This document shows positions 1-56,753 of a DNA stretch of 56,753 nt, one piece after another. The translations under genes were made by a program, and so were the position numbers. The stretch is from IMG/VR virus record IMGVR_UViG_3300032224_001432, positions 1 to 56,753 of that record; one strand, written 5' to 3'. This stretch comes from a virus (Duplodnaviria > Caudoviricetes). Within the stretch, counting starts at the first letter, position 1. Each line of letters starts with the position of its first letter. The notes below the pieces were generated by a model. That model had not been told where the DNA came from and ran no database searches. It saw only the letters and a list, made by a program, of their open reading frames with translations.

Positions 1-1
1 A

Positions 2-679
2 GCCGCGGAGACCGCTAAAAATACTGTTGGCGGTCAGATGGGTTGGATGCGCCGCAATCTACCTAGTGTGACAAACGCCGCCGAAAGCATTTCAGCGGCG
101 GGCACCTCTCTAAGACAAGGACTAGGTAGAGCTGTTGCTCCTAAGGGCATATTGCCTACGGCTGAGCAACTAGCTACTGCGTCTAATCCAGAAAACCTTG
201 TGGCCTTGGCTAGGCGTCGTGCTGGAGAACAAGCGCTGGGCATAACTTCTGCACAGGAAGCCGCTAGATCTGCCGAATCTCTGCGAGCACAAGCAGGCGC
301 TGCCATAGCAGGCACGGAAAGACCAGTAGCCGCAGCTATACCCACTGCAACTAGAGCCGAGGCCTTACAGGCAGGTAAAGCTGCGGAAGAGGCTGGAGCT
401 CAGGGAGCTGCCGAAGCGGCTAAGAACCCGGTCGCCACGTACATTACCGATATAGCGAACAGTTTTAAAGAGACTAACCCCAAGCTGTATCAGACACTTA
501 CTGACTACGGCCCAGCTATCTCTGCTATTGCGGCTCCTCTAGTAGGTATGTATGGTGCCAAGCAGGCGACCAACATCGCTATACAGCAAGCCCTAACGAA
601 GGCCGCTCCATGGGCTGCTGGTGGCCTAGCGGCTGGCGCAGGGTTCGGACTACTATCACGCGGTGGCGGTAGAGAATAA
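2..679 (+). CDS. Ala/Gly-rich protein with C-terminal glycine-zipper helix; candidate internal virion/ejection protein (5' end probably outside window)
   Basis: Frame is open from base 2 through the ATG at 38; hydrophobic segments AISAIAAPLVGMYGA and PWAAGGLAAGAGFGLL; upstream of tail/baseplate genes. Confidence 0.5.
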   Translation, partial: AAETAKNTVGGQMGWMRRNLPSVTNAAESISAAGTSLRQGLGRAVAPKGILPTAEQLATASNPENLVALARRRAGEQALGITSAQEAARSAESLRAQAGAAIAGTERPVAAAIPTATRAEALQAGKAAEEAGAQGAAEAAKNPVATYITDIANSFKETNPKLYQTLTDYGPAISAIAAPLVGMYGAKQATNIAIQQALTKAAPWAAGGLAAGAGFGLLSRGGGRE

Positions 680-693
680 TTAGGAGTAATACT

Positions 694-1008
694 ATGGACA
701 GAAGATTACTAAAGATGGCGGCGTCCCTAGACTACTTCCTAAGAAAGGATATGACGCCGGACGATCAAAAGAATCTGAATAAGATTCTGGACGAGCATGG
801 TCTGCCTCCTGCCCATAATACAGGGGCTGGTCATATGGAGGCCGGAGTTCCATCAAAAATGGAAAACGTGCTGGCTCACCTAAAGCGTCATAAAGGTAAG
901 TACGGTCTAGGTGCCGCCGCCCTTCTAGGTGCAGCGCTTCTATCTAGAAGAGCACCACAGCAAGATATGGCGCAGATGGAAGCCCCTCCAGAGCAGTCAG
1001 GGTTTTAA
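694..1008 (+). CDS. Small protein with N-terminal LLKMAA (K-x-A) motif and Gly/Ala hydrophobic helix; candidate internal virion protein
   Basis: AGGAG RBS upstream; KYGLGAAALLGAALLSRR segment. Confidence 0.5.
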   Translation: MDRRLLKMAASLDYFLRKDMTPDDQKNLNKILDEHGLPPAHNTGAGHMEAGVPSKMENVLAHLKRHKGKYGLGAAALLGAALLSRRAPQQDMAQMEAPPEQSGF

Positions 1009-2325
1009 ATGGCGACTCAAATAGCTTTCTTAGAACCAGATCCGTTTGTTAATGGGATAAAAAATGCTCAGGCGTTTTCTCCCAGACTCTACGACGGGTC
1101 TTTTGATCCTAAAAATAGCTTTTATACCACGCGTAGCGTTGACATAGTTGCCTCATACAACTCTGTCTTAGATGGCGGAGATGTAGTCTATACTGCTGAG
1201 TTTAATAGGACAGTTACGGTATCTAGACCACTAAACGGCATAATGATTAAACCTAATACGCACGCCATAGTGCATATTAGGACGGCTGACGGAAAGACAA
1301 TAAAGGTGTTTAATCGTCTAGGAAGAGAGACGGAAGACGGTATCGCCTTTTCTAAGCCCCCGGACGGAACGAGTCCTAACGACGATGTGTGGACAGATTG
1401 GCTTCTACAGTCCGTACACGAAGAACGAGCCGAGAAAACACAGATTGTAGAAACGTTTGGAGAGACATACCTGTATGCGTTCGGTCAACGTCCGCGTGTC
1501 TTATCTTTTACCGGTATTTTGCTCAATACGTTGGACTATAATTGGCGTTCCATATTTTGGAAGAACTGGGACGAGTACTTTAGGGCTACTCAGCTGATAC
1601 GCGCTAATGCTCGTATGTATATTACTTTCGATGATGTAATAGTAGAGGGGTATCCTCTAAATGCGGCCGCTGACCAAACATCCGCCGACCCTCATGTTAT
1701 GTCTTTTAGTTTCTCATTTTTTGTAACTAACTACGTAAATTTAGTAGCACAAAACAATTTTAAGTCTATTACGGAAAATATAAATGAAGTGGTCAGAGCG
1801 GGACTATCCGCGGATTACGCGCAAGCGGGAATACTACGTGACCCATTCGGTAAAGAATTAGGAGACTCTAATGTTCCGATGAATGATTTGTCCACCGACA
1901 GAAAACCTCTCTTAGAAACAATATTTCCGTCCACTATTACGGACTTCTTGTACAAAGGTGACAGTATTCCTTCACAACTTTTGCGCCTAGGTTTAGGAAA
2001 TGACGTGTCCACGACAGTTGCTACTGGTATATTGTCTTTAACACAAGAAGGTTACGCAAAGACGCAGGGAATGTCTATGGTTAACACGCTACTAGATAGC
2101 GCTTTGACTAACTTATCCTTGTGGAAGCAGTTGGGGTACACAAAGCTGGAAAACAAGTTAGGCGCCAACGCTGGATCTATAAACACTTGGTTTGGGTTTT
2201 TAGCGGATGTAATTGCCAAGAACCAAAAAACTAATATACCGTCTTATTCTGCAGCGCAGGCTATCCAAGAAGGACTAACCAAAAAAGGGCTTACGATGTT
2301 TGGGATGTTTGCGATAGTAGGATGA
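1009..2325 (+). CDS. Putative tail-tube-fold baseplate protein (tube initiator-like)
   Basis: Beta-rich core QIVETFGETYLYAFGQRPRVLSFTGILL...IVEGY...MSFSFSFFV resembles tube-fold initiators; lies just upstream of the hub gene. Confidence 0.4.
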   Translation: MATQIAFLEPDPFVNGIKNAQAFSPRLYDGSFDPKNSFYTTRSVDIVASYNSVLDGGDVVYTAEFNRTVTVSRPLNGIMIKPNTHAIVHIRTADGKTIKVFNRLGRETEDGIAFSKPPDGTSPNDDVWTDWLLQSVHEERAEKTQIVETFGETYLYAFGQRPRVLSFTGILLNTLDYNWRSIFWKNWDEYFRATQLIRANARMYITFDDVIVEGYPLNAAADQTSADPHVMSFSFSFFVTNYVNLVAQNNFKSITENINEVVRAGLSADYAQAGILRDPFGKELGDSNVPMNDLSTDRKPLLETIFPSTITDFLYKGDSIPSQLLRLGLGNDVSTTVATGILSLTQEGYAKTQGMSMVNTLLDSALTNLSLWKQLGYTKLENKLGANAGSINTWFGFLADVIAKNQKTNIPSYSAAQAIQEGLTKKGLTMFGMFAIVG

Positions 2326-2474
2326 AAACAACGCGCCAAAAACTTGTGAAGCTAACCGCTGTTCTAGGCCACGTGCGTGTTCTCAAGAGAACTGGTACAA
2401 GAACTGTTATTAATCCGTACAAGCGACGTAAGTCTTCTAGACTACTATCCGTAGTAAAGAAGTTACGCAAGTAA
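2322..2474 (+). CDS. Unannotated 50-aa very basic protein with VLGHVR...INPYKR hairpin motif
   Basis: Manual translation MKTTRQKLVKLTAVLGHVRVLKRTGTRTVINPYKRRKSSRLLSVVKKLRK; ATGA overlap with the upstream stop; no Asp or Glu. Confidence 0.65.
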   Translation: MKTTRQKLVKLTAVLGHVRVLKRTGTRTVINPYKRRKSSRLLSVVKKLRK

Positions 2475-2540
2475 GCACTACGTACGTGCTGAAACTCTGA
2501 AAATGGTGTATCTTCCTCTACTGTATGTGGAGGGTATCTC

Positions 2541-5500
2541 ATGTCTCAGGGTCGGCTCTTATCACTAAGATTGTTTCTGGAAGGCATCGAAGTAGCGTGT
2601 ACCTCGGCACAGGTATCTTGCGGAATAAACCAGCCCGCCAGTGCACAGATTGAAATACCTTACGCAGTCGAAGCAACCAACTTATTACCCAGAACGCTGG
2701 TACACCTATTTTACGCAGAAACTTCTTATTCGGCAGGTAAGGTAGACGCCCAAGGTAAAAACACGGCAGAACTGGATTACGGTGACGCTACCCAGTGGAA
2801 ACTACTCTTCGCTGGAGAGGTCATAAGCATCTCGTTCTCTAAAGCTGGCGGAGCTCGTGCCAATTACCTTATGTGCCAGGACTTCTCTAGCTATTGGCAA
2901 GCAGCGCAACTGTACTGGGGAACTGGTAATAACAGCGCAAATGCCTACAAGAAAGTGCTTTTCATGGGAGGCACACAACTCACTACTGGGGCGCAGAAGG
3001 TGCGCAATGGTAGTGTTTTAGCAGACCTGTTGGCAGCCAAGCCGACATCCATACCAACACTACCCGGAGTTCTAGGCGGTATTGTCTCGCTACTTGAGGC
3101 CGCGTCAGGAGTGTACAACACCGACAAGAAATACAGAGGCGTTAACGACTTCCTAACTCAAGCCGAGCTGCGCCTACACTTATCTAGGCTAATATACGCT
3201 CACCCAGAGGACGACACGTCTGAAACGTTCCTGCAGTACGGGGACCTACGCACTTACTTTAGACGTCTGACCGCCTCTGTTAGCAGCACGTCTTCATTTA
3301 TGGATATCGTCAATATATTCATGACCAAAATACACCATGTTTGGTCATCCATTGCTGCTCCTCCGTTCATAAAAAGCGGTATGCAAGTAAAAGTCGGGCA
3401 GTCGCTTCCGGCTAGCAAAGTAGCTGCTTTTGACAAAGAGCTGGGTGAGTGGGCACAGAAAATACAAAAGACTCGCGATCTGATAGGTACTACTCTAGAC
3501 GAGGCAGGACGTAATCCTAAAAAGGACGACAATGCCGGTAACTACGCTCTAGTAGAAAATCCTATTAAAGATGCTGGAAAACTAGAGGTAAAGTATAGAA
3601 CCGACAAGCACGAAGATTTCAATAAGAAGATGTCTGACATAGGTCTATACGACGGACAAGCGACTAAGTCTGACTCTGGGTTTGGCCCTGAATCCACAAA
3701 CCAGACAAAGATCGCTGCCTATTCTGAGAAGGTTACTAAAAAGCTGAATGCTATTAGACCTAATAAGACTAACCTATCTATAGCAGAGGGCCTACAGAAA
3801 GCGCGAGAGGCCATAACCGATCTAAGAAGAATTGCCACTTCTAGTGCCGTAGACGACGTTCAGGATGGTACAACCGTTTATACCAATCACACGTCGTCTC
3901 AACTAATAGAGGCCCAGAAGAAACTAGATGCGGCATTGGAACAGATCTCCAAAGGAACGTCTGTACCAATGGTGGTTAAGTATAAGACTGTTAACACTGA
4001 GTCGCGCTTGGCCATGTTTTTGTTTACGCCAGATCTATTTATGGTGCCTCCGCCTAAGTGTAATGTCTTATTTCCAGACCACTATGTCAGCGTCACATTC
4101 GGTAGAGCCTGGCTAAACGAACCGACCAGACTATGGCTGTTCGGGCAAACGCAAGCTGGTTCGGAGACATCTCAAGGTTATTTCTCTCCCAATACTTCTA
4201 TTCTTAGCGGACCAAAAGCCGTCGACGCTGCAACTGCAGTGTCGAATGGCGTGTCTTTTCTTATGAAACACGAGCTATTTACTGGACCCATACCGGCCCT
4301 AGAGGCTATTGGCGATATAGGCGTATTCAAGAAACTACACTCAAAGCAACTTAAGCAGAGTCAAGCTAAGCAGAAGGATGCTAAGAAAAAAGTCGCTGAT
4401 CCTAAAGGCTCCGAGTTCACTGGACAGGCACGGTACTCTCCACAAGAACATATGCAGAGAGCGGCTAACTACCTATTTTTTGCAAAGCGTTTCGCTACTA
4501 GGACTATGAACGTCAACGCAAAGTTCTGCCCACAGTTGGTGCCTGGGCTACCGATGCTACTATTAGATCCGCCCATAGCTGAGTCTGACCTACTGGCAGA
4601 TACTGTTAGTATCTTAAATGGTCAGCACTATGTAGGTCTTATTTCTCAGATACAACACACTGTACAAACCAACGGTGCCTCCACCGCAGTACAGTTGGTG
4701 AAGTGCCGATACCACGACGAAGGCCTGGATATATTTGAACAGAAGGAAGGCGACCTAAAGGAAAGAACCGGAAATCTAGACTACTCCAAGCGCGTTGTGA
4801 CTTACAAAAAGAAAGCCACCCCGCCGGGTAAGATAGGCAGAGTGGCTGAGAGCTATGAGTCTAAGCAGATGTTAGACGACATAGCCGCCCCAAATAGCCC
4901 TGGGGAAGGCTACGTAGAAAAGAGCGTAGAGTACACACAGGAGAATAGCACTACCAAAGGTAGTAACGCCGAGTATGCGTCTAAGACTACATTGTGGCGT
5001 AACTCTAAGACAGGAAAAGAAGTCACAGTTACAGTAAAACGTGTCGCCAACGCAGATTTTGCTTACGGCTACTCTCAACCAGCGCCGAGCGCACCGTTTA
5101 ATAGCCCTTATGTAACCGGTGGAAACCAGGGACCTATCGTAGTTCCTCAATTCGAGGTTACAACTTCCACGATTGAGAAGTCCGTAAAACAAAAGTCTCT
5201 GAACTTTACCTTTGAGGCAACCACAATACCTCCATGGTTCGCGGCAGTTTACCAGCCTGCTAACATAGGAACCATGTTTTATAAACAGTTTTTAGGGTGC
5301 GCGTCCGTCATTGACGACCCGCTGATAAAAGTAACGGGAGAAACCTTCAACGCTACAGATGAGACCTTTACGTATTCGATGGAAACCTCTAGTGGTACAC
5401 GCGACATAAAGCTGCGTACCGAGTACACAGTAAACTCCTACTCTACTACGCACGCGGCCAACCAGTTGGCGGAACTGTGGAAGAGTCTTAGAGACGTAGG

Positions 5501-5861
5501 AGCTAATTTACCTCTGTTCATAGACACCTACACGGAGAGAAACCACGCGACGATGTTAGATATTATGGGTGATATCAATCCGTACTTTCGGCCCAAGTTT
5601 TCAGCTTTGGGTGATAAGCCGTCCAAGATAGGTTTTCACGGAGAGGCATACGGCGAAGTAACTGACATGTTGAGCGCGATAACAGGGTCTCCTTTAGAGG
5701 AAGAGCCTACTATACCTAGAATGCCTTCTACATCCATAAAGCCGCCAACACTACGAAAGGTATCGCCGCAGGCCGATCCTAGAAAAGAACGCTACGTACG
5801 CGTCAAGAACTACAATTCCGAAATAGCAGCTGTTAGAACGTCTTCTACTGGAGGTAATTAA
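2541..5861 (+). CDS. Baseplate hub protein (T4 gp27 / P2 gpD / VgrG-like) with large insertions
   Basis: N-terminal LRLFLEGIEV...QPASAQIEIP and later LVPGLPMLLLD...YVGLISQIQHTV...TAVQLVKCR fit the hub pattern; GGAGG RBS. Confidence 0.6.
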   Translation: MSQGRLLSLRLFLEGIEVACTSAQVSCGINQPASAQIEIPYAVEATNLLPRTLVHLFYAETSYSAGKVDAQGKNTAELDYGDATQWKLLFAGEVISISFSKAGGARANYLMCQDFSSYWQAAQLYWGTGNNSANAYKKVLFMGGTQLTTGAQKVRNGSVLADLLAAKPTSIPTLPGVLGGIVSLLEAASGVYNTDKKYRGVNDFLTQAELRLHLSRLIYAHPEDDTSETFLQYGDLRTYFRRLTASVSSTSSFMDIVNIFMTKIHHVWSSIAAPPFIKSGMQVKVGQSLPASKVAAFDKELGEWAQKIQKTRDLIGTTLDEAGRNPKKDDNAGNYALVENPIKDAGKLEVKYRTDKHEDFNKKMSDIGLYDGQATKSDSGFGPESTNQTKIAAYSEKVTKKLNAIRPNKTNLSIAEGLQKAREAITDLRRIATSSAVDDVQDGTTVYTNHTSSQLIEAQKKLDAALEQISKGTSVPMVVKYKTVNTESRLAMFLFTPDLFMVPPPKCNVLFPDHYVSVTFGRAWLNEPTRLWLFGQTQAGSETSQGYFSPNTSILSGPKAVDAATAVSNGVSFLMKHELFTGPIPALEAIGDIGVFKKLHSKQLKQSQAKQKDAKKKVADPKGSEFTGQARYSPQEHMQRAANYLFFAKRFATRTMNVNAKFCPQLVPGLPMLLLDPPIAESDLLADTVSILNGQHYVGLISQIQHTVQTNGASTAVQLVKCRYHDEGLDIFEQKEGDLKERTGNLDYSKRVVTYKKKATPPGKIGRVAESYESKQMLDDIAAPNSPGEGYVEKSVEYTQENSTTKGSNAEYASKTTLWRNSKTGKEVTVTVKRVANADFAYGYSQPAPSAPFNSPYVTGGNQGPIVVPQFEVTTSTIEKSVKQKSLNFTFEATTIPPWFAAVYQPANIGTMFYKQFLGCASVIDDPLIKVTGETFNATDETFTYSMETSSGTRDIKLRTEYTVNSYSTTHAANQLAELWKSLRDVGANLPLFIDTYTERNHATMLDIMGDINPYFRPKFSALGDKPSKIGFHGEAYGEVTDMLSAITGSPLEEEPTIPRMPSTSIKPPTLRKVSPQADPRKERYVRVKNYNSEIAAVRTSSTGGN

Positions 5862-6046
5862 TGGAAAATAAAATAACACCGGCTAAAGTAGATGATGACG
5901 TCGAAGAGAATGACGGAGAAAACGAAGGTCCACTGGATAAGGAATCCTTTGATAAAATAGAAGTTACTCTCGGCAAGGGAGAAAAACGGGTATGGCTAAC
6001 CACAAAGCCTTACACGTTCAATCAACTGCTAAAGATGGTACGATAG
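5861..6046 (+). CDS. Hypothetical acidic 61-aa protein
   Basis: TAATG coupling to hub stop; GGAGG RBS. Confidence 0.55.
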   Translation: MENKITPAKVDDDVEENDGENEGPLDKESFDKIEVTLGKGEKRVWLTTKPYTFNQLLKMVR

Positions 6047-6064
6047 GTAAATGGTGGAGGGGCC

Positions 6065-7060
6065 GTGAGTAATCCTATTACTGAGTACCTTAAATACGCT
6101 GCTAAGAAAAAGGTTCATGTGCATGAGTACGTGCGCAAGACAAAAAGCGGCACCACTATTGTGGACGAACATGATCGCTACGAAGAAAGCGGTAGTGCGG
6201 ACGACGTTATACTAGCGTCCGAGCAACGACAAATATCACAGCCCGAAGTAGAGTTCGACGCTGAGGAAGAGGTAGACACCGCACCAGAGCCTGCCGAAGA
6301 AATACCGCTGAAAAGACGTGCCACCTTAGAGAAAGTGGAGAAGACGTCTATTGGTACTCTGTCTAAAGAGCAAGAACTAGAGCTGTGGAAGAAATGGAAA
6401 GACGGCGGTAAAAAGCCTGCAGACCTGGAACCTCTTCTACAGAGCTTCAAGCCTCTTATTGCTGAAAAAATGAAGGCGTATAAGGGCCGTGTAAAGCTGA
6501 TACCAGACGCGGCTATAGAAGCGGAATTCCAACTTCGCTTCGTTGAGGCCCTAGATACCTTCGACCCTTCTAAGGCGTCCTTGTCTACGTATATTTATAG
6601 ATACTTGGATAAGGCCAAACGTTTCATAGCTGAGAATCAAAATGTCGGTAGAATACCGGAAACTCGTATCTACCAGATAAAGAAGTACCAAACTGCTGTT
6701 AGCGACTTGAACGAGGAACTATCTAGACCACCTACCCCAGTAGAAATATCTAAGAAGCTGGGTTGGCCAGTAGCTGAAGTAGAACGTATGGATTCTGAGT
6801 TACGCAACGATTTGCTATCTCAGGGGTTTGAGGACGACCCATACGCACTTACTCCGTCTAAGTCTGAAGAAGTCCTACGGCTGTTTAAATACGAGTTGTC
6901 GGGGCAAGAACGTGTAGTTTATGAGTACCTTACTGGCTACGGAAAACCTAGACTGGAGTCCACGGGCGAAATAGCCAGAAAGATGGGTCTCCAGGATTAC
7001 CAAATAAGCCGTTATAGAGACTCTATACAGAAAAAGCTACGCAAGTATCTGGAGGAATAA
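6065..7060 (+). CDS. Phage sigma70-family sigma factor (regions 2-3-4) with N-terminal extension
   Basis: Region 2 (FVEALDTFDPSKASLSTYIYRY...GRIP), region 3 (LNEELSRPPTPVEISKKLG), region 4 HTH (LSGQERVV...STGEIARKMGL...ISR); GTG start with GGAGG RBS. Confidence 0.88.
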   Translation: MSNPITEYLKYAAKKKVHVHEYVRKTKSGTTIVDEHDRYEESGSADDVILASEQRQISQPEVEFDAEEEVDTAPEPAEEIPLKRRATLEKVEKTSIGTLSKEQELELWKKWKDGGKKPADLEPLLQSFKPLIAEKMKAYKGRVKLIPDAAIEAEFQLRFVEALDTFDPSKASLSTYIYRYLDKAKRFIAENQNVGRIPETRIYQIKKYQTAVSDLNEELSRPPTPVEISKKLGWPVAEVERMDSELRNDLLSQGFEDDPYALTPSKSEEVLRLFKYELSGQERVVYEYLTGYGKPRLESTGEIARKMGLQDYQISRYRDSIQKKLRKYLEE

Positions 7061-7061
7061 A

Positions 7062-7571
7062 ATGTCTCGTAATCCGTTAATCCTAGAAGGCCTCCGCGGT
7101 GCGCGTAGAGAGCTAGAAAAGAGCGCCGGTCTGGAGAGCCTCGCTGCCAAGGGCACATTACTTGGTGCGTTAGGCGGTGCAGTAAAGGCCTTTGGTTCTG
7201 GCGCGGGGCGTATAGCCAAAGTAGAGAAAGCGATGGCTGCACAGGCAGCAGAGCAGGCGGCTGGTAGAACTTTAGCGGCGGAAAGTGCAGAGGCGAAACT
7301 TCTAGCCAGCGAGCCCGTATTGCAGAAGATGTTCGACCCAGCTACTGGTAAGATGAAGTCGTTCAAAGAGCATGCCGGCGACTATATGAAGATACTCGGA
7401 CCAGACGCTGCAAAGAGCATTGGGTTTGGTGCCGGTAGCCTAGGAACGGCTGGCCTGGCGGCAGATGTTATGAAAGGCGCTAACAAGTACAACGCTATAA
7501 AGCAGTACGCTCCCTATGCCGCTGGTGGTGCAGGTGCTCTTCTAGGAATTGCCGCAACTAAGCAGAGATAA
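7062..7571 (+). CDS. Gly/Ala-rich protein with ELEKSA motif and glycine-zipper helices; candidate internal virion protein
   Basis: GTLLGALGGAV, IGFGAGSLGTAGL and PYAAGGAGALLGIAA segments; C-terminus resembles that of the ORF ending at 679. Confidence 0.5.
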   Translation: MSRNPLILEGLRGARRELEKSAGLESLAAKGTLLGALGGAVKAFGSGAGRIAKVEKAMAAQAAEQAAGRTLAAESAEAKLLASEPVLQKMFDPATGKMKSFKEHAGDYMKILGPDAAKSIGFGAGSLGTAGLAADVMKGANKYNAIKQYAPYAAGGAGALLGIAATKQR

Positions 7572-7576
7572 CTAAC

Positions 7577-7786
7577 ATGGCTTCCGCAAAAGACGCAGAC
7601 GTCATAATTGAAGATCTAAAGCAACTGGTAACCAAGTTGGCAGATATCGAAAGGACTCGGTTGGTTCAGGAACGTAAGTTTTTAGAATCAATAAAGAAGT
7701 CTTCTTACGGATCTTCCACGCCTACTAAGGACCAGCAAACGGTTAAGGCAATAGAAGATGTCAAGAAGTTCCTTGGGGTGGTGTAA
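7577..7786 (+). CDS. Hypothetical small helical protein
   Basis: In-operon ORF, TAATG-coupled to the next gene. Confidence 0.5.
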   Translation: MASAKDADVIIEDLKQLVTKLADIERTRLVQERKFLESIKKSSYGSSTPTKDQQTVKAIEDVKKFLGVV

Positions 7787-8970
7787 TGAAAGCACAGATA
7801 GGGGTCCTGCGCAAATTTCACTGGTTTGATATTAACGGGGCCGTATCTTCTCCAGGACAAGTAAATGGTAAGTTGTATGTCGGTAATACTTTAGTTAAGA
7901 CCTTCACCAGTCTTACTCCACACGGCACCTTCCCCGATCTGTATATTTCCACTGAAGAGTATGCTGTAACCTCAGAGGAACCACACACATTTATCATATA
8001 TCAGAACACCACAGCACTAGACAGTGTTCTTGTGGAGTCTGGTCTCGTTCTAAGCCCAGAAGCAGAATACAATACCGCTCCGTCGTTAAGACTGTCGACG
8101 TCTATATATACATCCGGCGCAACCATAAGCGCATACTACTTAGCACCAAATGGCACGTTAAGCGTAGTTAAGACTGCTACTAAAGTTACAGCTAAAGCAG
8201 CGTATGTAATAAGTTCTCCACTAACACTGGACCAAATAGGTCCATGGCAAGTTATTTGGGTAGACGCCAGTATGGCGCGTTACGTACAAGAATACTGGGT
8301 TGGCAACCACCCAGGTCTTGAGACCGTCAAGGTGATAGCGCGTCTTAATATCTTAGAAGACAGCCCGAAGTATGTAGGCGCCACTGTCGTAGCATCGTCC
8401 TCTGATGGCACACAACTTGGACAGGCAGTTACCGATGCCAATGGTGCGGCCTTCTTTGACTTGGCTCCCGCTGACGTGACGTTCTCAATAATAAAGGCGG
8501 GTGCCGTATTCACCACTAATAACTTTGTATGTAAAGTGCGTGACACTAAGAAATACGCTGGAAGCAACATATTTCCTCTAGTAACAAACGCGTTCTACCC
8601 GACTACGACCTCGCCATCTATCGTTCCGCCGTTGTGCTCTGTATACGCCACATTGTTGGATTTTAGTGGCAGTCCGTTAAAGTTCGCTGATGTACTATTT
8701 TCTGTTCTTAGCTACCCGCAGTTGGCTTCTGGGGCAGGTGTCGTTGGAACGTCTATGGTAGCCAAGACCGACTCCAACGGTTACATGTCGGTCTCATTGG
8801 TGCAAGGCACTAAAGTGGAAGTAGCTATACCAGCAGCCTCGTTAAGACGCATCATAACCATACCGTCCAGCGTTGGACCTACCAACTTGCTGACGCTGGT
8901 CAGCGCCAGTGCTGATGTGTTCGACGCAGTATCATTGACTCTTCCGGCCGCGCCGCGGAGAACGCTATGA
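7786..8970 (+). CDS. Virion structural protein with tandem Ig/prealbumin-like beta-sandwich domains
   Basis: VGATVV...VTDANGAAFFDL and GSPLKFADVLF...KTDSNGYMSVSL motifs. Confidence 0.5.
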   Translation: MKAQIGVLRKFHWFDINGAVSSPGQVNGKLYVGNTLVKTFTSLTPHGTFPDLYISTEEYAVTSEEPHTFIIYQNTTALDSVLVESGLVLSPEAEYNTAPSLRLSTSIYTSGATISAYYLAPNGTLSVVKTATKVTAKAAYVISSPLTLDQIGPWQVIWVDASMARYVQEYWVGNHPGLETVKVIARLNILEDSPKYVGATVVASSSDGTQLGQAVTDANGAAFFDLAPADVTFSIIKAGAVFTTNNFVCKVRDTKKYAGSNIFPLVTNAFYPTTTSPSIVPPLCSVYATLLDFSGSPLKFADVLFSVLSYPQLASGAGVVGTSMVAKTDSNGYMSVSLVQGTKVEVAIPAASLRRIITIPSSVGPTNLLTLVSASADVFDAVSLTLPAAPRRTL

Positions 8971-9554
8971 GAGAACTTCTGCGCGATGCAATACGCGCGG
9001 CAGTCCGCACTTTTTACCCAGCAGCGATTTATTACTGGGTAATTTGGGCACACGTGTACAGATATTTCAATGATAGCAAGTATAAAGATATTGTCCTGAA
9101 TAAAGGGTTTTCTCCTACACGAGCACAGAACCTAATGGATCAGTTGCCGTGGAGTCCAGATACTTGGAAAGAGTTGTGGGACGTAGCCGCATCTCCTAAA
9201 AGATTCCAACGTGACCTGAATATCAGACTGCGGACTGGAATTATATCTTTAAGCGCTAGAGACTGTGACGACTTTGCGTGCTGGGCCTGCAACGTAGTTG
9301 CCGAGGAATATAACCCCCGCATGCTTCTAGTATGCTATCGCGACTACGCTAGCATGCTGCCGCGTGGCCATGTGGTATGTTACGTAGAAGTAGCTGGGCA
9401 AGGATTCCATATAGGAAATTGGGGCATGCGTGGACCTACTATCTGCTCTCAAGCAGAGGTTGCACACGCAGTTGCTGGGCAAAAAGCAGCCGAATTGATA
9501 GCGTTCGCTGTTCTGGACAAAGACCTAAGAGTTAAGAATATTAAGAGGGTGTGA
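8967..9554 (+). CDS. Transglutaminase-like (papain-fold) Cys protease/acyltransferase
   Basis: RDCDDFA (catalytic Cys), GHVVCYV (His), HIGNWG (candidate third residue). Confidence 0.6.
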   Translation: MRELLRDAIRAAVRTFYPAAIYYWVIWAHVYRYFNDSKYKDIVLNKGFSPTRAQNLMDQLPWSPDTWKELWDVAASPKRFQRDLNIRLRTGIISLSARDCDDFACWACNVVAEEYNPRMLLVCYRDYASMLPRGHVVCYVEVAGQGFHIGNWGMRGPTICSQAEVAHAVAGQKAAELIAFAVLDKDLRVKNIKRV

Positions 9555-10489
9555 TGGCTAATGTAAAGGTTTCCGCCAGAACAGCATTACTACCCGGTGG
9601 TGCACCGGTAGCAGGCGTAAATATAGCGCTGTACGCTACGGTAGCCCCGTATGCCAAATTGACTTCAGCCTTCACTGCCGCTAACGGCGAAGCTGCTCTT
9701 GGAGATAGACCTGTAGGTACGTATGAGATATACGTAACCACCAACGCAGGACAAGTCTCTGAGAGTGGAAACAGAATCACGGTTACAGTGGTTGATGCAA
9801 ACCCACATGTATTCGACGTGATAATAAATACTAGTGCATTGCCCACGGCAACTGACGCAAAATTCTGTCGTTGCTCTGGGTACGTCGTTGACTTGTTTGG
9901 ACGCCCTGTGCCTTACGCGACAGTAGTTTTTTCTGAGTCAGCTATTCCTAATCTTCTGTATTCGGCTGGTACGGGAACTTCTAGAGTAGTGTCTCCTAAA
10001 CTGCTAACAGCAGACGCAGACTCTGCAGGATGGCTGTCTGTTGACTTACTCAAGAACGCCACGTATGCCGTTACGTTTTCAGGTTATGAAAACGCTACGT
10101 GGACGATAACCGTGCCTAATCTATCGTCATCATCATTACCAGACGTTTTATTTCCAGTAATATCGGGTGTGTATTACTCAAATAGCGGAGTTACTCTGAG
10201 CCCGTCTAGTGCTCCAACTCTTTCTATGAGTGTCGGTCAAGAAAAAGAACTAGTTATCACTACCCAATACTTGAGTGGCCTACAAATTTCATCTACGAAA
10301 GACGTTTCTTTTACTTCGTCCGATGAAAATAAACTGGTTGTACTATTGACGGACACCTCTATTACTCTGCAAGCTATTGCCGCCGGCGTAGTTACAGTAG
10401 GGGTCAGTAGACGTGAAGAAAAAGAAACGCAAGCCTCAATCTTCGACGCCCCCTCCGTTTGGGGGACTTTATCCGTCACAGTCTCCTGA
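9554..10489 (+). CDS. Virion structural protein: prealbumin-like domains plus C-terminal bacterial Ig-like domain
   Basis: PVAGVNIALY...TAANGEA...GTYEI; GRPVPYATVVF...DADSAGWLSVDL; VSFTSSDENKLVV; similar to 7786-8970. Confidence 0.5.
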   Translation: MANVKVSARTALLPGGAPVAGVNIALYATVAPYAKLTSAFTAANGEAALGDRPVGTYEIYVTTNAGQVSESGNRITVTVVDANPHVFDVIINTSALPTATDAKFCRCSGYVVDLFGRPVPYATVVFSESAIPNLLYSAGTGTSRVVSPKLLTADADSAGWLSVDLLKNATYAVTFSGYENATWTITVPNLSSSSLPDVLFPVISGVYYSNSGVTLSPSSAPTLSMSVGQEKELVITTQYLSGLQISSTKDVSFTSSDENKLVVLLTDTSITLQAIAAGVVTVGVSRREEKETQASIFDAPSVWGTLSVTVS

Positions 10490-10796
10490 CCTGATACTAG
10501 GCACAGTTTCTGCTAGCAATACTGATATACCATGGTTCCTGCGTCTATATGCGCAGGTAATAAGGCGTGCAGTAGTAGATTACGTCTTATACTATGGCCA
10601 CCCGTTGGAGAAACTCGGGCAGATAGGTGACGAGGCGTATGAGTGGTTGTTTAACGATAACCAAGATTTTATCGATGTATGCACATATCTAGAGATTGCT
10701 CCTTACGCTATAAGAGAACAAACACTAGGAATGTCAGAGGAAGACGCCCGCGCCCTGCGAGGACTAGATTTTGAAGATGACCCAGTGGGGGTGTGA
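10413..10796 (+). CDS. Small helical phage protein of unknown function (start uncertain)
   Basis: LYAQVIRRAVVDY...AYEWLF...FIDVCTYLEIAP pattern recalled from small phage proteins; fills the gap in the operon. Confidence 0.5.
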   Translation: MKKKKRKPQSSTPPPFGGLYPSQSPDLILGTVSASNTDIPWFLRLYAQVIRRAVVDYVLYYGHPLEKLGQIGDEAYEWLFNDNQDFIDVCTYLEIAPYAIREQTLGMSEEDARALRGLDFEDDPVGV

Positions 10797-12154
10797 TGTC
10801 TACGTACACCGAAGAAGAGGTACAAGCCAGGATCACCAAGCTCATACCTAGCGAGGCTAGTTTAGACAGAAGTCGCTACGTGGACGGTGATGACCTGCTC
10901 GATAGCTTGAAAGAGCGCGTAGCAAGATGCGTGTACTCTAGAATCGAAGCACCATACTACTTCGCCTACCTAGCCGGAATAAAAATTCTGGAGGACTTAA
11001 GTACGGTAAGTGCCGCGCTGTCTGATATTGATAGGTGTATTCCAGCCATGCGCATCACAATACCGACGGTGGTCATAGACTTAGATACTATTTCTTACTC
11101 AGTGGATTCAGCGCTAAATGCGGAAACAGATGTAATCGCTTCTGCCAAAATAGCGCTATTAACATCTAAAATACGCACCGCGGCGCAGTCTGTTAGCAAA
11201 CCTGTGTTCGACTCGGTCCAAGCCGAACCCATACTAGTTAGGGCACTAGCTACGATAAAGACAAATCTTACGTCTATAAGAGATAGAACATATTATCTAA
11301 CGCAGCTATTACAGAGAGTAAGTAGCGCAAATCTTCTTTACTGGGTGCAGCGGAGGCAGTTGAAGAGCGTATCTCGTACGTTATATAACTCTTCAAACAC
11401 AGACCCCAGCACGATACTAGATCTGGTACTATCCACGTCTCTCTTAGACGTAAAGACCAATCTGTCTATAGATTTCAAAGCTAATAAATACTACGGAGGC
11501 GTAGTACCAGGCACACCTACTAATCGATACACCTTATCAGGAACCGTACCAACGGGACAATTAGCTATCAGAAAAGGCGACATACTTCACACGGGAAATC
11601 CTCTTACAGGGTACGTAATAAACTCCTACTCTAACGGCATACTATACTTGGAAACTGCCGTTGGTCCTGGAGCTGTGAACGCGTATGTATCTTCTTCAGC
11701 AGTAGTCTCTTATCAGACCCTGCTGCCACAACTAGAAGCTGCGATAACAGCGCTGAACGCCGCCGTTGATTCAGATTTTGTCTCAAAAGCTGGACTAACT
11801 GCTTACGGGAATACCGGATACTCTGAATACAACGCCGCACGCCTTGCCTTAATAGCAGGACTATCGGCTTTACAAGGCGCGTTAGGCGCCTTTTCAGTAT
11901 CTTTAGTTGATGAAGTTAAAGCTCTTGTAGAAAGTTTTAGAGAAGAGCGCCTATTTTCTGTGCTTGCGCTTCTTGAGACTTTGGATTTCGTAGCAATAAC
12001 AGAATCAGGCGCTGACGGGTTCTCCCTGTCGTCAACGGCCAAGGATTTGCTTGAGCAGTTGGCTACTCAGTTTGGTGCAGAAACCCCAGATGCTTACGTG
12101 CATGATAGCGATCCTCTGTATGACGAACTGGTACAACGGAGAATCACCAAATGA
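10793..12154 (+). CDS. Hypothetical structural-region protein (mostly helical)
   Basis: 453-aa ORF with overlapping start/stop coupling at both ends. Confidence 0.55.
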   Translation: MMSTYTEEEVQARITKLIPSEASLDRSRYVDGDDLLDSLKERVARCVYSRIEAPYYFAYLAGIKILEDLSTVSAALSDIDRCIPAMRITIPTVVIDLDTISYSVDSALNAETDVIASAKIALLTSKIRTAAQSVSKPVFDSVQAEPILVRALATIKTNLTSIRDRTYYLTQLLQRVSSANLLYWVQRRQLKSVSRTLYNSSNTDPSTILDLVLSTSLLDVKTNLSIDFKANKYYGGVVPGTPTNRYTLSGTVPTGQLAIRKGDILHTGNPLTGYVINSYSNGILYLETAVGPGAVNAYVSSSAVVSYQTLLPQLEAAITALNAAVDSDFVSKAGLTAYGNTGYSEYNAARLALIAGLSALQGALGAFSVSLVDEVKALVESFREERLFSVLALLETLDFVAITESGADGFSLSSTAKDLLEQLATQFGAETPDAYVHDSDPLYDELVQRRITK

Positions 12155-12519
12155 ACGAGCTATCTAAAGAGCAGCTGCAGCGAAGACAGCGGCAGACAGC
12201 AGACACTTTTTCTCAGGCCGTAGACTTTATAAATACCTACATTCGCGCCCAAGATTACTTTGTAGGATATACGACACTAGAAGCTATAAATGAGCGTATA
12301 AGCCAAATAGGTGAGGACGAAACCTCAACTACTGAGTCGTATAATGGACGCCTTACCAAATTAGCGGCGCTGAATCTTTTCGAGGCCAACGTTCTGGACG
12401 CCCTTCAAGGAGCTAAAGAGCTAGGAGCCATTGACGTAGCATCGTATGATAATGGCGTCAGCGGAGTCATCGAGGACGAATACGTAATTCCAATCCTTAA
12501 CAATGACAAAACTGCGTAA
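12151..12519 (+). CDS. Hypothetical protein
   Basis: ATGA-coupled in-operon ORF. Confidence 0.5.
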   Translation: MNELSKEQLQRRQRQTADTFSQAVDFINTYIRAQDYFVGYTTLEAINERISQIGEDETSTTESYNGRLTKLAALNLFEANVLDALQGAKELGAIDVASYDNGVSGVIEDEYVIPILNNDKTA

Positions 12520-12527
12520 GGGTACAG

Positions 12528-13397
12528 ATGCTAGACGTCCAGGCTATTTACTTACGAGATACTGTACCAGCGAAAATGGTTCGTGGCGTTCTGGCTTTGT
12601 CGTACGAGACGCCCACTGACGGCACACCGATAGAGGCCTTCGTAGATGGACAAAGCACCGTATTTCTGAATAATAAAAATGGAAAAACTTTTATAGTAGT
12701 TCCTCCTGTTGGCTCTAAACAGAGTGGTTGGTCTGTTGCTCTAAATATAGCCACTGCTGGCGGACTCATAGTTAGACGTGGTTTTGGCGCTGAAAGTAAA
12801 CCAGTGCTCGCACTGCTAATAGCGATAACCATAAAAAAGTCTGGTTCTATTGCCGAAGTGTGGGTCAACTCGCAGTCTAGAACGTTCACACAAACTAGTG
12901 GTGATACGGTTCTCTGCGAGCCACCGGACAACCTAACCTCTATAGACTCAATAGAAGTTCTTACTGATAGTCCCACAATAGGAACAGCTACCGGGTTTAC
13001 ATATGCACTACAAGACAACTTAAAAACCGTAGCCGGTGCGCAGAAACTGGTGTTTCAGTTTGTGAAGCTTCTCATGACTACGCAGGGCACTGACCTATTC
13101 CACCAAGCCGAAGGCGGTAATTTGCAAAAAATACCGGGCATGCCTTTAGAGCAGGACGGTGCTGGATCACTAGGCGCACAGATATTATTGGCTGTTAATA
13201 GAACTACTGCCTACATGATAGGCGGCCAGACATTAACATCCTTACCAGCCGAAGAGCGCCTAACTAAGGCAACCATAGGAAATCTAATCTACGATAGAAA
13301 CGACCCAACTAGCGTTACCGTTTCTTTACGGCTAGAGAACTTGGCCAGAGAATCAGCTGTATTCAATTTTTTGACTAAGACGGCCGGAGGAAACTAA
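12528..13397 (+). CDS. Baseplate wedge/sheath initiator with C-terminal gp25 (GPW)-like domain
   Basis: QKLVFQFVKLLMTTQGTDLFHQAEGGNL...EERL...VTVSLRL; immediately precedes the J-like gene. Confidence 0.65.
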   Translation: MLDVQAIYLRDTVPAKMVRGVLALSYETPTDGTPIEAFVDGQSTVFLNNKNGKTFIVVPPVGSKQSGWSVALNIATAGGLIVRRGFGAESKPVLALLIAITIKKSGSIAEVWVNSQSRTFTQTSGDTVLCEPPDNLTSIDSIEVLTDSPTIGTATGFTYALQDNLKTVAGAQKLVFQFVKLLMTTQGTDLFHQAEGGNLQKIPGMPLEQDGAGSLGAQILLAVNRTTAYMIGGQTLTSLPAEERLTKATIGNLIYDRNDPTSVTVSLRLENLARESAVFNFLTKTAGGN

Positions 13398-16300
13398 TGG
13401 CTACGATTTCAGCTCGCGCTGAATTAGCGCAGTTCATGGTCGAACGTCTAGCTGAGCTAGACCCTACTCTGGCTACAACCGCCGGATCTCGTATTTATAC
13501 GGTGGTAATAAATCCACTGCTGAACAGACTAGGAGAAGATCCATTAGCTACGGATATGGAGTCCTTCATCCTAGCACGTATGCGAGATGTCTATCCTGAT
13601 ATAGATATCAATTCGCCCGGGTCAGTAGTTAGAGATATTTTTGTAAATCCTCTGCTGCTCTTGATGACACCGCTGCGAGAGGAAATAGCACATCTACGTA
13701 GGCAACAGTCGCTAGCGGACTATACCACGTTGTCAGACGTTGAGATGGACGCTCTGCTGTCCAATGTCCTAGCGTCACGTAATACGGGTTCTTTTGCTTA
13801 CGGCACTATACGCGTGTTCTTTTCCACTACCCGTGTAGTTGGCGTAGACGCCTCTATCCTATTTACCACGTCTGCAGGACAGGTATTTGTAGCTGATGAG
13901 ACTCGCCAATTCTTACCATCAGAGATGGTACGCCAAGGAAATCTTTGGTACATAGAAGTTGCTGCGAGATCTCAAACCCCGTCTACTTCATCCAACGTAG
14001 CGGCGGGCACTCCGTTTACCGTCACAGGCATAGATGGAGTAGTTAGAGCCGCCAACCCCACGGCCATCTCCGGCGGCGTTGACTCAGAGACTAATACACA
14101 GTTTTACGAGAGAGCGCTTACTGCCATAACTGAGCGCTCTCTAAATACTGAACGCGGTATCCAATCGTTTATATTCGACAACTCCACCAACATTGTCTCT
14201 GTAGATGTTGTCGGATTTGGCGACCCTTTAATGCAGCGCGACATATTGACTGCCAACGCCCCGGTTCAAATTACTGGTGTACCCGGCGGTGTGCCGTTTC
14301 CAGCTATTACCGGTGTTCCGGTAACAGTAAATCCTAATCAGGTGCATATAGGCGGAGCCACTGACATCTACGTTAAGACTGGACAAACTGCGTCCAACAC
14401 TGCCGCCGGACTATACCTTACGTCCGACAACATATCTGGTACCGTAAAAACTATTTCCATCACAGCGGGTAGCAACGTAGTTACTTCAACAGGTCTGGGC
14501 ACTTTACTAGGATTCTCTATTCCAGGAGTGTCGGTAATACCTTCTGGTACGTACACTTTAGAGCTAGAGAACCTAGACGCTAGCGGCATATCGCCATTAG
14601 CCGTCAAGATAGTAGCTGCTACTGGCGCCAATACTGTACGGGTGGATTCTGCCTTCGCCGGATTCGCTGGAGTTATGTCTGGCGTGCGTGCCCGTTTACA
14701 AACTTATGTGGACGTAGAGCTCACCTACCCAAAGAGAGTGTTGCAGGACGGTTTGATAAACACCGTTGCGGGCTCTCCCACTGTTACGTTGGTTCCTCCT
14801 AGTGTAAATACGTTTGTAAACAACCCCGCTAGCGAAGAGATCTATTTAGAGATACTGGGCACTGCGCTAGCCGGTGAATATAAAATACAAACCAAATTAG
14901 CTAGCCAGCTTGTGCTGAGCCAGGTATTGGGTATTACGCTTAATAATGTGCAGTACCGTATCTATACCAAGCAAGACGCTAAGTTCAATTTACCTATCAC
15001 TCAGTTAAAGAGCGTAACGATAAGCGATGGCGGCACGGGGGTTAAAATACCCTATGCCGATCCTATACATATCTCAGTAGCTTCTCCAGCCTCTAGACTA
15101 GCCAATCCAATAACATACGCTGATTTTGGTGCCTGTTCCGTCACAGGGACAACGTTATCGTGTACAGCGCCTAACTCGTTTCTTGTTCATGGATTACAGC
15201 AGGGAGATCTGGTGTACATACCAGAGATGATCCCTCTAAGCCAGAGTCCTTACTTCTATATAGTCAATATTACAGGAGCGACAACTATACAGCTAGACCA
15301 CGCTGTAGTTGGTGGTCCCATCGCTACTACTCAACTACTAATAGGTAGTCCTACGGTTAGCAGCACCACGTTGACTTTTATGGACCCCACCTTCTTCGAG
15401 GCTAAGAACACCTCAGTAGTGTTTACGCACACTAACGCTGCGGGAGAGGTTTACGATTTTGAACCTTCTAAAAACGTGGAAGGTTATCTTTATGCCCCAA
15501 CTGCGCTATCCACAACGTTTGTTGTAGACCCTGCAGTCAATACTCTTGTCAGTGCCGGTACGCATGACTTGCATGACATGGGCGTAAAAACTGGAGATAT
15601 CTTTGAGATACAGAGCATAGTACTAGACTCAGGTACATTTAACGCGGCGGAAGACGCAAACGTAGACGTAGGCGGTGCTCCTAATGTAGGACTATCAGTT
15701 CTGAACGTTACAGTAGATGGAATCGTAAAGCCTGTATTTTTCTCACAGATCAATCCTAGCCTAACGTCAGTCGTCTCCACTCTAAATCAGCAGCTAGGAG
15801 CTGACTTATATGCTGAACGGATAACTGTAGGCGCTAATAAGCAGCTACGCATATTTTCTAGAAAACACATAGTTTTAGCCAACGGCGTCGGCTCACCGTT
15901 AACCCACTTAAAATTGACGGGCGCTACTGACAACAGCCCTGCGGGCGTGGGCGGTGAGTTTTCAATCAGTGCCGTAGCAGCCAACGGATCTTCCGTTACT
16001 CTGTCCTCAGGAATAGGAGCCAGTGGACTGTCCAAGTCTGTATTAGTAAGAATAAAAAGACTGGGGACGCAGTACATATACCCGGCTAATATGACCTTGC
16101 AGGACAATGGTCTGTATACGGCTACTATTCAAGTGGCGTCGAAAATACCTATTTCTTTTGGCAAAGTACTAGCGAACGCAGAATGCGTTGGCTCTGGGTA
16201 TGTCTCTAGATACGGATACACGTTCAACGTAGCAAACCCAGAGTACGCGTTTTCTATTGGAGAGCAGCTATTTCTGCGAGTTTACAACCTAGTATTTCCA

Positions 16301-16756
16301 TCGACGGCTGTGTCCTTAGAGGAAGCTATCGTTGTGCCTAAAACGACTGTGGCGGTAGAGTACGAAAATGCTCCGGAGATATCTACGTTGCAGCAGGCCA
16401 TGTTGCGTAGAAGTTTACGCGTAACATGCAATAACCCGCTGATTAAATACTACCAACCGGCGTACCCGGTCATAGGTATACGGTACCAGGGGTTAGAAGA
16501 AGTAGAGACCGTCCGCACTAGTCTTCTAAACCTGATTGTTCGGCTATACCCAAACAATCCTTTAGAAGTTTATGACGTTTTAGCTGAAATAGGCAAACTA
16601 CGTGTGGATACAGTAGTAGGTCCGCTAGAAGTAGGGTATCTTACGATTGACAAGAACAGAACGCTGCGCTTGTTCAAATCTTTCGACCAAGTATCTATAG
16701 CGAGATCGTTCCATATTATGGGCGAACTAGACTACGTAGTGGTAACACGAGGGTAA
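13397..16756 (+). CDS. Baseplate wedge protein J-like (T4 gp6-like) with inserted beta domains
   Basis: PGSVVRDIF...MDALLSNVLASR...AYGTIRVFF...NPTAISGGVDSETNTQFYERA, the baseplate-J signature. Confidence 0.8.
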   Translation: MATISARAELAQFMVERLAELDPTLATTAGSRIYTVVINPLLNRLGEDPLATDMESFILARMRDVYPDIDINSPGSVVRDIFVNPLLLLMTPLREEIAHLRRQQSLADYTTLSDVEMDALLSNVLASRNTGSFAYGTIRVFFSTTRVVGVDASILFTTSAGQVFVADETRQFLPSEMVRQGNLWYIEVAARSQTPSTSSNVAAGTPFTVTGIDGVVRAANPTAISGGVDSETNTQFYERALTAITERSLNTERGIQSFIFDNSTNIVSVDVVGFGDPLMQRDILTANAPVQITGVPGGVPFPAITGVPVTVNPNQVHIGGATDIYVKTGQTASNTAAGLYLTSDNISGTVKTISITAGSNVVTSTGLGTLLGFSIPGVSVIPSGTYTLELENLDASGISPLAVKIVAATGANTVRVDSAFAGFAGVMSGVRARLQTYVDVELTYPKRVLQDGLINTVAGSPTVTLVPPSVNTFVNNPASEEIYLEILGTALAGEYKIQTKLASQLVLSQVLGITLNNVQYRIYTKQDAKFNLPITQLKSVTISDGGTGVKIPYADPIHISVASPASRLANPITYADFGACSVTGTTLSCTAPNSFLVHGLQQGDLVYIPEMIPLSQSPYFYIVNITGATTIQLDHAVVGGPIATTQLLIGSPTVSSTTLTFMDPTFFEAKNTSVVFTHTNAAGEVYDFEPSKNVEGYLYAPTALSTTFVVDPAVNTLVSAGTHDLHDMGVKTGDIFEIQSIVLDSGTFNAAEDANVDVGGAPNVGLSVLNVTVDGIVKPVFFSQINPSLTSVVSTLNQQLGADLYAERITVGANKQLRIFSRKHIVLANGVGSPLTHLKLTGATDNSPAGVGGEFSISAVAANGSSVTLSSGIGASGLSKSVLVRIKRLGTQYIYPANMTLQDNGLYTATIQVASKIPISFGKVLANAECVGSGYVSRYGYTFNVANPEYAFSIGEQLFLRVYNLVFPSTAVSLEEAIVVPKTTVAVEYENAPEISTLQQAMLRRSLRVTCNNPLIKYYQPAYPVIGIRYQGLEEVETVRTSLLNLIVRLYPNNPLEVYDVLAEIGKLRVDTVVGPLEVGYLTIDKNRTLRLFKSFDQVSIARSFHIMGELDYVVVTRG

Positions 16757-16760
16757 TTAA

Positions 16761-19700
16761 ATGCCTTTTCCAGCCTCACCGCAGTTCAACATTTTCGACT
16801 GGAATCCGCGCGCGTTGTCTGCTGTGGATGGCTCTTCTCTGGCTGGGTCTGCTGCCACAGGCATGATTACCGCAGGTGTGATAAACGGCAAGTTTTTCTC
16901 TAATGCTGAATATCTCGCGCTGTTTGCAGACTCTAAGGTAAATAACAATGGCGTAGCCATCACGTCATTTTCTATACCGCTAGCCCCCGTAGGCAACTTC
17001 TTTACCTTGGAACTAGAACTAGCGCTAGCTAATGACATTCCAGATTCATGGACAGAGGACAACCAGCATATTTTTATTAGCTTAAATAATAACCCTACTC
17101 CAGGTGTGGGCTTCTTTGCTACCAAGAAGGGGTTGTACTTAGCTAATAGTCTGACTGATAAGAATCCCACTCTTTTATCAGGCTCCGATAAGTTCTTCAC
17201 GGACGCCAAAGGAAACCCGCAGTCGTTTGTAATACGCGCTATCGGGGACAATACCACTGGTAGAGTGGCGTTCTACATGGCTACTGCCGACGCGGCATAC
17301 GACGAAGAAAACGGCGCCAACTGGTGGCTATATCCTGACCTTTCCCTAATACACAACTTCCAGATCAAACCCAGCACCGGCGCTCTTACCGCTTTCTCCA
17401 TACTTCTAGAGGCTAAGCAGGGTACAGAACTGTCGGTAATTATGTATTCGGCTCGACTAGCTGACACACTGCTTACTCCTGTATTCAGACCGGTAGCCAT
17501 AATAGACGCTACTTGGCAGGCTGTTGTTGGAAAAGCAATAACTCTTTCAGGTAAAAATAGCTACGACAAATACGGCGCAGCTATCACTTATGACTGGCAC
17601 ATAGAGCATGCCCCTAAGGGCTCGACAGCCATACTACAAGGCGCTACGCGTGCTTCTGCCACGTCTGTAGTAGGACCGGTTACTGACAAGGATTTCGTAG
17701 TATTCAGCAAGAACTACACTAGCAAAGACAACCTAAAAACAGTAACCGTATTAGGCACCAATCCTCCTAATCAAAGCCTATCCCTTGTGGTGCTGGATAC
17801 AGGATTGGTAATTAAGCCTGATACAGACGCTCTAGGAAACATAATCACTACTGCGCTACAACTATCAGTAGCCAGTAAGAACTTCCTATCCGCGGCCTAC
17901 ACCGACGCACTGGCTGAAAACTACGTTATAGAGCTGGCGTCCCCACTATTCGCAGGAAACGGAGTTATCGTATCGGGCACGTACGCCTTCTCTGGTGGCA
18001 CAGGTTCGTATATCGATACGCCTGTGTTTATACCAGACTTGCCTGGACCCTACGTCTTTTCTCTTAGAGTAAATAACGGTGTTACTTACGGCGCTAAGGT
18101 GTTATTCACCGTCTCGATAACGCAGACGGACGAAATGCTTGGAGAAATACCGGACGGCAACTATATCTTTAAGTATCTACCTGACTTCTGGAACCTAGTA
18201 AAAAATAAAGAGCAGTTGGCTGTTATATGGGCAGCCATAACCCAAGTACTCACCGGCGACTTAGTGCAAGCGTGGCAGAACGATTATTCCAAATCTATTA
18301 GAGATATTAGTAGAAAATACCAGCGCCGCTGGACCAGTTTCCCTAACAAGGTAATACCGGCGACCAATTATATTTACGGATACGACCCAATCAAGGTAAC
18401 CATAACAGACGTAGTCGCTAGTACTGCTCTAGATGTAACCGGCTACACAACAAAGACCGCTACCATACTTGGGCCTAGTGCGTCACCAATATCTACTGGA
18501 TTAGTCCTATGTCGCGCTAACGACAACTACCCCACGGTAGTTGAAATAAACAAGATCACCGCGGCAGGAGCTAACTGGACAGTACAGTCGACCAGTTCAG
18601 ACCTACCTGTATGCAGAAAACTGTTAGGCGGCTTTGCTCTACAAAATGTAGGCGTTAATACATATACAGACGCCTCGTACAACTTCTCAAAGTCTGCTGC
18701 GCAAAGTGACTACGTTAGAACAGTAGCGCCCTCTGGTGAGAAAGACGTTAAGATGATAACCGCGCTACCAGCGGCTACTGGATATGTAACCACGGCAGCA
18801 GCGTTAACTGATGTATTTACCGACAAGCAGACTACGTGGGAAATAGTACGCAAGGTACGAAACGTACGTCTTACTGTTATGCCGTACTTCGTATTCGAGG
18901 ACGGCACAACAGACTACGAGCTTCAGATAGGTGACATGGCAGTGGTGGCACTGCTTAGCCCTTACTCGTCTACAGAGTTAAACATATCGTGCACCGTTCT
19001 TGCCGTGTCAACAAAAGCGGTTTTCGTCGACTTGACTCCAGTTATAGACGCTCTTAATACCGAGGCTAAGGAAGACGATATCAACCCTAATAAAATATGG
19101 ACCGACTACGAGATAGCGGAACGCGCAGTATCTATCGCGTACTTCTTGAGAACACGAAGATCAAGAAAAGTTATTGATTTAGTCGCTGTTCCTAAACTGG
19201 GTAAGAGCACTACATCAGCTGAGTATGTAGAAAACAGAGACTTTACCGTTTCAGATGAGCGTGTACATATAACGCCTCTTTTGACCGGCACTGCATCAAT
19301 GGTTGCCAATTTCAAGGATATAACAACATCGAGCACCGATGGTTGGTATTCTCTCCCTGCTCTGCCTACTTTAGATGACCTATACGAGGCGGCAGGAGAA
19401 ACCGATACTTCGATTCCTTTTTACGTATTACTAGAGACCGGCACGATGGCTGGTCTATACGAAGTGTCGACGCTAAACGGTAACCACATAGCCGTAACAA
19501 GCAACTTTGCCCGCATTGAGTCGTCGACATTTTCCATAAACAGATATCGCGGCAAGAACGTGCCGCCAGATAATCATTGGGCAGAAGTAAGCTTTTACGA
19601 CAACTGGCGAGCCATAGAAGGTAACTTCGGTTTGATGGTTGGACTGCCTAAGCAATATATTCTGGATGATAACGTTCAGGTCGATTACTTGACCCTTGTT

Positions 19701-21962
19701 AAGTCGATTGTGTTTAGCTTCATGTCTGGACCGACTCTAGGCAATCTAGCCTTGATGACAGAAGCGTTCATAAACGTGCCATTTGTTGAACACGATTGCC
19801 AGGTGCTGCACATACTACCGCCTGTAGATAACAAAGACGGAATAGTAGTAGTCCGTGATCCCTACGGAAGAGACGTACGCTACCGCTACCCATCAGGTGC
19901 TGTGCTAGGTATTAATCCCACTACGCAGAAGACGATAGAAGCGTATCCAACTATCGTAGACAGACCTGACAAACTCAATGCCATAGATAAGGCTGTCTAT
20001 GACAATGCAATACTGCCTGCGTACACCAGACTGTTCGACGTAGTGCAGGTTGACGACTTTATCTCCAATAATGCGCTGGTAGAGTCCTTTTTACCCGGGC
20101 AAAATGTAATCTCTAAATTTCACACCTTTGTGGTACGTGTTCCACTAGAAATAGCCAAGACGACCGAGGCATTTGCCCTCATACGCACCTACCTTACAAT
20201 GGCTAAGGCGGCGTACACGCGATTCATCTTAGTCGGTACGTTGAGCTTCTTAGACGAGATTGTAGTAGAAGAAATATTAACGAAAATAGTAACGCTGCTG
20301 CTAAAAGATACGCCGCATACAGCACCGTTTGCGCTGAATCCGGCCGAAACGCCAGTTAAGAATCTTCTGTCAGTGGTGTTTCCAGCACAACCTACTTCTC
20401 CAGCTAATCCAAGCATACCCAAGTACTTCGCTGACGGCACCGTCTATACGACAAATGTAGACTCGATAGAGCGCTACGAGTCTGGGTATCAAGAAGGTGT
20501 GCTAGACGACTATAGCGGAGATGGTTCTATAAACGCTGTGCACGCCGAAATAGACAGAGTAAACTCTATAGACTTTGATGACTTTGACATTCTCAACAGT
20601 TACTTATGGGTACCTATAACTAAAGACAACACGGCACCATACAACGACGTAGAATTCAAATTGGGCGAGTCCATCCGAATTCTAGACAACGGTGCGGTGT
20701 TGGCAGATACTCCTAATCGCTATCAATGGAACGCATCGCCGCCAGTAATCGTACACATCGGCGCTGGAGTACATCCAAAGATACCTGGTGTTTACAGCTA
20801 TCAGGTAAATCACCCGCATACGTATCTGTTGTTGGGATTTAAGCGTACACAAAGCACGGCTAGCCTTGGAGACCCCACAGCGGTGATTTCCAACTACGCC
20901 AATGCACAAATGATTGACGGTCTGTACTACGCTTCTTTGGCACTGACAGGTCCACTAAACAATATGCGCATTGAGGGTAGAGTAAGCGGCGCACGAGCGT
21001 CGTTGGCAATACCAGTACCTAACAGAGTTCTGAATCCAGCCGATAGAAAGTACTTCTTATTAGAGAGAATAAACCAAGTAGATAAGCTGGACATGTACAA
21101 CCTAAATGATGAGCCTGTGTTAATAAACACGGTGTACATCAACAACATGTCGGCCCCAACTACTATACAAGATGTGGCCAATGCCTTTACAGGTAACGCC
21201 CTAGCGGGACCTCCAGCATTTGCTCCGTATACTGCACACGTGACTAGAATGCGGCAGCAGTTACAGCAGTTTCCCTACGACCCAGCATTGGCTGACAACC
21301 TACAGTTCGTGCCGGCTACTGCCGCAGGGTTATACTACTCTTGGGCCGGTACATTACCTGCTATAGATAATTTTTCCTTGGATTACGTAGAGCCTGCTGG
21401 ACCTGTTAGCACAACACCGACTGCGATAACAGCGTTCACCAGACCTGTGGGCTGGGCTGGAGTAAAGAACGTACATCTAGGATTTAAGTTCACCAGAGCG
21501 GGTGGCTGGCATAAAACTCACGGCTTCGTGACCGTAACCATACCCAAACCTGACGTGCGTGGGGCTCGGTGGAACAATGCCACCACTACCATGCGTGTTG
21601 AAGGTATGTATTTTATTTCTCCAGATACAGTAACTCCAGCCACTATACACACAGCCGTTGCTTACAATGGTAATTACACCGGAAGCTGGGTGTTCGTACG
21701 AAACAACCTTGGCGTGGAAACTGCCGCCACTACAGTGACCTTTGAGACTGGCCTTGCTGCCGGTCCAGGGTTAAGATTCGTACTAGGAATTGACGGATCT
21801 GTGCAGACCAGTACCGGTCACGTACTAAATGCAACTTTTCCGGGGTTGGTCGCTGGAGTATACACAGTAATCGTGCGACACTATCGACCGTTCGTGTTTC
21901 GCTCAGGTGCGGCATCACAGCTAGAGATAGACGCGGATGAGATCGGAGGAGTGACGGTATGA
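16761..21962 (+). CDS. Large baseplate wedge protein (P2 gpI / T4 gp7-like) with PKD-like domain
   Basis: Follows J-like gene; IFKYLPDFW and SGPTLGNL segments; PKD halves VGKAITLSGKNSYD...ITYDW and FIPDLPGPYVFSLRV. Confidence 0.55.
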   Translation: MPFPASPQFNIFDWNPRALSAVDGSSLAGSAATGMITAGVINGKFFSNAEYLALFADSKVNNNGVAITSFSIPLAPVGNFFTLELELALANDIPDSWTEDNQHIFISLNNNPTPGVGFFATKKGLYLANSLTDKNPTLLSGSDKFFTDAKGNPQSFVIRAIGDNTTGRVAFYMATADAAYDEENGANWWLYPDLSLIHNFQIKPSTGALTAFSILLEAKQGTELSVIMYSARLADTLLTPVFRPVAIIDATWQAVVGKAITLSGKNSYDKYGAAITYDWHIEHAPKGSTAILQGATRASATSVVGPVTDKDFVVFSKNYTSKDNLKTVTVLGTNPPNQSLSLVVLDTGLVIKPDTDALGNIITTALQLSVASKNFLSAAYTDALAENYVIELASPLFAGNGVIVSGTYAFSGGTGSYIDTPVFIPDLPGPYVFSLRVNNGVTYGAKVLFTVSITQTDEMLGEIPDGNYIFKYLPDFWNLVKNKEQLAVIWAAITQVLTGDLVQAWQNDYSKSIRDISRKYQRRWTSFPNKVIPATNYIYGYDPIKVTITDVVASTALDVTGYTTKTATILGPSASPISTGLVLCRANDNYPTVVEINKITAAGANWTVQSTSSDLPVCRKLLGGFALQNVGVNTYTDASYNFSKSAAQSDYVRTVAPSGEKDVKMITALPAATGYVTTAAALTDVFTDKQTTWEIVRKVRNVRLTVMPYFVFEDGTTDYELQIGDMAVVALLSPYSSTELNISCTVLAVSTKAVFVDLTPVIDALNTEAKEDDINPNKIWTDYEIAERAVSIAYFLRTRRSRKVIDLVAVPKLGKSTTSAEYVENRDFTVSDERVHITPLLTGTASMVANFKDITTSSTDGWYSLPALPTLDDLYEAAGETDTSIPFYVLLETGTMAGLYEVSTLNGNHIAVTSNFARIESSTFSINRYRGKNVPPDNHWAEVSFYDNWRAIEGNFGLMVGLPKQYILDDNVQVDYLTLVKSIVFSFMSGPTLGNLALMTEAFINVPFVEHDCQVLHILPPVDNKDGIVVVRDPYGRDVRYRYPSGAVLGINPTTQKTIEAYPTIVDRPDKLNAIDKAVYDNAILPAYTRLFDVVQVDDFISNNALVESFLPGQNVISKFHTFVVRVPLEIAKTTEAFALIRTYLTMAKAAYTRFILVGTLSFLDEIVVEEILTKIVTLLLKDTPHTAPFALNPAETPVKNLLSVVFPAQPTSPANPSIPKYFADGTVYTTNVDSIERYESGYQEGVLDDYSGDGSINAVHAEIDRVNSIDFDDFDILNSYLWVPITKDNTAPYNDVEFKLGESIRILDNGAVLADTPNRYQWNASPPVIVHIGAGVHPKIPGVYSYQVNHPHTYLLLGFKRTQSTASLGDPTAVISNYANAQMIDGLYYASLALTGPLNNMRIEGRVSGARASLAIPVPNRVLNPADRKYFLLERINQVDKLDMYNLNDEPVLINTVYINNMSAPTTIQDVANAFTGNALAGPPAFAPYTAHVTRMRQQLQQFPYDPALADNLQFVPATAAGLYYSWAGTLPAIDNFSLDYVEPAGPVSTTPTAITAFTRPVGWAGVKNVHLGFKFTRAGGWHKTHGFVTVTIPKPDVRGARWNNATTTMRVEGMYFISPDTVTPATIHTAVAYNGNYTGSWVFVRNNLGVETAATTVTFETGLAAGPGLRFVLGIDGSVQTSTGHVLNATFPGLVAGVYTVIVRHYRPFVFRSGAASQLEIDADEIGGVTV

Positions 21963-22624
21963 GATCTGATTTTGATCCCAAAATAAATGTTAGCATCCTT
22001 ATTTATGAAAAGGACGCCGACGGTACGAAGCTTGTCGGTAGGCGCGATACGCACAACGTCATGACCAACCGCGGTAAAGAGTGGTTGATGCAGCGACTCG
22101 GCGGATCTAACTACGGAGTGTCTCCGCCCACACCACATAGAACCGACGTAATAAAGTACGTGGGTTTTGGTGTAGGCGGTGCGCTACAGAGCAATGCTGC
22201 CTTCCTACACTCTCAGTTAGAAATACCTACGGTGGTGGCTATACAAGACCCCATTGCCTACTCAGTAGTAGCTGGTACCAATAAGCGCTACCTAAAAACG
22301 GTTAACGCGCAAGTTCTCGGAGACGTAGACGACTTCCCTGCGTTTAACAGAACCGTATTTACCTTAGATGTTCTGGAAACTGAGATATCGTTTCCAGGCT
22401 CAAGAAGCTTAGCGTCTAACGTACTAGTAGATACGCTGGTTCCTGTATCAGAGGCCGGTTTGTACCTGAGTTCTGCGGTACCTACGTATGATCCAGGTGC
22501 CCCGCTAGGCGCAGGCAATGTAGACCCTAGATCCGATAATTTTATGGTGTGCTACAATATATTCGAGCCGATACCAGTAACGCCTAATACACTGCTGCGT
22601 ATACTCTGGGAAATTCGCTGCTAA
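21959..22624 (+). CDS. Baseplate/tail-fibre attachment protein (tail-collar-like)
   Basis: HNVMTNRGKEWL...IKYVGFGVG...SEAGLY...MVCYNIFEPI...LRILWEI pattern. Confidence 0.6.
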   Translation: MRSDFDPKINVSILIYEKDADGTKLVGRRDTHNVMTNRGKEWLMQRLGGSNYGVSPPTPHRTDVIKYVGFGVGGALQSNAAFLHSQLEIPTVVAIQDPIAYSVVAGTNKRYLKTVNAQVLGDVDDFPAFNRTVFTLDVLETEISFPGSRSLASNVLVDTLVPVSEAGLYLSSAVPTYDPGAPLGAGNVDPRSDNFMVCYNIFEPIPVTPNTLLRILWEIRC

Positions 22625-22642
22625 TAAATACGGAGTACTGAC

Positions 22643-25600
22643 ATGGGTTTCAAGCGCTTTGGTAAGTTGGCTGGTAAGACCAATGCTTCGGCAGCTCTTA
22701 CAGAAAACTCAGCTCCCAATACAACTACTCCATACGAAGCACAACCCGGCGGAACTAAGTTCTTAGCATGGGGCGAGGGCTCATCATCGCTAGCGTTTAA
22801 TAGAGCCTTAGGTGCTCTACAAGAAAACATAGAGCAGACCTATGGAATATTTGACGCGCCTGCTCTGGCTGAAACAAGAATAACTGCTGGTGACACAGTT
22901 AGCGGTACGCAGACCTTTGGTACCAGAGCGCTATTTGCCGTTGCTAACGGCGCAGCTTCTATAAATTTGGCGACCCTTTCTAATACAGGCCACGCTGACA
23001 TCGCCCCAATATACTGGGTGTACACTGGATTACATCAAGGTCAACTAAAGAAGTTTATCCGTGCGTACCGGTTCACCAGTACGTCAATAAACGCGCCTAT
23101 ATCTGCGTTCGAGGATTTTAATCCCTCAGTATCGCTAGATGCCCGTACCGCTAACATGGTGGCACCGGATGACATACTCCCTAAAGCAGCCGGAACGTCT
23201 ATATTCATAGACCCTGTAACCGCTACATATCAAGGATATGCCACTTCGTCAGTAGTTTCACAACAGACCTTGGCACAGTTCATACCTCCGATAAAGTACA
23301 TAATATCAGACCTACAGCCATACGGTGGAGCTTCTGTCACTGACACCGTGTCCCAGTGGTGGAACGACGGAGCATCACTATCAGGCTATACGTGGCGTAA
23401 GTTATACCTGCGTCCGGGCTGCTTTGCCCATGTTACCGGTGCAGGAGTCAACAACGGTCTTTATAGAATAGCTGAAGTAAGAAACCTATACGCCACTGCA
23501 TCAGACAAGGCAATCCTTACTAGAGGCGGTCTACACAAGGTGCGCGTAAATTCTGCCGCAGCATTTACTGCCGGTAGACTTATGGCTTGGGCACCGTCGC
23601 CGTCCGGTGGTATAGACCCGCCCACAACAGCGATATTGAACAACTTTGCCTACGTGGTTTTCGTAGATACCGCTGATAACGCAATCTACTTGGCGGACCT
23701 ACCTGGCGAAGAAGACTTCGGCACGTACGGCGGCGCTGTGCAGTGGGGGCAGAAGGTAGACAACACCGGTACAGTGCCGTCATCAGCCGATAATATAGGA
23801 ACAGTAGGCCAAGTAGACAGTGAGACTGGCGCGGGCTCTAGCTTAAAACTGTTACCTGGCCAGTTCATATTCGACGCTGGAGATACTACCAAGAAGGCCA
23901 CTGTCGTAGCCGTTATTCAGTCTAACGCGCCTGTGCAGTTTGATACTGCAGTTGCCGGATCGATAACTCCGTGTAACCCGCTGGGCTTCACGCTAAACCC
24001 GACTCTTACGTTCCCTGCCGGATCTATAGAAAAGGGCAACTACCTGATACAGTGCAAGCGCCTGTCCACGGTAAGAGAAAAGCTTAATACTCCCGGCTCT
24101 ACAGCGCAGTACAAAATAATTCCAAACGCCTCGGATACTCTTAATTACTCAGAGTTCGAGGCCGGGCTAGTTAGGGCTTTCACCAGATACATAAAGACTG
24201 GTGAGGAGTCAGCTTCTACGCGTGGCGCTGGATCGTACGAATCTCCGTCCGGTCCTTTTACTGCCACTAATATGGTTCTGGGCGATGGCCTGTGGAAAGT
24301 GCGCTTCTCCACAGTAGGCCCGACGCTAGAATCTGTGGCCACTTTAGGGGCTATACAACTAGTTACTCCGGCCCCACAAAGCGCGTACACGTACTGCAAC
24401 CTACAATCTGTTAGTACCAACACTGCGGTTATATCGGATGTCTCCCCGCTGTGGTCGGACTCACAACTTGTTGGGTACTCGCAGCTACCCATACAGATAG
24501 GAAGCACTCTTACGGTTGGTCTTAACACTTTTACTGTAGACCAGCTGATACACGTGCCATACCTCCGCGATGCCTCTAATGTATCGCGACTACCTTCGCA
24601 TGGTCTGGACGCCGCGTACCACACGCATTACTCGGCGTCTAAGGGTAACAGAGGCAACGCACGCGGTTCTTTCATACGCTTGTCTCCATATGCTCCCGTA
24701 AAATTACTACTACCTACTAGGGCACCAGGTACAGACATTGGCGGAGTATTAACTTCTAACAATGTAGCCATCAGTTCTGTAGCGACCAATAATCTTAGTC
24801 AGACAATACTTGAGCAGATAACGTATGGAGCGGGATTACTGCCTCCCACAACTTACGCTTCTATTGGGGTTGCTAGCACCTACAGTGGGAGTATGTTGTT
24901 TAAGGATACAAATATACTTGCTGGAAACTTCCCGGCACTAGTATCTGGTATCCCACTTACCAACGCACTCAAGTACACGCTTAATCCTCCGTACGGCGGC
25001 TTCCTGGATACGTCTATATTGGGAGCTATCACAGAACAGAGTGGTACGTTCCTGGCCGCTAGAGGCGCATCCGGCGGAGATGGCAGAGTCGGAGCTGAAC
25101 TAATTAGGGCCCCCTATCTGGAGGTGCCCGCCGGTACTTCTGTAACTTTCGGCACTCCTATTGCCGGTGCCAATGTCACGGTCACGTCGTATGGAGTCGG
25201 TTACTACAATGGTTACTACTATGAAATACCGACGCAAACACTAGCTATACCCAATGGTTTTAGCCAATTGGTGTGGGACGGTAGCTTTTCACTAGGATCT
25301 CAGTACAGAATAATCACGGGAGAGGCTTCTGTTTCTCAAGCTACCGTGGCGTTTATCTACAGAAGCGCTCCTAATAACACCTTCTACAATACTGCCCTTA
25401 TTACGCAGTATAAAAACAAGAAGGAGTCTGTAATAACCGTAGGCGGCACCGGTAGCATGTTTACTACCTTGGCCGACGCTGTCGACGCTATCTACGGTCT
25501 AACTACGCTAGGAGTCGGTAACGCCACACGCACACACATAATAGAGGTTCGCGGTGGCACCACAGAAACTAGGACAATCACCTTTAGATCAGGTAACATA

Positions 25601-26575
25601 TTAATACGTGGAGTCCCTGGTAGGCAGCTATCGGCAGTCAACGAGACGCTGGCATCTATTACTTGGTCCGGCAACCGAGCTTGTTTTGATTTCAACGGAA
25701 ACTCACATATAGCTGTTCGAGACCTGTATTTGAGATATGACAGCGGTGGCTTAGGCAGTTCTTCTTCTCAGACCAGAGTAGCCTTCAAAAATAGCACTAG
25801 TGCCACTTGTACTAACATAACGCTAGACAACGTGAATATTAGATCGGTTAACGCTGGGCGTTTGCACGGATACTTTAATTTATGTGGTTCTGGCGGAACT
25901 GTAGGTACGGAATATCTTTTTATACAAAACTGCCACTGGAGCGATGCCACCGACTACGGCATAGTTGTCAGCGGTAACAGTATTAAGGTAGTCAATAATG
26001 TAATTTCCGGTGTCGGTCTACTTACCCAAGGCGGTAATGTATTTCCACAACAAATAGTAGGCGGAGTTCTAGTAACGGACGAATTGAGCGTCGGCGCGTC
26101 CTCATCTGCTGTGTTTGTATCTAATAATAGTATTGACGGATGGCTCGGCTACGGCGTCAAGACTAAGGCAGCAGACAAGGTTTGGATTAAGGACAATACC
26201 ATAAAAAACCTAACTAGTGGTGATGCGCAGATATTTGTGCCTGCCGGCTCTCCAAGTTCCGCCAGAAGCTACGGCGTGCTGTTGCTAGCAACTACCTTTT
26301 ATAATATCGTAGGCAATGTCATAGATACCATAATTACCGTTAGTTCCGGAGCTACTCCTGTCCAGTCTTCGTACGGAATTAACGACGTAGGTGGTAGTAA
26401 AGGAAATATAAGAGACAACAACATATACAACCCCGGTGCAACTTCCTTCACCGGTATAACCACTTCCGGTGGAACATCCTACTTAATAATAGACGGCAAC
26501 CAGACCGGTGGTTGGGGTACGTCAATTGCTGGTGGTCCGCACTCATTGGGTGCCACAAACCGCGATGACCCATAG
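22643..26575 (+). CDS. Tail fibre/tailspike with C-terminal right-handed beta-helix (candidate depolymerase/receptor-binding protein)
   Basis: ITVGGTGSMFTTLADAVDAI capping helix followed by NNVISG/NNSIDG/DNTIKN/GNVIDT/DNNIYN rungs. Confidence 0.75.
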   Translation: MGFKRFGKLAGKTNASAALTENSAPNTTTPYEAQPGGTKFLAWGEGSSSLAFNRALGALQENIEQTYGIFDAPALAETRITAGDTVSGTQTFGTRALFAVANGAASINLATLSNTGHADIAPIYWVYTGLHQGQLKKFIRAYRFTSTSINAPISAFEDFNPSVSLDARTANMVAPDDILPKAAGTSIFIDPVTATYQGYATSSVVSQQTLAQFIPPIKYIISDLQPYGGASVTDTVSQWWNDGASLSGYTWRKLYLRPGCFAHVTGAGVNNGLYRIAEVRNLYATASDKAILTRGGLHKVRVNSAAAFTAGRLMAWAPSPSGGIDPPTTAILNNFAYVVFVDTADNAIYLADLPGEEDFGTYGGAVQWGQKVDNTGTVPSSADNIGTVGQVDSETGAGSSLKLLPGQFIFDAGDTTKKATVVAVIQSNAPVQFDTAVAGSITPCNPLGFTLNPTLTFPAGSIEKGNYLIQCKRLSTVREKLNTPGSTAQYKIIPNASDTLNYSEFEAGLVRAFTRYIKTGEESASTRGAGSYESPSGPFTATNMVLGDGLWKVRFSTVGPTLESVATLGAIQLVTPAPQSAYTYCNLQSVSTNTAVISDVSPLWSDSQLVGYSQLPIQIGSTLTVGLNTFTVDQLIHVPYLRDASNVSRLPSHGLDAAYHTHYSASKGNRGNARGSFIRLSPYAPVKLLLPTRAPGTDIGGVLTSNNVAISSVATNNLSQTILEQITYGAGLLPPTTYASIGVASTYSGSMLFKDTNILAGNFPALVSGIPLTNALKYTLNPPYGGFLDTSILGAITEQSGTFLAARGASGGDGRVGAELIRAPYLEVPAGTSVTFGTPIAGANVTVTSYGVGYYNGYYYEIPTQTLAIPNGFSQLVWDGSFSLGSQYRIITGEASVSQATVAFIYRSAPNNTFYNTALITQYKNKKESVITVGGTGSMFTTLADAVDAIYGLTTLGVGNATRTHIIEVRGGTTETRTITFRSGNILIRGVPGRQLSAVNETLASITWSGNRACFDFNGNSHIAVRDLYLRYDSGGLGSSSSQTRVAFKNSTSATCTNITLDNVNIRSVNAGRLHGYFNLCGSGGTVGTEYLFIQNCHWSDATDYGIVVSGNSIKVVNNVISGVGLLTQGGNVFPQQIVGGVLVTDELSVGASSSAVFVSNNSIDGWLGYGVKTKAADKVWIKDNTIKNLTSGDAQIFVPAGSPSSARSYGVLLLATTFYNIVGNVIDTIITVSSGATPVQSSYGINDVGGSKGNIRDNNIYNPGATSFTGITTSGGTSYLIIDGNQTGGWGTSIAGGPHSLGATNRDDP

Positions 26576-26594
26576 CTTATAGACGGAGCGTCAG

Positions 26595-27221
26595 ATGCCA
26601 CTGTTTCCCGCAGTACGTAATATTCCAGTTGCCACGAGCACTTTGACGACGTCTGCTGCCACAGCGCAGCAGGCATTGCTTAGGACGGAAGCCATACCGG
26701 CAGGCGCAACAGCGTTGGTGGATATAACCGTGATAGGCCTATCCACTCCCACGGCGATACGCGGTACTGCTTCCGCAACAACTAGCTCGTTTATAGTTGG
26801 CGCCGGTACGCAGTTTCAAACTGATGCAAATACGTACAACAGACTAAATGTAGGAGATGAGGTTTTAATAAATGGCGGCTACTACAAGATAGTTGCTGTG
26901 ACATCTAATAATGATGCACAGCTAGATAGAGTAGCTACTTTCGCCGGGCAGATTATTTATAAAGTTTACCAAACTGTGTACCGAACTTCTATGCACGTAC
27001 AGCGGTATGACTCAACTGGATATGGTTTTCCTGGGTACAGAGCTGAGGCTAAGTACGAGACTTCGGTATCTACTACTCTAGGTAAAGCATACTTTGACGA
27101 GGCGGGTACAGTGGACTATAGCTTCTCCGGTGACGGTTCTGTAGTTGTACAGGTATCCCCTAGAGTTAACGTAACTAAGTGGACAGGTTACGCGTCTGTT
27201 TATTATGGTACGCGCCCCTAA
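26595..27221 (+). CDS. Small tail-fibre-associated beta protein
   Basis: VGAGTQF...LNVGDEVLINGGYYKIVAVTS module typical of fibre proteins; last gene of the + block. Confidence 0.45.
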   Translation: MPLFPAVRNIPVATSTLTTSAATAQQALLRTEAIPAGATALVDITVIGLSTPTAIRGTASATTSSFIVGAGTQFQTDANTYNRLNVGDEVLINGGYYKIVAVTSNNDAQLDRVATFAGQIIYKVYQTVYRTSMHVQRYDSTGYGFPGYRAEAKYETSVSTTLGKAYFDEAGTVDYSFSGDGSVVVQVSPRVNVTKWTGYASVYYGTRP

Positions 27222-27230
27222 TAGGTAAGC

Positions 27231-27263
27231 AAAAGGGGCAACCATCATTTAGATGATTGCCCC
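27231..27263 (-). terminator. Intrinsic terminator at the convergence of the + and - blocks
   Basis: Minus strand reads GGGGCAATCATC-TAAAT-GATGGTTGCCCC-TTTT (12-bp stem, one G.U), just after the stop at 27270; may be bidirectional. Confidence 0.8.
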
Positions 27264-27269
27264 GTTCGC

Positions 27270-27665
27270 TTAGGCCTTCTTGTCGGACTTGGTCGGCTCG
27301 GCTGCAAGCAACTTCGCCTCCAACTTGTCCTTGATGGCCTTGACCGCCTGCGCCGCCTTGTGATCCTCGTAGGCAATAGCCTGGTCGAGGGTCATGGCGA
27401 CGGCCTTGTCCTTCTCAGCCTTCTCAGCCTTGGCCTTGTCTGCCTTGGCCTCGTTTCGCCGGAGAGCCACTGCCTGGCCGAACGCCTCGACCGACGACCC
27501 GAACGCGACCTCCTCACCGGAGAAAAGTCCCTGGGCCGTCTGACCCAGGTAGCCGTCGCTAGCGGCTTTCGCCGCCAGCACGCCACCAACGAACCCTGCG
27601 CCAGCCGCTAGGGCCATGTCAGTGCCGCTGTAGCCACCGAAACCAAAGAAGTTCTTGTTGAACAT
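27270..27665 (-). CDS. 131-aa protein with Gly-zipper membrane helix and Ala/Lys coiled coil; monocistronic, GC-rich codons
   Basis: GAGGTG RBS; MALAAGAGFVGGVLAA helix; flanked by two terminators. Confidence 0.75.
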   Translation of the reverse strand: MFNKNFFGFGGYSGTDMALAAGAGFVGGVLAAKAASDGYLGQTAQGLFSGEEVAFGSSVEAFGQAVALRRNEAKADKAKAEKAEKDKAVAMTLDQAIAYEDHKAAQAVKAIKDKLEAKLLAAEPTKSDKKA

Positions 27666-27765
27666 GGTTCACCTCTAGGTCAGGGATGAATTAGGTCAGC
27701 ACTTCCTTCATCATTACTCCATGTAATGTAGAGGAGGCTTAGTTACCTTTTCCCTGGACATAATC

Positions 27766-27796
27766 CTTATACCCTATTAGGGGTAATAAATTGCAG
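27766..27796 (-). promoter_or_regulatory. Candidate phage promoter CTGCAA-N20-ATAAG
   Basis: Minus strand CTGCAA tttattacccctaatagggt ATAAG; same boxes and spacing at 45968-45998. Confidence 0.6.
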
Positions 27797-27809
27797 ATTT
27801 AGGCAATAG

Positions 27810-27843
27810 AAAACCCCCTACTACCATTGCAGATAGTAGGGGG
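27810..27843 (-). terminator. Intrinsic terminator ending the replication operon
   Basis: Minus strand CCCCCTACTATC-TGCAAT-GGTAGTAGGGGG-TTTT, 25 nt after the stop at 27869. Confidence 0.8.
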
Positions 27844-27868
27844 CGTCTATTACCGACTAATACTTTAT

Positions 27869-28816
27869 TTAGTCTTCGAACTGTATATCTTCCACTTCCG
27901 CAAGATTGCTTAGCGGGGTTTCCGTAAGCACGGTGCTGTTCAGCAGGATCAACATAGCTTTGTTGAACAGGTCGTTATCTTTTAGAAGCGCATCAACTTT
28001 ATCTTCAACCGTATCCGGACGTGCTGACAGATCAGCGAGCACACCGCTCTGCACCACGTTGATCTCAATAAGCTTCTCTAGCTGATGCTGTTGCTTTGTC
28101 ACTACCTGACAAAGCTTTTCTACAAGATCCCCAATAACCTGGATCTTGGCATCGATATCGTAGTTCTGGTTAACTGCACGAACCGCCGGAAGCTTCACCT
28201 CTTCCACTTCTTTACTCACGGTTGGTACGCTCTCCGCGGGTTCCTCTGTCTTAGGCTCTTTAGGAGCTTTATTACTCAGAGCGGCCTTCTTCAGTACAAA
28301 ACGCTTTGCGCTTGTTTCCTCTTTCACCTTAACTTCCTCCTGCACAGGTGGCTCTACTTCTTTAGGTGCCTCAGGTACTACTGGCTCCACAACAGGTGCT
28401 TCTGTCACAACGCCAGATATTTCCTCTAATATTTCTTCTTTCTCGTCATCCTCTGCTTCTTCGTCTGTTCTCTCCCACACAGGCGTGTCCTCATATTTGA
28501 TGGGCTGTGCCTCATCAATGATTTCTTCCATGAGCGGATTGAACACTGGCAGAGGACCGTCGCCTGATGCGTAGGCTTGTAGCGCCATGCAGTAATCTTT
28601 TATTGGGCCTCTGAACATTGCCCAATTCTGCTTCTCTAGGTCTACCGCAACAAAGCCAGTCAGATTCTCTAAGAACCAGGTCTGTCTTTCCTTTGGTGAT
28701 GCCTTCCACGATTGCATGATAGGCATACCCAGCATCAAGCACATCAAACGCATTTCTGGAGGAGTTAGGACTTCCAGCATTTTGCTGGTTACCCGTACCT
28801 TCAGTTTGGGCGGCAT
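27869..28816 (-). CDS. Hypothetical protein (acidic/Pro-rich linker, C-terminal coiled coil)
   Basis: GGAGG RBS; last gene of the - operon. Confidence 0.6.
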   Translation of the reverse strand: MPPKLKVRVTSKMLEVLTPPEMRLMCLMLGMPIMQSWKASPKERQTWFLENLTGFVAVDLEKQNWAMFRGPIKDYCMALQAYASGDGPLPVFNPLMEEIIDEAQPIKYEDTPVWERTDEEAEDDEKEEILEEISGVVTEAPVVEPVVPEAPKEVEPPVQEEVKVKEETSAKRFVLKKAALSNKAPKEPKTEEPAESVPTVSKEVEEVKLPAVRAVNQNYDIDAKIQVIGDLVEKLCQVVTKQQHQLEKLIEINVVQSGVLADLSARPDTVEDKVDALLKDNDLFNKAMLILLNSTVLTETPLSNLAEVEDIQFED

Positions 28817-28819
28817 GAA

Positions 28820-29026
28820 TTAACCTCCTCTTTTGTTTTTCAGGTAGAACTCGATTATTTCTTCCAGCGGTACTTTTCTATTGAAGTGCTGAGAGGTCAT
28901 GTAACTAGGATCTCCGCCTTCGTCTAGAAAGTAATCACCCTCTCTAGTCAGGTCTACAACAACGGCAGAGTCGATAGTTCCGTAGTTTCCATCCTCTAAC
29001 GCTACAATCCAATTACCGGCCGGCAT
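28820..29026 (-). CDS. Hypothetical 68-aa protein
   Basis: In-operon ORF with GGAG RBS. Confidence 0.55.
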   Translation of the reverse strand: MPAGNWIVALEDGNYGTIDSAVVVDLTREGDYFLDEGGDPSYMTSQHFNRKVPLEEIIEFYLKNKRGG

Positions 29027-29315
29027 CTTCGTTCTCCAAGAAGTTTTTATAACAATCCAACACTACAGCATCTGCGTGCTTGTAGCAGTCACCATCACAG
29101 AACAAAGACAACTTGTCTTTGTTACTACGCACAAACTCTATGATCTGGTCACGTATATTGTTCATATCGTGCTGCGGAGTACTTAGTTTCTCTAGCGACA
29201 ACAGTTCTACCAAGTGCTTCTTTGGGGCGTTTGGATGAACCCGGATGTTGTAGTGTACGTAAACTAGGTGCCGCAACTCGTTTATGTTTAACGTCTCCAG
29301 ATCTATGTCAGGCAT
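29013..29315 (-). CDS. Hypothetical protein with C-x3-C...H...C possible metal site
   Basis: FCDGDCYKH...LDC; start placed at MPDIDL, which overlaps the rusA stop region. Confidence 0.5.
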   Translation of the reverse strand: MPDIDLETLNINELRHLVYVHYNIRVHPNAPKKHLVELLSLEKLSTPQHDMNNIRDQIIEFVRSNKDKLSLFCDGDCYKHADAVVLDCYKNFLENEDAGR

Positions 29316-29712
29316 CTTTGAAAGCATGGAGCTTCTCCAGCACTACATGAACGCAAGGTTCTGCCCCCACTTTCTTACGTTGGCGCACTTCTATTAGGCA
29401 CGCGTCGTCAAACCCTAGTATCTCGGATAATACATCTACTAGCAGTTTTTCTCTGTTAGTGGTGTCTATTCTCAGAATAGGCGATTTGGCGTTCTTGCCC
29501 TTAGTCAGAAGCTCAGTAAAGACGTACGTTATGTCAATGCTGTACCAGTGACCGTCGACCATCGCCATGGACGCGTCCACTAACTCTAGCATCTGAAGCC
29601 GTACGTTCTGTTTGTACTTCCTACCTTCAGAAGAAAGTATGCGTACGCCTCTAACTGACGAGTACGCCTTGTTAGTAGTTGGGGGCAGACCCTGCAAAGT
29701 AAAGGAGATCAT
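29308..29712 (-). CDS. rusA: RusA-family Holliday junction resolvase
   Basis: LPPTTNKAY N-terminus; DTTNREKLLVD...GFDD catalytic pattern (DxxNxxKxxxD...DD). Confidence 0.8.
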   Translation of the reverse strand: MISFTLQGLPPTTNKAYSSVRGVRILSSEGRKYKQNVRLQMLELVDASMAMVDGHWYSIDITYVFTELLTKGKNAKSPILRIDTTNREKLLVDVLSEILGFDDACLIEVRQRKKVGAEPCVHVVLEKLHAFKDA

Positions 29713-30284
29713 CTCTTTATTATTTTCGCGAATACTCGCCGTGACGGCGGATTAGAACCGCCACCGTTATAGCTCGCCTGCACCGCCGCAGTAGCAGCCG
29801 CGCCAGAGCGCAGCATCAGTTCTCTGTACAGACGGTCCATGATCTTTGACGCACTCTTTCTGGCCTCTTCGAAACCTTCAACGATGTTTGTCAAATACAG
29901 AACCTCATTCTCACTATCCGTCAGTGTGCCGTACAACTCGACCGTAGCTGACTTAAGTTCTGCCTGGGTCAAGCTTTTATCCTTACTGACTTCTAGCACT
30001 ACCGCGGCCTTGACCTTCTTAGACTTGTGTTGCTCTACAAGTAGCGACGACTTAAACCTTATCAGCTGGGTCGTTAGGAACTCGTAGAACCCTAGGTACA
30101 AATCGTATTGGTCTCTTAATTCTAACTCCGTCATTTTGGTTATTGCTTCCGGAAACACTGGGCGACGATTCTTGATGTTCTTTTCTTCTATCGGCGCCGC
30201 CAGCCCCAGTGCTATTAAGTCTTCCTCTACCGCTTGGCGCAGTTCGTTGTACTGCGATGTCAGCTGCTGGATTATATCTTGCAT
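29709..30284 (-). CDS. All-helical protein, possible UvsY-like recombination mediator
   Basis: GAGGG RBS before MQDIIQ; long amphipathic helices; sits in the RecA/nuclease cluster (function inferred). Confidence 0.35.
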   Translation of the reverse strand: MQDIIQQLTSQYNELRQAVEEDLIALGLAAPIEEKNIKNRRPVFPEAITKMTELELRDQYDLYLGFYEFLTTQLIRFKSSLLVEQHKSKKVKAAVVLEVSKDKSLTQAELKSATVELYGTLTDSENEVLYLTNIVEGFEEARKSASKIMDRLYRELMLRSGAAATAAVQASYNGGGSNPPSRRVFAKIIKR

Positions 30285-30963
30285 TCTTTCCCTCGAATGG
30301 CTGGCAGACATACGCAAACTTGCAGCTTCGGCACATCAAGAAATCCACCTTTCTCTCAGGCGGTTCTTCTGCCTTTATAGCCTTCTCCACTTCTTCAATA
30401 TCGGAGAGTACCTTCTTCCAAATGTCTTCAGAGAAAAATACTCGGAACCGTTGTCTAGCTCCATTATTCCGATTTATATACAGAAGTTGCGCCCTAGGTA
30501 TCTTAAGCGCAACCATGTACGCGTGTATCTGCTCTACGTGGTCTGGCAACGGGCGCACCAGAGATGTAAACCCATCGTTACCGATAGACTTGATTTCTAG
30601 TATCCACCCGCGAGACGTGAACACGCCGTCACACGAACCACCTATGGACAGTTCGTCGTTCTTGGCGGGAACCTCGTCCTTAAAGTCTCCAGAGAATCCG
30701 CGGAACATATTCTGCACCCACCAGTGCGTACCATGTCCCATCTGAAAGATTACCTGCTGATCCACAGTATTATTCCTAATAGGCAGTACGCCTATTCGGT
30801 CGTAATACAAATTTCGCTTACACTTACCCAGTGATGATGGGTGGTATACACCAATGCGACGATCCCACGGTTTGTTGTTCTCAGCCGTAAGCGCTTTTTC
30901 TAGTTCTTCGTTTACGTCGAACTCGTCAAAGCCTTTTGGTAAAGGATCGAACTCAGGTGCCAT
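30052..30963 (-). CDS. Cas4-like PD-(D/E)XK exonuclease with predicted 4Fe-4S cluster
   Basis: HPSSLGKCKR, GHGTH, CDG...LEIKS, QIHAYM, CRSCKFAYVC. Confidence 0.85.
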   Translation of the reverse strand: MAPEFDPLPKGFDEFDVNEELEKALTAENNKPWDRRIGVYHPSSLGKCKRNLYYDRIGVLPIRNNTVDQQVIFQMGHGTHWWVQNMFRGFSGDFKDEVPAKNDELSIGGSCDGVFTSRGWILEIKSIGNDGFTSLVRPLPDHVEQIHAYMVALKIPRAQLLYINRNNGARQRFRVFFSEDIWKKVLSDIEEVEKAIKAEEPPERKVDFLMCRSCKFAYVCQPFEGKNARYNPAADIAVQRTAPSGRGRLNSTGAGGADRRKEHQESSPSVSGSNNQNDGVRIKRPIRFVPRVLRVPNDPADKV

Positions 30964-31720
30964 CCATTCCTCTCTTTGCTAGTTTTAGAAACCGCTCATA
31001 GCTGAAGCAGTAATACATGCCAGAAGCAGACTCTAGTTCATATACAGCACCGCGCACTGCATCGTTAGACATAGCTACTGTCACTGTAAATGAGCGTTCG
31101 CCAGCGCAACGTATCTTCTTGATGGTTGCTTCTGCTAGCAGTTCATCATCCGCCTCTGCTTTCGGTATGATGCAGAGTTCTTCTTTTCCATCCAGTTCTA
31201 TTATGTAGACACCGATTCTATTCTCTAGGTAAGCCTGCTGTTTGAGGAACCCCAAGTCTCGTACATCCACGCTGAATGTACTGTGCTTGGTGGTCTTGGC
31301 CTCTATCTTGAAACGAGGCAGTACCACGTCTCGTCTAGCTCCCCATCTGGCCCCAGAAGCAGGCTGTCTTTTACCTCCGGTGTCCTTGGCTATTCTCTTC
31401 TCCTGTTTAAGACTGCGTGCTCTGTTTGTCTCACTCATAACTCGCTCACTCAGGAGTCTGTGCTCTTCTGATTCCAGAAGAATATCTGGAGTAACGGTCC
31501 ATGACGCCTGCGCCAGTATCTCTTTGGCTTTCAGCATGTCACCAGGCTGGAGGTGTATTGCAACCGCCAGCCCAGTGACAGCGTGGGTTACGTTCAAGAA
31601 GTCTTTGCCTGGTGGGCAGTCTGCAGACTTATGTACGATTAAACCTGGAAGAAACTGGGTAGCACGAACAGCTCTAAGCGAGTCTAACCCGATTATTATG
31701 TCGTGCTTCCTTGACGTCAT
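30953..31720 (-). CDS. PD-(D/E)XK nuclease, Hjc-like resolvase domain with N-terminal extension
   Basis: KQEKRIA...PASGA...RDVV...IEAKTT. Confidence 0.65.
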   Translation of the reverse strand: MTSRKHDIIIGLDSLRAVRATQFLPGLIVHKSADCPPGKDFLNVTHAVTGLAVAIHLQPGDMLKAKEILAQASWTVTPDILLESEEHRLLSERVMSETNRARSLKQEKRIAKDTGGKRQPASGARWGARRDVVLPRFKIEAKTTKHSTFSVDVRDLGFLKQQAYLENRIGVYIIELDGKEELCIIPKAEADDELLAEATIKKIRCAGERSFTVTVAMSNDAVRGAVYELESASGMYYCFSYERFLKLAKRGMDGT

Positions 31721-32877
31721 TACGTGACTTCTCCTGTTGCGACAGCACGCATCACTGCGGTTTTTACTTCCTCTGCCACTTCTGGGTGATTGCGCAGAAA
31801 CTCAATGACGCCTTCGAAGCCACCACTGACACTATCCTCATAGTCTAGTATGTAGTGGTTGGCACCGCGACGAGTAATACACTCATGCGCCTTTGCAGTA
31901 TTAGCCAAAATTCTTATGGTGTCGATACCTCCGTTACCGGCAGCATCAAAATACATAAAGGTAAACTCACCCTCAGCGCCTTCGCTTAGGCCGAACTTTC
32001 CCTTACCTACTTTCCACTTTACCTTCTTACCTACCTTGACCTTATCCGAGCCTTTGACCTCAAATCCAGCTGGTGCCAGGTGTACGTCTATCGCCTTTGC
32101 GTGCTTTAGCGCGTATCCACTAGGTATGGTCCAAGGATTGAACCTAGACGTATACGCATCCGTATTAGCGCGTACCGGCTGCAGTACTACTACGCACGTA
32201 CCGTTGGGCTTGCCTTCAGCATCTTTATGGCGAAGAGCCGTATAGATCTTCTTTACGAAGTTAGTGACCAGAGAAGCCCATGTCGCCATACGAGCATTTT
32301 CGTGCAGACCCTTGACTACGTCATCCTTAGTCTCGCCCGATGCCATTTCGTCAATGACTACGAACTGGAACTCGCCACTCTCTACAAGCTTTACGGCTGC
32401 GGTGAAGATAGACTCGGCGGGGTGCTCGTTGGCCTCGTCGCTGTTGGAGATATCCACAAAGTATACGTTACCAATCTGCTCTCCGCATTGTTCCGCAGTA
32501 GCCTTGCTGGGGTCGATACCCAATGCCTCAAGTTCTGACTTAGTTCTATGTAGCTTTACGCCACACTTACGCATGAAGTCAACGTCAGGTCTATAGCCGA
32601 AGGTCATGTACAGGATGTTGCTCTCATCCCCGTAGATGCGCTGGACCTGGGCCATGTTGTGGTTTACGAGAAGGTTCTTACCTGTACCGTCAGGACCAAA
32701 GATCTGATTGACGGTTCCACGCGGCCATCCACCACACAGAGCAGCATCCAGATCCATTAGACCGAATGGAATACGTTCGTGGTACGGAGTCTCTACCTGC
32801 GCAAGCTGCGAGATAGTGACTGACGCGTCTAGGCCTTTGGTAACACTCTTTATTAGCGCAGATAAATCTTTTGGCAT
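31720..32877 (-). CDS. recA: RecA/UvsX-like recombinase
   Basis: LDAALCGGWPRG, Walker A GPDGTGKN, Walker B FVVIDEMA, GYALKH. Confidence 0.88.
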   Translation of the reverse strand: MPKDLSALIKSVTKGLDASVTISQLAQVETPYHERIPFGLMDLDAALCGGWPRGTVNQIFGPDGTGKNLLVNHNMAQVQRIYGDESNILYMTFGYRPDVDFMRKCGVKLHRTKSELEALGIDPSKATAEQCGEQIGNVYFVDISNSDEANEHPAESIFTAAVKLVESGEFQFVVIDEMASGETKDDVVKGLHENARMATWASLVTNFVKKIYTALRHKDAEGKPNGTCVVVLQPVRANTDAYTSRFNPWTIPSGYALKHAKAIDVHLAPAGFEVKGSDKVKVGKKVKWKVGKGKFGLSEGAEGEFTFMYFDAAGNGGIDTIRILANTAKAHECITRRGANHYILDYEDSVSGGFEGVIEFLRNHPEVAEEVKTAVMRAVATGEVT

Positions 32878-33048
32878 CTAGTCCTCCTTGTCGCGTTGCT
32901 TGGAGCTATTCTCCATAGCCTGCTTGATTAGACCGGATGCCTCACCGGAAGCTACCTTCTCCAGAGCCTCTTCTTCTGTCTGGCAGATACCAAGTTCTAA
33001 GAGCTTTAGCAGCTCTTCTCTATTTACTCCGTATTTAATCAGTGACAC
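32878..33048 (-). CDS. Unannotated 56-aa helical protein
   Basis: AGGAGG RBS plus GTG; MSLIKYGVNREELLKLLELGICQTEEEALEKVASGEASGLIKQAMENSSKQRDKED; stop abuts the recA ATG. Confidence 0.7.
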   Translation of the reverse strand: MSLIKYGVNREELLKLLELGICQTEEEALEKVASGEASGLIKQAMENSSKQRDKED

Positions 33049-33457
33049 TTGTCCTCCTATGGACGGTCTTTACAACTGCGCCGAAGTGGTTGGTTCTTCT
33101 CTCTTCAGACTCTTGTGGCTTAGTCAATTTACTGACCGTGCTCACTGGTTCTGCTCTTACTATCTGCGCGCTTTCTAACTCCTGCAGCAACACATCTTCT
33201 GTCAGATAATGCAGGTAGCTTTCCCCTACACTTTGGGCTGGTAAAGACGGGACCGCTATCTTCTTGAATATGCGGTACATCTTTCCAGGGATGCCCATTT
33301 TAGCTTGTACGGTTACATTTACTCCGTTGTACATCAGCAGTAACTTTACTTCCTTTAGAAAAGCGTTCTTGCGTACACCAAGGAAGCGCAAAGCAGCGCT
33401 TTCTAAACGCTGCCGGAGCACTTGGTGCTGCAGTTGCGTTACTTGCAGTCGGCCCAT
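33035..33457 (-). CDS. Hypothetical protein
   Basis: Fills the gap between the polymerase and the 56-aa ORF on the coding strand. Confidence 0.5.
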   Translation of the reverse strand: MGRLQVTQLQHQVLRQRLESAALRFLGVRKNAFLKEVKLLLMYNGVNVTVQAKMGIPGKMYRIFKKIAVPSLPAQSVGESYLHYLTEDVLLQELESAQIVRAEPVSTVSKLTKPQESEERRTNHFGAVVKTVHRRTSVTD

Positions 33458-35373
33458 GTCTGCCCGCTCTTACCACTGGTGTCCAGTGGAACGTTTAGGT
33501 CATACCCAAGCGCCTCAACTATACCCTGCACCATGTGGTACTGGATTCTAGCATCTATGTCAGGATCATTCTCGTACTGCGCTGGGATCTCAAACACCAA
33601 CTCGTCGTGTACCTGCACCAACATCTCTACACCCAGGTTCACTAACAATGGGTCTACAAAGATGCGATTCATCGCCACTTTCAGGATTTCACTAGCAAAT
33701 CCCTGAATAGGCGCGTTCTTAACCTGTCTTTCCGCACGTGCGACATCGCCTGTGAAACTAGACCAGATGCCCGGCAACTGACGGCGTCTACCCATGATGG
33801 TAGAGCTGTACCCGTTTCTTCTAGCCTCTTGTATCACTTCGTCGAAGTACTCCTTCACCCTAGGCACCGCAGCAAAGTATTTCTTGATAATTTCCTTTGC
33901 CTCTTCTACCGATACTCCGAGCGACTTGGCCAACTTACTAGGACCCATCCCATACATGATCCCGAAGTTCAGGGTCTTAGCGTTCTTTCTATAGGAAAGG
34001 TTTTCCTTCTCTTCCTTGGTCAGCGTTTCGCCAATATCGTCCTTGTGCTTTGCTGCCATGATGACTTCGTAAGACACACCGTACATGTTTGCACCTGTAG
34101 CGGAGTGTACGTCCTTACCAGTCCTAATAGCGTCACACAAAGACGGGTCAGCCGACACGTGAGCAAGAATACGCATCTCTAGCTGCTGCTGGTCTCTTGC
34201 TTTCAGCTTGTAACCAGGTTTAGCTCGATAGGCGTCTCTGATGTACGGCGGCTGATTCTGCAGGTTGGGATCTGCGGAACTTAGACGACCCGTTCTAGCG
34301 CCTGTCTGGTTGAACCTAGTATGGATACGCCCGTCTGCTGCCAAGTGGTCTAGTAGACCTAGTACATAGGTGTCTAACTGCTTAGACAAGTCTCTGTACC
34401 GCAGCAAGTTAGTAGCGAACTGACAACCACTCTTTGCCCACACCTTCAGTGCGTTTTTGTTTAGCTGCGGCTGCCCACCTTCGGTAAAGGTGGTGGGGAT
34501 GTAGCCTAGCTTGTTAAAGAACAGGTTACACATCTGAGGATTGCTCTTCAGATTTATGTCGTGTCGCCGTAGCTTATGACAGAACCAGCGCTCGATACTA
34601 GTTATCTCAGCCTCTAGCACAGGAGCTCTGGTCAGTAGCGCATCGACATCTAGCATGATGCCTTTGCGCTCCATGTGCCATAGCACCTTGGTGTACATAA
34701 CCTCGGTAGCCGTATAGTACTCCCACAAATGTTCGTACGGCGGATACACCTTGCTTGGTACGTAGTCACCAAGATCTGCAGGCTTAAGGCGTGCGTTCTC
34801 TAGTTTCTTCTGAAGTATTAGAAATAATTTGTACGTGGCGAACGCGTCCAACGCCGAGTAGTTGACTGTAACTTCCTCGTTCTCAGGGTCTAACAAGATG
34901 TCTGTCAGGCTGCGCGTTTTCATCTGTTTACCGTACACAGACTTAAACGGCACCATGTCTATACCTAGATACTTTCTTGCTAAGTACTTCAGATCGTGTG
35001 GCGCTGAGTCATCCAGCAGTGCGTGCATAACCATAGTATCGTAGACGCGTGCATGCTCTCTCGGGCACTTACGATCTAGGTCGATACCGATGTTCATCAG
35101 CATCCACTGGTCGAAGTTGGCATTATGCCCAACTAGTCTGACCGTTGGATTTTCTAGCAGATCTTGGAAGTAGGGTAGAACCTGCGGCCATACAGCCCAT
35201 CTACCCTTACCGTCCGACAAACTAAGAATAATCGCACGCTCTTTGTGTCTAGTCAGACCTGTTGTCTCTGTGTCAAACGCCAGCAGCCGTTTAGTAGATA
35301 AGTGCTCTACTAGGTTCTTTGCCTCCTCAACCGTACTTATCTTTATCGCCGGAGGGAGTACATAAAATGGCAT
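33439..35373 (-). CDS. polA: Family A DNA polymerase (3'-5' exonuclease + polymerase, no 5'-3' exonuclease)
   Basis: ExoI FDTETTG, ExoII HNANFD, ExoIII YSALDA; TGRLSSADPNLQN; motif A DQQQLEMR, B RKNAKTLNFGIMYG, C VHDEL; start at MPFYV with GAGGTG RBS. Confidence 0.95.
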   Translation of the reverse strand: MPFYVLPPAIKISTVEEAKNLVEHLSTKRLLAFDTETTGLTRHKERAIILSLSDGKGRWAVWPQVLPYFQDLLENPTVRLVGHNANFDQWMLMNIGIDLDRKCPREHARVYDTMVMHALLDDSAPHDLKYLARKYLGIDMVPFKSVYGKQMKTRSLTDILLDPENEEVTVNYSALDAFATYKLFLILQKKLENARLKPADLGDYVPSKVYPPYEHLWEYYTATEVMYTKVLWHMERKGIMLDVDALLTRAPVLEAEITSIERWFCHKLRRHDINLKSNPQMCNLFFNKLGYIPTTFTEGGQPQLNKNALKVWAKSGCQFATNLLRYRDLSKQLDTYVLGLLDHLAADGRIHTRFNQTGARTGRLSSADPNLQNQPPYIRDAYRAKPGYKLKARDQQQLEMRILAHVSADPSLCDAIRTGKDVHSATGANMYGVSYEVIMAAKHKDDIGETLTKEEKENLSYRKNAKTLNFGIMYGMGPSKLAKSLGVSVEEAKEIIKKYFAAVPRVKEYFDEVIQEARRNGYSSTIMGRRRQLPGIWSSFTGDVARAERQVKNAPIQGFASEILKVAMNRIFVDPLLVNLGVEMLVQVHDELVFEIPAQYENDPDIDARIQYHMVQGIVEALGYDLNVPLDTSGKSGQTWADCK

Positions 35374-35393
35374 TCTACACCTCGGTAGAGGTA

Positions 35394-35422
35394 GGGAGGG
35401 AGAGTTGCTAGCTCTCCCTCCC
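35394..35422. promoter_or_regulatory. Perfect 11-bp stem-loop between the SSB candidate and DNA polymerase
   Basis: GGGAGGGAGAG-TTGCTAG-CTCTCCCTCCC; no U-tract on the coding strand. Confidence 0.6.
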
Positions 35423-35448
35423 ACCGTTATCGCTCTATGTCACATGTA

Positions 35449-36636
35449 TCAAGCATTCCACGGAATGCTGTCTTCGTCCGCTTCCTCAGACGAAGCGTCG
35501 GATGGGACCGCACTCACATTGCGCTGCTTGAAGAACTCGACCAGTGCCTCGTCGGCGTCTGGTCCAAATGGGTTCTCTACGCCCATGTTCTCGGCCTGCT
35601 CCTTTAGCGGCATGTACTGCAGGAACTCCGTAAACGGCATAGGCTGCAGACACGCACCCGACAGCTCGTTGTGCGTCTTTACGGGGCGTACAGCGTGTAC
35701 ATGCAGAGCGTAAGACTCCGGGTCCTGCTCAACCTGCATTTCGATATCGAACACCGTGGTATTCGCGGGAAACGCCTTAGGATCGTCGCAGCCGTTGATG
35801 TCTCCTTCCGGTCCCTGCTTGATACAAGCCATCTCTGCTACAGCCTTTACCGTAGCTGAGCAGTGCGGGCACTCTACTTCGTGATTGATGAGGGCGTCGA
35901 GATCTTCCTCACCCACGTCATCTTCGTAGCGATCGCACATTACGCCATTGCACGAGGGACAGCTGAACTTGATCGGCAGCACTTCGCCAGCGCCACACGA
36001 CAAGCACGTATTCAACTTGGCGGACGCCAGTTCAATAAGCATGTCACGTGTCTTTGCCGACATCGCCCAATATCTACGCTGACCGAACACTTTCTTGCTG
36101 TCGGCCTTGCCGCCTTCTTCGCTGATGCAGTACTGGCAGTTCGGCTTACCGAACCGATTCTTGCCTCCGCAACGCTCGTACTTGAAGTACGGACGCTTCT
36201 TCGGGTCTTTGTTCTGCACAGTTATTTCGTGGTAATACTCTAAGATAGCCGTGGTGACCGCATACTGTCCTTTTGCGAACAGCTTGTTGTCACCGGTCTC
36301 CGACGCATAGTGGAAGACCAAGTCCGGAACCGGAAGTTCGCCGTTATGGCTATTGGAGATAACCAACTTCTTGGAGCCGGTCGGTCCCGCCCAACGGCTG
36401 TAGAACAAGAAGAACGGATTGCCTGCGGTTGTGGCCACCAGACGAACCCACGTACGCTTTCCCTTGGGGTCAAAGAACTGCATACGGTAACGCCATGGAG
36501 GCGTACCGGTGTAACCACCTTCTTTAGAGAATCCCTTACCGCCCGTCTTCTGGCCACCTAGGCCTTGGATTGTGCGCTTGCGCATCTCAAATTCATTCTT
36601 CTGGTATTCAGCCCAACTTTTGATTGGTCCAGGCAT
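35449..36636 (-). CDS. Putative single-stranded DNA-binding protein with several Zn-ribbon motifs
   Basis: Between primase and polymerase; acidic tail SEEADEDSIPWNA; CQYC, CLSC, CPSC, CPHC; start at MPGPIK with GGAG RBS. Confidence 0.6.
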   Translation of the reverse strand: MPGPIKSWAEYQKNEFEMRKRTIQGLGGQKTGGKGFSKEGGYTGTPPWRYRMQFFDPKGKRTWVRLVATTAGNPFFLFYSRWAGPTGSKKLVISNSHNGELPVPDLVFHYASETGDNKLFAKGQYAVTTAILEYYHEITVQNKDPKKRPYFKYERCGGKNRFGKPNCQYCISEEGGKADSKKVFGQRRYWAMSAKTRDMLIELASAKLNTCLSCGAGEVLPIKFSCPSCNGVMCDRYEDDVGEEDLDALINHEVECPHCSATVKAVAEMACIKQGPEGDINGCDDPKAFPANTTVFDIEMQVEQDPESYALHVHAVRPVKTHNELSGACLQPMPFTEFLQYMPLKEQAENMGVENPFGPDADEALVEFFKQRNVSAVPSDASSEEADEDSIPWNA

Positions 36637-37630
36637 TTCTTCTTCTCCAGTCTGCCGCACGTGGCGCATTAGTTACTTTTTCTTTGACAGCATCTATCGA
36701 CAGATCGTCTGGCGATAGTTCATTAAAGGTGCCGTAGTCGACTATCTTCAGGTCTAGGTCGGTAACCTGTCTTGAGATAGTCCAACTGGCCCTTCTACCC
36801 GCCGAGTCGTTATCGAGAAACAACACGGCCTCAGAGGCTACTCGGGAAAGCAAGATATGTTGTTCTGCTGAAAGGGCCGCACCGAATAGAGCGACCACAT
36901 CCGAAAAACCCGCCTGCTTTACCCAGAGAGCAGCTTTGAACCCCTCACATAGTATGACGGGTTCAGCGCTCGGCAAGTGTAGCCTAGCATGATAAAACTT
37001 GTCAAGACCCCATAAAATCTTTGACTTTTCGCACTTGTAATTGCGTCCTGCAATGGAGTAAAACTCCGACCTGTAGACCTTGTACCTAGGCTCTTCATCT
37101 ATGACCGTACGCCCAGACACGCCCACTAGATTACCCAGGTGGTCTCTAATCGGAAATGTTATTCTGCGCAGGTCTCGGTCAAAACCTATGTCGTGGTCTT
37201 TTATTATCTCGGGCGTAAAACCGCTGCGCAGCATTTCTCTAGGGCAGTAGTCATACACACCAAGCAGTGTTTCTGGCAATACAAACTGCGAGAAGTCTAG
37301 CTGGCCTAGCTTTAGGTCTAGCTCTTTATGCGGGTCTTTATTTTTGTTGGTATTGGCCAGTTCGGTTCTGACCATTTCTACTATTTGTCTATCTGCGCCT
37401 AACTTGTACAGCAGGCGGGAAAGAGTCCAGCCCTCGTTGCACGTGTGACAGAAAGTAGAACCCGGCTGTGCTTTTCCAGTCGGCTTACCAACGTACACGT
37501 ACATTGAGGGCGAGGACTCATTACCACCTTTATGGAACGGACAGAACGCAGCAAGATTTTCTGAACCGGCTCCTACGTTCTGAAACTTGAGCCACTTAGA
37601 AAGTATTGAGGCTACTTCTTCTCCTTGCAT
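36608..37630 (-). CDS. dnaG: DnaG-type DNA primase (CHC2 zinc finger + TOPRIM)
   Basis: CPFH...CHTC; RITFPIRD...GVSGR; LCEGF; FLDNDSAG. Confidence 0.9.
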   Translation of the reverse strand: MQGEEVASILSKWLKFQNVGAGSENLAAFCPFHKGGNESSPSMYVYVGKPTGKAQPGSTFCHTCNEGWTLSRLLYKLGADRQIVEMVRTELANTNKNKDPHKELDLKLGQLDFSQFVLPETLLGVYDYCPREMLRSGFTPEIIKDHDIGFDRDLRRITFPIRDHLGNLVGVSGRTVIDEEPRYKVYRSEFYSIAGRNYKCEKSKILWGLDKFYHARLHLPSAEPVILCEGFKAALWVKQAGFSDVVALFGAALSAEQHILLSRVASEAVLFLDNDSAGRRASWTISRQVTDLDLKIVDYGTFNELSPDDLSIDAVKEKVTNAPRAADWRRRNAWTNQKLG

Positions 37631-37638
37631 GGTGGCCT

Positions 37639-39081
37639 CTACTCAGTTTCATCATTAGGGTCCTTGGCCAGTTCTTCTTCAACCTTGGTGACAACTCTAG
37701 AGCGCATGGTTAATGCTCTGGAGTTTAGTGTCACACCGCTGTTGAGAGTTCCGAGTATTTGTGTGGGTAGAGGCGAGGATTTATCTTCCTTGTCGGACTG
37801 GTCGTCGCCTATCTCCCACAAGTGTGGGCCACATTCCTCGAAGTTCTCACACGCCAAGGCGTTTATAGAAAAGCCGTCGCCCATGGCCTCACGAGCTACT
37901 GCGTAGTGCAGCGACAGCTCTCGCTTGCGCTTGTTTATGACCAAGCGTATACCCAAGTCGCAGTCAGCCACTGCTAGCTTGTTGAACGCAAGACTAGCAG
38001 TGCCGCGAGAGCTACCTTTGAACTTTAGTGCCTGGGTCTCGTTCTCTTGCATAATAGTGAGTACCGCCACACCAGTATCCTTAGATATCTGCTTTAGCGC
38101 TCTCATCACAGCCGTAAGATTTTTCCAGTCCATAGCGTTACCGTTTGTGTTCGGCATCTCTAGCATGTAGCTAGAGTCCAACATCACGAAGTGCGGTTTG
38201 TACGCCTGTATCTTCTTACGTATTTCGTTAGGGCCACCAGGACTGCCATCTAGTCTGTCGGCCTGTGTAAAGTGCAATCTACCTGTGTGCTCGTCTGAAG
38301 ACAGGCGCTCCACTATAGAGAATAGAGTGTTCCTCTCCTCTTCGCTTAGCGTGCCATTCTTGAAGCTGGTGTAGTTTATTTTGCCTAATACACAGGCCAG
38401 GCGATTACGTGTTATGTCCCACGTCATCTCCTTAGAGTAGACAAGCACGCGATAGCCGAGCACGTAAAGATGCGCAGATATCACCAGACCCATCCACGTC
38501 TTCATAGACTTGGGCAACGCCCAGAACATCAGCAAGTCACCCTTCTGGATGCCCTGTGTGTCCTTGTTCAGCGTAGGCCACGGCCACGGCATGCCTGTCA
38601 GACCCTCGTTCTCGTCCTGCTTCTCTACGAAGTTTATGATCTCTGCTAGAGCGTCGGACTTGAAGTCTCGGTCTGAAGAGGACGTGTAGTGCTCCTGTAG
38701 AACAGATATACCAGTAGACAGTTCTGCGATAGCGTGTTCTACGTTCTCTCTGGCATTGAGGTTGAATGAGTCTATTAGCTTATCTGTCTTTCTACGCAGG
38801 TGGCCGTCACGAACTTTACAGCACAGGTCTCTGAAGTTCTCTAGTGGTGTGGGCAAATCCAGAGCTGGAAATATCTCCTTCAGAGTAGCCTCTGATGGAA
38901 TATACCCAGGGTTTTCCGGTCTATTGAAGTACGCCTCTACGCGAGCCCAAACGGTCTTGGCCTCGTCACCACCGAACATCTCAAAACGCAATCCGAACTT
39001 CAGAGCTTCCTCGTATAACTTAGGAGGATTCTCGCTACGTATTACCGCTGATATTAATTGTAACTCCCATGAGGCAGCCAT
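37639..39081 (-). CDS. dnaB: DnaB-like replicative helicase
   Basis: TGMPWPWPTLNKDTQGIQKGDL, variant Walker A ALPKSMKT, YSKEM, VMLDS, LKQISK; start at MAASWEL. Confidence 0.85.
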   Translation of the reverse strand: MAASWELQLISAVIRSENPPKLYEEALKFGLRFEMFGGDEAKTVWARVEAYFNRPENPGYIPSEATLKEIFPALDLPTPLENFRDLCCKVRDGHLRRKTDKLIDSFNLNARENVEHAIAELSTGISVLQEHYTSSSDRDFKSDALAEIINFVEKQDENEGLTGMPWPWPTLNKDTQGIQKGDLLMFWALPKSMKTWMGLVISAHLYVLGYRVLVYSKEMTWDITRNRLACVLGKINYTSFKNGTLSEEERNTLFSIVERLSSDEHTGRLHFTQADRLDGSPGGPNEIRKKIQAYKPHFVMLDSSYMLEMPNTNGNAMDWKNLTAVMRALKQISKDTGVAVLTIMQENETQALKFKGSSRGTASLAFNKLAVADCDLGIRLVINKRKRELSLHYAVAREAMGDGFSINALACENFEECGPHLWEIGDDQSDKEDKSSPLPTQILGTLNSGVTLNSRALTMRSRVVTKVEEELAKDPNDETE

Positions 39082-39082
39082 T

Positions 39083-39355
39083 TTACACCCCTTCAAATAG
39101 AGGTTGTGGCTTATCGTCTTCTGCCTGATCTTCGCCAGAAGCGGCGTCACCTAGACTTACTGAGAACTGCTTCTCTATCGCAGTAATAAGCGCAGTTAGC
39201 GCCTTAGCCACTGCCTTATCAGGCGCCACCATCAGCGGGAAAGTACCTACCAGCGCTCCGTCTACGTCCAGCGCTGCCTCTGCAATTAGCACTCCATTTT
39301 CGTATTTTATGGTTGATACATTAAGTCCGTTTATCTTGCACTTGGTTAGCTTCAT
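39083..39355 (-). CDS. Hypothetical protein
   Basis: In-operon ORF with GGAG RBS. Confidence 0.55.
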   Translation of the reverse strand: MKLTKCKINGLNVSTIKYENGVLIAEAALDVDGALVGTFPLMVAPDKAVAKALTALITAIEKQFSVSLGDAASGEDQAEDDKPQPLFEGV

Positions 39356-39776
39356 CGTGCTCCGGATCGCTGAAATATACGGGGTAGAGCCGCTGGATTC
39401 CCAGCACGTGCTCTGCGAGGGCGGACTCTAGCCCCTTGTAGGCACCTTGCCAAGCCAGTTGCATCGCGAGGTCTTGTGCGCAGGTTATTTTTTCTATATT
39501 TGCCACACAGGGCAAACTCACAAAACTGTGTACTTCCACAGAGTAAGGGATCTTGTCCCAAGTGCCTGGACCCCAATGTACAGCCTCAGACACCTTGACG
39601 CTCACGCTCTGCGACACATTTGCCGCAGGTTCTCCTTCAGCAGGGTGTAGCTCCTCTACAGGGTCTAGTTCTTTCTCCACCGACTCGCTCTTGCCTGGAC
39701 CTTGAAGGTCCAACTTAGCCGTAGGGTGAGTATGCGTGCTATTGGTTATCAACTTGCGCTTTCCTGGCTTTATCAT
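39321..39776 (-). CDS. Hypothetical protein
   Basis: ATGA-coupled in-operon ORF. Confidence 0.55.
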   Translation of the reverse strand: MIKPGKRKLITNSTHTHPTAKLDLQGPGKSESVEKELDPVEELHPAEGEPAANVSQSVSVKVSEAVHWGPGTWDKIPYSVEVHSFVSLPCVANIEKITCAQDLAMQLAWQGAYKGLESALAEHVLGIQRLYPVYFSDPEHDEANQVQDKRT

Positions 39777-40276
39777 TTACCACTCCGCTTAAATGCCAAC
39801 TCCAGCTTGGGCGGCGTCTTAATTGGCGCCGAGCTAAGTTTGTCTACACGTGCCGGTAGGACATCGGCTTCGCTAATCTGACCACTCTTTAGTAAGGCGT
39901 CGATCATGTCCTTGTTGACCTCTACCTTCGTAATCAGCACGCCAGGCATTTGCTTAACTGCCTCGGGTAGCTGGTCTGCCTTATAACTGACTGTCTTTGC
40001 CGGAGTACCGCGTGTGAACTCTGTGCCTAGTCCGTCAGGTAGATGAACCAAGTTCTTCATCAGAGTCTCTACGTCTGCCAGCAGTTTGTTGTACATCTCG
40101 AAGCGTTCCATCAACGGCTGTACTACTTCAGCGTTGTCTGCCATGTAGCCAAGCAGTTCGTCTCGTAGTTGATTGAACTCTTCTACCTTCTGCACAAGCG
40201 GGTGCTTGGCGGGCGTAGCCACAACGGCGGCTGTTTCTACTGCTGTTTCTTTTCGCTTGAGGATGATACGTGCCAT
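39773..40276 (-). CDS. Hypothetical protein, weak Gam/Gp157-like architecture
   Basis: N-terminal helices, then KVEVNKDMIDALLKSGQI. Confidence 0.4.
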   Translation of the reverse strand: MARIILKRKETAVETAAVVATPAKHPLVQKVEEFNQLRDELLGYMADNAEVVQPLMERFEMYNKLLADVETLMKNLVHLPDGLGTEFTRGTPAKTVSYKADQLPEAVKQMPGVLITKVEVNKDMIDALLKSGQISEADVLPARVDKLSSAPIKTPPKLELAFKRSGK

Positions 40277-40935
40277 TTCATGCTCTCCATAAAGTCAGAG
40301 ATTTCAATTGCTTTGTGTATTGCTTGTGCGGTCTTGTGCCACGTACCGCCTTCATTAGTGTCTGGCACCGTCAGAAGCGCGTGTAGTGAGTAGGTCAACA
40401 CTACAGGTATCGGATACTGGATATAATCACCCTGTACCCTGCCTTCGTGTATTTCATTTAAGTTGTAGTGGATGGACGGCGTGTTTTTCTTTATCAGTGC
40501 TCTGGCGGCAGGTTGGCCAAGCGCTACGACAATGCGTGGTTCTATTACGTGTATCTCTTCCGCTATCCGTAATGAGCACGCATCTATCTCCTTGTTCTTG
40601 GGGAGAGGTACGTGCTCTATAGGCATCAGAGTATTAGTCGGAATAATAGCCGTTGGACAGGCTACTAACGGCGTGAACCAGAAATCGTCGTAACTTCTAC
40701 CAATGTAGTTGAACAGCACCTGTATTACTTCTAGATACTTGGTGTCCTTTAAGAAGTCCCCACTACTAGCCTCTATAGGACTTTGTCTATCAAATATGAA
40801 TACTATCTTAGCGTCTGGGTTACCGTAACCCTGAAGACTGGTGCGCCGTTTCTCATGTAATGGACATTCAGTACACTTTTTATACTTGGCTTGTATCTCA
40901 TTTAATTTTCGTCGTTTTAAACTTACGGCCTTCAT
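40237..40935 (-). CDS. Family 4 uracil-DNA glycosylase-like protein, catalytic motifs degenerate
   Basis: CTECPL, GYGNPDAKIVFI, VACP, EIDAC...EEIHVIEPRIVVALG retained; GEAPG replaced by FDRQS, TYHP by TYSL. Confidence 0.8.
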   Translation of the reverse strand: MKAVSLKRRKLNEIQAKYKKCTECPLHEKRRTSLQGYGNPDAKIVFIFDRQSPIEASSGDFLKDTKYLEVIQVLFNYIGRSYDDFWFTPLVACPTAIIPTNTLMPIEHVPLPKNKEIDACSLRIAEEIHVIEPRIVVALGQPAARALIKKNTPSIHYNLNEIHEGRVQGDYIQYPIPVVLTYSLHALLTVPDTNEGGTWHKTAQAIHKAIEISDFMESMKWHVSSSSEKKQQ

Positions 40936-42274
40936 TCTTTAGGCTCCTCTTAAGACTGGCGCATAAGGCCTTGGATACCGTAATGTTTACATCTTCGTAT
41001 ACCACAACAATGGGTGGTTTTTTCGTGTGATAATTACGCTCTACACGACCTCGGCATTGCTGAAATGCCCCTGGGTCTTTGAATGGCGTCACTAGGAATA
41101 ACGTATCTAATGCCGGGACATCTAACCCTTCTTTAGCTAAAGAAAAGGTAGCAACTGTTACATCCGACTCCTCTATTATTGGTAGTCGTTTGTCGTGCTT
41201 TATTCCGCCATGCACCATTCCAACTTTTTTTCTTGGTAACTCTCTAGCTAACTCAGAACTCAAACTCTCTACATGTGCCACGCTATGCGATAAAACTAGT
41301 ACTTTTCTACCAGCCGCAAGCGCTCCCTTGATATCCGCTTTTATTGTTTTATTACGAGAGTTATCCGTGGCGAGTATGTCATAAAGCTTACTAATGATCA
41401 ACTCCCCTCTTTTCGTTATCTCTCTATCATCAACACTTCTGGTAGGCATGTACTTAAAGTACACCTCGGCGTTTATCTCAGAGCTTTTGTCCGAGTAGAA
41501 GACGCCGCCTATGTGAGCGTAATAAACTTCTTCTAGTCCGTCACTTCTATCTGTCGTGGCGGTGAGACCAAACCTAGCTCCATAGAACAGGTCCGCCACG
41601 CTAACAAAAGTACGCGCACTCATATGGTGGCACTCATCGAAAACTACCGTGCCAAAACGCATACGCACATCCATTGGTATGCTGTCTATGCGAGAGGTAA
41701 CTGTTTGTAGCATGGCGATAACAAGTGGCTTATCCCATTGCTGCTTCTCGGCCTTTACCACGCCTATCTCATCGTCAGTCATTCCTAAAAAGGTCTTTGC
41801 TCTATCCGCCCACTGTTCCATCAGCGCGCCATTGCTTACTAGCACTACCGCTGGATACCCTCGTTGAGCAACCTTCTTCAGACCTAGTACGGTCTTACCG
41901 CCACCACAAGCGATACTCAAAATACCATTGTCTGCTTTCTCAAATGCAGCCCAAGCGTCTTCTTGCTTTTTATCTCTGGGAGTTATCTCTTTCCTAAACT
42001 TAACATTCTCCCAGGTAATATTCTTCGTAATATCGGTGTAGCCAGTTTCAGGTACTGACTGCAGTCGCGTCATATGTCTGGGCAGACGTATATGATTTTT
42101 TTCTACTGTCGCTAGATGAATAACTAGGTCGATATTTCTAGAGTATCCTGTCACGCAGGCAGCGCGTAAAAGCGCTTCTTTGTTAGAAACACTCTCGATG
42201 GGCACCCATTTAGAGGCAGAAATAACAGCTTGTCCCTTAAATGAGACGCCGCCGTCTTGCTCTGGTACTTGCAT
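40898..42274 (-). CDS. SF2 DExH helicase (UvsW/XPB/ResIII-like)
   Basis: ACGGGKT, FDECHH, LTAT, EGLDVP, QCRGRVER; start at MQVPEQ after AAGGAG. Confidence 0.9.
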   Translation of the reverse strand: MQVPEQDGGVSFKGQAVISASKWVPIESVSNKEALLRAACVTGYSRNIDLVIHLATVEKNHIRLPRHMTRLQSVPETGYTDITKNITWENVKFRKEITPRDKKQEDAWAAFEKADNGILSIACGGGKTVLGLKKVAQRGYPAVVLVSNGALMEQWADRAKTFLGMTDDEIGVVKAEKQQWDKPLVIAMLQTVTSRIDSIPMDVRMRFGTVVFDECHHMSARTFVSVADLFYGARFGLTATTDRSDGLEEVYYAHIGGVFYSDKSSEINAEVYFKYMPTRSVDDREITKRGELIISKLYDILATDNSRNKTIKADIKGALAAGRKVLVLSHSVAHVESLSSELARELPRKKVGMVHGGIKHDKRLPIIEESDVTVATFSLAKEGLDVPALDTLFLVTPFKDPGAFQQCRGRVERNYHTKKPPIVVVYEDVNITVSKALCASLKRSLKNEGRKFKTTKIK

Positions 42275-42293
42275 TTTTGTCTCCTTCATGGGC

Positions 42294-42323
42294 ATTATAC
42301 CAAGTAAGCGTACGTTCTTGCGA
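42294..42323 (-). promoter_or_regulatory. Candidate promoter of the replication operon: extended -10 TGGTATAAT with upstream CGCAA
   Basis: Minus strand tcGCAA gaacgtacgcttact TGGTATAAT gcccatg AAGGAG acaaaa ATG. Confidence 0.65.
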
Positions 42324-42334
42324 TGAGGAAACCG

Positions 42335-43333
42335 ATGGGAAGCAAACTTACCACTCCCCCGATTCTCGACCACTATGACGATCATGGGGCAGCGTTTCTA
42401 CGCGACCTAGGTTCCCTTCCTGTCCCAGACTTTGTCAAGACAGCTGCAGATATGACTAGTGCCCAAAAGCACGAAGCAGACTTTGCACTAGTTGCCGACA
42501 CAGTCAACGGACGTGAGTATAAGTTCCCTGTAGTAGACAAGGGGAATACCTTCCTGTCCGCAATGTACTTTGAGAAGACGGCACACGCTCTACCAGACGA
42601 CCTACGCAAGCAGGCGGCCACGGTGTTGGCAGACGCTCTTAAAGACTACGGCTTTGCCGTACCGTCGTACATAACCGACGCCGTGTTGTCTGAAAAGACC
42701 GCTTCTGCTCCCATGCTGGCAATAGAGGTAGAGTACGCTAATAAGAAGAATGTTAATCCAGCGCAAGAGCTGGTTGACGAGTTTGCCCAGATACACCCAA
42801 TGGCTCGTCCTGAAGCAGCGAGAATGCTGAAGCAGGCTGGCGTGGTTCTACCAGAGGCCATAGCTTGCTACGCACGTGACGCAGTCGGCTCGGACTTTGA
42901 GGCGTCGATCATAGCACGCGCACGCTTTATGCTGCCCGAAGAGGCAGAGAGCATCAAAGATCTAGTGAAAGTAGCTCACCAAGTGTCTGTAGATGAACTG
43001 GCGAGCGAACTGTATGAAATCGACCAGGAGTTTGGTCTTACCAGATTCTACGATACCAAGTTGGCCGACCCGTACCGTTCAATACTAGGAACTGAGCTGC
43101 AGAGCGTAAGAGAGAAGACCGCCAAAGCTACATCGATTACCATCGATGATAAAGTTTTCACTGAAGATGCAATCAGAGATCGCGCAGCGAAGTTTGGCGA
43201 TAAGATTGACGATCTGTTTGGCGATATGGTCTCAACTCAATTAGTGGTTGCTCCTATAGAAGTTCTTGGTAGCCTACCGGTACCTCATCAGCAGGCGCTA
43301 GCGAGGATACTAGATGGCTCAGCTACCGAGTAA
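42335..43333 (+). CDS. Head-associated protein candidate with seven K-x-A motifs
   Basis: VKTAA, EKTAH, RKQAA, EKTAS, LKQAG, VKVAH, EKTAK; first gene of the portal operon; GAGG RBS. Confidence 0.5.
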   Translation: MGSKLTTPPILDHYDDHGAAFLRDLGSLPVPDFVKTAADMTSAQKHEADFALVADTVNGREYKFPVVDKGNTFLSAMYFEKTAHALPDDLRKQAATVLADALKDYGFAVPSYITDAVLSEKTASAPMLAIEVEYANKKNVNPAQELVDEFAQIHPMARPEAARMLKQAGVVLPEAIACYARDAVGSDFEASIIARARFMLPEEAESIKDLVKVAHQVSVDELASELYEIDQEFGLTRFYDTKLADPYRSILGTELQSVREKTAKATSITIDDKVFTEDAIRDRAAKFGDKIDDLFGDMVSTQLVVAPIEVLGSLPVPHQQALARILDGSATE

Positions 43334-43964
43334 GACTAACGCGTTATATAGAAAGCAGCTTTTTGCTAACATAAACGCCCACCCAATAGCTCTGAACCTC
43401 TGCATGCTGCAGGAGTTCGGCCCAGTTTATTTAAACTGGGAACCTGAGACTTGTTGGGACGAGGTCAAGTTGTCTTTTGGCGTTATGCTTGCGGAAGCTA
43501 ATCGCCAAAAGATACAGGCTGTCCGAAGCATATATGTATCGGATGAACCACTCTCGTCTTGGGAAGTTTTTGAGGCAGTAGCCGCTGGTCTAGTAGGAGT
43601 GTCCCCACGAGTTGACACCATCCAGCGCCCAACGCCGGGTAGAGCGCATGTTGCTCTAGATATTATTAATTATATTCGTCCTGAAGAAGTTAAGGATGAA
43701 GTCTACAGATACTGCGCTGCCGCTTTGATGGACTCAGGCATTATTTATGGGCCAGGCTCACTAGAGCCCAGCAATAAGTATGTCCCCGCTAATGAAACAG
43801 AACGCGCTCAAGTAAAGAACCTAGTAGCCCGAGGGTCGCTACCAGCAAGCTTTAGTGGTAACGACGTAACGTATGTTCAGGCGATGAAATCTCTCGCCGT
43901 CAAAGATTTTGCAAACTCGACCGCTCAGCAGTTAGCCGAGCAAATCAGAAAACTATCTGAGTAG
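43314..43964 (+). CDS. Hypothetical protein upstream of portal
   Basis: GAGGA RBS; in-operon. Confidence 0.55.
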   Translation: MAQLPSKTNALYRKQLFANINAHPIALNLCMLQEFGPVYLNWEPETCWDEVKLSFGVMLAEANRQKIQAVRSIYVSDEPLSSWEVFEAVAAGLVGVSPRVDTIQRPTPGRAHVALDIINYIRPEEVKDEVYRYCAAALMDSGIIYGPGSLEPSNKYVPANETERAQVKNLVARGSLPASFSGNDVTYVQAMKSLAVKDFANSTAQQLAEQIRKLSE

Positions 43965-43972
43965 AGGCTTAC

Positions 43973-45799
43973 ATGGCTGAGACACAGTCGATTACAACTA
44001 CACTATCTAGAGCTAAGACTGTCGGTAGACCGGAGAACTACTATCCGTCCCCGTTCTTTGATCTTGCGCAGACTTATATGCCTGCGAACATCAAAGACAC
44101 CTTTGAGTGGTGTGCCTACTATTACCAAACCAATCCGATAATAAACGGCGTAGTAACAAAGTTATCCTCGTACGCCATAACAGATCTTTTGTATGGTGAC
44201 CCCGTCGAGTCCTCCACTTTTAAGAAGTTATTCGAGGGACCTCTCAATCTAAGAACTTTCTTAGTGGAATTTGGCCTTGACCGTAACTGCTTTGGCAATG
44301 CCTTTGCTTCAGTAGTGTTTCCGTTCAAAAAGATCCTAGGATGCCGCAGCTGCGGAAAACTCATAGAGGCTACGAAGGCTGACTACACGTTCAGATCTGG
44401 TAAGTTCATCCTCAAGTGCGCTAACTGCAAGTTTGAGGGAGAGGCTAGGGCTAAAGATGAGACTATACCCGCGGCCAACCAGATAAGGTTAAAGCGTTGG
44501 TCCCCTAGACAAATCACTATACGCACCAACGAGAGCACCGGCGAATGCCGTTATTTTTATTCTCTATCTCGATCAGCACGTAACGAGATATTACTAGGTA
44601 ATAGAAAGACGCTTGAGTCTACGCCACAAGCGTTCATCGATGCCGTCCACGGAAACAAGCTGATTGAGCTAGATCCTACCAAGTTGTTCCATTCACGTAG
44701 ACCTAGTATCTCACGTGATATTACGGACGCTGGCTGGGGCACTCCCCTCATTCTTCCAGTACTAAAAGACATCTTCCTTCTACAAGTTCTTAAGAAGTCC
44801 CAGGAAGTTGTCGCTATGGAGTACATCCTGCCTTTCCGCAGTTTGTATCCAGAAGTTCGTGCCGACGGTAATAACGTCTATGGTCAGGTAAATCTGACCG
44901 CATGGCAAAACAGCGTGAAGCGCGAAATTACCCAGTGGAAGAAAGACCCTGGGCACATCGCCGTATTCCCTGTACCGATAGGACAACAAGTTATGGGCGG
45001 ACAAGGCCGCTCAATGCTTCTGCACCAAGAAGTGCGTGTCTACAGCGATCAAATAATCGCCGGCATGGGCGTACCTACCGGTTTCTACTACGGTGAGGCT
45101 CTATACTCTGGCGCTAGCGTAAACCTACGCGCTATGGAAAATGAGTTCCTAGCGTACCGTCAAGATATGCAGCACCTAGTAGAGTTCTTCGTTAAGAGTA
45201 TCGCGTATGGCCTGAGCATCCAGCCGATAGACGTCAAGTTCCGCGAGTTTAAGATGGCGGACGACCTAGCGCGTGCTGGTATGGAATTCAACATGGCCAA
45301 CGCTGGACGCCTAAGCTGGCGTACGTTCCTAAGCTCACGTGGTTTCGACTACGACCACGAGAACAAGCTAATCATAAAAGAGCTTTCGGACGCAGCGGAG
45401 AAAAACAAGATCAATGCTAAGGCGCAAGCAGCTGTTCAAGCCATGATGGGTCAGGAGCAGGCTAAATCGCAAAGCGCTACACAGCGGCTAATGGCAAGAC
45501 TACAGGGAGCGGCTCCACAAGCAGCCCCTCCTCCGGGTCAGCCAGGACAGCCACCCGAAGCAGGACCTCCACAGCAGGGAGCAACGCAATCTCCACAGCA
45601 GGAGGCTTCTGGCATAGCGCAGCAACTGGCCCAGATGCCAGAAGTACAGCGCTACCAGACTTTAGCCAGAATGCGACAAGAGAATCCTGATCTGTACCAG
45701 ATGGTAAACACGATGTTGCAGGGTGGCGGTCCACAACCCGGGCAGCAGCTGCCGGAGCAGCTGCCACCTCGGGCCGAAGGATTTAATCGTCAGCTATAA
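43973..45799 (+). CDS. Portal protein with inserted Zn ribbon and Gln/Pro-rich tail
   Basis: YYQTNPIINGVVTKL, DRNCFGNAF, WGTPLI, IIAGMGVP...SGASVNL portal-type motifs. Confidence 0.75.
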   Translation: MAETQSITTTLSRAKTVGRPENYYPSPFFDLAQTYMPANIKDTFEWCAYYYQTNPIINGVVTKLSSYAITDLLYGDPVESSTFKKLFEGPLNLRTFLVEFGLDRNCFGNAFASVVFPFKKILGCRSCGKLIEATKADYTFRSGKFILKCANCKFEGEARAKDETIPAANQIRLKRWSPRQITIRTNESTGECRYFYSLSRSARNEILLGNRKTLESTPQAFIDAVHGNKLIELDPTKLFHSRRPSISRDITDAGWGTPLILPVLKDIFLLQVLKKSQEVVAMEYILPFRSLYPEVRADGNNVYGQVNLTAWQNSVKREITQWKKDPGHIAVFPVPIGQQVMGGQGRSMLLHQEVRVYSDQIIAGMGVPTGFYYGEALYSGASVNLRAMENEFLAYRQDMQHLVEFFVKSIAYGLSIQPIDVKFREFKMADDLARAGMEFNMANAGRLSWRTFLSSRGFDYDHENKLIIKELSDAAEKNKINAKAQAAVQAMMGQEQAKSQSATQRLMARLQGAAPQAAPPPGQPGQPPEAGPPQQGATQSPQQEASGIAQQLAQMPEVQRYQTLARMRQENPDLYQMVNTMLQGGGPQPGQQLPEQLPPRAEGFNRQL

Positions 45800-45924
45800 A
45801 ACGTTCGATGGAGAGCATGATCGATATCGTACCAGTCTCCGTCGAAATCCCCGTCAGGCATCACTTGTGCCCGCCGATGCCCGCCGATGCCATTCTCGAC
45901 ATCGTCATCAAACTGTGTGAACAT
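45790..45924 (-). CDS. Unannotated 44-aa acidic peptide containing DGDFDGD
   Basis: MFTQFDDDVENGIGGHRRAQVMPDGDFDGDWYDIDHALHRTFYS; GAGG RBS 8 nt upstream; preceded by the CTGCAA-N20-ATAAG motif. Confidence 0.5.
   Translation of the reverse strand: MFTQFDDDVENGIGGHRRAQVMPDGDFDGDWYDIDHALHRTFYS
45868..45891. repeat. 10-bp tandem repeat (TGCCCGCCGA x2.4)
   Basis: tgcccgccga tgcccgccga tgcc read directly. Confidence 0.85.
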
Positions 45925-45967
45925 TTCTTTTTCCTCAATAACTCGATAATAGCTACCGAGCACTATT

Positions 45968-45998
45968 CTTATTACAAATAATAGGTGCGTACTTGCAG
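45968..45998 (-). promoter_or_regulatory. Candidate phage promoter CTGCAA-N20-ATAAG, divergent from the RNAP gene
   Basis: Minus strand CTGCAA gtacgcacctattatttgta ATAAG. Confidence 0.55.
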
Positions 45999-46010
45999 TA
46001 GGAGTTAAAA

Positions 46011-49000
46011 ATGGCCAATAGCTTGCTCAACCCCGAGGGCGCGATGAAATCGCTCGAAGACGGGACGATCAACGCAGTCAGTTCGTTCTTCCCAGTAGAA
46101 GGCAAGAAGCACAAACTGGTAGCCACAAATATCTACGCAGGTAGCGACGTCGATCACGAAGATGTTGCTAGCCAGAAGAAAGCCAAGTTGCGCGGTCGCA
46201 CGTGGTCTGTGGGCGTATACGCTGACATGGACATGATCGACAAAGAGACTGGTAAGAAGATAGACAGCGTCAAGGGGATGAAGCTACTCAATCTCCCTAA
46301 GCTTACTAAGCGCTACTCCTTCATAGTTGACGGCGTTGAGTACCAAGCCGACAACCAATGGCGCCTTAAATCTGGTGTATATTCCAGACAGCGTGCTAAC
46401 GGTGAACTAGAAGCACAGTTCAACTTGGCGGAAGGTCGCGGCTTTCGCATGGACTTCTACCCAGCCAAACGCCAGTTCCTGCTGCGCTATGGTACGGCTA
46501 ATATCCAATTGCTTCCTGTACTACGAGCCCTCGGAGTTAAAGACTCAGAGATGCGTCAGTCATGGGGCGACAAGGTATTCGACGCCGTAGCCGCCAACAA
46601 GTCTCGGGGAGACGTACAGAAACTAGCCAAAGCGCTAGACTCTAGATTCTCTGGTGACGACAACGCGGCAGCTACACTTATAAAGGACAAGTACAGCCAA
46701 TCTGTATTACTGCCAGATACAACCAAGCTCACTCTTGGGAAAGAATACAATAAGGTCGAACCAGACACGCTTCTACGCGCATCTACTAAACTACTGAATA
46801 TTAACCGTGGTACGGAAGAGACTGACAACCGTGATTCACTACGATTCAAAGAACTGTGGACTATCGAGGATCACATTCCAGAGAGAATTATTAACTCTGG
46901 TAAACGCGCACAGTTTAAAATAAAGAACAACCTAGATAGAAAAGACAACATACGCGACGTAGTAACTACTGACATCTTTAATGTGCCAGTAAAGGCGTAC
47001 TTTACTACTACGTCACTGGCGCAGATGTCTCCGCAGCTAAACCCTGTTGAGATGGCCGCCGGTTTCTTACGTACCACCATTATGGGACAAGGCGCTATCA
47101 GTAGTGATCAGGCTATCTCTCTAGATGCCAAGATGATCGACCCAAGCATGTTGGGTGTTGTGGACCCAGTCCATACACCAGAAGGCAACGCAGGTATCAG
47201 TACGCACTTGACGCTAGGAACTGGCAAGCGCGGCAAAGATCCGACCATAAAGGTGTACGACACTAAGTCTAAGAAGCTTGTTGAGAAAACACCTACAGAG
47301 CTAGCCGCAGGCACTCTTGCTTTCCCAGATCAGTACGAGGAAAACAAAGACGGTCCTCCACACCCTAGACATGATCTGGTAACCGTCATACCAAAGGGCG
47401 GTGGTGACCCAACACAGGTCAAGCCTAGCGAAGTCGACTACATCATGCGTTCGCCTAAATCGATGTTCTCGGTTGTGGCTAACCTAGTTCCTTTCTTACC
47501 ATCGGACCAAGCCAACAGAGCTGGTATGGCGACCCGCCACATTAGTCAGGCTATCTCGCTAAAAGAGCGCCAAGCTCCTCTAGTGCAAGTAGCTGCCGCC
47601 ACGGGTAATCCTAAGATAGACACTTGGGAGAAAATCGTAGGTAAGACGGCGTCTAGCCAAGCCCCTGTAGACGGAACTATCTCTGAAGTAACTAATGAGA
47701 AAATAGTTATTCAGGGAGAAGACAAGAAGAAGTACGAAGTCGGTCTATACGATAACTATCCTCTTAACGAGAAGAAGTCGTACATAACCAGCCTTCCTCT
47801 TGTTAAAGCCGGCGATAAGGTAAAGAAAGACGATATTATCGCTGATACCAACTTCACCGATAAGGGCACTCTGGCACTGGGTAGAAACCTAAAGGTAGCC
47901 TACCTAGACTGGCAGGGAGCTACGTTTGAGGACGCTATCGTTGTAAGCGAGAAGGCTGCCAAAGACTTGACCAGTCTTCACCAGAGCAAGCCACGTGTCT
48001 ACTTAGACAAGGGTATGTCTCTTGGTCTATCCAGATTCAGAGCTAACTTCCCCGGTGTTGTAACCGACGAGAACGCAAAGAAGTTAGACGAAAATGGCGT
48101 TATCAAGAAAGGACAAGTTGTAAAGCCTGGCGACGTAATAATGACTGTCCTCAAAAAGACAGAGCCGTCGCCAGAACAGGTAATGTTAAAGGGCATCCAC
48201 AAAGCTCTAGCTAAGCCGTACAAAAACTCATCTGTTGTATGGGATTCCGACTACAGCGGCACTGTCACAGACGTAGCGGTTAACGGAAATGAAGTAGTAG
48301 CTTACGTCACCACCGAGGAGCCTCTTGAGATAGCTGACAAACTATCAAATAGACATGGCGGTAAGGGCGTCGTAAGTATGGTAGTTCCTACTGAGGAAAT
48401 GCCTAAGAACGCCGCTGGTGAGCCCATAGATATCATCGTGTCTCCGATGGGTGTCCCCGGTCGTATCAACATCGGTCAGGTATTAGAGACCATGTTAGGC
48501 AAGGTAGCCCATGAGAAAGGCACTACCTTTGCCGTAGACAACTTCCAGACAGAGAACGGTAAGAAGATCGTTCAGGTGGAAGGACACTACAGAACAGTTA
48601 AGGGCGAGGGCGGTCAGACCAAAGAAGTATGGGTCAAGCCGCACACGCGAGAGCTAGGCTACCAAGACATAGTCAAAGAAGTATTAGCTCAGAATAAGGT
48701 GGACGATACTGAGGAACTGTTTGACCCGCAGACCAAGAAGAGCTTCGGCAAGGTTCTAACGGGCTTTCAGTATTTCATCAAGCTTACCCACCAAGTAGAC
48801 AAGAAGATGGCTGGTCGTAGCCACGGCTACGGTAATGACTACGACGCGACACTAATACCCAAGGGTGGTGGTGATGCTGGAGCCCAGAGATATGGCGAGC
48901 TAGGTCTTTATGCCATGTTGGCGCACGGTGCTACTAACGAACTGCGCGATACAATGACGTACAAGTCTGACAAGGCGCAGCAAGATGTGTGGACAGCCAT

Positions 49001-52000
49001 ACAAACAGGCGAACCGCTGCCAGCGCCTAAAAACGCTTTTGCCTATGATAAATTCGTAGCGTATTTGCGTTCGGTAGGTCTCGATATCGAGAAAGACGGA
49101 AACGAGATGCGTCTCGTTCCGTTTACCGACGATGACATCAAGAAGGTAAGCAATGGCGCTCTTACAGACGCGTCTAAGGTCTTGCGTGGCAAAGACCTAA
49201 GACCAGAGCCGGGCGGTCTATTTGACGAGAAAATAACTGGTGGACCTGGCGGTAAGAATTTCGCACACATACCACTGGAAGAGCGTATCCCTAATCCAGT
49301 ATTCGAGCGTGCGATTATGTCGCTGCTCGGTGTCACTGGTAAAGAGTACGACTCTATTATTAGCGGGGATATGAAGATAGATGGCAAGACAGGTCCGTCT
49401 GCCATAGTCGACGCACTAGCTAAGATTAACGTGGACAGCGAACTAAAAGATGCCAAAGAAGATCTAAAAACTGCCAGAAGAAGCAACTTAGACGCCGCAT
49501 ACAAGCGTGTTAAGTATTTGACGGCAATAAAGAACATAGGCAAGAGCGCTGATAAAGCATACAGCCTAAGCGCCATTCCCGTCATTCCTCCAGTGTTCAG
49601 ACCTATCACGTCTATGGAGGGCGGCGATCTAAATGTTGATGGTGTCAACCTTCTATATAGAGATGTGGCGATGCTCAACGAGCAGTACGCATCTAGCAAG
49701 AAGGTTCTGCCTGAATCGGCACTAGCCCCTATACGTAAAGATACGTACGAAGCGGTTAGCTCTCTAATAGGCATAGACTCCAGACAAGCCGGTGTCACAG
49801 CCAATGGAGAAGTGAAGCCTCCAGGCATATTAACCATTTTGTCAGGGCGCAGCTCTCCAAAAGAAAGCTACGTCCACACGAAGCTGATGGACCGCCGTCA
49901 GGATCTAACAGGTCGTTCTGTTATTACTCCTGACCAGACTCTAGGCCTCGATCAACTTGGTTTGCCCAAAGACATTGCTTACGAGATATACCGTCCGTTT
50001 GCTGTCTCTGAGCTAACCAAAATGGGTTACACACCACTGGCAGCTAGAGAGGAGCTAGCTAAGCGCACTCCTCTTGCAGAGCGCGCCTTAGAGATCGCAA
50101 CGCAGAAGCGTCCTGTGTTCTTTAAGCGCGACCCCGTACTACATAAGTTCGGTATCATGGCCTTCTACCCAAAGCTGCACGAAGGCAAGAGCATAAAGAT
50201 CCACCCTCTAGTTACGGGCGGCTTTAATGCTGACTTCGATGGCGACACCATGGCGGTATTCGTACCAGTGTCATCACAAGCTGTTGACGACGCCAAGAAG
50301 ATGTTGCCATCAAACAACCTATTCAACTTCGGCTCTGGTAAAGTAGAGTACCAGCCAAGCCTAGGTGGACAGTTGGGACTGTATCTATCCACACAGTTCG
50401 GTAAGGACAGTGGAAAGGTGTTCTCCTCAATGAAAGACGTAGTAGATGCGTCTAACAGAGGAGAAATTGCGCCAACCGACGTCATAAAGGTCGATGGCAA
50501 AAAGACGACTGCAGGAAGAATACAAATCTATGCGGCGCTGCCAGATAACGTACGTACTGACGACATGCTTACTGACCCAGGGTTTACTCTGGAGAAGAAG
50601 AACCTTCAGAAGGTGATGAAGTCGGTAGCCACTAAAGCACCGGCAGAGTTTGCCGTTACGATGGATAAGCTGAAGAACATTGGCTTTAGACATCAGCACG
50701 ATACTGGCTTCTCGTACTCTGCCGCCGACTTCGATACCTTGTCGGAACTACGTGATAGCGTACTAAAGCAGGCTAACGCCAAGGCCAAGTTGGTACACAA
50801 CTCGTCTCTGTCACAAGCTGACAAAGATAAGAAACTTGTGCAGATCTACACAGACGCCACTGTAGAGATGACCAACAAGGCTAAGCCTCTGCTGGACAAG
50901 AGCGGTAGCAAGCTGTACGCCATGAACAAGGCAGGCACCAAGCCAGCGTGGGAACAGGTTCAGCAAATGATCCTGGCCCCAATGCTACTGGCAAATGCTC
51001 GCGGTCGTGTCATTCCAGCCCCCGTTACTCGTTCTTACGCAGAGGGTCTAGATACTGCCGGTTACTGGACCGCAAGCTCAGGTGCCAGAAAGGGACTCAT
51101 AAACAAGGTCCAGTCTGTACAGAAACCCGGTGTTTTATCTAAGCAAATAATAAACGCCACTGTACCGTACTCTGTTACGGAGAACGATTGCGGAACTACA
51201 AAGGCTGTGGCTTTGGACATAGACGAGCCGGACGTAATTGGCCGCGTTCTGCCTAAGGACGTGACTGCTGGTGGGCACACCTACAAGGCCGGTACGGTTC
51301 TTACTACCAACGTGGTAGATAAGATGAAGCAGGCCAAAGTTAGTAGAGTCGCAGTGCGCTCCGTGCTTAAGTGCCAAGCCAAGCAAGGTCTATGCCAGAA
51401 ATGCTTTGGTGAGGGCGTCGATGGCAAGTTCCCAGACATAGGCACAAACCTAGGTGTTCTGGCGGGACAGTCCATCGGTGAACGCGGCACGCAGCTAGCC
51501 ATGAAAGAGTTCCACCTAGGCGGCTTGGCTGGAACTCAAAGCCGTGTTGCCTCTGGTGTAGACAGAGTTTTCGAGCTTCTCAAGATGCCTGAAACGCTGC
51601 CCAACGCAGCCACGCTGTCTACAGTTAGTGGTAAGGTGCAAGCTGTAAACAAGAGTCCTCTAGGCGGTTTTGATATTAAGGTCGCTGGAGAAACCCACTA
51701 CGTTCCAGGTGGTAGAGAGCCTGCTGTAAAGGCAGGAGATGACGTAGAGAAGGGAGCTCGTCTGTCAACAGGCACCATCGATCCTCGTGAACTGATGGAC
51801 CTGACAGGCACAGACCAGGTGCAGCGCTACATGACGGATGAGTTACATGGCGCGTACGCATCCGAAGGTATCAAGCGTAGAAACGCTGAGGTCGTAGTAA
51901 AGGCTATGACTAATCTGTCCAGAGTTGTAGACCCAGGAGATTCTGACGAACTTATTCGCGGTGATATGGTGTCTACCAATTACGCGGAGGCGTTGAACAG

Positions 52001-52241
52001 AGAAAAGGGCTTCAAAAATCCTATCGTAACTGAACCAGTTCTACGTGGTTTAGAGACGTTACCGCTAGACAGAAGCACAGACTGGATGGCGCGTCTGCAA
52101 TACAGAAAACTAAAGGATACCTACCTGCGTGGCGCGGCTGAGGGTTGGAGATCCGATATCCATGGTATGTCGCCAGTACCTGGGTTAATCTACTCTTCTG
52201 AGTTCGGAAAGCCGCCCTCTGGCAGCAAGAGTCCTTACTAA
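46011..52241 (+). CDS. rpoBC: Single-chain fused DNA-directed RNA polymerase beta-beta'
   Basis: beta: HTPEG, DQANRAGM, FEDAIVVS, DKLSNRHGGKGVV, PMGVPGRINIGQ, KLTHQVDKK, AQRYGE. beta': LTGRSVI, RDPVLH, NADFDGD (50226-50246), GARKG bridge helix, C-x6-C-x2-C Zn site, QSIGERGTQLAMKEFHLGG trigger loop. One uninterrupted frame. Confidence 0.97.
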   Translation: MANSLLNPEGAMKSLEDGTINAVSSFFPVEGKKHKLVATNIYAGSDVDHEDVASQKKAKLRGRTWSVGVYADMDMIDKETGKKIDSVKGMKLLNLPKLTKRYSFIVDGVEYQADNQWRLKSGVYSRQRANGELEAQFNLAEGRGFRMDFYPAKRQFLLRYGTANIQLLPVLRALGVKDSEMRQSWGDKVFDAVAANKSRGDVQKLAKALDSRFSGDDNAAATLIKDKYSQSVLLPDTTKLTLGKEYNKVEPDTLLRASTKLLNINRGTEETDNRDSLRFKELWTIEDHIPERIINSGKRAQFKIKNNLDRKDNIRDVVTTDIFNVPVKAYFTTTSLAQMSPQLNPVEMAAGFLRTTIMGQGAISSDQAISLDAKMIDPSMLGVVDPVHTPEGNAGISTHLTLGTGKRGKDPTIKVYDTKSKKLVEKTPTELAAGTLAFPDQYEENKDGPPHPRHDLVTVIPKGGGDPTQVKPSEVDYIMRSPKSMFSVVANLVPFLPSDQANRAGMATRHISQAISLKERQAPLVQVAAATGNPKIDTWEKIVGKTASSQAPVDGTISEVTNEKIVIQGEDKKKYEVGLYDNYPLNEKKSYITSLPLVKAGDKVKKDDIIADTNFTDKGTLALGRNLKVAYLDWQGATFEDAIVVSEKAAKDLTSLHQSKPRVYLDKGMSLGLSRFRANFPGVVTDENAKKLDENGVIKKGQVVKPGDVIMTVLKKTEPSPEQVMLKGIHKALAKPYKNSSVVWDSDYSGTVTDVAVNGNEVVAYVTTEEPLEIADKLSNRHGGKGVVSMVVPTEEMPKNAAGEPIDIIVSPMGVPGRINIGQVLETMLGKVAHEKGTTFAVDNFQTENGKKIVQVEGHYRTVKGEGGQTKEVWVKPHTRELGYQDIVKEVLAQNKVDDTEELFDPQTKKSFGKVLTGFQYFIKLTHQVDKKMAGRSHGYGNDYDATLIPKGGGDAGAQRYGELGLYAMLAHGATNELRDTMTYKSDKAQQDVWTAIQTGEPLPAPKNAFAYDKFVAYLRSVGLDIEKDGNEMRLVPFTDDDIKKVSNGALTDASKVLRGKDLRPEPGGLFDEKITGGPGGKNFAHIPLEERIPNPVFERAIMSLLGVTGKEYDSIISGDMKIDGKTGPSAIVDALAKINVDSELKDAKEDLKTARRSNLDAAYKRVKYLTAIKNIGKSADKAYSLSAIPVIPPVFRPITSMEGGDLNVDGVNLLYRDVAMLNEQYASSKKVLPESALAPIRKDTYEAVSSLIGIDSRQAGVTANGEVKPPGILTILSGRSSPKESYVHTKLMDRRQDLTGRSVITPDQTLGLDQLGLPKDIAYEIYRPFAVSELTKMGYTPLAAREELAKRTPLAERALEIATQKRPVFFKRDPVLHKFGIMAFYPKLHEGKSIKIHPLVTGGFNADFDGDTMAVFVPVSSQAVDDAKKMLPSNNLFNFGSGKVEYQPSLGGQLGLYLSTQFGKDSGKVFSSMKDVVDASNRGEIAPTDVIKVDGKKTTAGRIQIYAALPDNVRTDDMLTDPGFTLEKKNLQKVMKSVATKAPAEFAVTMDKLKNIGFRHQHDTGFSYSAADFDTLSELRDSVLKQANAKAKLVHNSSLSQADKDKKLVQIYTDATVEMTNKAKPLLDKSGSKLYAMNKAGTKPAWEQVQQMILAPMLLANARGRVIPAPVTRSYAEGLDTAGYWTASSGARKGLINKVQSVQKPGVLSKQIINATVPYSVTENDCGTTKAVALDIDEPDVIGRVLPKDVTAGGHTYKAGTVLTTNVVDKMKQAKVSRVAVRSVLKCQAKQGLCQKCFGEGVDGKFPDIGTNLGVLAGQSIGERGTQLAMKEFHLGGLAGTQSRVASGVDRVFELLKMPETLPNAATLSTVSGKVQAVNKSPLGGFDIKVAGETHYVPGGREPAVKAGDDVEKGARLSTGTIDPRELMDLTGTDQVQRYMTDELHGAYASEGIKRRNAEVVVKAMTNLSRVVDPGDSDELIRGDMVSTNYAEALNREKGFKNPIVTEPVLRGLETLPLDRSTDWMARLQYRKLKDTYLRGAAEGWRSDIHGMSPVPGLIYSSEFGKPPSGSKSPY

Positions 52242-53356
52242 TGATAGAGCTAGCCAAAGTAATAAAGGTCAGCCCTAGAGAGAAGACGGTAGACCTACAA
52301 TGCGTCAACACACATCGCACTCCGATGTCTGTTCCGCTTATCTATCAGAACATGCACCCGGACCATGATGGCGGTACGGACTTCATGCCTGAAGAAGGTG
52401 CCTACTGCTTCATAGCTTTCCCCACTGATGGTAGTTCTCCAGCCATTCTGGGATTTGTAAATAAGCCTAGTTATGGAGCAGCCGTAGATGATTCTGGCAC
52501 AGCTCTAGAAGAGCCTGATCCTGTACCAGAGCTTAGCTACTCATACAACAGAGCCGCGCTGGACCCAGGCGACCATCGAGTAGCAACCGCTGACGGAAAT
52601 CATTTGACTCTTCGTAGAGGCGGTGTAGTCGAGATAGGGTCTACGCCCCTATCCCAGTTAATGTTCATACCTATAGAAAACGTAGTGCGCTTCTACGCGC
52701 AGCGCTATCAACTACGTTCTCCGTTGGGTGAAATAGATTGGGGACACGTAGAACTGACTAATAACGGCTCGATTAAATTCGATGCTAATAAAGCTACGCC
52801 TGTTTTAGTTAGATACGGGATAAAAGAGACTGCCCAAGAGAACGTTACCGAGCACTACACCGTAGAGGTACGTGCCGGACAAGTTGATCCTGAAACACAG
52901 GACGGCGCAAACGTAGCACATCATTTTGCCCACACGTTTAGCCAACAATCAGTACAACAGTTCACACCACCAAAAGATAAGGGCGTAATATCTATATGTG
53001 TGTTTGACCACACTAATAACAACGCCGGTACTTTCGTATTTCAGGTGAACCGTGACGGTAATGTATACGTTAGCGCTGCCGTAGATGTGTTCATACATGC
53101 TAGAAAAGCGTATCTAACGGCAGAAGAACTAAAGGCCAAGATTGCTACAATCGTGGCACTTGAGTCGCCTAAGATAATACTTGGAGCTCTAGCAGATGGA
53201 TCAGTGGTTCCGGATGGAATTTATAAAGCGCTGTTAGGAGAAGCGGTCATAAACTGGCTGAACTCACACACGCACTCCCATCCGATGGGTCCTACGCTAA
53301 CGCCAGTAGACCCTGCAACTAGCGCGCTCCTATCAGACGTTGTAAAACTAAAATAA
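52241..53356 (+). CDS. Baseplate central spike (P2 gpV / gp138-like)
   Basis: N-terminal OB-fold pattern MPEEGAYCFIAF...AILGFV; C-terminal NSHTHSHPMGPT HxH tip; TAATG-coupled to the RNAP stop. Confidence 0.75.
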   Translation: MIELAKVIKVSPREKTVDLQCVNTHRTPMSVPLIYQNMHPDHDGGTDFMPEEGAYCFIAFPTDGSSPAILGFVNKPSYGAAVDDSGTALEEPDPVPELSYSYNRAALDPGDHRVATADGNHLTLRRGGVVEIGSTPLSQLMFIPIENVVRFYAQRYQLRSPLGEIDWGHVELTNNGSIKFDANKATPVLVRYGIKETAQENVTEHYTVEVRAGQVDPETQDGANVAHHFAHTFSQQSVQQFTPPKDKGVISICVFDHTNNNAGTFVFQVNRDGNVYVSAAVDVFIHARKAYLTAEELKAKIATIVALESPKIILGALADGSVVPDGIYKALLGEAVINWLNSHTHSHPMGPTLTPVDPATSALLSDVVKLK

Positions 53357-53375
53357 TACTTAACAGGTGCCTACT

Positions 53376-56300
53376 ATGACTGAGGCTCAGCTAAAAGATG
53401 CACTACTAGCCGCGTACCGCGCCTATAACACCACAGACGAATCTGCGGTTAAGCATGCGCTAATAGACTTTATCAATACGCTTACTGTCGGTGTAGCTGA
53501 CCTTCAGGCTGAGCCAGAGAAGTCTAAGCAATTAGAATACATAAAGTACCAGCAATATTTGATATCTGACAAGTTCGCAGAAACGTTTATAGATGAGCAA
53601 ACCACCGGTGCATATCTCAGCGTAATAAAAAACGCTGTAGGAGTGGACTCCACCGTAATTAGCGTTAGCACGCCTGTAAATCTAGGCGGCGTGACTATAC
53701 AAAACACAGACGTACAAGGCATAAATACTCCTGCAGCGTGGGCCGCAGGGTCTTACGCACAGAAATCGGTAGTCACTCACATAGGCAGTACTTGGTTTGC
53801 TAACTCGGCCACCGTGGCTGCAGATGTTCCAGGCACTTCTTCTAAATGGGTTCTTCATAACATAGCAGGCACGCCTAGAATAGTTCGCGTTAAACTATCC
53901 GGCGGTCCACCACAAGTTAATGACCAGATACGTCTGTCCATAGGCGCTACCCAGTACACCTATACGTTTACGGCTAACGACACCACCGTAAACGATCATG
54001 TGGCAGGCTTATCTAAGCTAGCATCTGTAAACACCAGTTACAAAATAGCGAACACAACATCGGCTTTAAAAGAACTGAGCGTAGGCGTAGCCAATAGTGT
54101 GTGGCAAACGTCTTTAACATCCATTGGCATATTCCTGTGGCAACCTCAGATCTATCCAATCAATTCCGTCGTTTTTTACAACAGTCAAACATGGGTTAGC
54201 ACGGGAGCTACCACGGCGGCTGACGTACCAGGCACGTCTCCTTTATGGATAACATACACCATCGGATCAGCTGGTGGTGACCTTACTGGTACATATCCCT
54301 ACCCCACACTTGCTGCTATTACTACAGCTACCACCAAGGGTAGCTCTACTAAGGTTCCAGTTATTACCATTGATACAAAGGGACGAGTTACGTCTCTTAC
54401 CGACGTAGACGTATCCGGAGGCGGAGGAGCACCCAGCGGTCCTGCTGGTGGCGACCTTACTGGAACCTACCCAAATCCTACGCTAGCTGCTGTAGCAACC
54501 GCTGCTACCAAGGGGTCAGCGTCTAAGTCTGTTACAGCGACCATTGACGCAAAAGGACGCGTTACATCTCTGAGTGATCAGGATATTGCAATCACCAAGG
54601 CCCAAGCAGGGTTAGCTAACGTCGACAACACAGCAGATGCCAGCAAGAATGTGCTCTATGCGACTACCGCAGGAAGTGCTCCTCCATCAGGGTCGGCTGG
54701 CGGCGACCTGACCGGAAACTATCCGAACCCCACCCTCGCGAGCGTCACGACCGCCGCTACCAGGGGGGCGGCCGACAAGACCGTCACCGTGACGTTGGAC
54801 GCTAAGGGTCGGATAACCACGCTGACCGAGCAGTCCATCTCGATCACACCGTCTCAGGCGGGTCTCGGCAACGTCGACAATGTCCAGCAGATCCCCATAT
54901 CGTATCTGGATACCGACGGGACGCTGGCTGCAAACTCTGACACCAAGGTTCCCAGTCAGAAGGCGGTGAAGACCTACGTCGATACGGTGGCTACCGGTGT
55001 CATGCGCTTTATGGGCAGCACTGACTGCTCCGCCAACCCTAACTACCCGAGCGCCAAGAAGGGTGAAGCCTACGTGGTCTCGGTGGCGGGAAAGATCGGC
55101 GGAGCATCTGGCATTACTGTTGAGGTGGGCGACGTGTACGTCGCCATTGCCGACAACGCTGGCGGAACACAAGCGGCCGTTGGCTTTAGTTGGGACGTTC
55201 TGCAGTACAACATCGTTGGCCCATTATTAGCCAGTAATAATCTATCCGATCTGACCAACACCGCAACGGCGCGGACGAACATTGGCCTGGGTAATGTCGA
55301 CAACACGGCGGACGCCAATAAGAACGTCCTGTACGCCGCTACGGCGGGTGGGGCTCCACCTACGGGCGCGGCTGGTGGAGATCTGACTGGGACCTATCCG
55401 AATCCTACCTTGGCAGCCGTTGCTACAGCAGCCACCAAAGGGTCTGCATCCAAGACTGTGACGGCGACCATCGATGCAAAGGGCCGCGTCACATCCTTGA
55501 GTGATCAGGACATTGCAATCACGGAGAGCCAGGTTACGAACCTGACCACCGACCTTGCCGGCAAGCTGTCGCTGACCGGTGGCTCGATGACGGGCAACAT
55601 CACGTTCGACGGTGTGCACACGGTCAAGGGCATCCCGTCGCCCTCCACAGGAACGGATGCCGCGAACAAGGCGTACGTGGACTCGGTGGCCGGTGGAGCA
55701 ACGCCTGGTCTGTATGGTTCGTTCTACGACACGACCAACCAATACGCCGCAGCCATCAACACCGGTTACCCGATTACGCTTGATACGCCTGTCGAGTACA
55801 ATGGGGTGTCGATTGTCAGTGGCAGCCGCATCACCGTTGCCTCAGGCGGCGTGTTCAACATCCAGTTCTCCGCACAGCTGGTCAACGAGGACACGTCGAT
55901 TCGCGAAGTTACCATGTGGATCAAGCTCAACGGCGTCAATGTGACGTACTCTGCGGGCGCGGTCAGCGTGCCCAATAGCCACGGCGGCACGCACGGGCAG
56001 ATTATCGCGGCGTGGAATTATGTGATGACGCTGGCTGCGGGAGACTACATTCAGTTCTACTGGGAGACGCCCAGCACGCAGGTCCATATTGAGCCTGTGC
56101 CGGATGGCGCGGCGCCTGTCAGCCCGAGCATGATTGTCACTGTGCAGCAGGTCGCCTCGACCGTTGCTGGACCGACAGGTCCTGCAGGAACGAGTCTGCT
56201 GTACGGCAGCACGGCTCCTGGTTCGGGCACGGGCAACGACGGCGACTTCTACATCAACACGACGAACAACTACCTGTACGGCCCGAAGGCCTCAGGTGCG

Positions 56301-56753
56301 TGGCCCAGCGGTACGCCGCTCACCGCAGGTACTGGTCCGGCAGGTGGTGACCTTACAGGAACGTATCCGAATCCCACACTTGCGGCTGTTGCAACTGCTG
56401 CCACCAAAGGAACAGCTGCCAAGTCCGCAACAGTCACTATCGACGCGAAAGGCCGCGTGACATCAATAACAGAACAGGACATTGCAATCACCAAGGCCCA
56501 AGCGGGGTTGGCCAACGTGGACAACACGTCGGACGCCACGAAGAACGTACTCTATGCAACCACGGCAGGCGGTGCACCTCCTACCGGAACAGCGGGCGGA
56601 GACCTCACAGGAACGTACCCAAACCCCACACTGGCAGCGGTTGCTACTGCGGCTACCTTGGGGTCTGCCACCAAGTCACTGACGGTCACGATCGACGCCA
56701 AGGGGCGCGTGACGTCGATGACGGAGAACACAATCACCGCGACCGACTCGACC
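53376..56753 (+). CDS. Long modular fibre protein (>1126 aa, runs off the window; absent from the ORF track)
   Basis: Manual translation MTEAQLKDALL... is open to the end; two Trp-rich CBM-like modules, six AGGDLTG repeats, GLGNVDN motifs, C1q-like domain near 55710-56150. Confidence 0.85.
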   Translation, partial: MTEAQLKDALLAAYRAYNTTDESAVKHALIDFINTLTVGVADLQAEPEKSKQLEYIKYQQYLISDKFAETFIDEQTTGAYLSVIKNAVGVDSTVISVSTPVNLGGVTIQNTDVQGINTPAAWAAGSYAQKSVVTHIGSTWFANSATVAADVPGTSSKWVLHNIAGTPRIVRVKLSGGPPQVNDQIRLSIGATQYTYTFTANDTTVNDHVAGLSKLASVNTSYKIANTTSALKELSVGVANSVWQTSLTSIGIFLWQPQIYPINSVVFYNSQTWVSTGATTAADVPGTSPLWITYTIGSAGGDLTGTYPYPTLAAITTATTKGSSTKVPVITIDTKGRVTSLTDVDVSGGGGAPSGPAGGDLTGTYPNPTLAAVATAATKGSASKSVTATIDAKGRVTSLSDQDIAITKAQAGLANVDNTADASKNVLYATTAGSAPPSGSAGGDLTGNYPNPTLASVTTAATRGAADKTVTVTLDAKGRITTLTEQSISITPSQAGLGNVDNVQQIPISYLDTDGTLAANSDTKVPSQKAVKTYVDTVATGVMRFMGSTDCSANPNYPSAKKGEAYVVSVAGKIGGASGITVEVGDVYVAIADNAGGTQAAVGFSWDVLQYNIVGPLLASNNLSDLTNTATARTNIGLGNVDNTADANKNVLYAATAGGAPPTGAAGGDLTGTYPNPTLAAVATAATKGSASKTVTATIDAKGRVTSLSDQDIAITESQVTNLTTDLAGKLSLTGGSMTGNITFDGVHTVKGIPSPSTGTDAANKAYVDSVAGGATPGLYGSFYDTTNQYAAAINTGYPITLDTPVEYNGVSIVSGSRITVASGGVFNIQFSAQLVNEDTSIREVTMWIKLNGVNVTYSAGAVSVPNSHGGTHGQIIAAWNYVMTLAAGDYIQFYWETPSTQVHIEPVPDGAAPVSPSMIVTVQQVASTVAGPTGPAGTSLLYGSTAPGSGTGNDGDFYINTTNNYLYGPKASGAWPSGTPLTAGTGPAGGDLTGTYPNPTLAAVATAATKGTAAKSATVTIDAKGRVTSITEQDIAITKAQAGLANVDNTSDATKNVLYATTAGGAPPTGTAGGDLTGTYPNPTLAAVATAATLGSATKSLTVTIDAKGRVTSMTENTITATDST
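54270..56730 (+). repeat. Six coding repeats AGGDLTG[TN]YP[NY]PTL...T[IL]D[AT]KGR[VI]T
   Basis: Starts at 54270, 54444, 54696, 55371, 56340 and 56592, all in frame; mostly synonymous divergence. Confidence 0.9.

What the first reader, a model, noticed from the sequence alone, without database searches (positions are those of the whole stretch)
6113..48650. Same His/Tyr-Arg hairpin tag on the RNAP, the sigma factor and a stand-alone mini-protein
Seen: three unrelated genes share V-x-x-[HY]-x-R-(Gly-containing loop)-[VI]-x-x-[HY]-x-R. Sigma N-terminal extension: VHEYVRKTKSGTTIVDEHDR (6113-6178). Insertion of about 33 aa in RNAP beta, absent from cellular enzymes: VEGHYRTVKGEGGQTKEVWVKPHTR (48570-48650). 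50-aa ORF at 2322: VLGHVRVLKRTGTRTVINPYKR. Inference: a portable module added to both halves of the transcription apparatus, possibly a DNA-binding or capsid-targeting signal that co-packages and co-ejects RNAP and sigma with the genome.
Basis: partly seen in the sequence, partly recalled or inferred. Interest (0 to 1): 0.9.

Follow-up and report, generated by a model that had tools for sequence, protein, structure and literature searches.

The report
Portable basic hairpin on phage sigma, RNAP
A marine phage's own sigma factor and RNA polymerase each carry a copy of a small basic beta-hairpin that also recurs between the domains of phage proteins thought to be injected with the DNA, so it is a real, apparently undescribed portable module, though its function and the third claimed copy remain unproven.

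Summary
The window is about a third of a ~180-kb marine phage. It encodes a fused beta-beta' RNA polymerase (46011-52241) and its own sigma factor (6065-7060).

All three motif copies are at the stated coordinates. Two are real:
- **Sigma copy:** kept in 109 of 120 homologues.
- **RNAP copy:** a ~31-aa insertion that arose once on the RNAP tree.
- **Co-occurrence:** both present in 5 of 5 genomes, both absent in 9 others plus two cultured relatives, none discordant.
- **Similarity:** a sigma-hairpin profile picks the RNAP hairpin as its best match in 2089 columns (P=6.6e-5).

The 50-aa ORF copy is not supported. It has no homologue, no ribosome-binding site and only marginal scores.

A library-wide profile search found the sigma hairpin to belong to a widespread module with no Pfam or NCBIfam model. 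It repeats 2-6 times in phage polyvalent-type proteins (ADP-ribosyltransferase, InPase, LPD1 and others) and in small secreted bacterial proteins.

My best reading (0.42) is a nucleic-acid or polyanion tether. A packaging tag remains possible, but phage Arash has RNAP and sigma in its virions without either hairpin.

The parts
6065..7060 (+). Phage sigma factor (331 aa), a divergent sigma-70 family member. Layout: N-terminal helix, hairpin, acidic disordered linker, then regions 1.2 to 4.
   Evidence: Pfam Sigma70_r3 at 25.6 bits (cut-off 25.3); Sigma70_r2 at 17 bits is below its cut-off. The profile of 69 homologues hits RpoS and SigA chains in the PDB, best E=3e-8. 150 homologues were found. 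AF2 model has mean pLDDT 82.6.
6071..6100 (+). Sigma N-terminal helix NPITEYLKYA, just before the hairpin.
   Evidence: AF2 helix at residues 4-13. P4, F8, K10 and A12 are nearly invariant in 69 homologues. The helix is also kept in sigmas of the sister clade that lack the hairpin.
6110..6181 (+). Sigma hairpin (residues 16-39; motif core 6119-6178): a long two-stranded beta ribbon with the turn at K27-S28.
   Evidence: AF2 strands 16-19, 22-26, 29-33 and 36-39, with block pLDDT 87-92. Strict motif in 109 of 120 homologues. Top hit of the independent 'pv' profile, E=1.4e-6.
6182..6364 (+). Acidic, disordered linker between the hairpin and sigma region 1.2; its length varies among homologues.
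   Evidence: AF2 pLDDT is below 50 for residues 43-56, 67-69 and 84-94, and the first core helix starts at residue 101. Homologues of 275-391 aa differ mainly here.
46011..52241 (+). Fused beta-beta' multisubunit RNA polymerase (2076 aa).
   Evidence: Pfam Rpb2 domains 3, 6, 7 and Rpb1 domains 1, 2, 3, 5 in one frame. 4556 homologues were found, many about 2080 aa.
48564..48656 (+). RNAP hairpin insertion (residues 852-882; motif core 48576-48650) in the beta part, between the NPxGVPGRxNxGQ block and the KLxHQVDKK block.
   Evidence: A gap of 31-35 residues at this place in Arash and Vibrio D69 RNAP and in the clade at 40% identity or less. AF2 of residues 540-1010 gives strands 852-856, 859-864, 870-875 and 878-882, with pLDDT 60-78. 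Presence needs a single change on the RNAP tree. Best match of the sigma-hairpin profile, P=6.6e-5.
2322..2474 (+). 50-aa orphan ORF with a motif-like stretch at 2361-2426. Doubtful as a gene and as a member of the module.
   Evidence: Only itself found in the 5.8-billion-protein collection. Its ATG overlaps the upstream stop (ATGA) and has no spaced Shine-Dalgarno, whereas the next gene has GGAGGG. An 83-aa antisense ORF (2291-2542) overlaps it. Profile scores are marginal.
43973..45799 (+). Portal protein (context). The order portal, small ORF, RNAP is shared with Salmonella phage Arash.
   Evidence: 27% identity over 595 residues to Arash gp204 portal, E=6e-79. Arash annotation.

Best explanation
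**What it is.** The motif is a small, basic, self-contained beta-ribbon of about 22-30 residues: two V-x-x-[H/Y]-x-R strands joined by a Gly-containing turn. It is a portable module, not a feature private to this phage.

Its canonical form has a 7-10-residue connector (8-9 in sigma) and the consensus TTVKAHTRKTKSGKVVTVKQYTRK. That form:
- sits at the N-terminus of this phage clade's sigma, after a short helix and before an acidic linker, where sigma-70 carries region 1.1;
- is repeated 2-6 times between or ahead of the enzymatic domains of phage polyvalent-type proteins;
- makes up most of some small secreted bacterial proteins.

A longer-loop variant (12-13-residue connector) is inserted in a surface loop of the beta part of the same clade's fused RNAP. 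This is the same stretch that carries the bacterial lineage-specific inserts beta-i11 and beta-i12. Both copies appear in the same clade.

**Proposed mechanism (inferred, not shown).** The ribbon binds nucleic acid or another polyanion without sequence specificity. It would act as a tether that keeps sigma and RNAP on DNA: on the phage genome during delivery, at promoters, or both. Polyvalent effectors would use the same tether.

**Shown here:** existence, conservation, predicted hairpin fold, co-occurrence, single origin of the RNAP insert, and membership of the sigma copy in the wider family.

**Inferred:** the ligand, and any role in delivery or transcription.
For: Conservation: sigma copy 109 of 120 strict; RNAP copy 45 of 120 strict and 54 loose, plus variants.

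Fold: AF2 predicts the same long kinked hairpin in both. Sigma has block pLDDT 87-92 and RNAP 60-78.

Co-occurrence: both are present in the window, G001, G002, G013 and G014, which is 5 of 5. Both are absent in G003, G004, G005, G006, G010, G011, G015, G016 and G017, which is 9 of 9 genomes in which a sigma was found. Both are also absent in Arash and the Vibrio D69/D181 phages.

Origin: presence of the RNAP hairpin needs 1 change on a tree of 99 RNAPs (SH-aLRT 92).

Cross-similarity: in the six-frame translations of three complete relatives, the best non-self hit of the sigma-hairpin HMM is the RNAP hairpin (E=0.0022, 0.0028 and 0.013). hhalign against the whole RNAP profile gives P=6.6e-5 with all 23 columns aligned.

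Wider family: 43 of 52 significant hits of the sigma N-terminal profile are non-sigma proteins with 2-6 hairpin stretches. Of the 26 large ones, 21 were scanned with Pfam. These carry InPase (6), ADP-ribosyltransferase (4), and LPD1, SNF2/Sno helicase, ParB_N, Mom, PAPS reductase and SAM lyase. A profile built only from 77 of their units finds the sigma hairpin first in all four genomes (E=1.4e-6 to 2.8e-8).

Basis for polyanion binding: composition read directly from the sequences. Net charge is about +6 to +9 in the polyvalent and secreted units and about +3 in the window's two copies. In addition, the module's carriers span cytoplasmic, probably virion-borne and secreted proteins, which argues for a generic ligand.
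Against: No binding assay or structure exists, so the ligand is pure inference from charge and context.

The window's own copies are only mildly basic (about +3), and each is followed by acidic residues.

The RNAP copy is only weakly seen by the independent 'pv' profile: E=0.025, 0.15 and 0.79, and not among the six best hits in G002. It could therefore be a convergent look-alike rather than a homologue.

The His is highly conserved (H or Y only in sigma). A purely electrostatic tether does not obviously need it.

Co-occurrence in one clade amounts to one or two evolutionary events, so it is not a statistical proof of functional coupling.

Sigma was not found on 4 fragmentary contigs (G007, G008, G009, G012). 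These include the only available genome with the 'half' RNAP variant.
Confidence: 0.42

Rival explanations
1. Virion-incorporation or ejection tag. A capsid, scaffold or portal component recognises the hairpin, so that tagged proteins (polyvalent effectors, sigma, RNAP) are loaded into the head and delivered with the DNA.
For: The module recurs in polyvalent-type phage proteins. PMC5512222 describes that class as packaged and injected, and InPase as confined to phage-type polyvalent proteins that are likely packaged into the virion (passages). In 9 of 26 large carriers a unit lies within the first 40 residues, as in sigma. The sigma and RNAP genes sit among structural genes: baseplate-J-like at 13397-16756 and portal at 43973-45799. 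In Arash, virion mass spectrometry detected RNAP beta (most spectra), beta' and sigma.
Against: Arash sigma and RNAP lack both hairpins yet are found in virions. However, 116 proteins were detected there, and the authors themselves allow for carry-over. In three complete hairpin-clade genomes no other protein carries the motif, structural or not. Of the 17 small carriers, 14 have signal-peptide-like N-termini. One relative sits on a 2.16-Mb bacterial contig next to dnaN, where a capsid tag has no role. The RNAP copy is internal, not terminal.
Confidence: 0.2
2. Mutual docking. The sigma N-terminal hairpin pairs with the RNAP hairpin as like-with-like beta ribbons, giving this clade an extra sigma-core anchor. 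This would be analogous to the SI3-sigma arch of cyanobacterial RNAP.
For: Both were acquired in the same clade with no discordant genome. Each is the other's closest look-alike in the genome. A listing abstract (PMC10120043) gives a precedent for a lineage-specific RNAP insertion that contacts sigma.
Against: The sigma form is the same module that occurs in many proteins with no RNAP partner. In the shortest sigmas the hairpin is only about 10-15 residues from region 1.2. The beta insertion lies in the beta-i11/beta-i12 surface region, which from my recollection of bacterial structures is not near the region 1.2 site; I did not measure this. The second strand of the RNAP hairpin lost H-x-R 3-5 times on the tree.
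Confidence: 0.1
3. Processing handle. The helix-plus-hairpin unit marks the boundaries at which polyvalent proteins are cut, or is an exosite for the processing peptidase. On sigma and RNAP it would be an inherited or inert remnant.
For: In P0247 the unit ...RLLAEA plus hairpin comes before several of the different enzymatic domains. PMC5512222 proposes that zincin-like peptidases process polyvalent proteins (passages).
Against: The window shows no peptidase link. Sigma keeps the unit strongly (109 of 120), which argues against an inert remnant. The small secreted repeat proteins have no domains to separate.
Confidence: 0.08
4. No shared function. The sigma and RNAP hairpins are unrelated stable beta-hairpins that resemble each other by convergence or chance.
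For: The independent 'pv' profile sees the RNAP copy only weakly. The loop lengths differ: 8-9 residues against 12-13. The motif was defined after the fact.
Against: hhalign P=6.6e-5 as the single best hit in 2089 columns. The RNAP hairpin is the best non-self hit in 3 of 3 complete genomes. The same six positions are the conserved ones in both families. The phyletic pattern is perfect.
Confidence: 0.12

Closest known systems
Inter-domain elements of phage polyvalent proteins (Iyer et al. 2017, PMC5512222)
   Same: The sigma hairpin matches, at library-wide significance, units repeated 2-6 times in proteins carrying InPase, ART-PolyVal/ADP-ribosyltransferase, LPD1, SNF2, ParB_N and Mom domains. 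A short helix often precedes the unit, as in sigma.
   Different: Sigma and RNAP are not polyvalent proteins. The passages I read list only globular domains (LPD1-40) and do not mention this hairpin. The paper's supplementary files could not be seen. No Pfam or NCBIfam model covers the unit.
Sigma-70 region 1.1
   Same: Same position: N-terminal to region 1.2 and joined by an acidic linker.
   Different: Region 1.1 is, from my recollection, an acidic helical domain. Here the element is a short helix plus a basic beta hairpin, and no sequence match to any sigma N-terminus appeared in the PDB search.
Bacterial lineage-specific inserts beta-i11 (E. coli) and beta-i12 (Thermus) (PMC2939025)
   Same: The same stretch of beta, between the NPLGVPSRMNxGQ block and the KLxHxVDDKxHARS block, carries clade-specific surface insertions.
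   Different: Beta-i11 is 54-69 residues with a helical predicted structure, and beta-i12 is 43 residues. The phage insert is a hairpin of about 31 residues with no similarity to them.
T4-type capsid-targeting sequences and virion RNAPs (N4, phiKZ)
   Same: The idea of a short signal or dedicated packaging for injected transcription proteins. Arash virions contain RNAP and sigma.
   Different: I did not compare sequences with any capsid-targeting signal; what I know of them is recalled. The RNAP copy is internal. Arash lacks the hairpins.
Beta-ribbon nucleic-acid binders (HU/IHF arms, ribbon-helix-helix, arginine-rich hairpins such as BIV Tat)
   Same: A two-stranded basic ribbon with Arg and aromatic side chains. 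This is the functional analogy behind the best explanation (recalled knowledge).
   Different: No sequence or fold comparison was possible for so small an element, and binding is untested.

Membership tests
Sigma-70 family | Regions 2, 3 and 4 detectable by family profiles | tested here: met
   Sigma70_r3 at 25.6 bits against a cut-off of 25.3; r2 at 17 bits is below its cut-off. The profile of 69 homologues aligns positions 113-284 to RpoS chains, E=3e-8.
Multisubunit RNAP beta/beta' (fused) | Rpb2 and Rpb1 catalytic-core domains in one polypeptide | tested here: met
   PF00562 E=3e-56, PF00623 E=4e-26 and PF04998 E=9e-20 in the single 2076-aa frame.
Widespread V-x-x-[HY]-x-R hairpin module (uncurated; consensus TTVKAHTRKTKSGKVVTVKQYTRK): sigma copy | Detected by a profile built only from unrelated carriers; two half-sites; 7-10-residue connector with a Gly turn | tested here: met
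   The 'pv' HMM (77 units, no sigma or RNAP rows) gives E=1.4e-6 in the window and 2.8e-8, 2.9e-8 and 9.8e-7 in G001, G013 and G002, top hit each time. Connector is 8 or 9 residues in 108 of 110 sigmas.
Same hairpin module: RNAP copy | As above | tested here: inconclusive
   'pv' HMM: E=0.025 (window), 0.15 (G001), 0.79 (G013), not in the top six in G002. Sigma-hairpin profile: P=6.6e-5 and E=0.0022 to 0.013. Connector is 12-14 residues.
Same hairpin module: 50-aa ORF copy | As above, plus evidence that the ORF is a gene | tested here: not met
   hhalign P=0.046 and 0.17, aligning one strand only. 'pv' score 6.5, reached by 28 of 5000 shuffles, and not among the six best frames. No homologue. 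No spaced Shine-Dalgarno.
Polyvalent proteins | Several unrelated effector or enzymatic domains in one polypeptide | tested here: not met
   Sigma and RNAP carry only their own family domains. They share the module, not the architecture.
Capsid-targeting signal | Necessary and sufficient for incorporation into the head | not testable with these tools
   Only indirect evidence: Arash virions hold hairpin-less sigma and RNAP.
Sigma region 1.1 | Acidic helical domain N-terminal to region 1.2 | tested here: not met
   The AF2 model shows a 10-residue helix plus a beta hairpin. The hairpin segment has net positive charge and only the linker is acidic.

The most novel reading that the evidence does not exclude
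The hairpin is a general 'travels with the DNA' module. It would be a short nucleic-acid-binding ribbon that marks phage proteins delivered into the host together with the genome. Polyvalent effectors would carry it between every domain, and in this clade the phage's own sigma and RNAP would carry it too. Its presence would then predict which phage proteins are injected, and it could be used to load cargo.
Probability: 0.22. Interest if true: 0.85.

Novelty: new variant of a known kind. Interest (0 to 1): 0.62.

Why it matters
Phages that bring their own multisubunit RNAP and sigma are poorly understood, and this ~180-kb marine group has no close cultured member. A shared module acquired in the same clade by sigma and core would point to a clade-specific step in transcription or delivery that can be tested with peptides and deletions.

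The same 22-24-residue unit also turns out to be a common building block of phage polyvalent proteins and of small secreted bacterial proteins. No Pfam or NCBIfam model covers it. Defining its ligand would annotate many proteins at once. If the delivery reading holds, it would give a sequence marker for injected phage proteins.

Tried and rejected
**Complex prediction.** Complex prediction with sigma residues 1-45 against RNAP residues 540-1010, both as alignments, returned 'no answer' (score 0.00, controls not run). I count it neither for nor against docking.

**First sigma-hairpin HMM.** The HMM was wrongly built: my loose pattern caught the N-terminal helix (V..F.K) as the first half-site, as one search showed. 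Its failure to see the RNAP copy is void. It was rebuilt. At least one of the 110 rows (P0007) is still mis-extracted, as the hhalign display shows.

**hhalign of whole alignments.** A2 against A4 was uninformative. The hairpin columns of A4 are gaps in more than half of the rows, so they are not profile positions.

**Protein atlas.** Nothing usable for sigma residues 12-42. Only sub-threshold hits (0.85 or less) for the mini-ORF.

**Closer relatives covering the mini-ORF.**
- Viral-contig scan with the upstream 438-aa protein: none found.
- Metagenome scan with the downstream protein: none found.
- Metagenome scan with the 82%-identical sigma: its contig starts 212 bases before sigma.
So conservation of the mini-ORF stays untested in close relatives.

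**Other null results.** PHROGs and Pfam gave almost nothing for the neighbouring genes. The promoter and terminator scan of 2200-2700 found nothing. There are no tRNAs.

**Covariation.** I compared sigma and RNAP hairpins in 13 pairs matched only by equal contig length. Some features run in parallel, but this was too weak and too confounded by ancestry to use.

**Metal site.** I considered a His4 metal site formed by two hairpins and rejected it as unlikely, because His is often replaced by Tyr or Phe.

**Literature.** Searches, and passages read, gave no description of this hairpin. A motif cannot be searched as text, and supplements were closed, so this is not proof that it is unpublished.

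Full report
**What the window is.** The 56,753-base window is a virus record estimated to be 32% complete. It has no close DNA relative among deposited phages. Nearly all of 38-27221 and 42323-56753 is read on the + strand. Recognisable genes:
- a baseplate-J-like protein, 13397-16756;
- a portal, 43973-45799, 27% identical to gp204 of Salmonella phage Arash;
- a 2076-aa fused beta-beta' RNA polymerase, 46011-52241;
- a 331-aa sigma factor, 6065-7060.

The nearest cultured phages are Vibrio phages D181, D148 and D69 and Salmonella phage Arash, at about 30% RNAP identity. Uncultured relatives are common, with genomes of 173-202 kb. Four complete relatives have no alpha-subunit homologue: PF01193 matched 0 of 4 genomes and 14 of 14 controls.

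**The observation.** All three peptides are present as described. The strict pattern occurs only at those three places in the six-frame translation. Residue shuffles of 52 picked proteins gave a mean of 0.03 hits, and 2 or more in 12 of 20,000. That gene set had picked the antisense ORF, so it held two of the three copies. Because the motif was defined after it was seen, I rely mainly on conservation.

**Sigma copy.**
- Of the 120 best homologues listed (150 found), 109 keep the strict pattern in the first 80 residues. The misses are truncated N-termini or single substitutions.
- The conserved columns are exactly the motif positions: V19 is invariant; R24, V33 and R38 are at 90% or more.
- AF2, run on 69 sequences, predicts a helix at 4-13 and then a long hairpin. 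Its strands are 16-19, 22-26, 29-33 and 36-39, the turn is at K27-S28, and block pLDDT is 87-92. A disordered acidic stretch follows, and the sigma core starts at residue 101.
- The PDB profile search places that first core helix in region 1.2 of SigA-type sigmas. The helix-plus-hairpin therefore stands where region 1.1 would be.

**RNAP copy.**
- Of 120 listed homologues, 45 keep the strict pattern and 54 the loose one.
- In an alignment of 31 of the 120, chosen to span the range, further sequences keep the first strand but have ...PYEY in the second. All sequences at about 40% identity or less have a gap of about 33 residues. The same holds for 46 of 51 fetched loci that covered the site.
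- Arash and Vibrio D69 RNAPs have gaps of 31-35 residues there.
- The insertion lies between the NPxGVPGRxNxGQ block and the KLxHQVDKK block. The three printed alignments to solved bacterial beta subunits break here. E. coli beta-i11 and Thermus beta-i12 lie in this same stretch (PMC2939025, passages).
- AF2 of residues 540-1010 (38 rows) predicts strands 852-856, 859-864, 870-875 and 878-882 at pLDDT 60-78. This is the same kinked-ribbon pattern as in sigma.
- I built a tree from the 311 residues before the insert. It used 99 of the 120 RNAPs; 21 were dropped because one alignment piece did not cover the fragment. On it, presence or absence needs a single change (SH-aLRT 92). The full and 'half' forms interchange 3-5 times.

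**Are the two copies alike?**
- Position by position they share V-[KR]-x-H-x-R in strand 1 and K-x-[VI]-x-V-[KD]-x-H-[DE]-R-[ED] in strand 2. They differ in connector length: 8-9 residues against 12-13.
- A sigma-hairpin HMM with no RNAP rows has the RNAP hairpin as its best non-self hit among about 4000 six-frame frames in each of three complete relatives. The E-values are 0.0022 (G001), 0.0028 (G013) and 0.013 (G002). In the window E is 0.13.
- hhalign of that profile against the 2089-column RNAP profile returns one hit, the hairpin, with all 23 columns aligned, P=6.6e-5 and probability 64%.
- In those three genomes, and in 870 kb of other loci, the remaining strict matches are junk or antisense frames. 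One further match lies inside an inserted element of some RNAPs.

**Co-occurrence.** Both hairpins are present in the window, G001, G002, G013 and G014. Both are absent in G003, G004, G005, G006, G010, G011, G015, G016 and G017. They are also absent in Arash, and in the near-identical Vibrio phages, where sigma was read in D181 and RNAP in D69. No sigma was found on four fragmentary contigs (G007, G008, G009, G012). No genome was discordant. Sigmas of the hairpin-less sister clade keep the N-terminal helix (NPxxDFLxF) and go almost straight into region 1.2. The hairpin and linker therefore look like an insertion there too. This pattern fits acquisition in one clade; it is suggestive, not a statistic.

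**The wider family, the main new result.** I built a profile of the sigma helix-plus-hairpin from 11 sequences given by DNA reference and searched it against 1.84 billion representatives. It gave 52 proteins at E of 0.001 or better.
- Nine match from profile position 1-3 in a single stretch. These are sigma-like or sigma fragments.
- The other 43 match only the hairpin part, in 2-6 stretches each.
- Twenty-six of those are 341-2375 aa. I scanned 21 of them with Pfam:
  - InPase in 6;
  - ADP-ribosyltransferase (PF03496 or ART-PolyVal) in 4;
  - single cases of LPD1, SNF2 or Strawberry-notch helicase, ParB_N, Mom, PAPS reductase, SAM lyase, DUF6496, DUF5661 and cysteine dioxygenase;
  - no family in 6, and a below-cut-off match only in one (P0258).
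- This is the repertoire of phage polyvalent proteins. PMC5512222 (passages) describes them as packaged in the head and injected, and InPase as confined to the phage type.
- Units lie between or before the Pfam domains. In 9 of 26 a unit starts within the first 40 residues.
- Seventeen are 76-203 aa and consist mostly of repeats such as VKGYTRKTKSGKVVTVKGYTRK. Fourteen of them have a signal-peptide-like N-terminus.
- Relatives of one small protein are on Armatimonadota contigs. One sits on a 2.16-Mb contig between dnaN and an aldehyde dehydrogenase gene.
- No Pfam or NCBIfam model covers the unit.
- A profile built only from 77 units of these 43 proteins finds the sigma hairpin as the top hit in the window and in three relatives (E=1.4e-6 to 2.8e-8). 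It finds the RNAP copy only weakly.

So the sigma copy is a canonical member of the family. The RNAP copy is a long-loop variant that is closest to its own phage's sigma copy.

**The 50-aa ORF.**
- It fits the gap between two + strand genes and starts at an ATGA overlap. It has no spaced Shine-Dalgarno, whereas the next gene has GGAGGG.
- It is overlapped by a longer antisense ORF.
- It has no homologue and no counterpart in two syntenic relatives.
- Its scores against the three hairpin profiles are marginal.
- The G before H and the P before Y recall the RNAP copy, so I do not exclude it, but I judge it more likely chance (about 70%).

**Function.** Nothing here measures binding. I favour a non-specific nucleic-acid or polyanion tether (0.42) for three reasons:
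- the unit is strongly basic in most carriers;
- it works in very different protein contexts, including secreted ones;
- it sits on two proteins whose business is DNA.

A packaging or ejection tag (0.20) fits the polyvalent-protein link, the gene neighbourhood and the Arash virion proteome. Against it, Arash lacks both hairpins, no structural protein of the clade carries the motif, and the secreted bacterial carriers do not fit. Mutual docking (0.10), a processing handle (0.08) and no shared function (0.12) remain open.

**Novelty.** The searches I could make found no description of the unit (passages). Supplements were closed, and a motif cannot be searched as text. I rate it a new variant of known kinds: lineage-specific RNAP inserts, sigma N-terminal extensions and short portable modules.

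Noticed in passing
Proteins P0250, P0265, P0270, P0280, P0292 and others (hits): In 11 of 46 hairpin units of the large polyvalent-type proteins, a Q-x-x-[LMI]-F or G-[LMI]-F motif lies within 16 residues upstream (for example QLELF, QQGLF, QMGMF). From memory, this resembles the bacterial sliding-clamp-binding motif QL[SD]LF.
   Followed up: partly
Relatives of window 46011-52241: Many RNAP homologues are 2400-3600 aa and carry intein or homing-endonuclease families (PF14528, PF14890, PF03161, PF05204). The window's RNAP has none.
   Followed up: no
G001, G002, G013, G014 (complete relatives): No alpha-subunit (PF01193) homologue in 0 of 4 genomes, while 14 of 14 control genomes match. The fused enzyme seems to work without an alpha-type assembly platform.
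   Followed up: partly
L072-L076, L101 (sigmas of the hairpin-less sister clade): The N-terminal helix NPxxDFLxF is kept even where the hairpin and acidic linker are missing. It is therefore older than the hairpin and may have its own role.
   Followed up: partly
RNAP homologues P0162, P0164, P0171 and others; loci L067-L070: A 'half' variant of the RNAP hairpin, with second strand ...W-I-E-P-Y-E-Y instead of ...V-K-P-H-x-R, arose 3-5 times on the tree. The sigma of these phages could not be recovered.
   Followed up: partly
window 2291-2542 (- strand) and 2475-2491: An 83-aa antisense ORF overlaps the 50-aa ORF. Directly after the 50-aa ORF's stop there is a 5-bp inverted repeat, AGCAC(7 nt)GTGCT, with no T run. 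The 215-base gap may be regulatory rather than coding.
   Followed up: no
L134 3929-4408 and L131-L133: Small hairpin-repeat proteins with signal peptides are encoded on Armatimonadota contigs. One lies on a 2.16-Mb contig beside dnaN, an aldehyde dehydrogenase gene and a ParA-like gene. 273 genome stretches matched the back-translated query peptides, which include KGYTRKTK, but only 4 were confirmed as relatives of the query.
   Followed up: partly
L067-L070, L077-L080, residue 1061 of the 2498-aa RNAP frame: One more strict pattern match (IKNYWRR...VTAHRR) lies inside what looks like an inserted element of these RNAPs. It was not examined further.
   Followed up: no

Follow-up and report, generated by a model that had tools for sequence, protein, structure and literature searches.

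A divergent sigma-70-family factor and the fused RNA polymerase of an uncultured tailed phage as a likely pair

The sigma factor gene and its neighbours

The window, by which we mean the whole stretch of 56,753 nucleotides that was analysed, is a fragment (about 32%) of an uncultured-phage genome of roughly 180 kb, and the phage's own gene content was therefore argued from relatives. An open reading frame at 6065..7060 (plus strand) encodes a protein of 331 aa. Its GTG start codon lies 4 nt downstream of a GGAGG ribosome-binding site in the sequence (6056..6060, plus strand). The product is a real sigma-70-family protein. It was matched by PHROG 351 ('RNA polymerase sigma factor', E 1.1e-16) and, above the cut-off of 25.3, by Pfam Sigma70_r3 (E 1.3e-5, 25.6 bits). 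The Sigma70_r2 match (E 0.005, 17 bits) stayed under the cut-off of 24, and NCBIfam RpoD/SigBFG/ECF-superfamily models matched with scores far under their curated cut-offs. A phmmer search of the PDB returned 30 sigma chains with E <= 0.01; residues about 100-240 align with sigma2-3 of SigA and RpoS (E down to 7e-8). AlphaFold modelled helical sigma2, sigma3 and sigma4 domains, with pLDDT > 90 for sigma2. The Foldseek PDB matches listed for this model were all sigma factors or sigma-containing complexes or models (probability 1.00, best E 1.3e-8). Their low TM-scores are due to a different domain arrangement.

The features described in this section all lie on the plus strand. The protein begins with a helix (residues 4-13) and a His/Arg beta-hairpin module (residues 17-38; together 6074..6178), followed by an acidic linker of variable length, which is predicted to be disordered (residues 42-96, 6188..6352). 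The sigma2 domain (residues 101-192, 6365..6640) contains a divergent region 2.2 (residues 146-168, 6500-6568) and a region 2.3 that reads TYIYRY. Sigma3 (residues 199-252, 6659..6820) was recovered by Pfam above the cut-off, by phmmer and by AlphaFold. Sigma4 (residues 266-330, 6860..7054) carries a putative recognition helix starting DYQISR. A Pfam r4 search of the ORF gave no match for this domain. The TIGR02937 and TIGR02980 alignments, both with scores under the cut-offs, reach residues 328-329, and the stretch 266-330 forms four helices in the AlphaFold model. Sigma-S, SigB/F/G and FliA share this sigma2-sigma3-sigma4 architecture without region 1.1, and the best sequence and fold matches were alternative sigmas of this type and primary sigmas. 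As in bacterial sigmas, the RIP motif is well preserved, and so is region 3.0. In contrast to the bacterial alternative sigmas, DLIQEGNxGL of region 2.2 is replaced, the WW pair of region 2.3 reads RY, and the proposed partner is the phage enzyme.

A preliminary description, made from the sequence alone, had read AIEAEF for DLIQEG in region 2.2, RY for WW in region 2.3 and QDYQISR for TRERIRQ in region 4.2. All three strings are in place (residues 150-155, 179-180 and 310-316). The change in region 2.3 was recovered by HMMER, which pairs STYIYRYLDKA with STYATWWIRQA. In region 2.2 the divergence stood but the register did not: HMMER sets DAAIEAEFQLRFVEALDTFD against SigA DLIQEG--NMGLIKAVEKFD, shifted by two residues. 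In the phmmer alignment DAAIEAEFQL lies opposite DLIQEG--NMGL, and the conserved core-binding motif is lost; in either register at most two of the six DLIQEG residues are retained. For region 4.2 the correspondence to TRERIRQ derives from model coverage (TIGR02937, residues 146-329) and a predicted helix (residues 311-330) rather than from a residue-level tool alignment. Among 27 sigma relatives, region 2.2 is nearly invariant as IPDxAIEAEFQLRFV, and both the region 2.2 consensus and the Trp pair of region 2.3 are absent clade-wide.

The gene was also said to lie among tail genes, and this is borne out by its neighbours. It is flanked by homologues of phage Arash gp6 (1009..2325), gp12 (12528..13397) and gp13, all three of which were detected in Arash virions; the gp13 homologue is a Baseplate J-like protein with a Baseplate_J domain (13397..16756). 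A 1106-aa protein (2541..5861) is weakly similar to gene 0009 of Vibrio phage D69, which holds the position of Arash gp8, a virion-detected cell wall hydrolase (PMC10585845). The gene order is that of Arash: large virion protein, small ORF, sigma and baseplate genes, and elsewhere a portal gene before the polymerase gene. The portal-protein homologue (Arash gp204; 43973..45799) precedes the polymerase gene, an order also found in Arash and D69.

Arash Gp10 is homologous to the sigma studied here (33% identity over residues 121-268, E 3e-16) and Arash Gp206/Gp216 to its fused polymerase. Further close known relatives are the Vibrio phages D69, D148 and D181. At 234 aa, the Arash sigma is without the N-terminal helix, the hairpin and the acidic linker, all three of which are present here. 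In Arash the polymerase comes in two pieces, the first with beta and the N-terminal half of beta' and the second with the C-terminal half of beta', and neither has the hairpin insertion of the fused chain described below. Arash also has a second Sigma70_r2 match elsewhere. The identity of about 29-33%, the missing N-terminal module and the second match in Arash speak against the interpretation favoured below.

The fused polymerase and its clamp helices

A single-chain fused beta-beta' RNA polymerase of 2076 aa is encoded at 46011..52241 (plus strand, as are all its features). Domains of both subunits were detected by Pfam (Rpb2_6 3.3e-56, Rpb1_2 3.6e-26, Rpb1_5 8.8e-20). The three aspartates (D1408, D1410, D1412) of the catalytic NADFDGD motif (50226..50246) are invariant in the family alignment. 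An equivalent of the flap-tip helix, the usual docking site of sigma4, is partly conserved at about residues 721-734 (48171..48212). Within the beta part, about 35 aa (residues 851-885, 48561..48665) form an inserted His/Arg hairpin. Its four strands are of low confidence in an AlphaFold model of residues 761-1030 made with 7 sequences (mean pLDDT 43.7). Residues 1020-1135 are free of Cys, and a by-eye comparison of the printed sequences showed no segment for the beta' zinc-binding domain. Five complete relatives gave neither an alpha match (PF01000, PF01193) nor, above the cut-off, one for omega (PF01192); all 14 control genomes were positive.

The clamp helices (beta' coiled-coil) correspond to residues 1212-1254 (49644..49770). 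Alignment with E. coli beta', for which the rpoC reference sequence was taken from NC_000913.3, placed L1222 at R275, I1241 at E295 and A1248 at A302, with agreement between phmmer, MAFFT and hmmalign. Y1246 lies opposite Q300. The positions of R275 and E295 had been read by eye as Leu and Ile, and profile alignment upheld this call; both interface residues are replaced in the alignments. R275 and E295 are both kept in five aligned bacterial beta'/gamma sequences (a cyanobacterial gamma, B. subtilis, S. aureus, Thermus and E. coli). In contrast, the R275 site is non-basic and the E295 site non-acidic in 15/15 related phage polymerases. In a set of 45 fused phage polymerases, Arg was found once at the R275 site; the E295 site never carries Glu and is Leu in 23, and Tyr occupies the Q300 site in 42. 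The clamp helices are about 26% identical to those of E. coli (author's count on the alignment), no worse than the remaining protein. Thus, specific residues have changed, and not the region as a whole decayed.

In E. coli, the substitutions R275Q, E295K and A302D impair holoenzyme formation (PMC8321222, citing earlier work). According to the same source, endosymbiont polymerases are also substituted at these beta' sites, and substitution alone is therefore no proof of orthogonality. The changes at the clamp are compatible with a private interface and do not prove one. Taken with region 2.2, the alignments support the view that both sides of the canonical sigma2.2/clamp-helix contact are non-bacterial yet conserved. 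Co-folding of sigma residues 96-250 with polymerase residues 1130-1330, carried out with separate alignments and without controls, gave scores of 0.06 and 0.01, with the mark at 0.32, and points neither way.

Co-inheritance, a common hairpin and candidate promoters

The polymerase was present in 15 of the 19 records with a relative of the sigma, and the remaining four are fragments estimated to be 19-56% complete. Both genes are present in all six virus records that are at least 90% complete and in the cultured phages Arash and D69. A clade profile found a single sigma in the complete relative G007 and a single one in the window, and searches with Pfam Sigma70_r2 revealed no second sigma in five complete marine relatives. 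Pairwise identity matrices of the sigma and of the clamp region were compared for 13 non-identical genomes. The Mantel r was 0.98, a value reached by none of 5000 permutations, and the proposed co-divergence of sigma and polymerase is thereby supported as congruent divergence across homologous genomes. These data support a long-standing pair that was inherited together. It should be kept in mind that genes passed down vertically in one genome will in any case co-occur and have matching trees.

The sigma family is phage-borne: when 185,579 species genomes were scanned, the only relative to turn up lay on a 174-kb MAG contig. Metagenomes yielded 148 sigma relatives (E <= 1e-5), and the contigs of several measure about 170-200 kb. 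For the polymerase, the 150 top-scoring representatives all had E <= 1.2e-82, and most exceed 2000 aa, the length of a fused chain.

The N-terminal hairpin of the sigma and the hairpin insertion of the polymerase, each roughly 30 residues, match one another. In hhalign the two profiles were aligned with a probability of 93.9 (E 1.5e-7, score 29.8), while the best score of 30 column-shuffled controls was 13.9. In searches of the ORFs of G007 (969) and of the window (543), each hairpin had the other as its best non-self match, and no third carrier was found in these sets. Both hairpins are present in 8/8 genomes of one sub-clade and neither in 7/7 genomes outside it. Being confined to one clade, this co-occurrence counts as a single evolutionary event. 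Related insertions are also carried by the family members P0160, P0166 and P0216. A capsid-targeting leader common to other proteins was considered as well and was rejected, since neither a profile of residues 1-45 nor two NPxxxFLKYA regular expressions picked up another carrier in the window or in G007.

Upstream of the polymerase gene, the 13-mer TTCTTATACCTAA is exact in the loci of 7/7 relatives, two of which are apparently identical, and among 48 loci it occurs at this site only. The window copy is degenerate. Allowing up to three mismatches, 28 matches were counted in the window versus 17 expected; in G007 a 10-mer with at most one mismatch gave 22 matches versus 8-17 in shuffles. The 13-mer was rejected as a general phage promoter. 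The orientation of the motif is ambiguous because the sites sit between divergent genes, and its TATAAG core is sigma-70-like and could be read by a host-type sigma, too. We regard the GGTATAAGAAC-type motif as a candidate promoter motif, a lead rather than a promoter model. For the proposal that the sigma reads promoters of its own, this candidate was all that the searches produced. A scan of 40000-47000 with the sigma-70 consensus found 2 promoter-like sites versus 7.9 expected and is uninformative.

A probable sigma for the phage polymerase

Most likely, the sigma serves the phage's own polymerase. With a probability of about 0.6, we consider it the promoter-specificity subunit of this enzyme, in a pair that is made late, is probably packaged and allows a host-independent start. 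The enzyme would be a holoenzyme of only two polypeptides: a fused beta-beta' chain without detectable alpha, omega and beta' zinc-binding domain, and a sigma in which a helix, the His/Arg hairpin and the acidic disordered linker would precede sigma2-sigma3-sigma4. Docking would follow the bacterial pattern, with sigma2 at the clamp helices and sigma4 at the flap tip, and the contact surface may have been rebuilt on both the sigma and the clamp side with mostly hydrophobic residues. Late synthesis of both proteins would be expected from their gene positions, with the sigma gene among the baseplate/tail genes and the polymerase gene behind that of the portal protein. Both would probably enter the particle and reach the next cell along with the DNA, where the delivered holoenzyme would begin transcription independently of the host enzyme. 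Of the private sigma-core pair proposed in the preliminary description, the long-standing pairing, the conserved and apparently rebuilt contact on both sides and the common hairpin module speak in favor; physical binding, packaging and host independence in the phage studied are what we infer.

Packaging is suggested by analogy with Arash, in whose virions mass spectrometry placed the polymerase Gp206 at the top of all proteins (128 unique peptides, 3516 spectra), followed here by the polymerase piece Gp216 (40 peptides, 1210 spectra) and the sigma Gp10 (24 peptides, 467 spectra, 100% coverage), while the primase Gp183 gave 2 peptides (PMC10585845). By our own rough arithmetic, which is not that of the Arash authors, this amounts to about 2.3, 2.0 and 2.0 spectra per residue for Gp206, Gp216 and Gp10 (ORFs of about 1525, 606 and 234 aa). 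These data, the position of the sigma gene among homologues of Arash virion proteins and that of the polymerase gene beside the portal homologue suggest that the sigma probably travels in the virion in the phage studied, as had been proposed. The proposal shares a caveat raised by the Arash authors, that abundant enzymes may merely persist in the preparation; their list of 116 proteins includes ribonucleotide reductases and helicases (PMC10585845). If the Arash signal were such carry-over, the sigma could work with the phage enzyme within the infected cell, on middle or late genes, with the host polymerase reading the early ones. The metabolic enzymes on that list, the lack of a common capsid-targeting tag in the window and G007 and the TATAAG core of the candidate promoters would fit. 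However, 128, 40 and 24 unique peptides for polymerase and sigma stand against 2 for a replication enzyme, and both genes lie within virion modules even in distant relatives. We consider an unpackaged partner unlikely.

T4 gp55 and SPO1 gp28/gp34 are sigma-family proteins that time phage genes via the host core polymerase, and their phages are not known to have a polymerase of their own. A sigma of this classical kind would bind the host core and switch it to phage middle or late promoters, leaving the phage polymerase to another factor or none. Sigma homologues are indeed known from polymerase-less jumbo phages, where they likely act on the host polymerase (2026 review PMC13282480; PMC7824862). 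In addition, Carin-5, YerA41, Va2 and RHph_TM30, which have beta/beta' genes, gave no Sigma70_r2 or r3 match, so such polymerases can work without a recognizable sigma, and the position in a late module would also suit a late-gene sigma. Against this, the sigma never occurs without the polymerase in complete genomes, its main core-binding element, region 2.2, lacks the bacterial consensus clade-wide, the hairpin module is common to sigma and phage polymerase only, the family is absent from the bacterial genomes scanned apart from one MAG contig, and Arash particles gave many sigma peptides (PMC10585845). Host redirection thus appears distinctly improbable. Loading of one sigma onto both enzymes, phage polymerase and host core, which would couple the two to the same promoters, is least probable of all: the flap-tip helix and the sigma2-3-4 architecture are conventional and a residual affinity for the host core is conceivable, but region 2.2 and the clamp residues are divergent and positive evidence is lacking.

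A more far-reaching form of the preferred reading, in which the sigma is the partner of the phage polymerase, is possible but tentative. It would be a minimal orthogonal two-polypeptide system with a hydrophobic sigma2/clamp surface, in which the matching hairpins act as a private latch or a joint loading signal, and which is packaged and injected as a unit and exchanges no subunits with the host.

The packaged virion polymerase of phage N4 is a T7-like single-subunit enzyme. Comparable to the proposed pair are the jumbo-phage non-virion polymerases of multisubunit type, which lack alpha and omega and use phage specificity subunits, phiKZ gp68 and AR9 gp226 (PMC13282480, PMC9209446). As described in the review, gp226 does not resemble sigma at the sequence level and gp68 is sigma-like by structure (PMC13282480), while the protein studied here is recognizable as sigma-70 by sequence; the jumbo-phage non-virion polymerases consist of four or five polypeptides instead of a single chain. 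The phiKZ virion polymerase is made late, packaged and injected for early genes, a logic like that proposed here, although the review's account of phiKZ-type enzymes reports no sigma-family subunit (PMC13282480). Deep-branching beta and beta' homologues have also been described in metagenomic tailed phages as mReC (Weinheimer and Aylward 2020, PMC7481178), in whose main text the word 'sigma' is absent. The window, too, combines beta and beta' homologues with tailed-phage genes, and the likeness is one of gene content.

As covered by reviews, one group of large phages brings a multisubunit polymerase without a sigma homologue, and another brings a sigma for the host enzyme without a polymerase (PMC13282480, PMC7824862). 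The clade studied here has both, co-inherited across Salmonella, Vibrio and uncultured metagenome phages. In its account of the two proteins, the Arash paper reports detection only and no mechanism (PMC10585845). Apart from that detection, our literature search found no paper on a sigma serving the phage-encoded polymerase of this clade, and the mechanism of the pair is not described in the literature searched. The family is common in metagenomes. If the proposed reading is true, the pair would be the simplest known sigma-dependent polymerase, with two chains and no assembly platform, and a case of a true sigma delivered by a virus particle. It would then offer a tractable model for the rewiring of sigma-core recognition and a candidate orthogonal expression system.

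The sigma factor among the virion genes

The window is a linear IMG/VR record of 56,753 bases with an estimated completeness of ~32%, and the source phage is therefore roughly 180 kb in size. Virion genes fill 1-27 kb on the plus strand, among them a Baseplate_J protein (13397-16756, plus) and very large fibre-like proteins. The minus strand of 27.8-42.4 kb carries a replication block encoding a family A DNA polymerase, a primase, a DnaB-like helicase, a RecA-like protein, a Cas4-like nuclease and a DEAD/ResIII helicase. In the plus-strand block at 42.3-56.7 kb, a portal-protein homologue (43973-45799, plus; E 3.5e-49 to gp204 of the cultured Salmonella phage Arash) lies upstream of a 2076-aa polymerase ORF (46011-52241), an arrangement common to the window, Arash (gp204, gp205, gp206) and the Vibrio phage D69. 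A large ORF at 53367-56753 leaves the window at its end. It has a Por_Secre_tail match at residues 452-488, which is not C-terminal and scores 30.1 bits (cut-off 27) for the whole protein (E 6e-7), with no single stretch passing alone.

The ORF at 6065-7060 is a real sigma factor. It encodes 331 aa from a GTG start, with GGAGG 4 nt upstream. The protein passes Pfam Sigma70_r3 (25.6 bits, cut-off 25.3), stays below the cut-off for Sigma70_r2 (17 bits against 24) and has no Pfam r4 match along its 331 aa. It matches PHROG 351 'RNA polymerase sigma factor' (E 1.1e-16), 30 sigma chains in the PDB by phmmer, and many NCBIfam sigma models, every one of these scoring far under its curated cut-off. 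In the AlphaFold model (mean pLDDT 77) the chain opens with a short helix spanning 4-13 and four short strands within 17-38, passes through an acidic, disordered stretch (42-96) and then forms three confidently predicted helical domains (101-192, 199-252, 266-330). When this model was searched against the PDB with Foldseek, every listed match contained a sigma factor, alone or as part of a complex or model.

The preliminary description had read three altered motifs in this protein, and the strings are indeed found at residues 150-155, 179-180 and 310-316. In region 2.2, HMMER places DAAIEAEFQLRFVEALDTFD opposite DLIQEG--NMGLIKAVEKFD of SigA, a register other than the one first proposed; in either register the region departs from the bacterial consensus. 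It is almost invariant in 27 sigma relatives, and in more distant ones it varies and never regains the bacterial motif. The exchange of WW for RY holds, as STYIYRYLDKA is set opposite SigA STYATWWIRQA. The region 4.2 string is present at 310-316, but its equivalence to the TRERIRQ helix is positional only. Together with the family and fold matches and the clamp-helix residues described below, these alignments bear out a sigma among tail genes with changed interface residues.

The clamp helices of the phage polymerase

In the 2076-aa ORF, beta and beta' are fused into one chain (Rpb2_6, 3.3e-56; Rpb1_2, 3.6e-26), which matches E. coli rpoB (1.5e-78) and rpoC (7.8e-93) and contains the catalytic NADFDGD motif. 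Three alignment methods agree in placing L1222, I1241 and A1248 at E. coli R275, E295 and A302, so the by-eye assignment of Leu and Ile was correct; the reference was rpoC from NC_000913.3, in which positions 275, 295 and 302 were checked to be R, E and A. Earlier work cited in the excerpted text of PMC8321222 reports that R275Q, E295K and A302D impair holoenzyme formation in E. coli.

R275 and E295 are retained in all five bacterial sequences aligned (cyanobacterial gamma, B. subtilis, S. aureus, Thermus and E. coli), and 15 of 15 phage polymerases from sigma-carrying genomes lack both. Among 45 fused polymerases, each at most 43% identical to that of the window, Arg occupies the R275 site in 1, the E295 site has Leu in 23 and Glu in none, and Tyr stands at the Q300 site in 42. 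The alignments indicate that the clamp-helix surface has moved to a new state that is conserved and more hydrophobic. However, similarity to E. coli is about equal in the clamp helices, taken as a whole, and in the remainder of the polymerase, and excerpts of PMC8321222 describe substitutions at the same beta' sites in endosymbiont polymerases too. The flap-tip helix is present and partially conserved. Polymerase residues 1020-1135 (49068-49415) contain no cysteines, with only a few residues between FGP-like and GHIEL-like motifs. By eye, on the printed sequences, this enzyme appears to have lost the beta' zinc-binding domain.

Co-inheritance of sigma and polymerase

The sigma family counts 148 members at E <= 1e-5 in a large protein collection, several of them from 170-200 kb contigs. 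Scanning IMG/VR yielded 17 loci which, with Arash and D69, make 19 records. The polymerase is present in 15 of these, including all 6 that are at least 90% complete; the four without it are 19-56% complete. In closer, uncultured relatives the polymerase occupies one uninterrupted frame of ~2060-2100 aa. In Arash, D69 and the related record G016 (L022-L029, L041, L047) it is split past about residue 1500 into one piece with beta and the N-terminal half of beta' and a second, encoded elsewhere, with the C-terminal half. In the Vibrio phages D181 and D148 the region of the polymerase match bears a homing endonuclease annotation.

Co-divergence of the two proteins, as had been proposed, was confirmed: across 13 genomes, two exact duplicates having been removed, identity matrices of sigma and clamp region correlate with r 0.98, a value reached in 0 of 5000 permutations. 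This correlation demonstrates long co-inheritance rather than contact. With a clade profile, a single sigma is detected in the window and likewise in the complete relative G007, and five complete marine relatives contain no second Sigma70_r2 match. Arash has one in a 380-aa open frame apart from gp10 (OQ632216.1, 120974-121165; E 1.1e-11). Models for alpha and omega gave nothing over cut-off in five complete relatives (G002, G003, G004, G007, G010), with control genomes positive in 14 of 14 cases; the fused chain and sigma may therefore form the whole enzyme. Four other phages carrying beta/beta' had no Sigma70_r2 or r3 match. Among 185,579 species genomes a single sigma relative was found (L063); its 174-kb contig belongs to a MAG labelled Desulfatibacillum and, judging by size, is probably a mis-binned phage genome.

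Sigma and polymerase also have a His/Arg beta-hairpin module in common. The sigma N-terminus (6074-6178) follows the pattern V-x-V-x-x-H-x-R, a Gly-containing loop, then V-x-x-H-x-R, and a similar insertion of ~35 residues interrupts the polymerase within its beta part (residues 851-885; 48561-48665). Their profiles align in hhalign with a probability of 93.9 (E 1.5e-7) and a score of 29.8, against a top score of 13.9 in 30 column-shuffled controls. They are reciprocal best non-self matches (E 0.0017 to 0.63) among 969 ORFs of G007 and 543 of the window, and these ORFs include no third carrier. A loose regular expression matched window proteins 4 times against 0.8 expected, 3 of the 4 in sigma or polymerase. 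Both proteins carry the hairpin in the window and in G001-G007, and both lack it in G008-G010, G012, G016, Arash and D69 (G005/G006 and G008/G009 are duplicates); this co-occurrence is confined to a single clade and hence counts as one event. The insertion is missing from the majority of the 45 fused polymerases; related insertions occur in P0160, P0166 and P0216. As guesses, the hairpins could be a private tether between sigma and polymerase or a joint loading signal.

A candidate promoter and probable virion packaging

A 13-mer, TTCTTATACCTAA, sits ~40 nt upstream of the polymerase start and is found without a mismatch in each of 7 relatives' loci (L030-L036), two of which appear identical; the window copy (within 45925-46010) is degenerate. 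In G007 (L049-L057) the 10-mer, with at most one mismatch allowed, has 22 occurrences where shuffles give 8-17; 10 of the 22 lie in the ~6% of the genome left non-coding by crude gene calls. On the opposite strand, GGTATAAGAAC is found 29-48 nt upstream of the divergent gene's ribosome-binding site at 4 of 4 exact intergenic sites, often beside a short inverted repeat, and window copies at 27764-27773 and 45966-45975 agree with this orientation. The motif may be a promoter, and is offered as a lead only; its TATAAG core does not discriminate between phage and host sigma. A strong hairpin (27826-27855, minus; stem of ~10 pairs, then GTTTTCT) downstream of the gene ending at 27869 resembles a terminator, and its T-rich tail overlaps one TTCT-type motif copy.

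According to excerpts of reviews (PMC13282480, PMC7824862), sigma homologues are absent from jumbo-phage polymerases, and polymerase-less phages bring sigmas for the host enzyme. No resemblance to sigma exists in the sequence of the AR9 sigma-like subunit, and the phiKZ one is termed sigma-like for structural reasons (excerpts of PMC13282480, PMC9209446). Sigma is never mentioned in the main text of the mReC paper, and our literature search found no mechanistic account of this sigma-polymerase pair.

Arash and D69 share the local gene order, in which a large virion protein and a small ORF come before sigma and the baseplate genes after it, and window ORFs match Arash gp6, gp12 and gp13. The only experimental evidence for packaging is the LC-MS analysis of Arash particles, whose sigma is ~29-33% identical to that of the window. 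According to the portions of that study available (PMC10585845), 116 proteins were detected in the particles, with the polymerase subunit Gp206 at the top of all (128 unique peptides, 3516 spectra), followed here by Gp216 (40 peptides, 1210 spectra), the helicase Gp217 (38, 1148) and the sigma Gp10 (24, 467); the primase gave 2 peptides. The authors caution that abundant enzymes could have been carried over in the preparation. By rough arithmetic on these figures, spectra per residue are alike for the three polymerase and sigma polypeptides. The best supported reading, to which we give a probability of about 0.6, is a co-diverged, dedicated sigma-polymerase pair that is probably packaged in the virion.

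Follow-up and report, generated by a model that had tools for sequence, protein, structure and literature searches.

Does the long open reading frame at positions 46011..52241 (+ strand) of this stretch of phage DNA encode the entire catalytic core of a bacterial-type RNA polymerase in one chain, and how might the phage use it? The window, by which we mean the whole 56,753-nt stretch that was analysed, is a fragment (32% complete) of a phage genome of ~180 kb. An earlier note, made from the letters alone, had described a single 2076-aa ORF carrying the catalytic motifs of both large subunits, beta and beta', and that description is borne out by the frame, by the order of the Pfam domains and by the motifs, all of which are present.

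Both large subunits in one open frame

The gene starts with an ATG, has AGGAG 8 nt upstream, and runs as a single open frame with no internal stop. Its Pfam domains are Rpb2 3, 6 and 7 (aa 338-996) followed by Rpb1 1, 2, 3 and 5 (aa 1144-1870). Using phmmer, the protein matched solved bacterial beta' at E 5e-116 and beta at 4e-89. A mixed alignment of whole chains and separate subunits scattered the subunit ends, and separate beta and beta' alignments were used instead. By alignment to bacterial beta, residues 1-1027 (46011..49091, +) constitute a complete beta module, which aligned over its full length with residues 29-1054 of the cyanobacterial beta 8syi_C. Sequence and structure matches place the beta' module at residues 1033-2076 (49107..52238, +). 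The two are joined, last beta strand to first beta' strand, by the five-residue linker KDGNE (residues 1028-1032; 49092..49106, +), giving the sequence ...AYLRSVGLDIE(1027)-KDGNE-MRLVPFTDDDI..., and it was between YLRSVGLDIE and MRLVPFTDDDI that the junction had originally been placed. In the AlphaFold2 model the linker is the turn of a beta hairpin with strands 1024-1029 and 1032-1037 (block pLDDT 81-87). G1023, G1030 and P1037, which flank the junction, were invariant among 24 aligned relatives.

The earlier note had also considered that a sequencing error might hide a stop at the junction, and this is ruled out by the relatives. Relatives were encoded in 597 of 666 candidate IMG/VR stretches, which were retrieved only with an alignment as the query; the single protein, when searched against IMG/VR, gave no match. 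All 51 IMG/VR loci with full-length coverage contained one open frame of 2048-2868 aa, and each of the best 120 database matches was fused and at least 2010 aa long. Since the frame is single in 51/51 full-length loci, the best 120 matches are fused and the junction is conserved, the fusion is neither a sequencing error nor an assembly artefact.

A Foldseek search with the AlphaFold2 model of residues 940-1500 (pLDDT 81.2) returned bacterial beta'/gamma chains for all of the top 50 matches (best E 4e-31). The elements that align to bacterial enzymes are NADFDGD, the RHGGKG loop, the bridge helix, the trigger loop, the second zinc site, the flap tip and the clamp helices. The catalytic NADFDGD loop, which is the magnesium loop of the beta' double-psi barrel, occupies residues 1406-1412 (50226..50246, +), and D1408, D1410 and D1412 were invariant among 24 relatives. 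In the beta module, the RHGGKG active-site loop is retained at 781-786 within NRHGGKGV (780-787), which we take to be the conserved basic loop of the beta barrel (E. coli 1062-1069 region), and a flap-tip-like helix is retained at about 715-730. GARKGL (1691-1696) and GERGTQLAMKEFHLGG (1823-1838) represent the bridge helix and trigger loop.

The only Cys residues of the polymerase, C1727, C1788, C1795 and C1798, all lie within the second zinc site of beta' (51189..51404, +), which is retained and invariant among 24 relatives. Bacterial beta' has a further zinc-binding domain near its N terminus (four Cys, E. coli 70-88), and this one is absent here, with no Cys before residue 1727 and a 32-residue gap after residue 1077 (49239..49244, +) that corresponds to residues 64-95 in Salmonella/E. 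coli, 62-93 in S. aureus and 53-84 in P0177. The chain is 673 aa shorter than E. coli-type beta plus beta' (2749 - 2076), in agreement with the ~670 aa given when it was first called streamlined. What was called streamlining is largely a lack of proteobacterial insertions, which make up about 475 of the 673 'missing' residues; going by the alignments, the true core loss is the N-terminal zinc-binding domain of beta'.

Gene neighbourhood and putative partners

The polymerase gene follows a portal gene (43973..45799, +; 27% identity over 563 aa to gp204 of phage Arash, E 6.6e-73), and its stop overlaps the ATG of a central spike gene (gp5/VgrG/gpV-like; 52241..53356, +) in TAC TAATG (52239-52243). 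The placement after the portal and the TAATG coupling to the spike were both correctly described from the start, but the proposed operon does not include the portal, because the 211-nt gap between portal and polymerase holds a promoter-like motif and what may be an ORF on the minus strand. The ORF is putative, encodes 44 aa and has its own ribosome-binding site (45790..45924, -), whereas the motif, TATTCTTATTAC, lies 35 nt upstream of the polymerase ATG (45964..45975, +). The spike protein had no match in 50,697 phage records and no Pfam match of its own, and its identity was assigned via its homologues and its fold. It is followed by a gene for a large repeat-containing fibre-like protein that extends past the contig end (53367..56753, +). 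The order of a helicase on the minus strand, two genes, portal, polymerase and spike was retained in most relative loci whose flanks reach those genes.

The motif TATTCTTATTAC corresponds to CATAGTTCTTATACC, a sequence conserved 5' of the polymerase gene in relatives. A tighter motif pattern gave 2 matches against 0.15 expected, though it was derived from the same two sites and so is not an independent test, and the loose motif ATTCTTATAC with 2 mismatches showed no enrichment in the window (39 found, 49.7 expected). In three complete relatives, no clear ORF followed the remaining exact motif sites, and for this reason no promoter class is definable. A direct-repeat search of the window for repeated promoter-like DNA found coding repeats only. 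Between 42000 and 56753, a scan for sigma-70-type promoters was uninformative (7 sites, 13.0 expected) and terminator-like sites numbered 16 against 12.9 expected. We propose a transcription unit that begins, after the conserved promoter-like motif, with the polymerase gene and includes the tail spike; because the unit would be shared with the spike, the polymerase is probably made together with the virion proteins.

A gene for a sigma-70-family factor of 331 aa is located within the other virion-gene block of the window (6065..7060, +). Homologues were found in 10/10 relatives' records, with one detected in each complete relative, and in the 50,697 phage records the matches were confined to Arash gp10, three Vibrio phages and one faecal fragment. 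The protein has no Cys. This putative cognate sigma had been overlooked in the earlier note, as had the loss of the zinc-binding domain from beta'. Modelled as a complex, beta' 1028-1445 and sigma 100-331 scored 0.70 compared to 0.02 for the best of 3 controls, a score that may reflect memory of solved holoenzymes. Of 157 solved complexes, 116 reach the mark used for such models, as do 2 of 215 mismatched pairs; across the runs at least 34% of the contacts agreed and partner pLDDT was at least 71. Because beta' and sigma are a textbook pair, what the pass demonstrates is resemblance to holoenzymes of solved structure. In the modelled interface, beta' 1209-1248 contacts sigma 116-160 and 191-195, placing it at the beta' clamp helices (residues 1207-1256; 49629..49778, +), the predicted docking site. 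The model suggests that the sigma factor is the cognate partner of the polymerase. Beta and beta', joined head to tail by a five-residue hairpin turn where the cellular chains meet in the clamp, would then form with the phage sigma a two-polypeptide holoenzyme in which sigma region 2 docks on the clamp helices.

None of the 40 window ORFs had a Pfam match to the alpha or omega families, as the earlier note had observed, and the search for rpoA that it recommended, carried out on relatives, revealed no alpha above the Pfam cut-off in the records searched. The alpha N-terminal domain PF01000 was above cut-off in 0/10 related records, and PF01193, the alpha CTD and omega in 0/5 complete related genomes each; no PF01000 homologue turned up in the full-length records of Arash and D69. 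In 14 control genomes, PF01000, PF01193 and omega matched all 14 and the alpha CTD 13 (above cut-off in 10). With the window covering 32% of its genome, the probable absence of alpha from the window's own phage is carried over from these relatives. Each of the 5 complete genomes had a single beta-beta' gene without any further paralogue at E <= 0.01, and the fused chain is probably the sole polymerase of this ~180-kb phage type.

It is conceivable that the single chain still needs a host alpha dimer, and perhaps omega, to fold and work, so that phage beta and beta' would sit inside a host-type core. The natural beta-beta' fusions of Helicobacter and Wolbachia keep and use alpha, and the fusion alone is therefore no argument for alpha independence. 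The near full-length alignment to bacterial beta and beta' means that alpha-facing surfaces may be retained, and no alpha substitute was identified. We nevertheless regard a need for host alpha as unlikely, given that neither alpha nor omega rose above the Pfam cut-offs, that identity to the bacterial subunits is only 28-33%, and that a virion-delivered enzyme would have to bring host alpha along. In addition, the phiKZ and AR9 polymerases are active without alpha and do not bind it, according to a review. We tentatively favour an enzyme that would work independently of alpha and omega.

Probable packaging and its possible consequences

For packaging and injection in the window's phage, the evidence is the virion proteomics of Arash, whose polymerase is ~30% identical and has a different chain layout. 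In the Arash paper, gp206 is the most detected virion protein, with 100% coverage, 128 unique peptides and 3516 spectra, while 1210 spectra are given for gp216, 467 for sigma gp10 and 1333 for the major capsid protein (PMC10585845). The preparation was made by sucrose gradient and contained 116 phage proteins called structural, including metabolic enzymes such as ribonucleotide reductases, and the authors raise the possibility that abundant infection proteins are mere carry-over (PMC10585845). The Arash signal could accordingly come from a non-virion enzyme that serves middle or late transcription only, with host polymerase reading the early genes, and a late transcriptase, too, could well be co-transcribed with late virion genes. 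This we consider rather improbable, as the gp206 spectra are 2.6 times those of the major capsid protein, the gene lies between portal and spike throughout the clade, and there is one polymerase per genome, whereas phiKZ and AR9, which do have a non-virion enzyme, also have a virion set.

The ORF encodes, in one chain, the whole catalytic core of a bacterial-type polymerase of the phage. We think it reasonably probable, instead, that this enzyme is sigma-dependent and that, packed in the capsid together with sigma, it enters the host along with the DNA and initiates phage transcription with no need of the host enzyme. More tentatively, and with distinctly less confidence, we suggest that the clade as a whole uses a 230-kDa beta-beta' chain plus sigma as a holoenzyme that lacks alpha, omega and the beta' zinc-binding domain, is capsid-borne and, as the sole polymerase, runs the whole transcription programme. 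If so, these ~180-kb phages would do without host RNA polymerase and would not be affected by rifampicin. To our knowledge, all bacterial-type RNA polymerases characterised so far require an alpha dimer as the platform on which they assemble. A widespread clade with one beta-beta' chain, a true sigma-family factor and no encoded alpha would have the simplest known enzyme of this type. It would bear on the need for alpha and for the beta' zinc-binding domain, on how a 230-kDa enzyme is packed and ejected, and on how one polymerase can run a whole programme, and it could serve as a compact, orthogonal sigma-dependent transcription system in vitro or in synthetic biology. The cultured relatives, Arash and the Vibrio phages, put experiments within reach.

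Lineage and known systems

Two maximum-likelihood trees, built by a quick method, unrooted and containing long branches, both recovered a phage clade that includes Arash and D69 (SH-aLRT 100). All 34 bacterial beta' were on the other side in the first tree (SH-aLRT 97), as were all 31 in the second (SH-aLRT 96), of which 27 were labelled and represented 19 phyla. The nesting within an ordinary bacterial rpoBC clade that the first description had allowed for was not seen, as both trees put the clade outside the sampled bacteria. Among NCBIfam models the Helicobacter-type fused beta/beta' NF007172 scores best, and some relatives were binned under bacterial labels. That the gene is nonetheless a bacterial rpoBC fusion, captured recently or wrongly binned, is scarcely credible and already contradicted, because the 624 bits are far under the cut-off of 5372, the labelled bins are taxonomically discordant 72-176-kb contigs whose genes group with the phage clade, the surrounding genes are those of a phage, and all sampled bacterial beta' lie across a supported branch. 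Host inference from the same bins failed, the labels being Desulfatibacillum, Myxococcales, Anaerolineales, Leptolyngbyaceae and Thermoplasmata.

The suggestion that the lineage itself may be known proved partly right, through Arash (PMC10585845). No description of the fully fused form was found in the open-access and bioRxiv literature searched, and the Arash paper, in its accessible text, annotates the polymerase genes without discussing their architecture (PMC10585845). The 'moraphage' (PMC12619734) is, from the part of that paper available, of another lineage and without a polymerase. Arash (gp206 + gp216, sigma gp10; OQ632216; PMC10585845) and the Vibrio phages D69, D148 and D181 are the nearest cultured relatives, at ~30% identity. 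They share the fusion at the beta-beta' junction, the position of the polymerase after the portal and a homologous sigma within a virion-gene block, and the alignment crosses the junction (query residues 20-1507 for Arash gp206 and 7-1463 for D69 0261). Both trees place Arash and D69 next to the window's clade, either as its sister or at its base, where the branching is unresolved. They split beta' near residue 1500 (about 1495-1500; 50493..50510, +), whereas beta' is continuous in the window, as in 51/51 full-length IMG/VR relatives. The second beta' gene is 9 genes away in Arash and 2 small ORFs away in D69. Both are without the 35-aa insertion of the window protein (852-886) and carry 36-38 extra residues after 1124.

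Bacterial-like large subunits also occur in Cobetia phage Carin-5 and Yersinia phage YerA41, as sigma-beta-beta' sets, and in the Rhizobium Kleczkowskaviridae, as beta'. In Carin-5 the sigma gene is directly upstream. In these phages the genes are unfused and do not neighbour the portal, and identity is only about 24-25%. The proteins from Rhizobium and from Vibrio Va2 formed long branches outside the window's clade; Carin-5 beta' had no BLAST match to the N-half query and was excluded from the trees.

The cellular fusions of Helicobacter and Wolbachia have the same order, beta then beta', in one chain. They have alpha and omega and retain the zinc-binding domain. The corresponding models, NF007172 and NF011417, are about 2840-2890 positions long, and the window protein is far under their cut-offs (489 bits against 4632 for NF011417). 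As the phage clade lies outside the sampled bacteria, the trees indicate that its fusion arose independently of the cellular ones.

The crAss-like (two-barrel, YonO/RdRP-like) and N4 (T7-like) enzymes are each one very large polypeptide that is packaged and injected and reads early genes. Unlike the window protein, they lack collinearity with cellular beta and beta'; they have no known sigma factor, and the N4 fold is unrelated. The phiKZ and AR9 polymerases are, like the enzyme described here, phage-encoded, of beta/beta' type and without alpha or omega; according to a review, one set is packaged and injected and infection is rifampicin-resistant. They differ in consisting of 4-5 polypeptides, in occurring as two paralogous sets and in lacking a sigma-70-family factor, and they have diverged much further. 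These phages took the opposite path, with many pieces and sigma dropped, whereas the window's clade has a single set made up of one chain, with a true sigma-family factor as its presumed partner.

The single chain and its junction

The polymerase is an intact, conserved, single-chain beta-beta' core. Its gene (46011..52241, plus strand) has an AGGAG 8 nt upstream of the ATG start and runs for 2076 codons with no internal stop. In Pfam, residues 338-996 match RNA polymerase Rpb2 (beta) domains 3, 6 and 7, and residues 1144-1870 after them match Rpb1 (beta') domains 1, 2, 3 and 5. Against solved structures, the N-terminal 1080 residues aligned almost end to end with bacterial beta (8syi_C residues 29-1054, E 4e-89), and the C-terminal half matched bacterial beta' (E 5e-116). 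The two parts meet at nt 49092-49106, where KDGNE stands between AYLRSVGLDIE (ending at residue 1027) and MRLVPFTDDDI, the place at which the earlier note had joined them. Three residues near the junction (G1023, G1030 and P1037) are invariant across 24 aligned relatives. AlphaFold2, run on residues 940-1500 with a 36-sequence alignment (mean pLDDT 81.2), models the junction as a beta hairpin with strands 1024-1029 and 1032-1037 (block pLDDT 81-87), suggesting that the KDGNE linker is a tight turn. All top 50 Foldseek matches of this model were beta' chains of bacteria or gamma chains of cyanobacteria (best E 4e-31).

Structural elements were compared by aligning ten family members with beta and beta' of Salmonella (in E. 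coli numbering), Acinetobacter, Enterococcus and Staphylococcus; the beta' alignment additionally contained eleven metagenomic bacterial sequences. Element names follow the literature, with positions mapped by alignment. The polymerase is 673 residues shorter than the E. coli type, and 475 of these residues lie in segments that are missing from the S. aureus rows too (beta 225-306, 319-358, 938-1049 and 1125-1178; beta' 944-1130). The beta' N-terminal zinc-binding domain with its four cysteines is also missing (S. aureus 62-93, E. coli 64-95). Compared to S. aureus, beta' has further lost 138-168, 551-566 and 591-624, and the beta lobe region is ~110 residues shorter. The only four cysteines of the polymerase (1727, 1788, 1795 and 1798) are all in the conserved second zinc site. 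NADFDGD (residues 1406-1412) and the RHGGKG loop of beta are both kept in the alignment, as are a flap-tip-like helix and the bridge helix. The trigger loop is likewise kept, minus the E. coli insertion, and so is the region of the lid, rudder and clamp helices (residues 1197-1276). Residues 852-886 are a 35-residue insertion specific to part of the clade. In the rifampicin pocket, P and G align with E. coli D516 and H526. Because of these residues at known resistance positions, the polymerase is predicted to be insensitive to rifampicin.

Relatives, copy number and phylogeny

The window spans its IMG/VR record completely (56,753 bases; CheckV completeness 32%), and its polymerase belongs to a large, environmental clade. 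When 5.8 billion clustered proteins were searched, 514 of 7999 scored candidates matched at E <= 1e-10. The best 120 of the 514 were all 2010-3258 aa long and 40-80% identical to the window polymerase; their contigs were typically 170-190 kb, with 199 kb the longest. The same search listed the identical protein on a 158-kb contig. Scanning IMG/VR with an alignment gave 666 candidate stretches, of which 597 held relatives; 58 loci were kept. Every locus that covers the polymerase whole (51 of 51) has it in a single open reading frame of 2048-2868 aa; this count is biased towards fused forms because the loci are those most like the fused query. The fusion is thus no artefact of a sequencing error hiding a stop at the junction, a possibility raised in the earlier note. 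A search at 576-1836 aa revealed a few apparently separate beta' on long contigs (database proteins P0124, P0139, P0140 and P0154), which nest within the fused clade.

The eight longest of the 51 frames (at least 2489 aa) probably carry inteins, since intein or homing-endonuclease Pfam families were recorded for many long relatives. Such domains (PF14528, PF14890, PF05204 and PF03161) were seen in many polymerase genes of the clade, with products of 2400-3258 aa; carriers include proteins P0003, P0005, P0012 and P0015, among others, and loci L023, L024, L026, L027, L030, L033, L052 and L053. In one complete genome the polymerase match is interrupted at query residues 1411-1413, directly behind the NADFDGD loop. 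No intein or homing-endonuclease domain is present in the window's copy.

The polymerase belongs with the bacterial-type enzymes that phages of the Arash group encode. Its closest records in a set of 50,697 phage genomes, at ~30% identity, were those of Salmonella phage Arash (181 kb) and Vibrio phages D181, D148 and D69 (187 kb). The Arash gene order is two helicase genes (minus), a structural protein gene (plus), four small genes (minus), the portal gene gp204, gp205 and gp206. Arash gp206 (1525 aa) comprises the entire beta and the front part of beta', and gp216 (606 aa), nine genes beyond it, is the remaining beta'; D69 has the same two chains with two small ORFs between them. The window's clade differs in having beta' whole, whereas Arash and D69 have it in two chains. 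Since the chain break falls at residue 1495-1500 of the window polymerase, the beta-beta' junction is common to the whole group.

Five complete clade genomes (178-181 kb, CheckV 100%, four with terminal repeats) each had one beta-beta' gene, and no second paralogue was found in them at E <= 0.01. The alpha N-terminal domain PF01000 was above cut-off in none of ten related records, including the whole Arash and D69 records; its one sub-threshold match (12.5 bits) was within an 802-aa frame. PF01193, the alpha C-terminal domain and omega were each above the Pfam cut-off in none of five records. All 14 control genomes had PF01000, PF01193 and omega, and 13 had the alpha C-terminal domain, above cut-off in 10. 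In bacteria, beta-beta' fusion alone does not abolish the need for alpha, and the phage enzyme may use that of its host.

Two quick maximum-likelihood trees were built on the N-terminal half of beta' (LG+C20, SH-aLRT). The first (66 rows) grouped the whole phage family, Arash and D69 included, with a support of 100, and all 34 bacterial sequences lay beyond a branch of support 97. The corresponding supports in the second (52 rows, 31 bacterial, 27 of them labelled with 19 phyla) were 100 and 96. Nesting in an ordinary bacterial clade, which the earlier note had named as grounds for abandoning its reading, was not seen, the sampled bacteria being outside in both trees. Because the trees are unrooted, quick and long-branched, they exclude nesting in a sampled bacterial group, not an ancient bacterial origin. 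Members from bins labelled Chloroflexota, Thermodesulfobacteriota, Cyanobacteriota and Thermoplasmatota clustered with the phages, against their labels.

Clade phage genomes (72-176-kb contigs, loci L090-L098) were binned in MAGs labelled Desulfatibacillum, Myxococcales, Anaerolineales, Leptolyngbyaceae and Thermoplasmata, and the polymerase of such mis-binned phages may be taken for the organism's own rpoBC. Three records filed as phages of Enterococcus (OR846602, locus L069), Acinetobacter (CAKLQH020000005, L070) and Staphylococcus (OR844998, L071) carry ordinary bacterial rpoB-rpoC, with rplJ-rplL upstream in the Acinetobacter record, and look like host contamination in the phage collection. 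Cobetia phage Carin-5 (L074) and Rhizobium phage RHph_TM21B (L072), of other phage lineages, have bacterial-like large subunits as separate genes, in a sigma-beta-beta' row in Carin-5 and with beta' after a DNA polymerase A gene in RHph_TM21B.

Gene surroundings, promoter-like motif and sigma factor

A plus-strand virion block (1-27 kb) that encodes a baseplate J-like protein (13397..16756) is followed by a minus-strand replication block (27-42 kb) encoding a family A DNA polymerase, primase, DnaB-like helicase, UvsX-like recombinase, RusA, Cas4-like nuclease, UDG-family protein and SF2 helicase. In the 48-nt gap between them, a GC-rich hairpin (GGGGCAATCATCTAAATGATGGTTGCCCC type) at 27235-27262 is probably a bidirectional terminator. 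The third block (from 42 kb, plus strand) contains portal, polymerase and spike. The 608-aa portal (43973..45799, plus strand) is 27% identical to Arash gp204 over 563 aa (E 6.6e-73). The order helicase (minus), two genes, portal, polymerase and spike was found in most loci with long enough flanks.

The polymerase stop overlaps the next ATG at 52239-52243, in agreement with the TAATG coupling described earlier. The 371-aa protein that begins there is the central spike, and the polymerase gene heads a unit with it. Among 37 spike homologues, 13 had the Phage_base_V OB domain, eight Gp5_trimer_C and seven Gp5_C; the window's own copy matched none of these three. The top PDB matches of an AlphaFold2 model of the spike (pLDDT 71) were spikes of contractile injection systems, VgrG, phi92 gp138, R2 pyocin and P2 gpV (probability 1.0, E 1.6e-4 or weaker), with low TM scores, as expected because a monomer was modelled for an intertwined trimer. 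The protein after the spike (at least 1129 aa) has, at 54259-56752 on the plus strand, five to six diverged copies of an 82-175-nt coding repeat (...GGDLTGTYPNPTLAAV... unit); it also has weak tail-fibre and Por_Secre_tail matches, and GC climbs to 0.57 in this stretch.

Of the virion operon proposed in the earlier note, the unit with the tail spike stands but the portal falls outside, across a 211-nt gap with a minus-strand ORF candidate (44 aa, 45790-45924, with its own ribosome-binding site). Relatives have one or two conserved small minus-strand genes in this gap (loci L005, L007, L009, L011, L014, L022, L025 and L029), whose products are a conserved ~71-aa protein, Cys-rich and zinc-ribbon-like, and a short peptide with ...DLADAVEKSL... 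at its end; the window's candidate is unrelated to these. Relatives of ~57% identity (L005-L031) share CATAGTTCTTATACC 35-45 nt upstream of the polymerase ATG, and the window counterpart is TATTCTTATTAC at 45964-45975 (plus strand). The exact 10-mer occurred in 3-6 copies per complete relative genome, with 11 of 12 exact sites oriented like the polymerase gene, and a reversed control pattern 0-2 times per genome. We regard the TTCTTATAC-type motif as a candidate promoter. Loose CATAGTTCTTATACC-like copies in the window number two, both intergenic (45964-45975 and 27762-27773, plus strand). Since the copy at 27762 faces minus-strand genes and a strong hairpin (CCCCCTACTA...TAGTAGGGGG) follows, it may drive a small RNA or antisense transcript.

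The window encodes a sigma-70-family protein of 331 aa (6065..7060, plus strand; Pfam region 3; PHROG 351, E 1e-16), with weak similarity to SigA and RpoS across regions 1.2-3 and a C-terminus that is region-4-like in the family alignment. It is co-conserved with the polymerase, a homologue being present in ten of ten relatives' records; matches among all phage records were only Arash gp10, three Vibrio phages and one faecal fragment. Arash gp10 sits in a virion-gene block after a large cell-wall hydrolase, and the window gene likewise follows that of a 1106-aa protein. The window's sigma, inside the virion-gene block, is cysteine-free and has an N-terminal extension of ~100 residues (H-x-R repeat-like stretch) shared with part of the clade. 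When beta' 1028-1445 was modelled in complex with sigma 100-331, three runs gave a score of 0.70 (0.69-0.71), compared to 0.02 for the best of three controls, with at least 34% of contacts agreeing between runs and a partner pLDDT of at least 71. Among solved complexes, 116 of 157 reached the mark for such models, as did 2 of 215 mismatched pairs. Modelled contacts ran from beta' 1209-1248 (clamp helices) to sigma 116-160 and 191-195. Because holoenzyme structures are solved, the score suggests that the canonical interface is kept in form, not that the two bind.

Proposed packaging and comparison with known polymerases

We propose that the polymerase would be made together with virion proteins and packaged, ejected along with the phage DNA and, with the phage sigma, would read phage promoters, the host enzyme not being required. 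Packaging may be inferred from experimental data on one relative, Arash. In the Arash paper, gp206 was the most detected protein after a sucrose gradient (100% coverage, 128 unique peptides, 3516 spectra), with 1210 spectra for gp216, 467 for the sigma gp10, 877 for the portal and 1333 for the major capsid protein; the list held 116 proteins, and in its authors' view abundant infection proteins may have been carried over (PMC10585845). Within the accessible open-access and bioRxiv full text, the Arash genome paper alone covers the lineage, and only by annotating its genes (PMC10585845), and no description of the fully fused beta-beta' form was found; the accessible portions of reviews of phage multisubunit polymerases do not mention it.

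Against the NCBIfam model of the Helicobacter-type fused enzyme, the window polymerase scored 624 bits, compared to a cut-off of 5372. Packaged polymerases are established in N4 and crAss-like phages. They are also established in phiKZ-type phages, whose enzymes, according to reviews, are without alpha and sigma homologues. The window phage differs from them in having a sigma-70-family gene.
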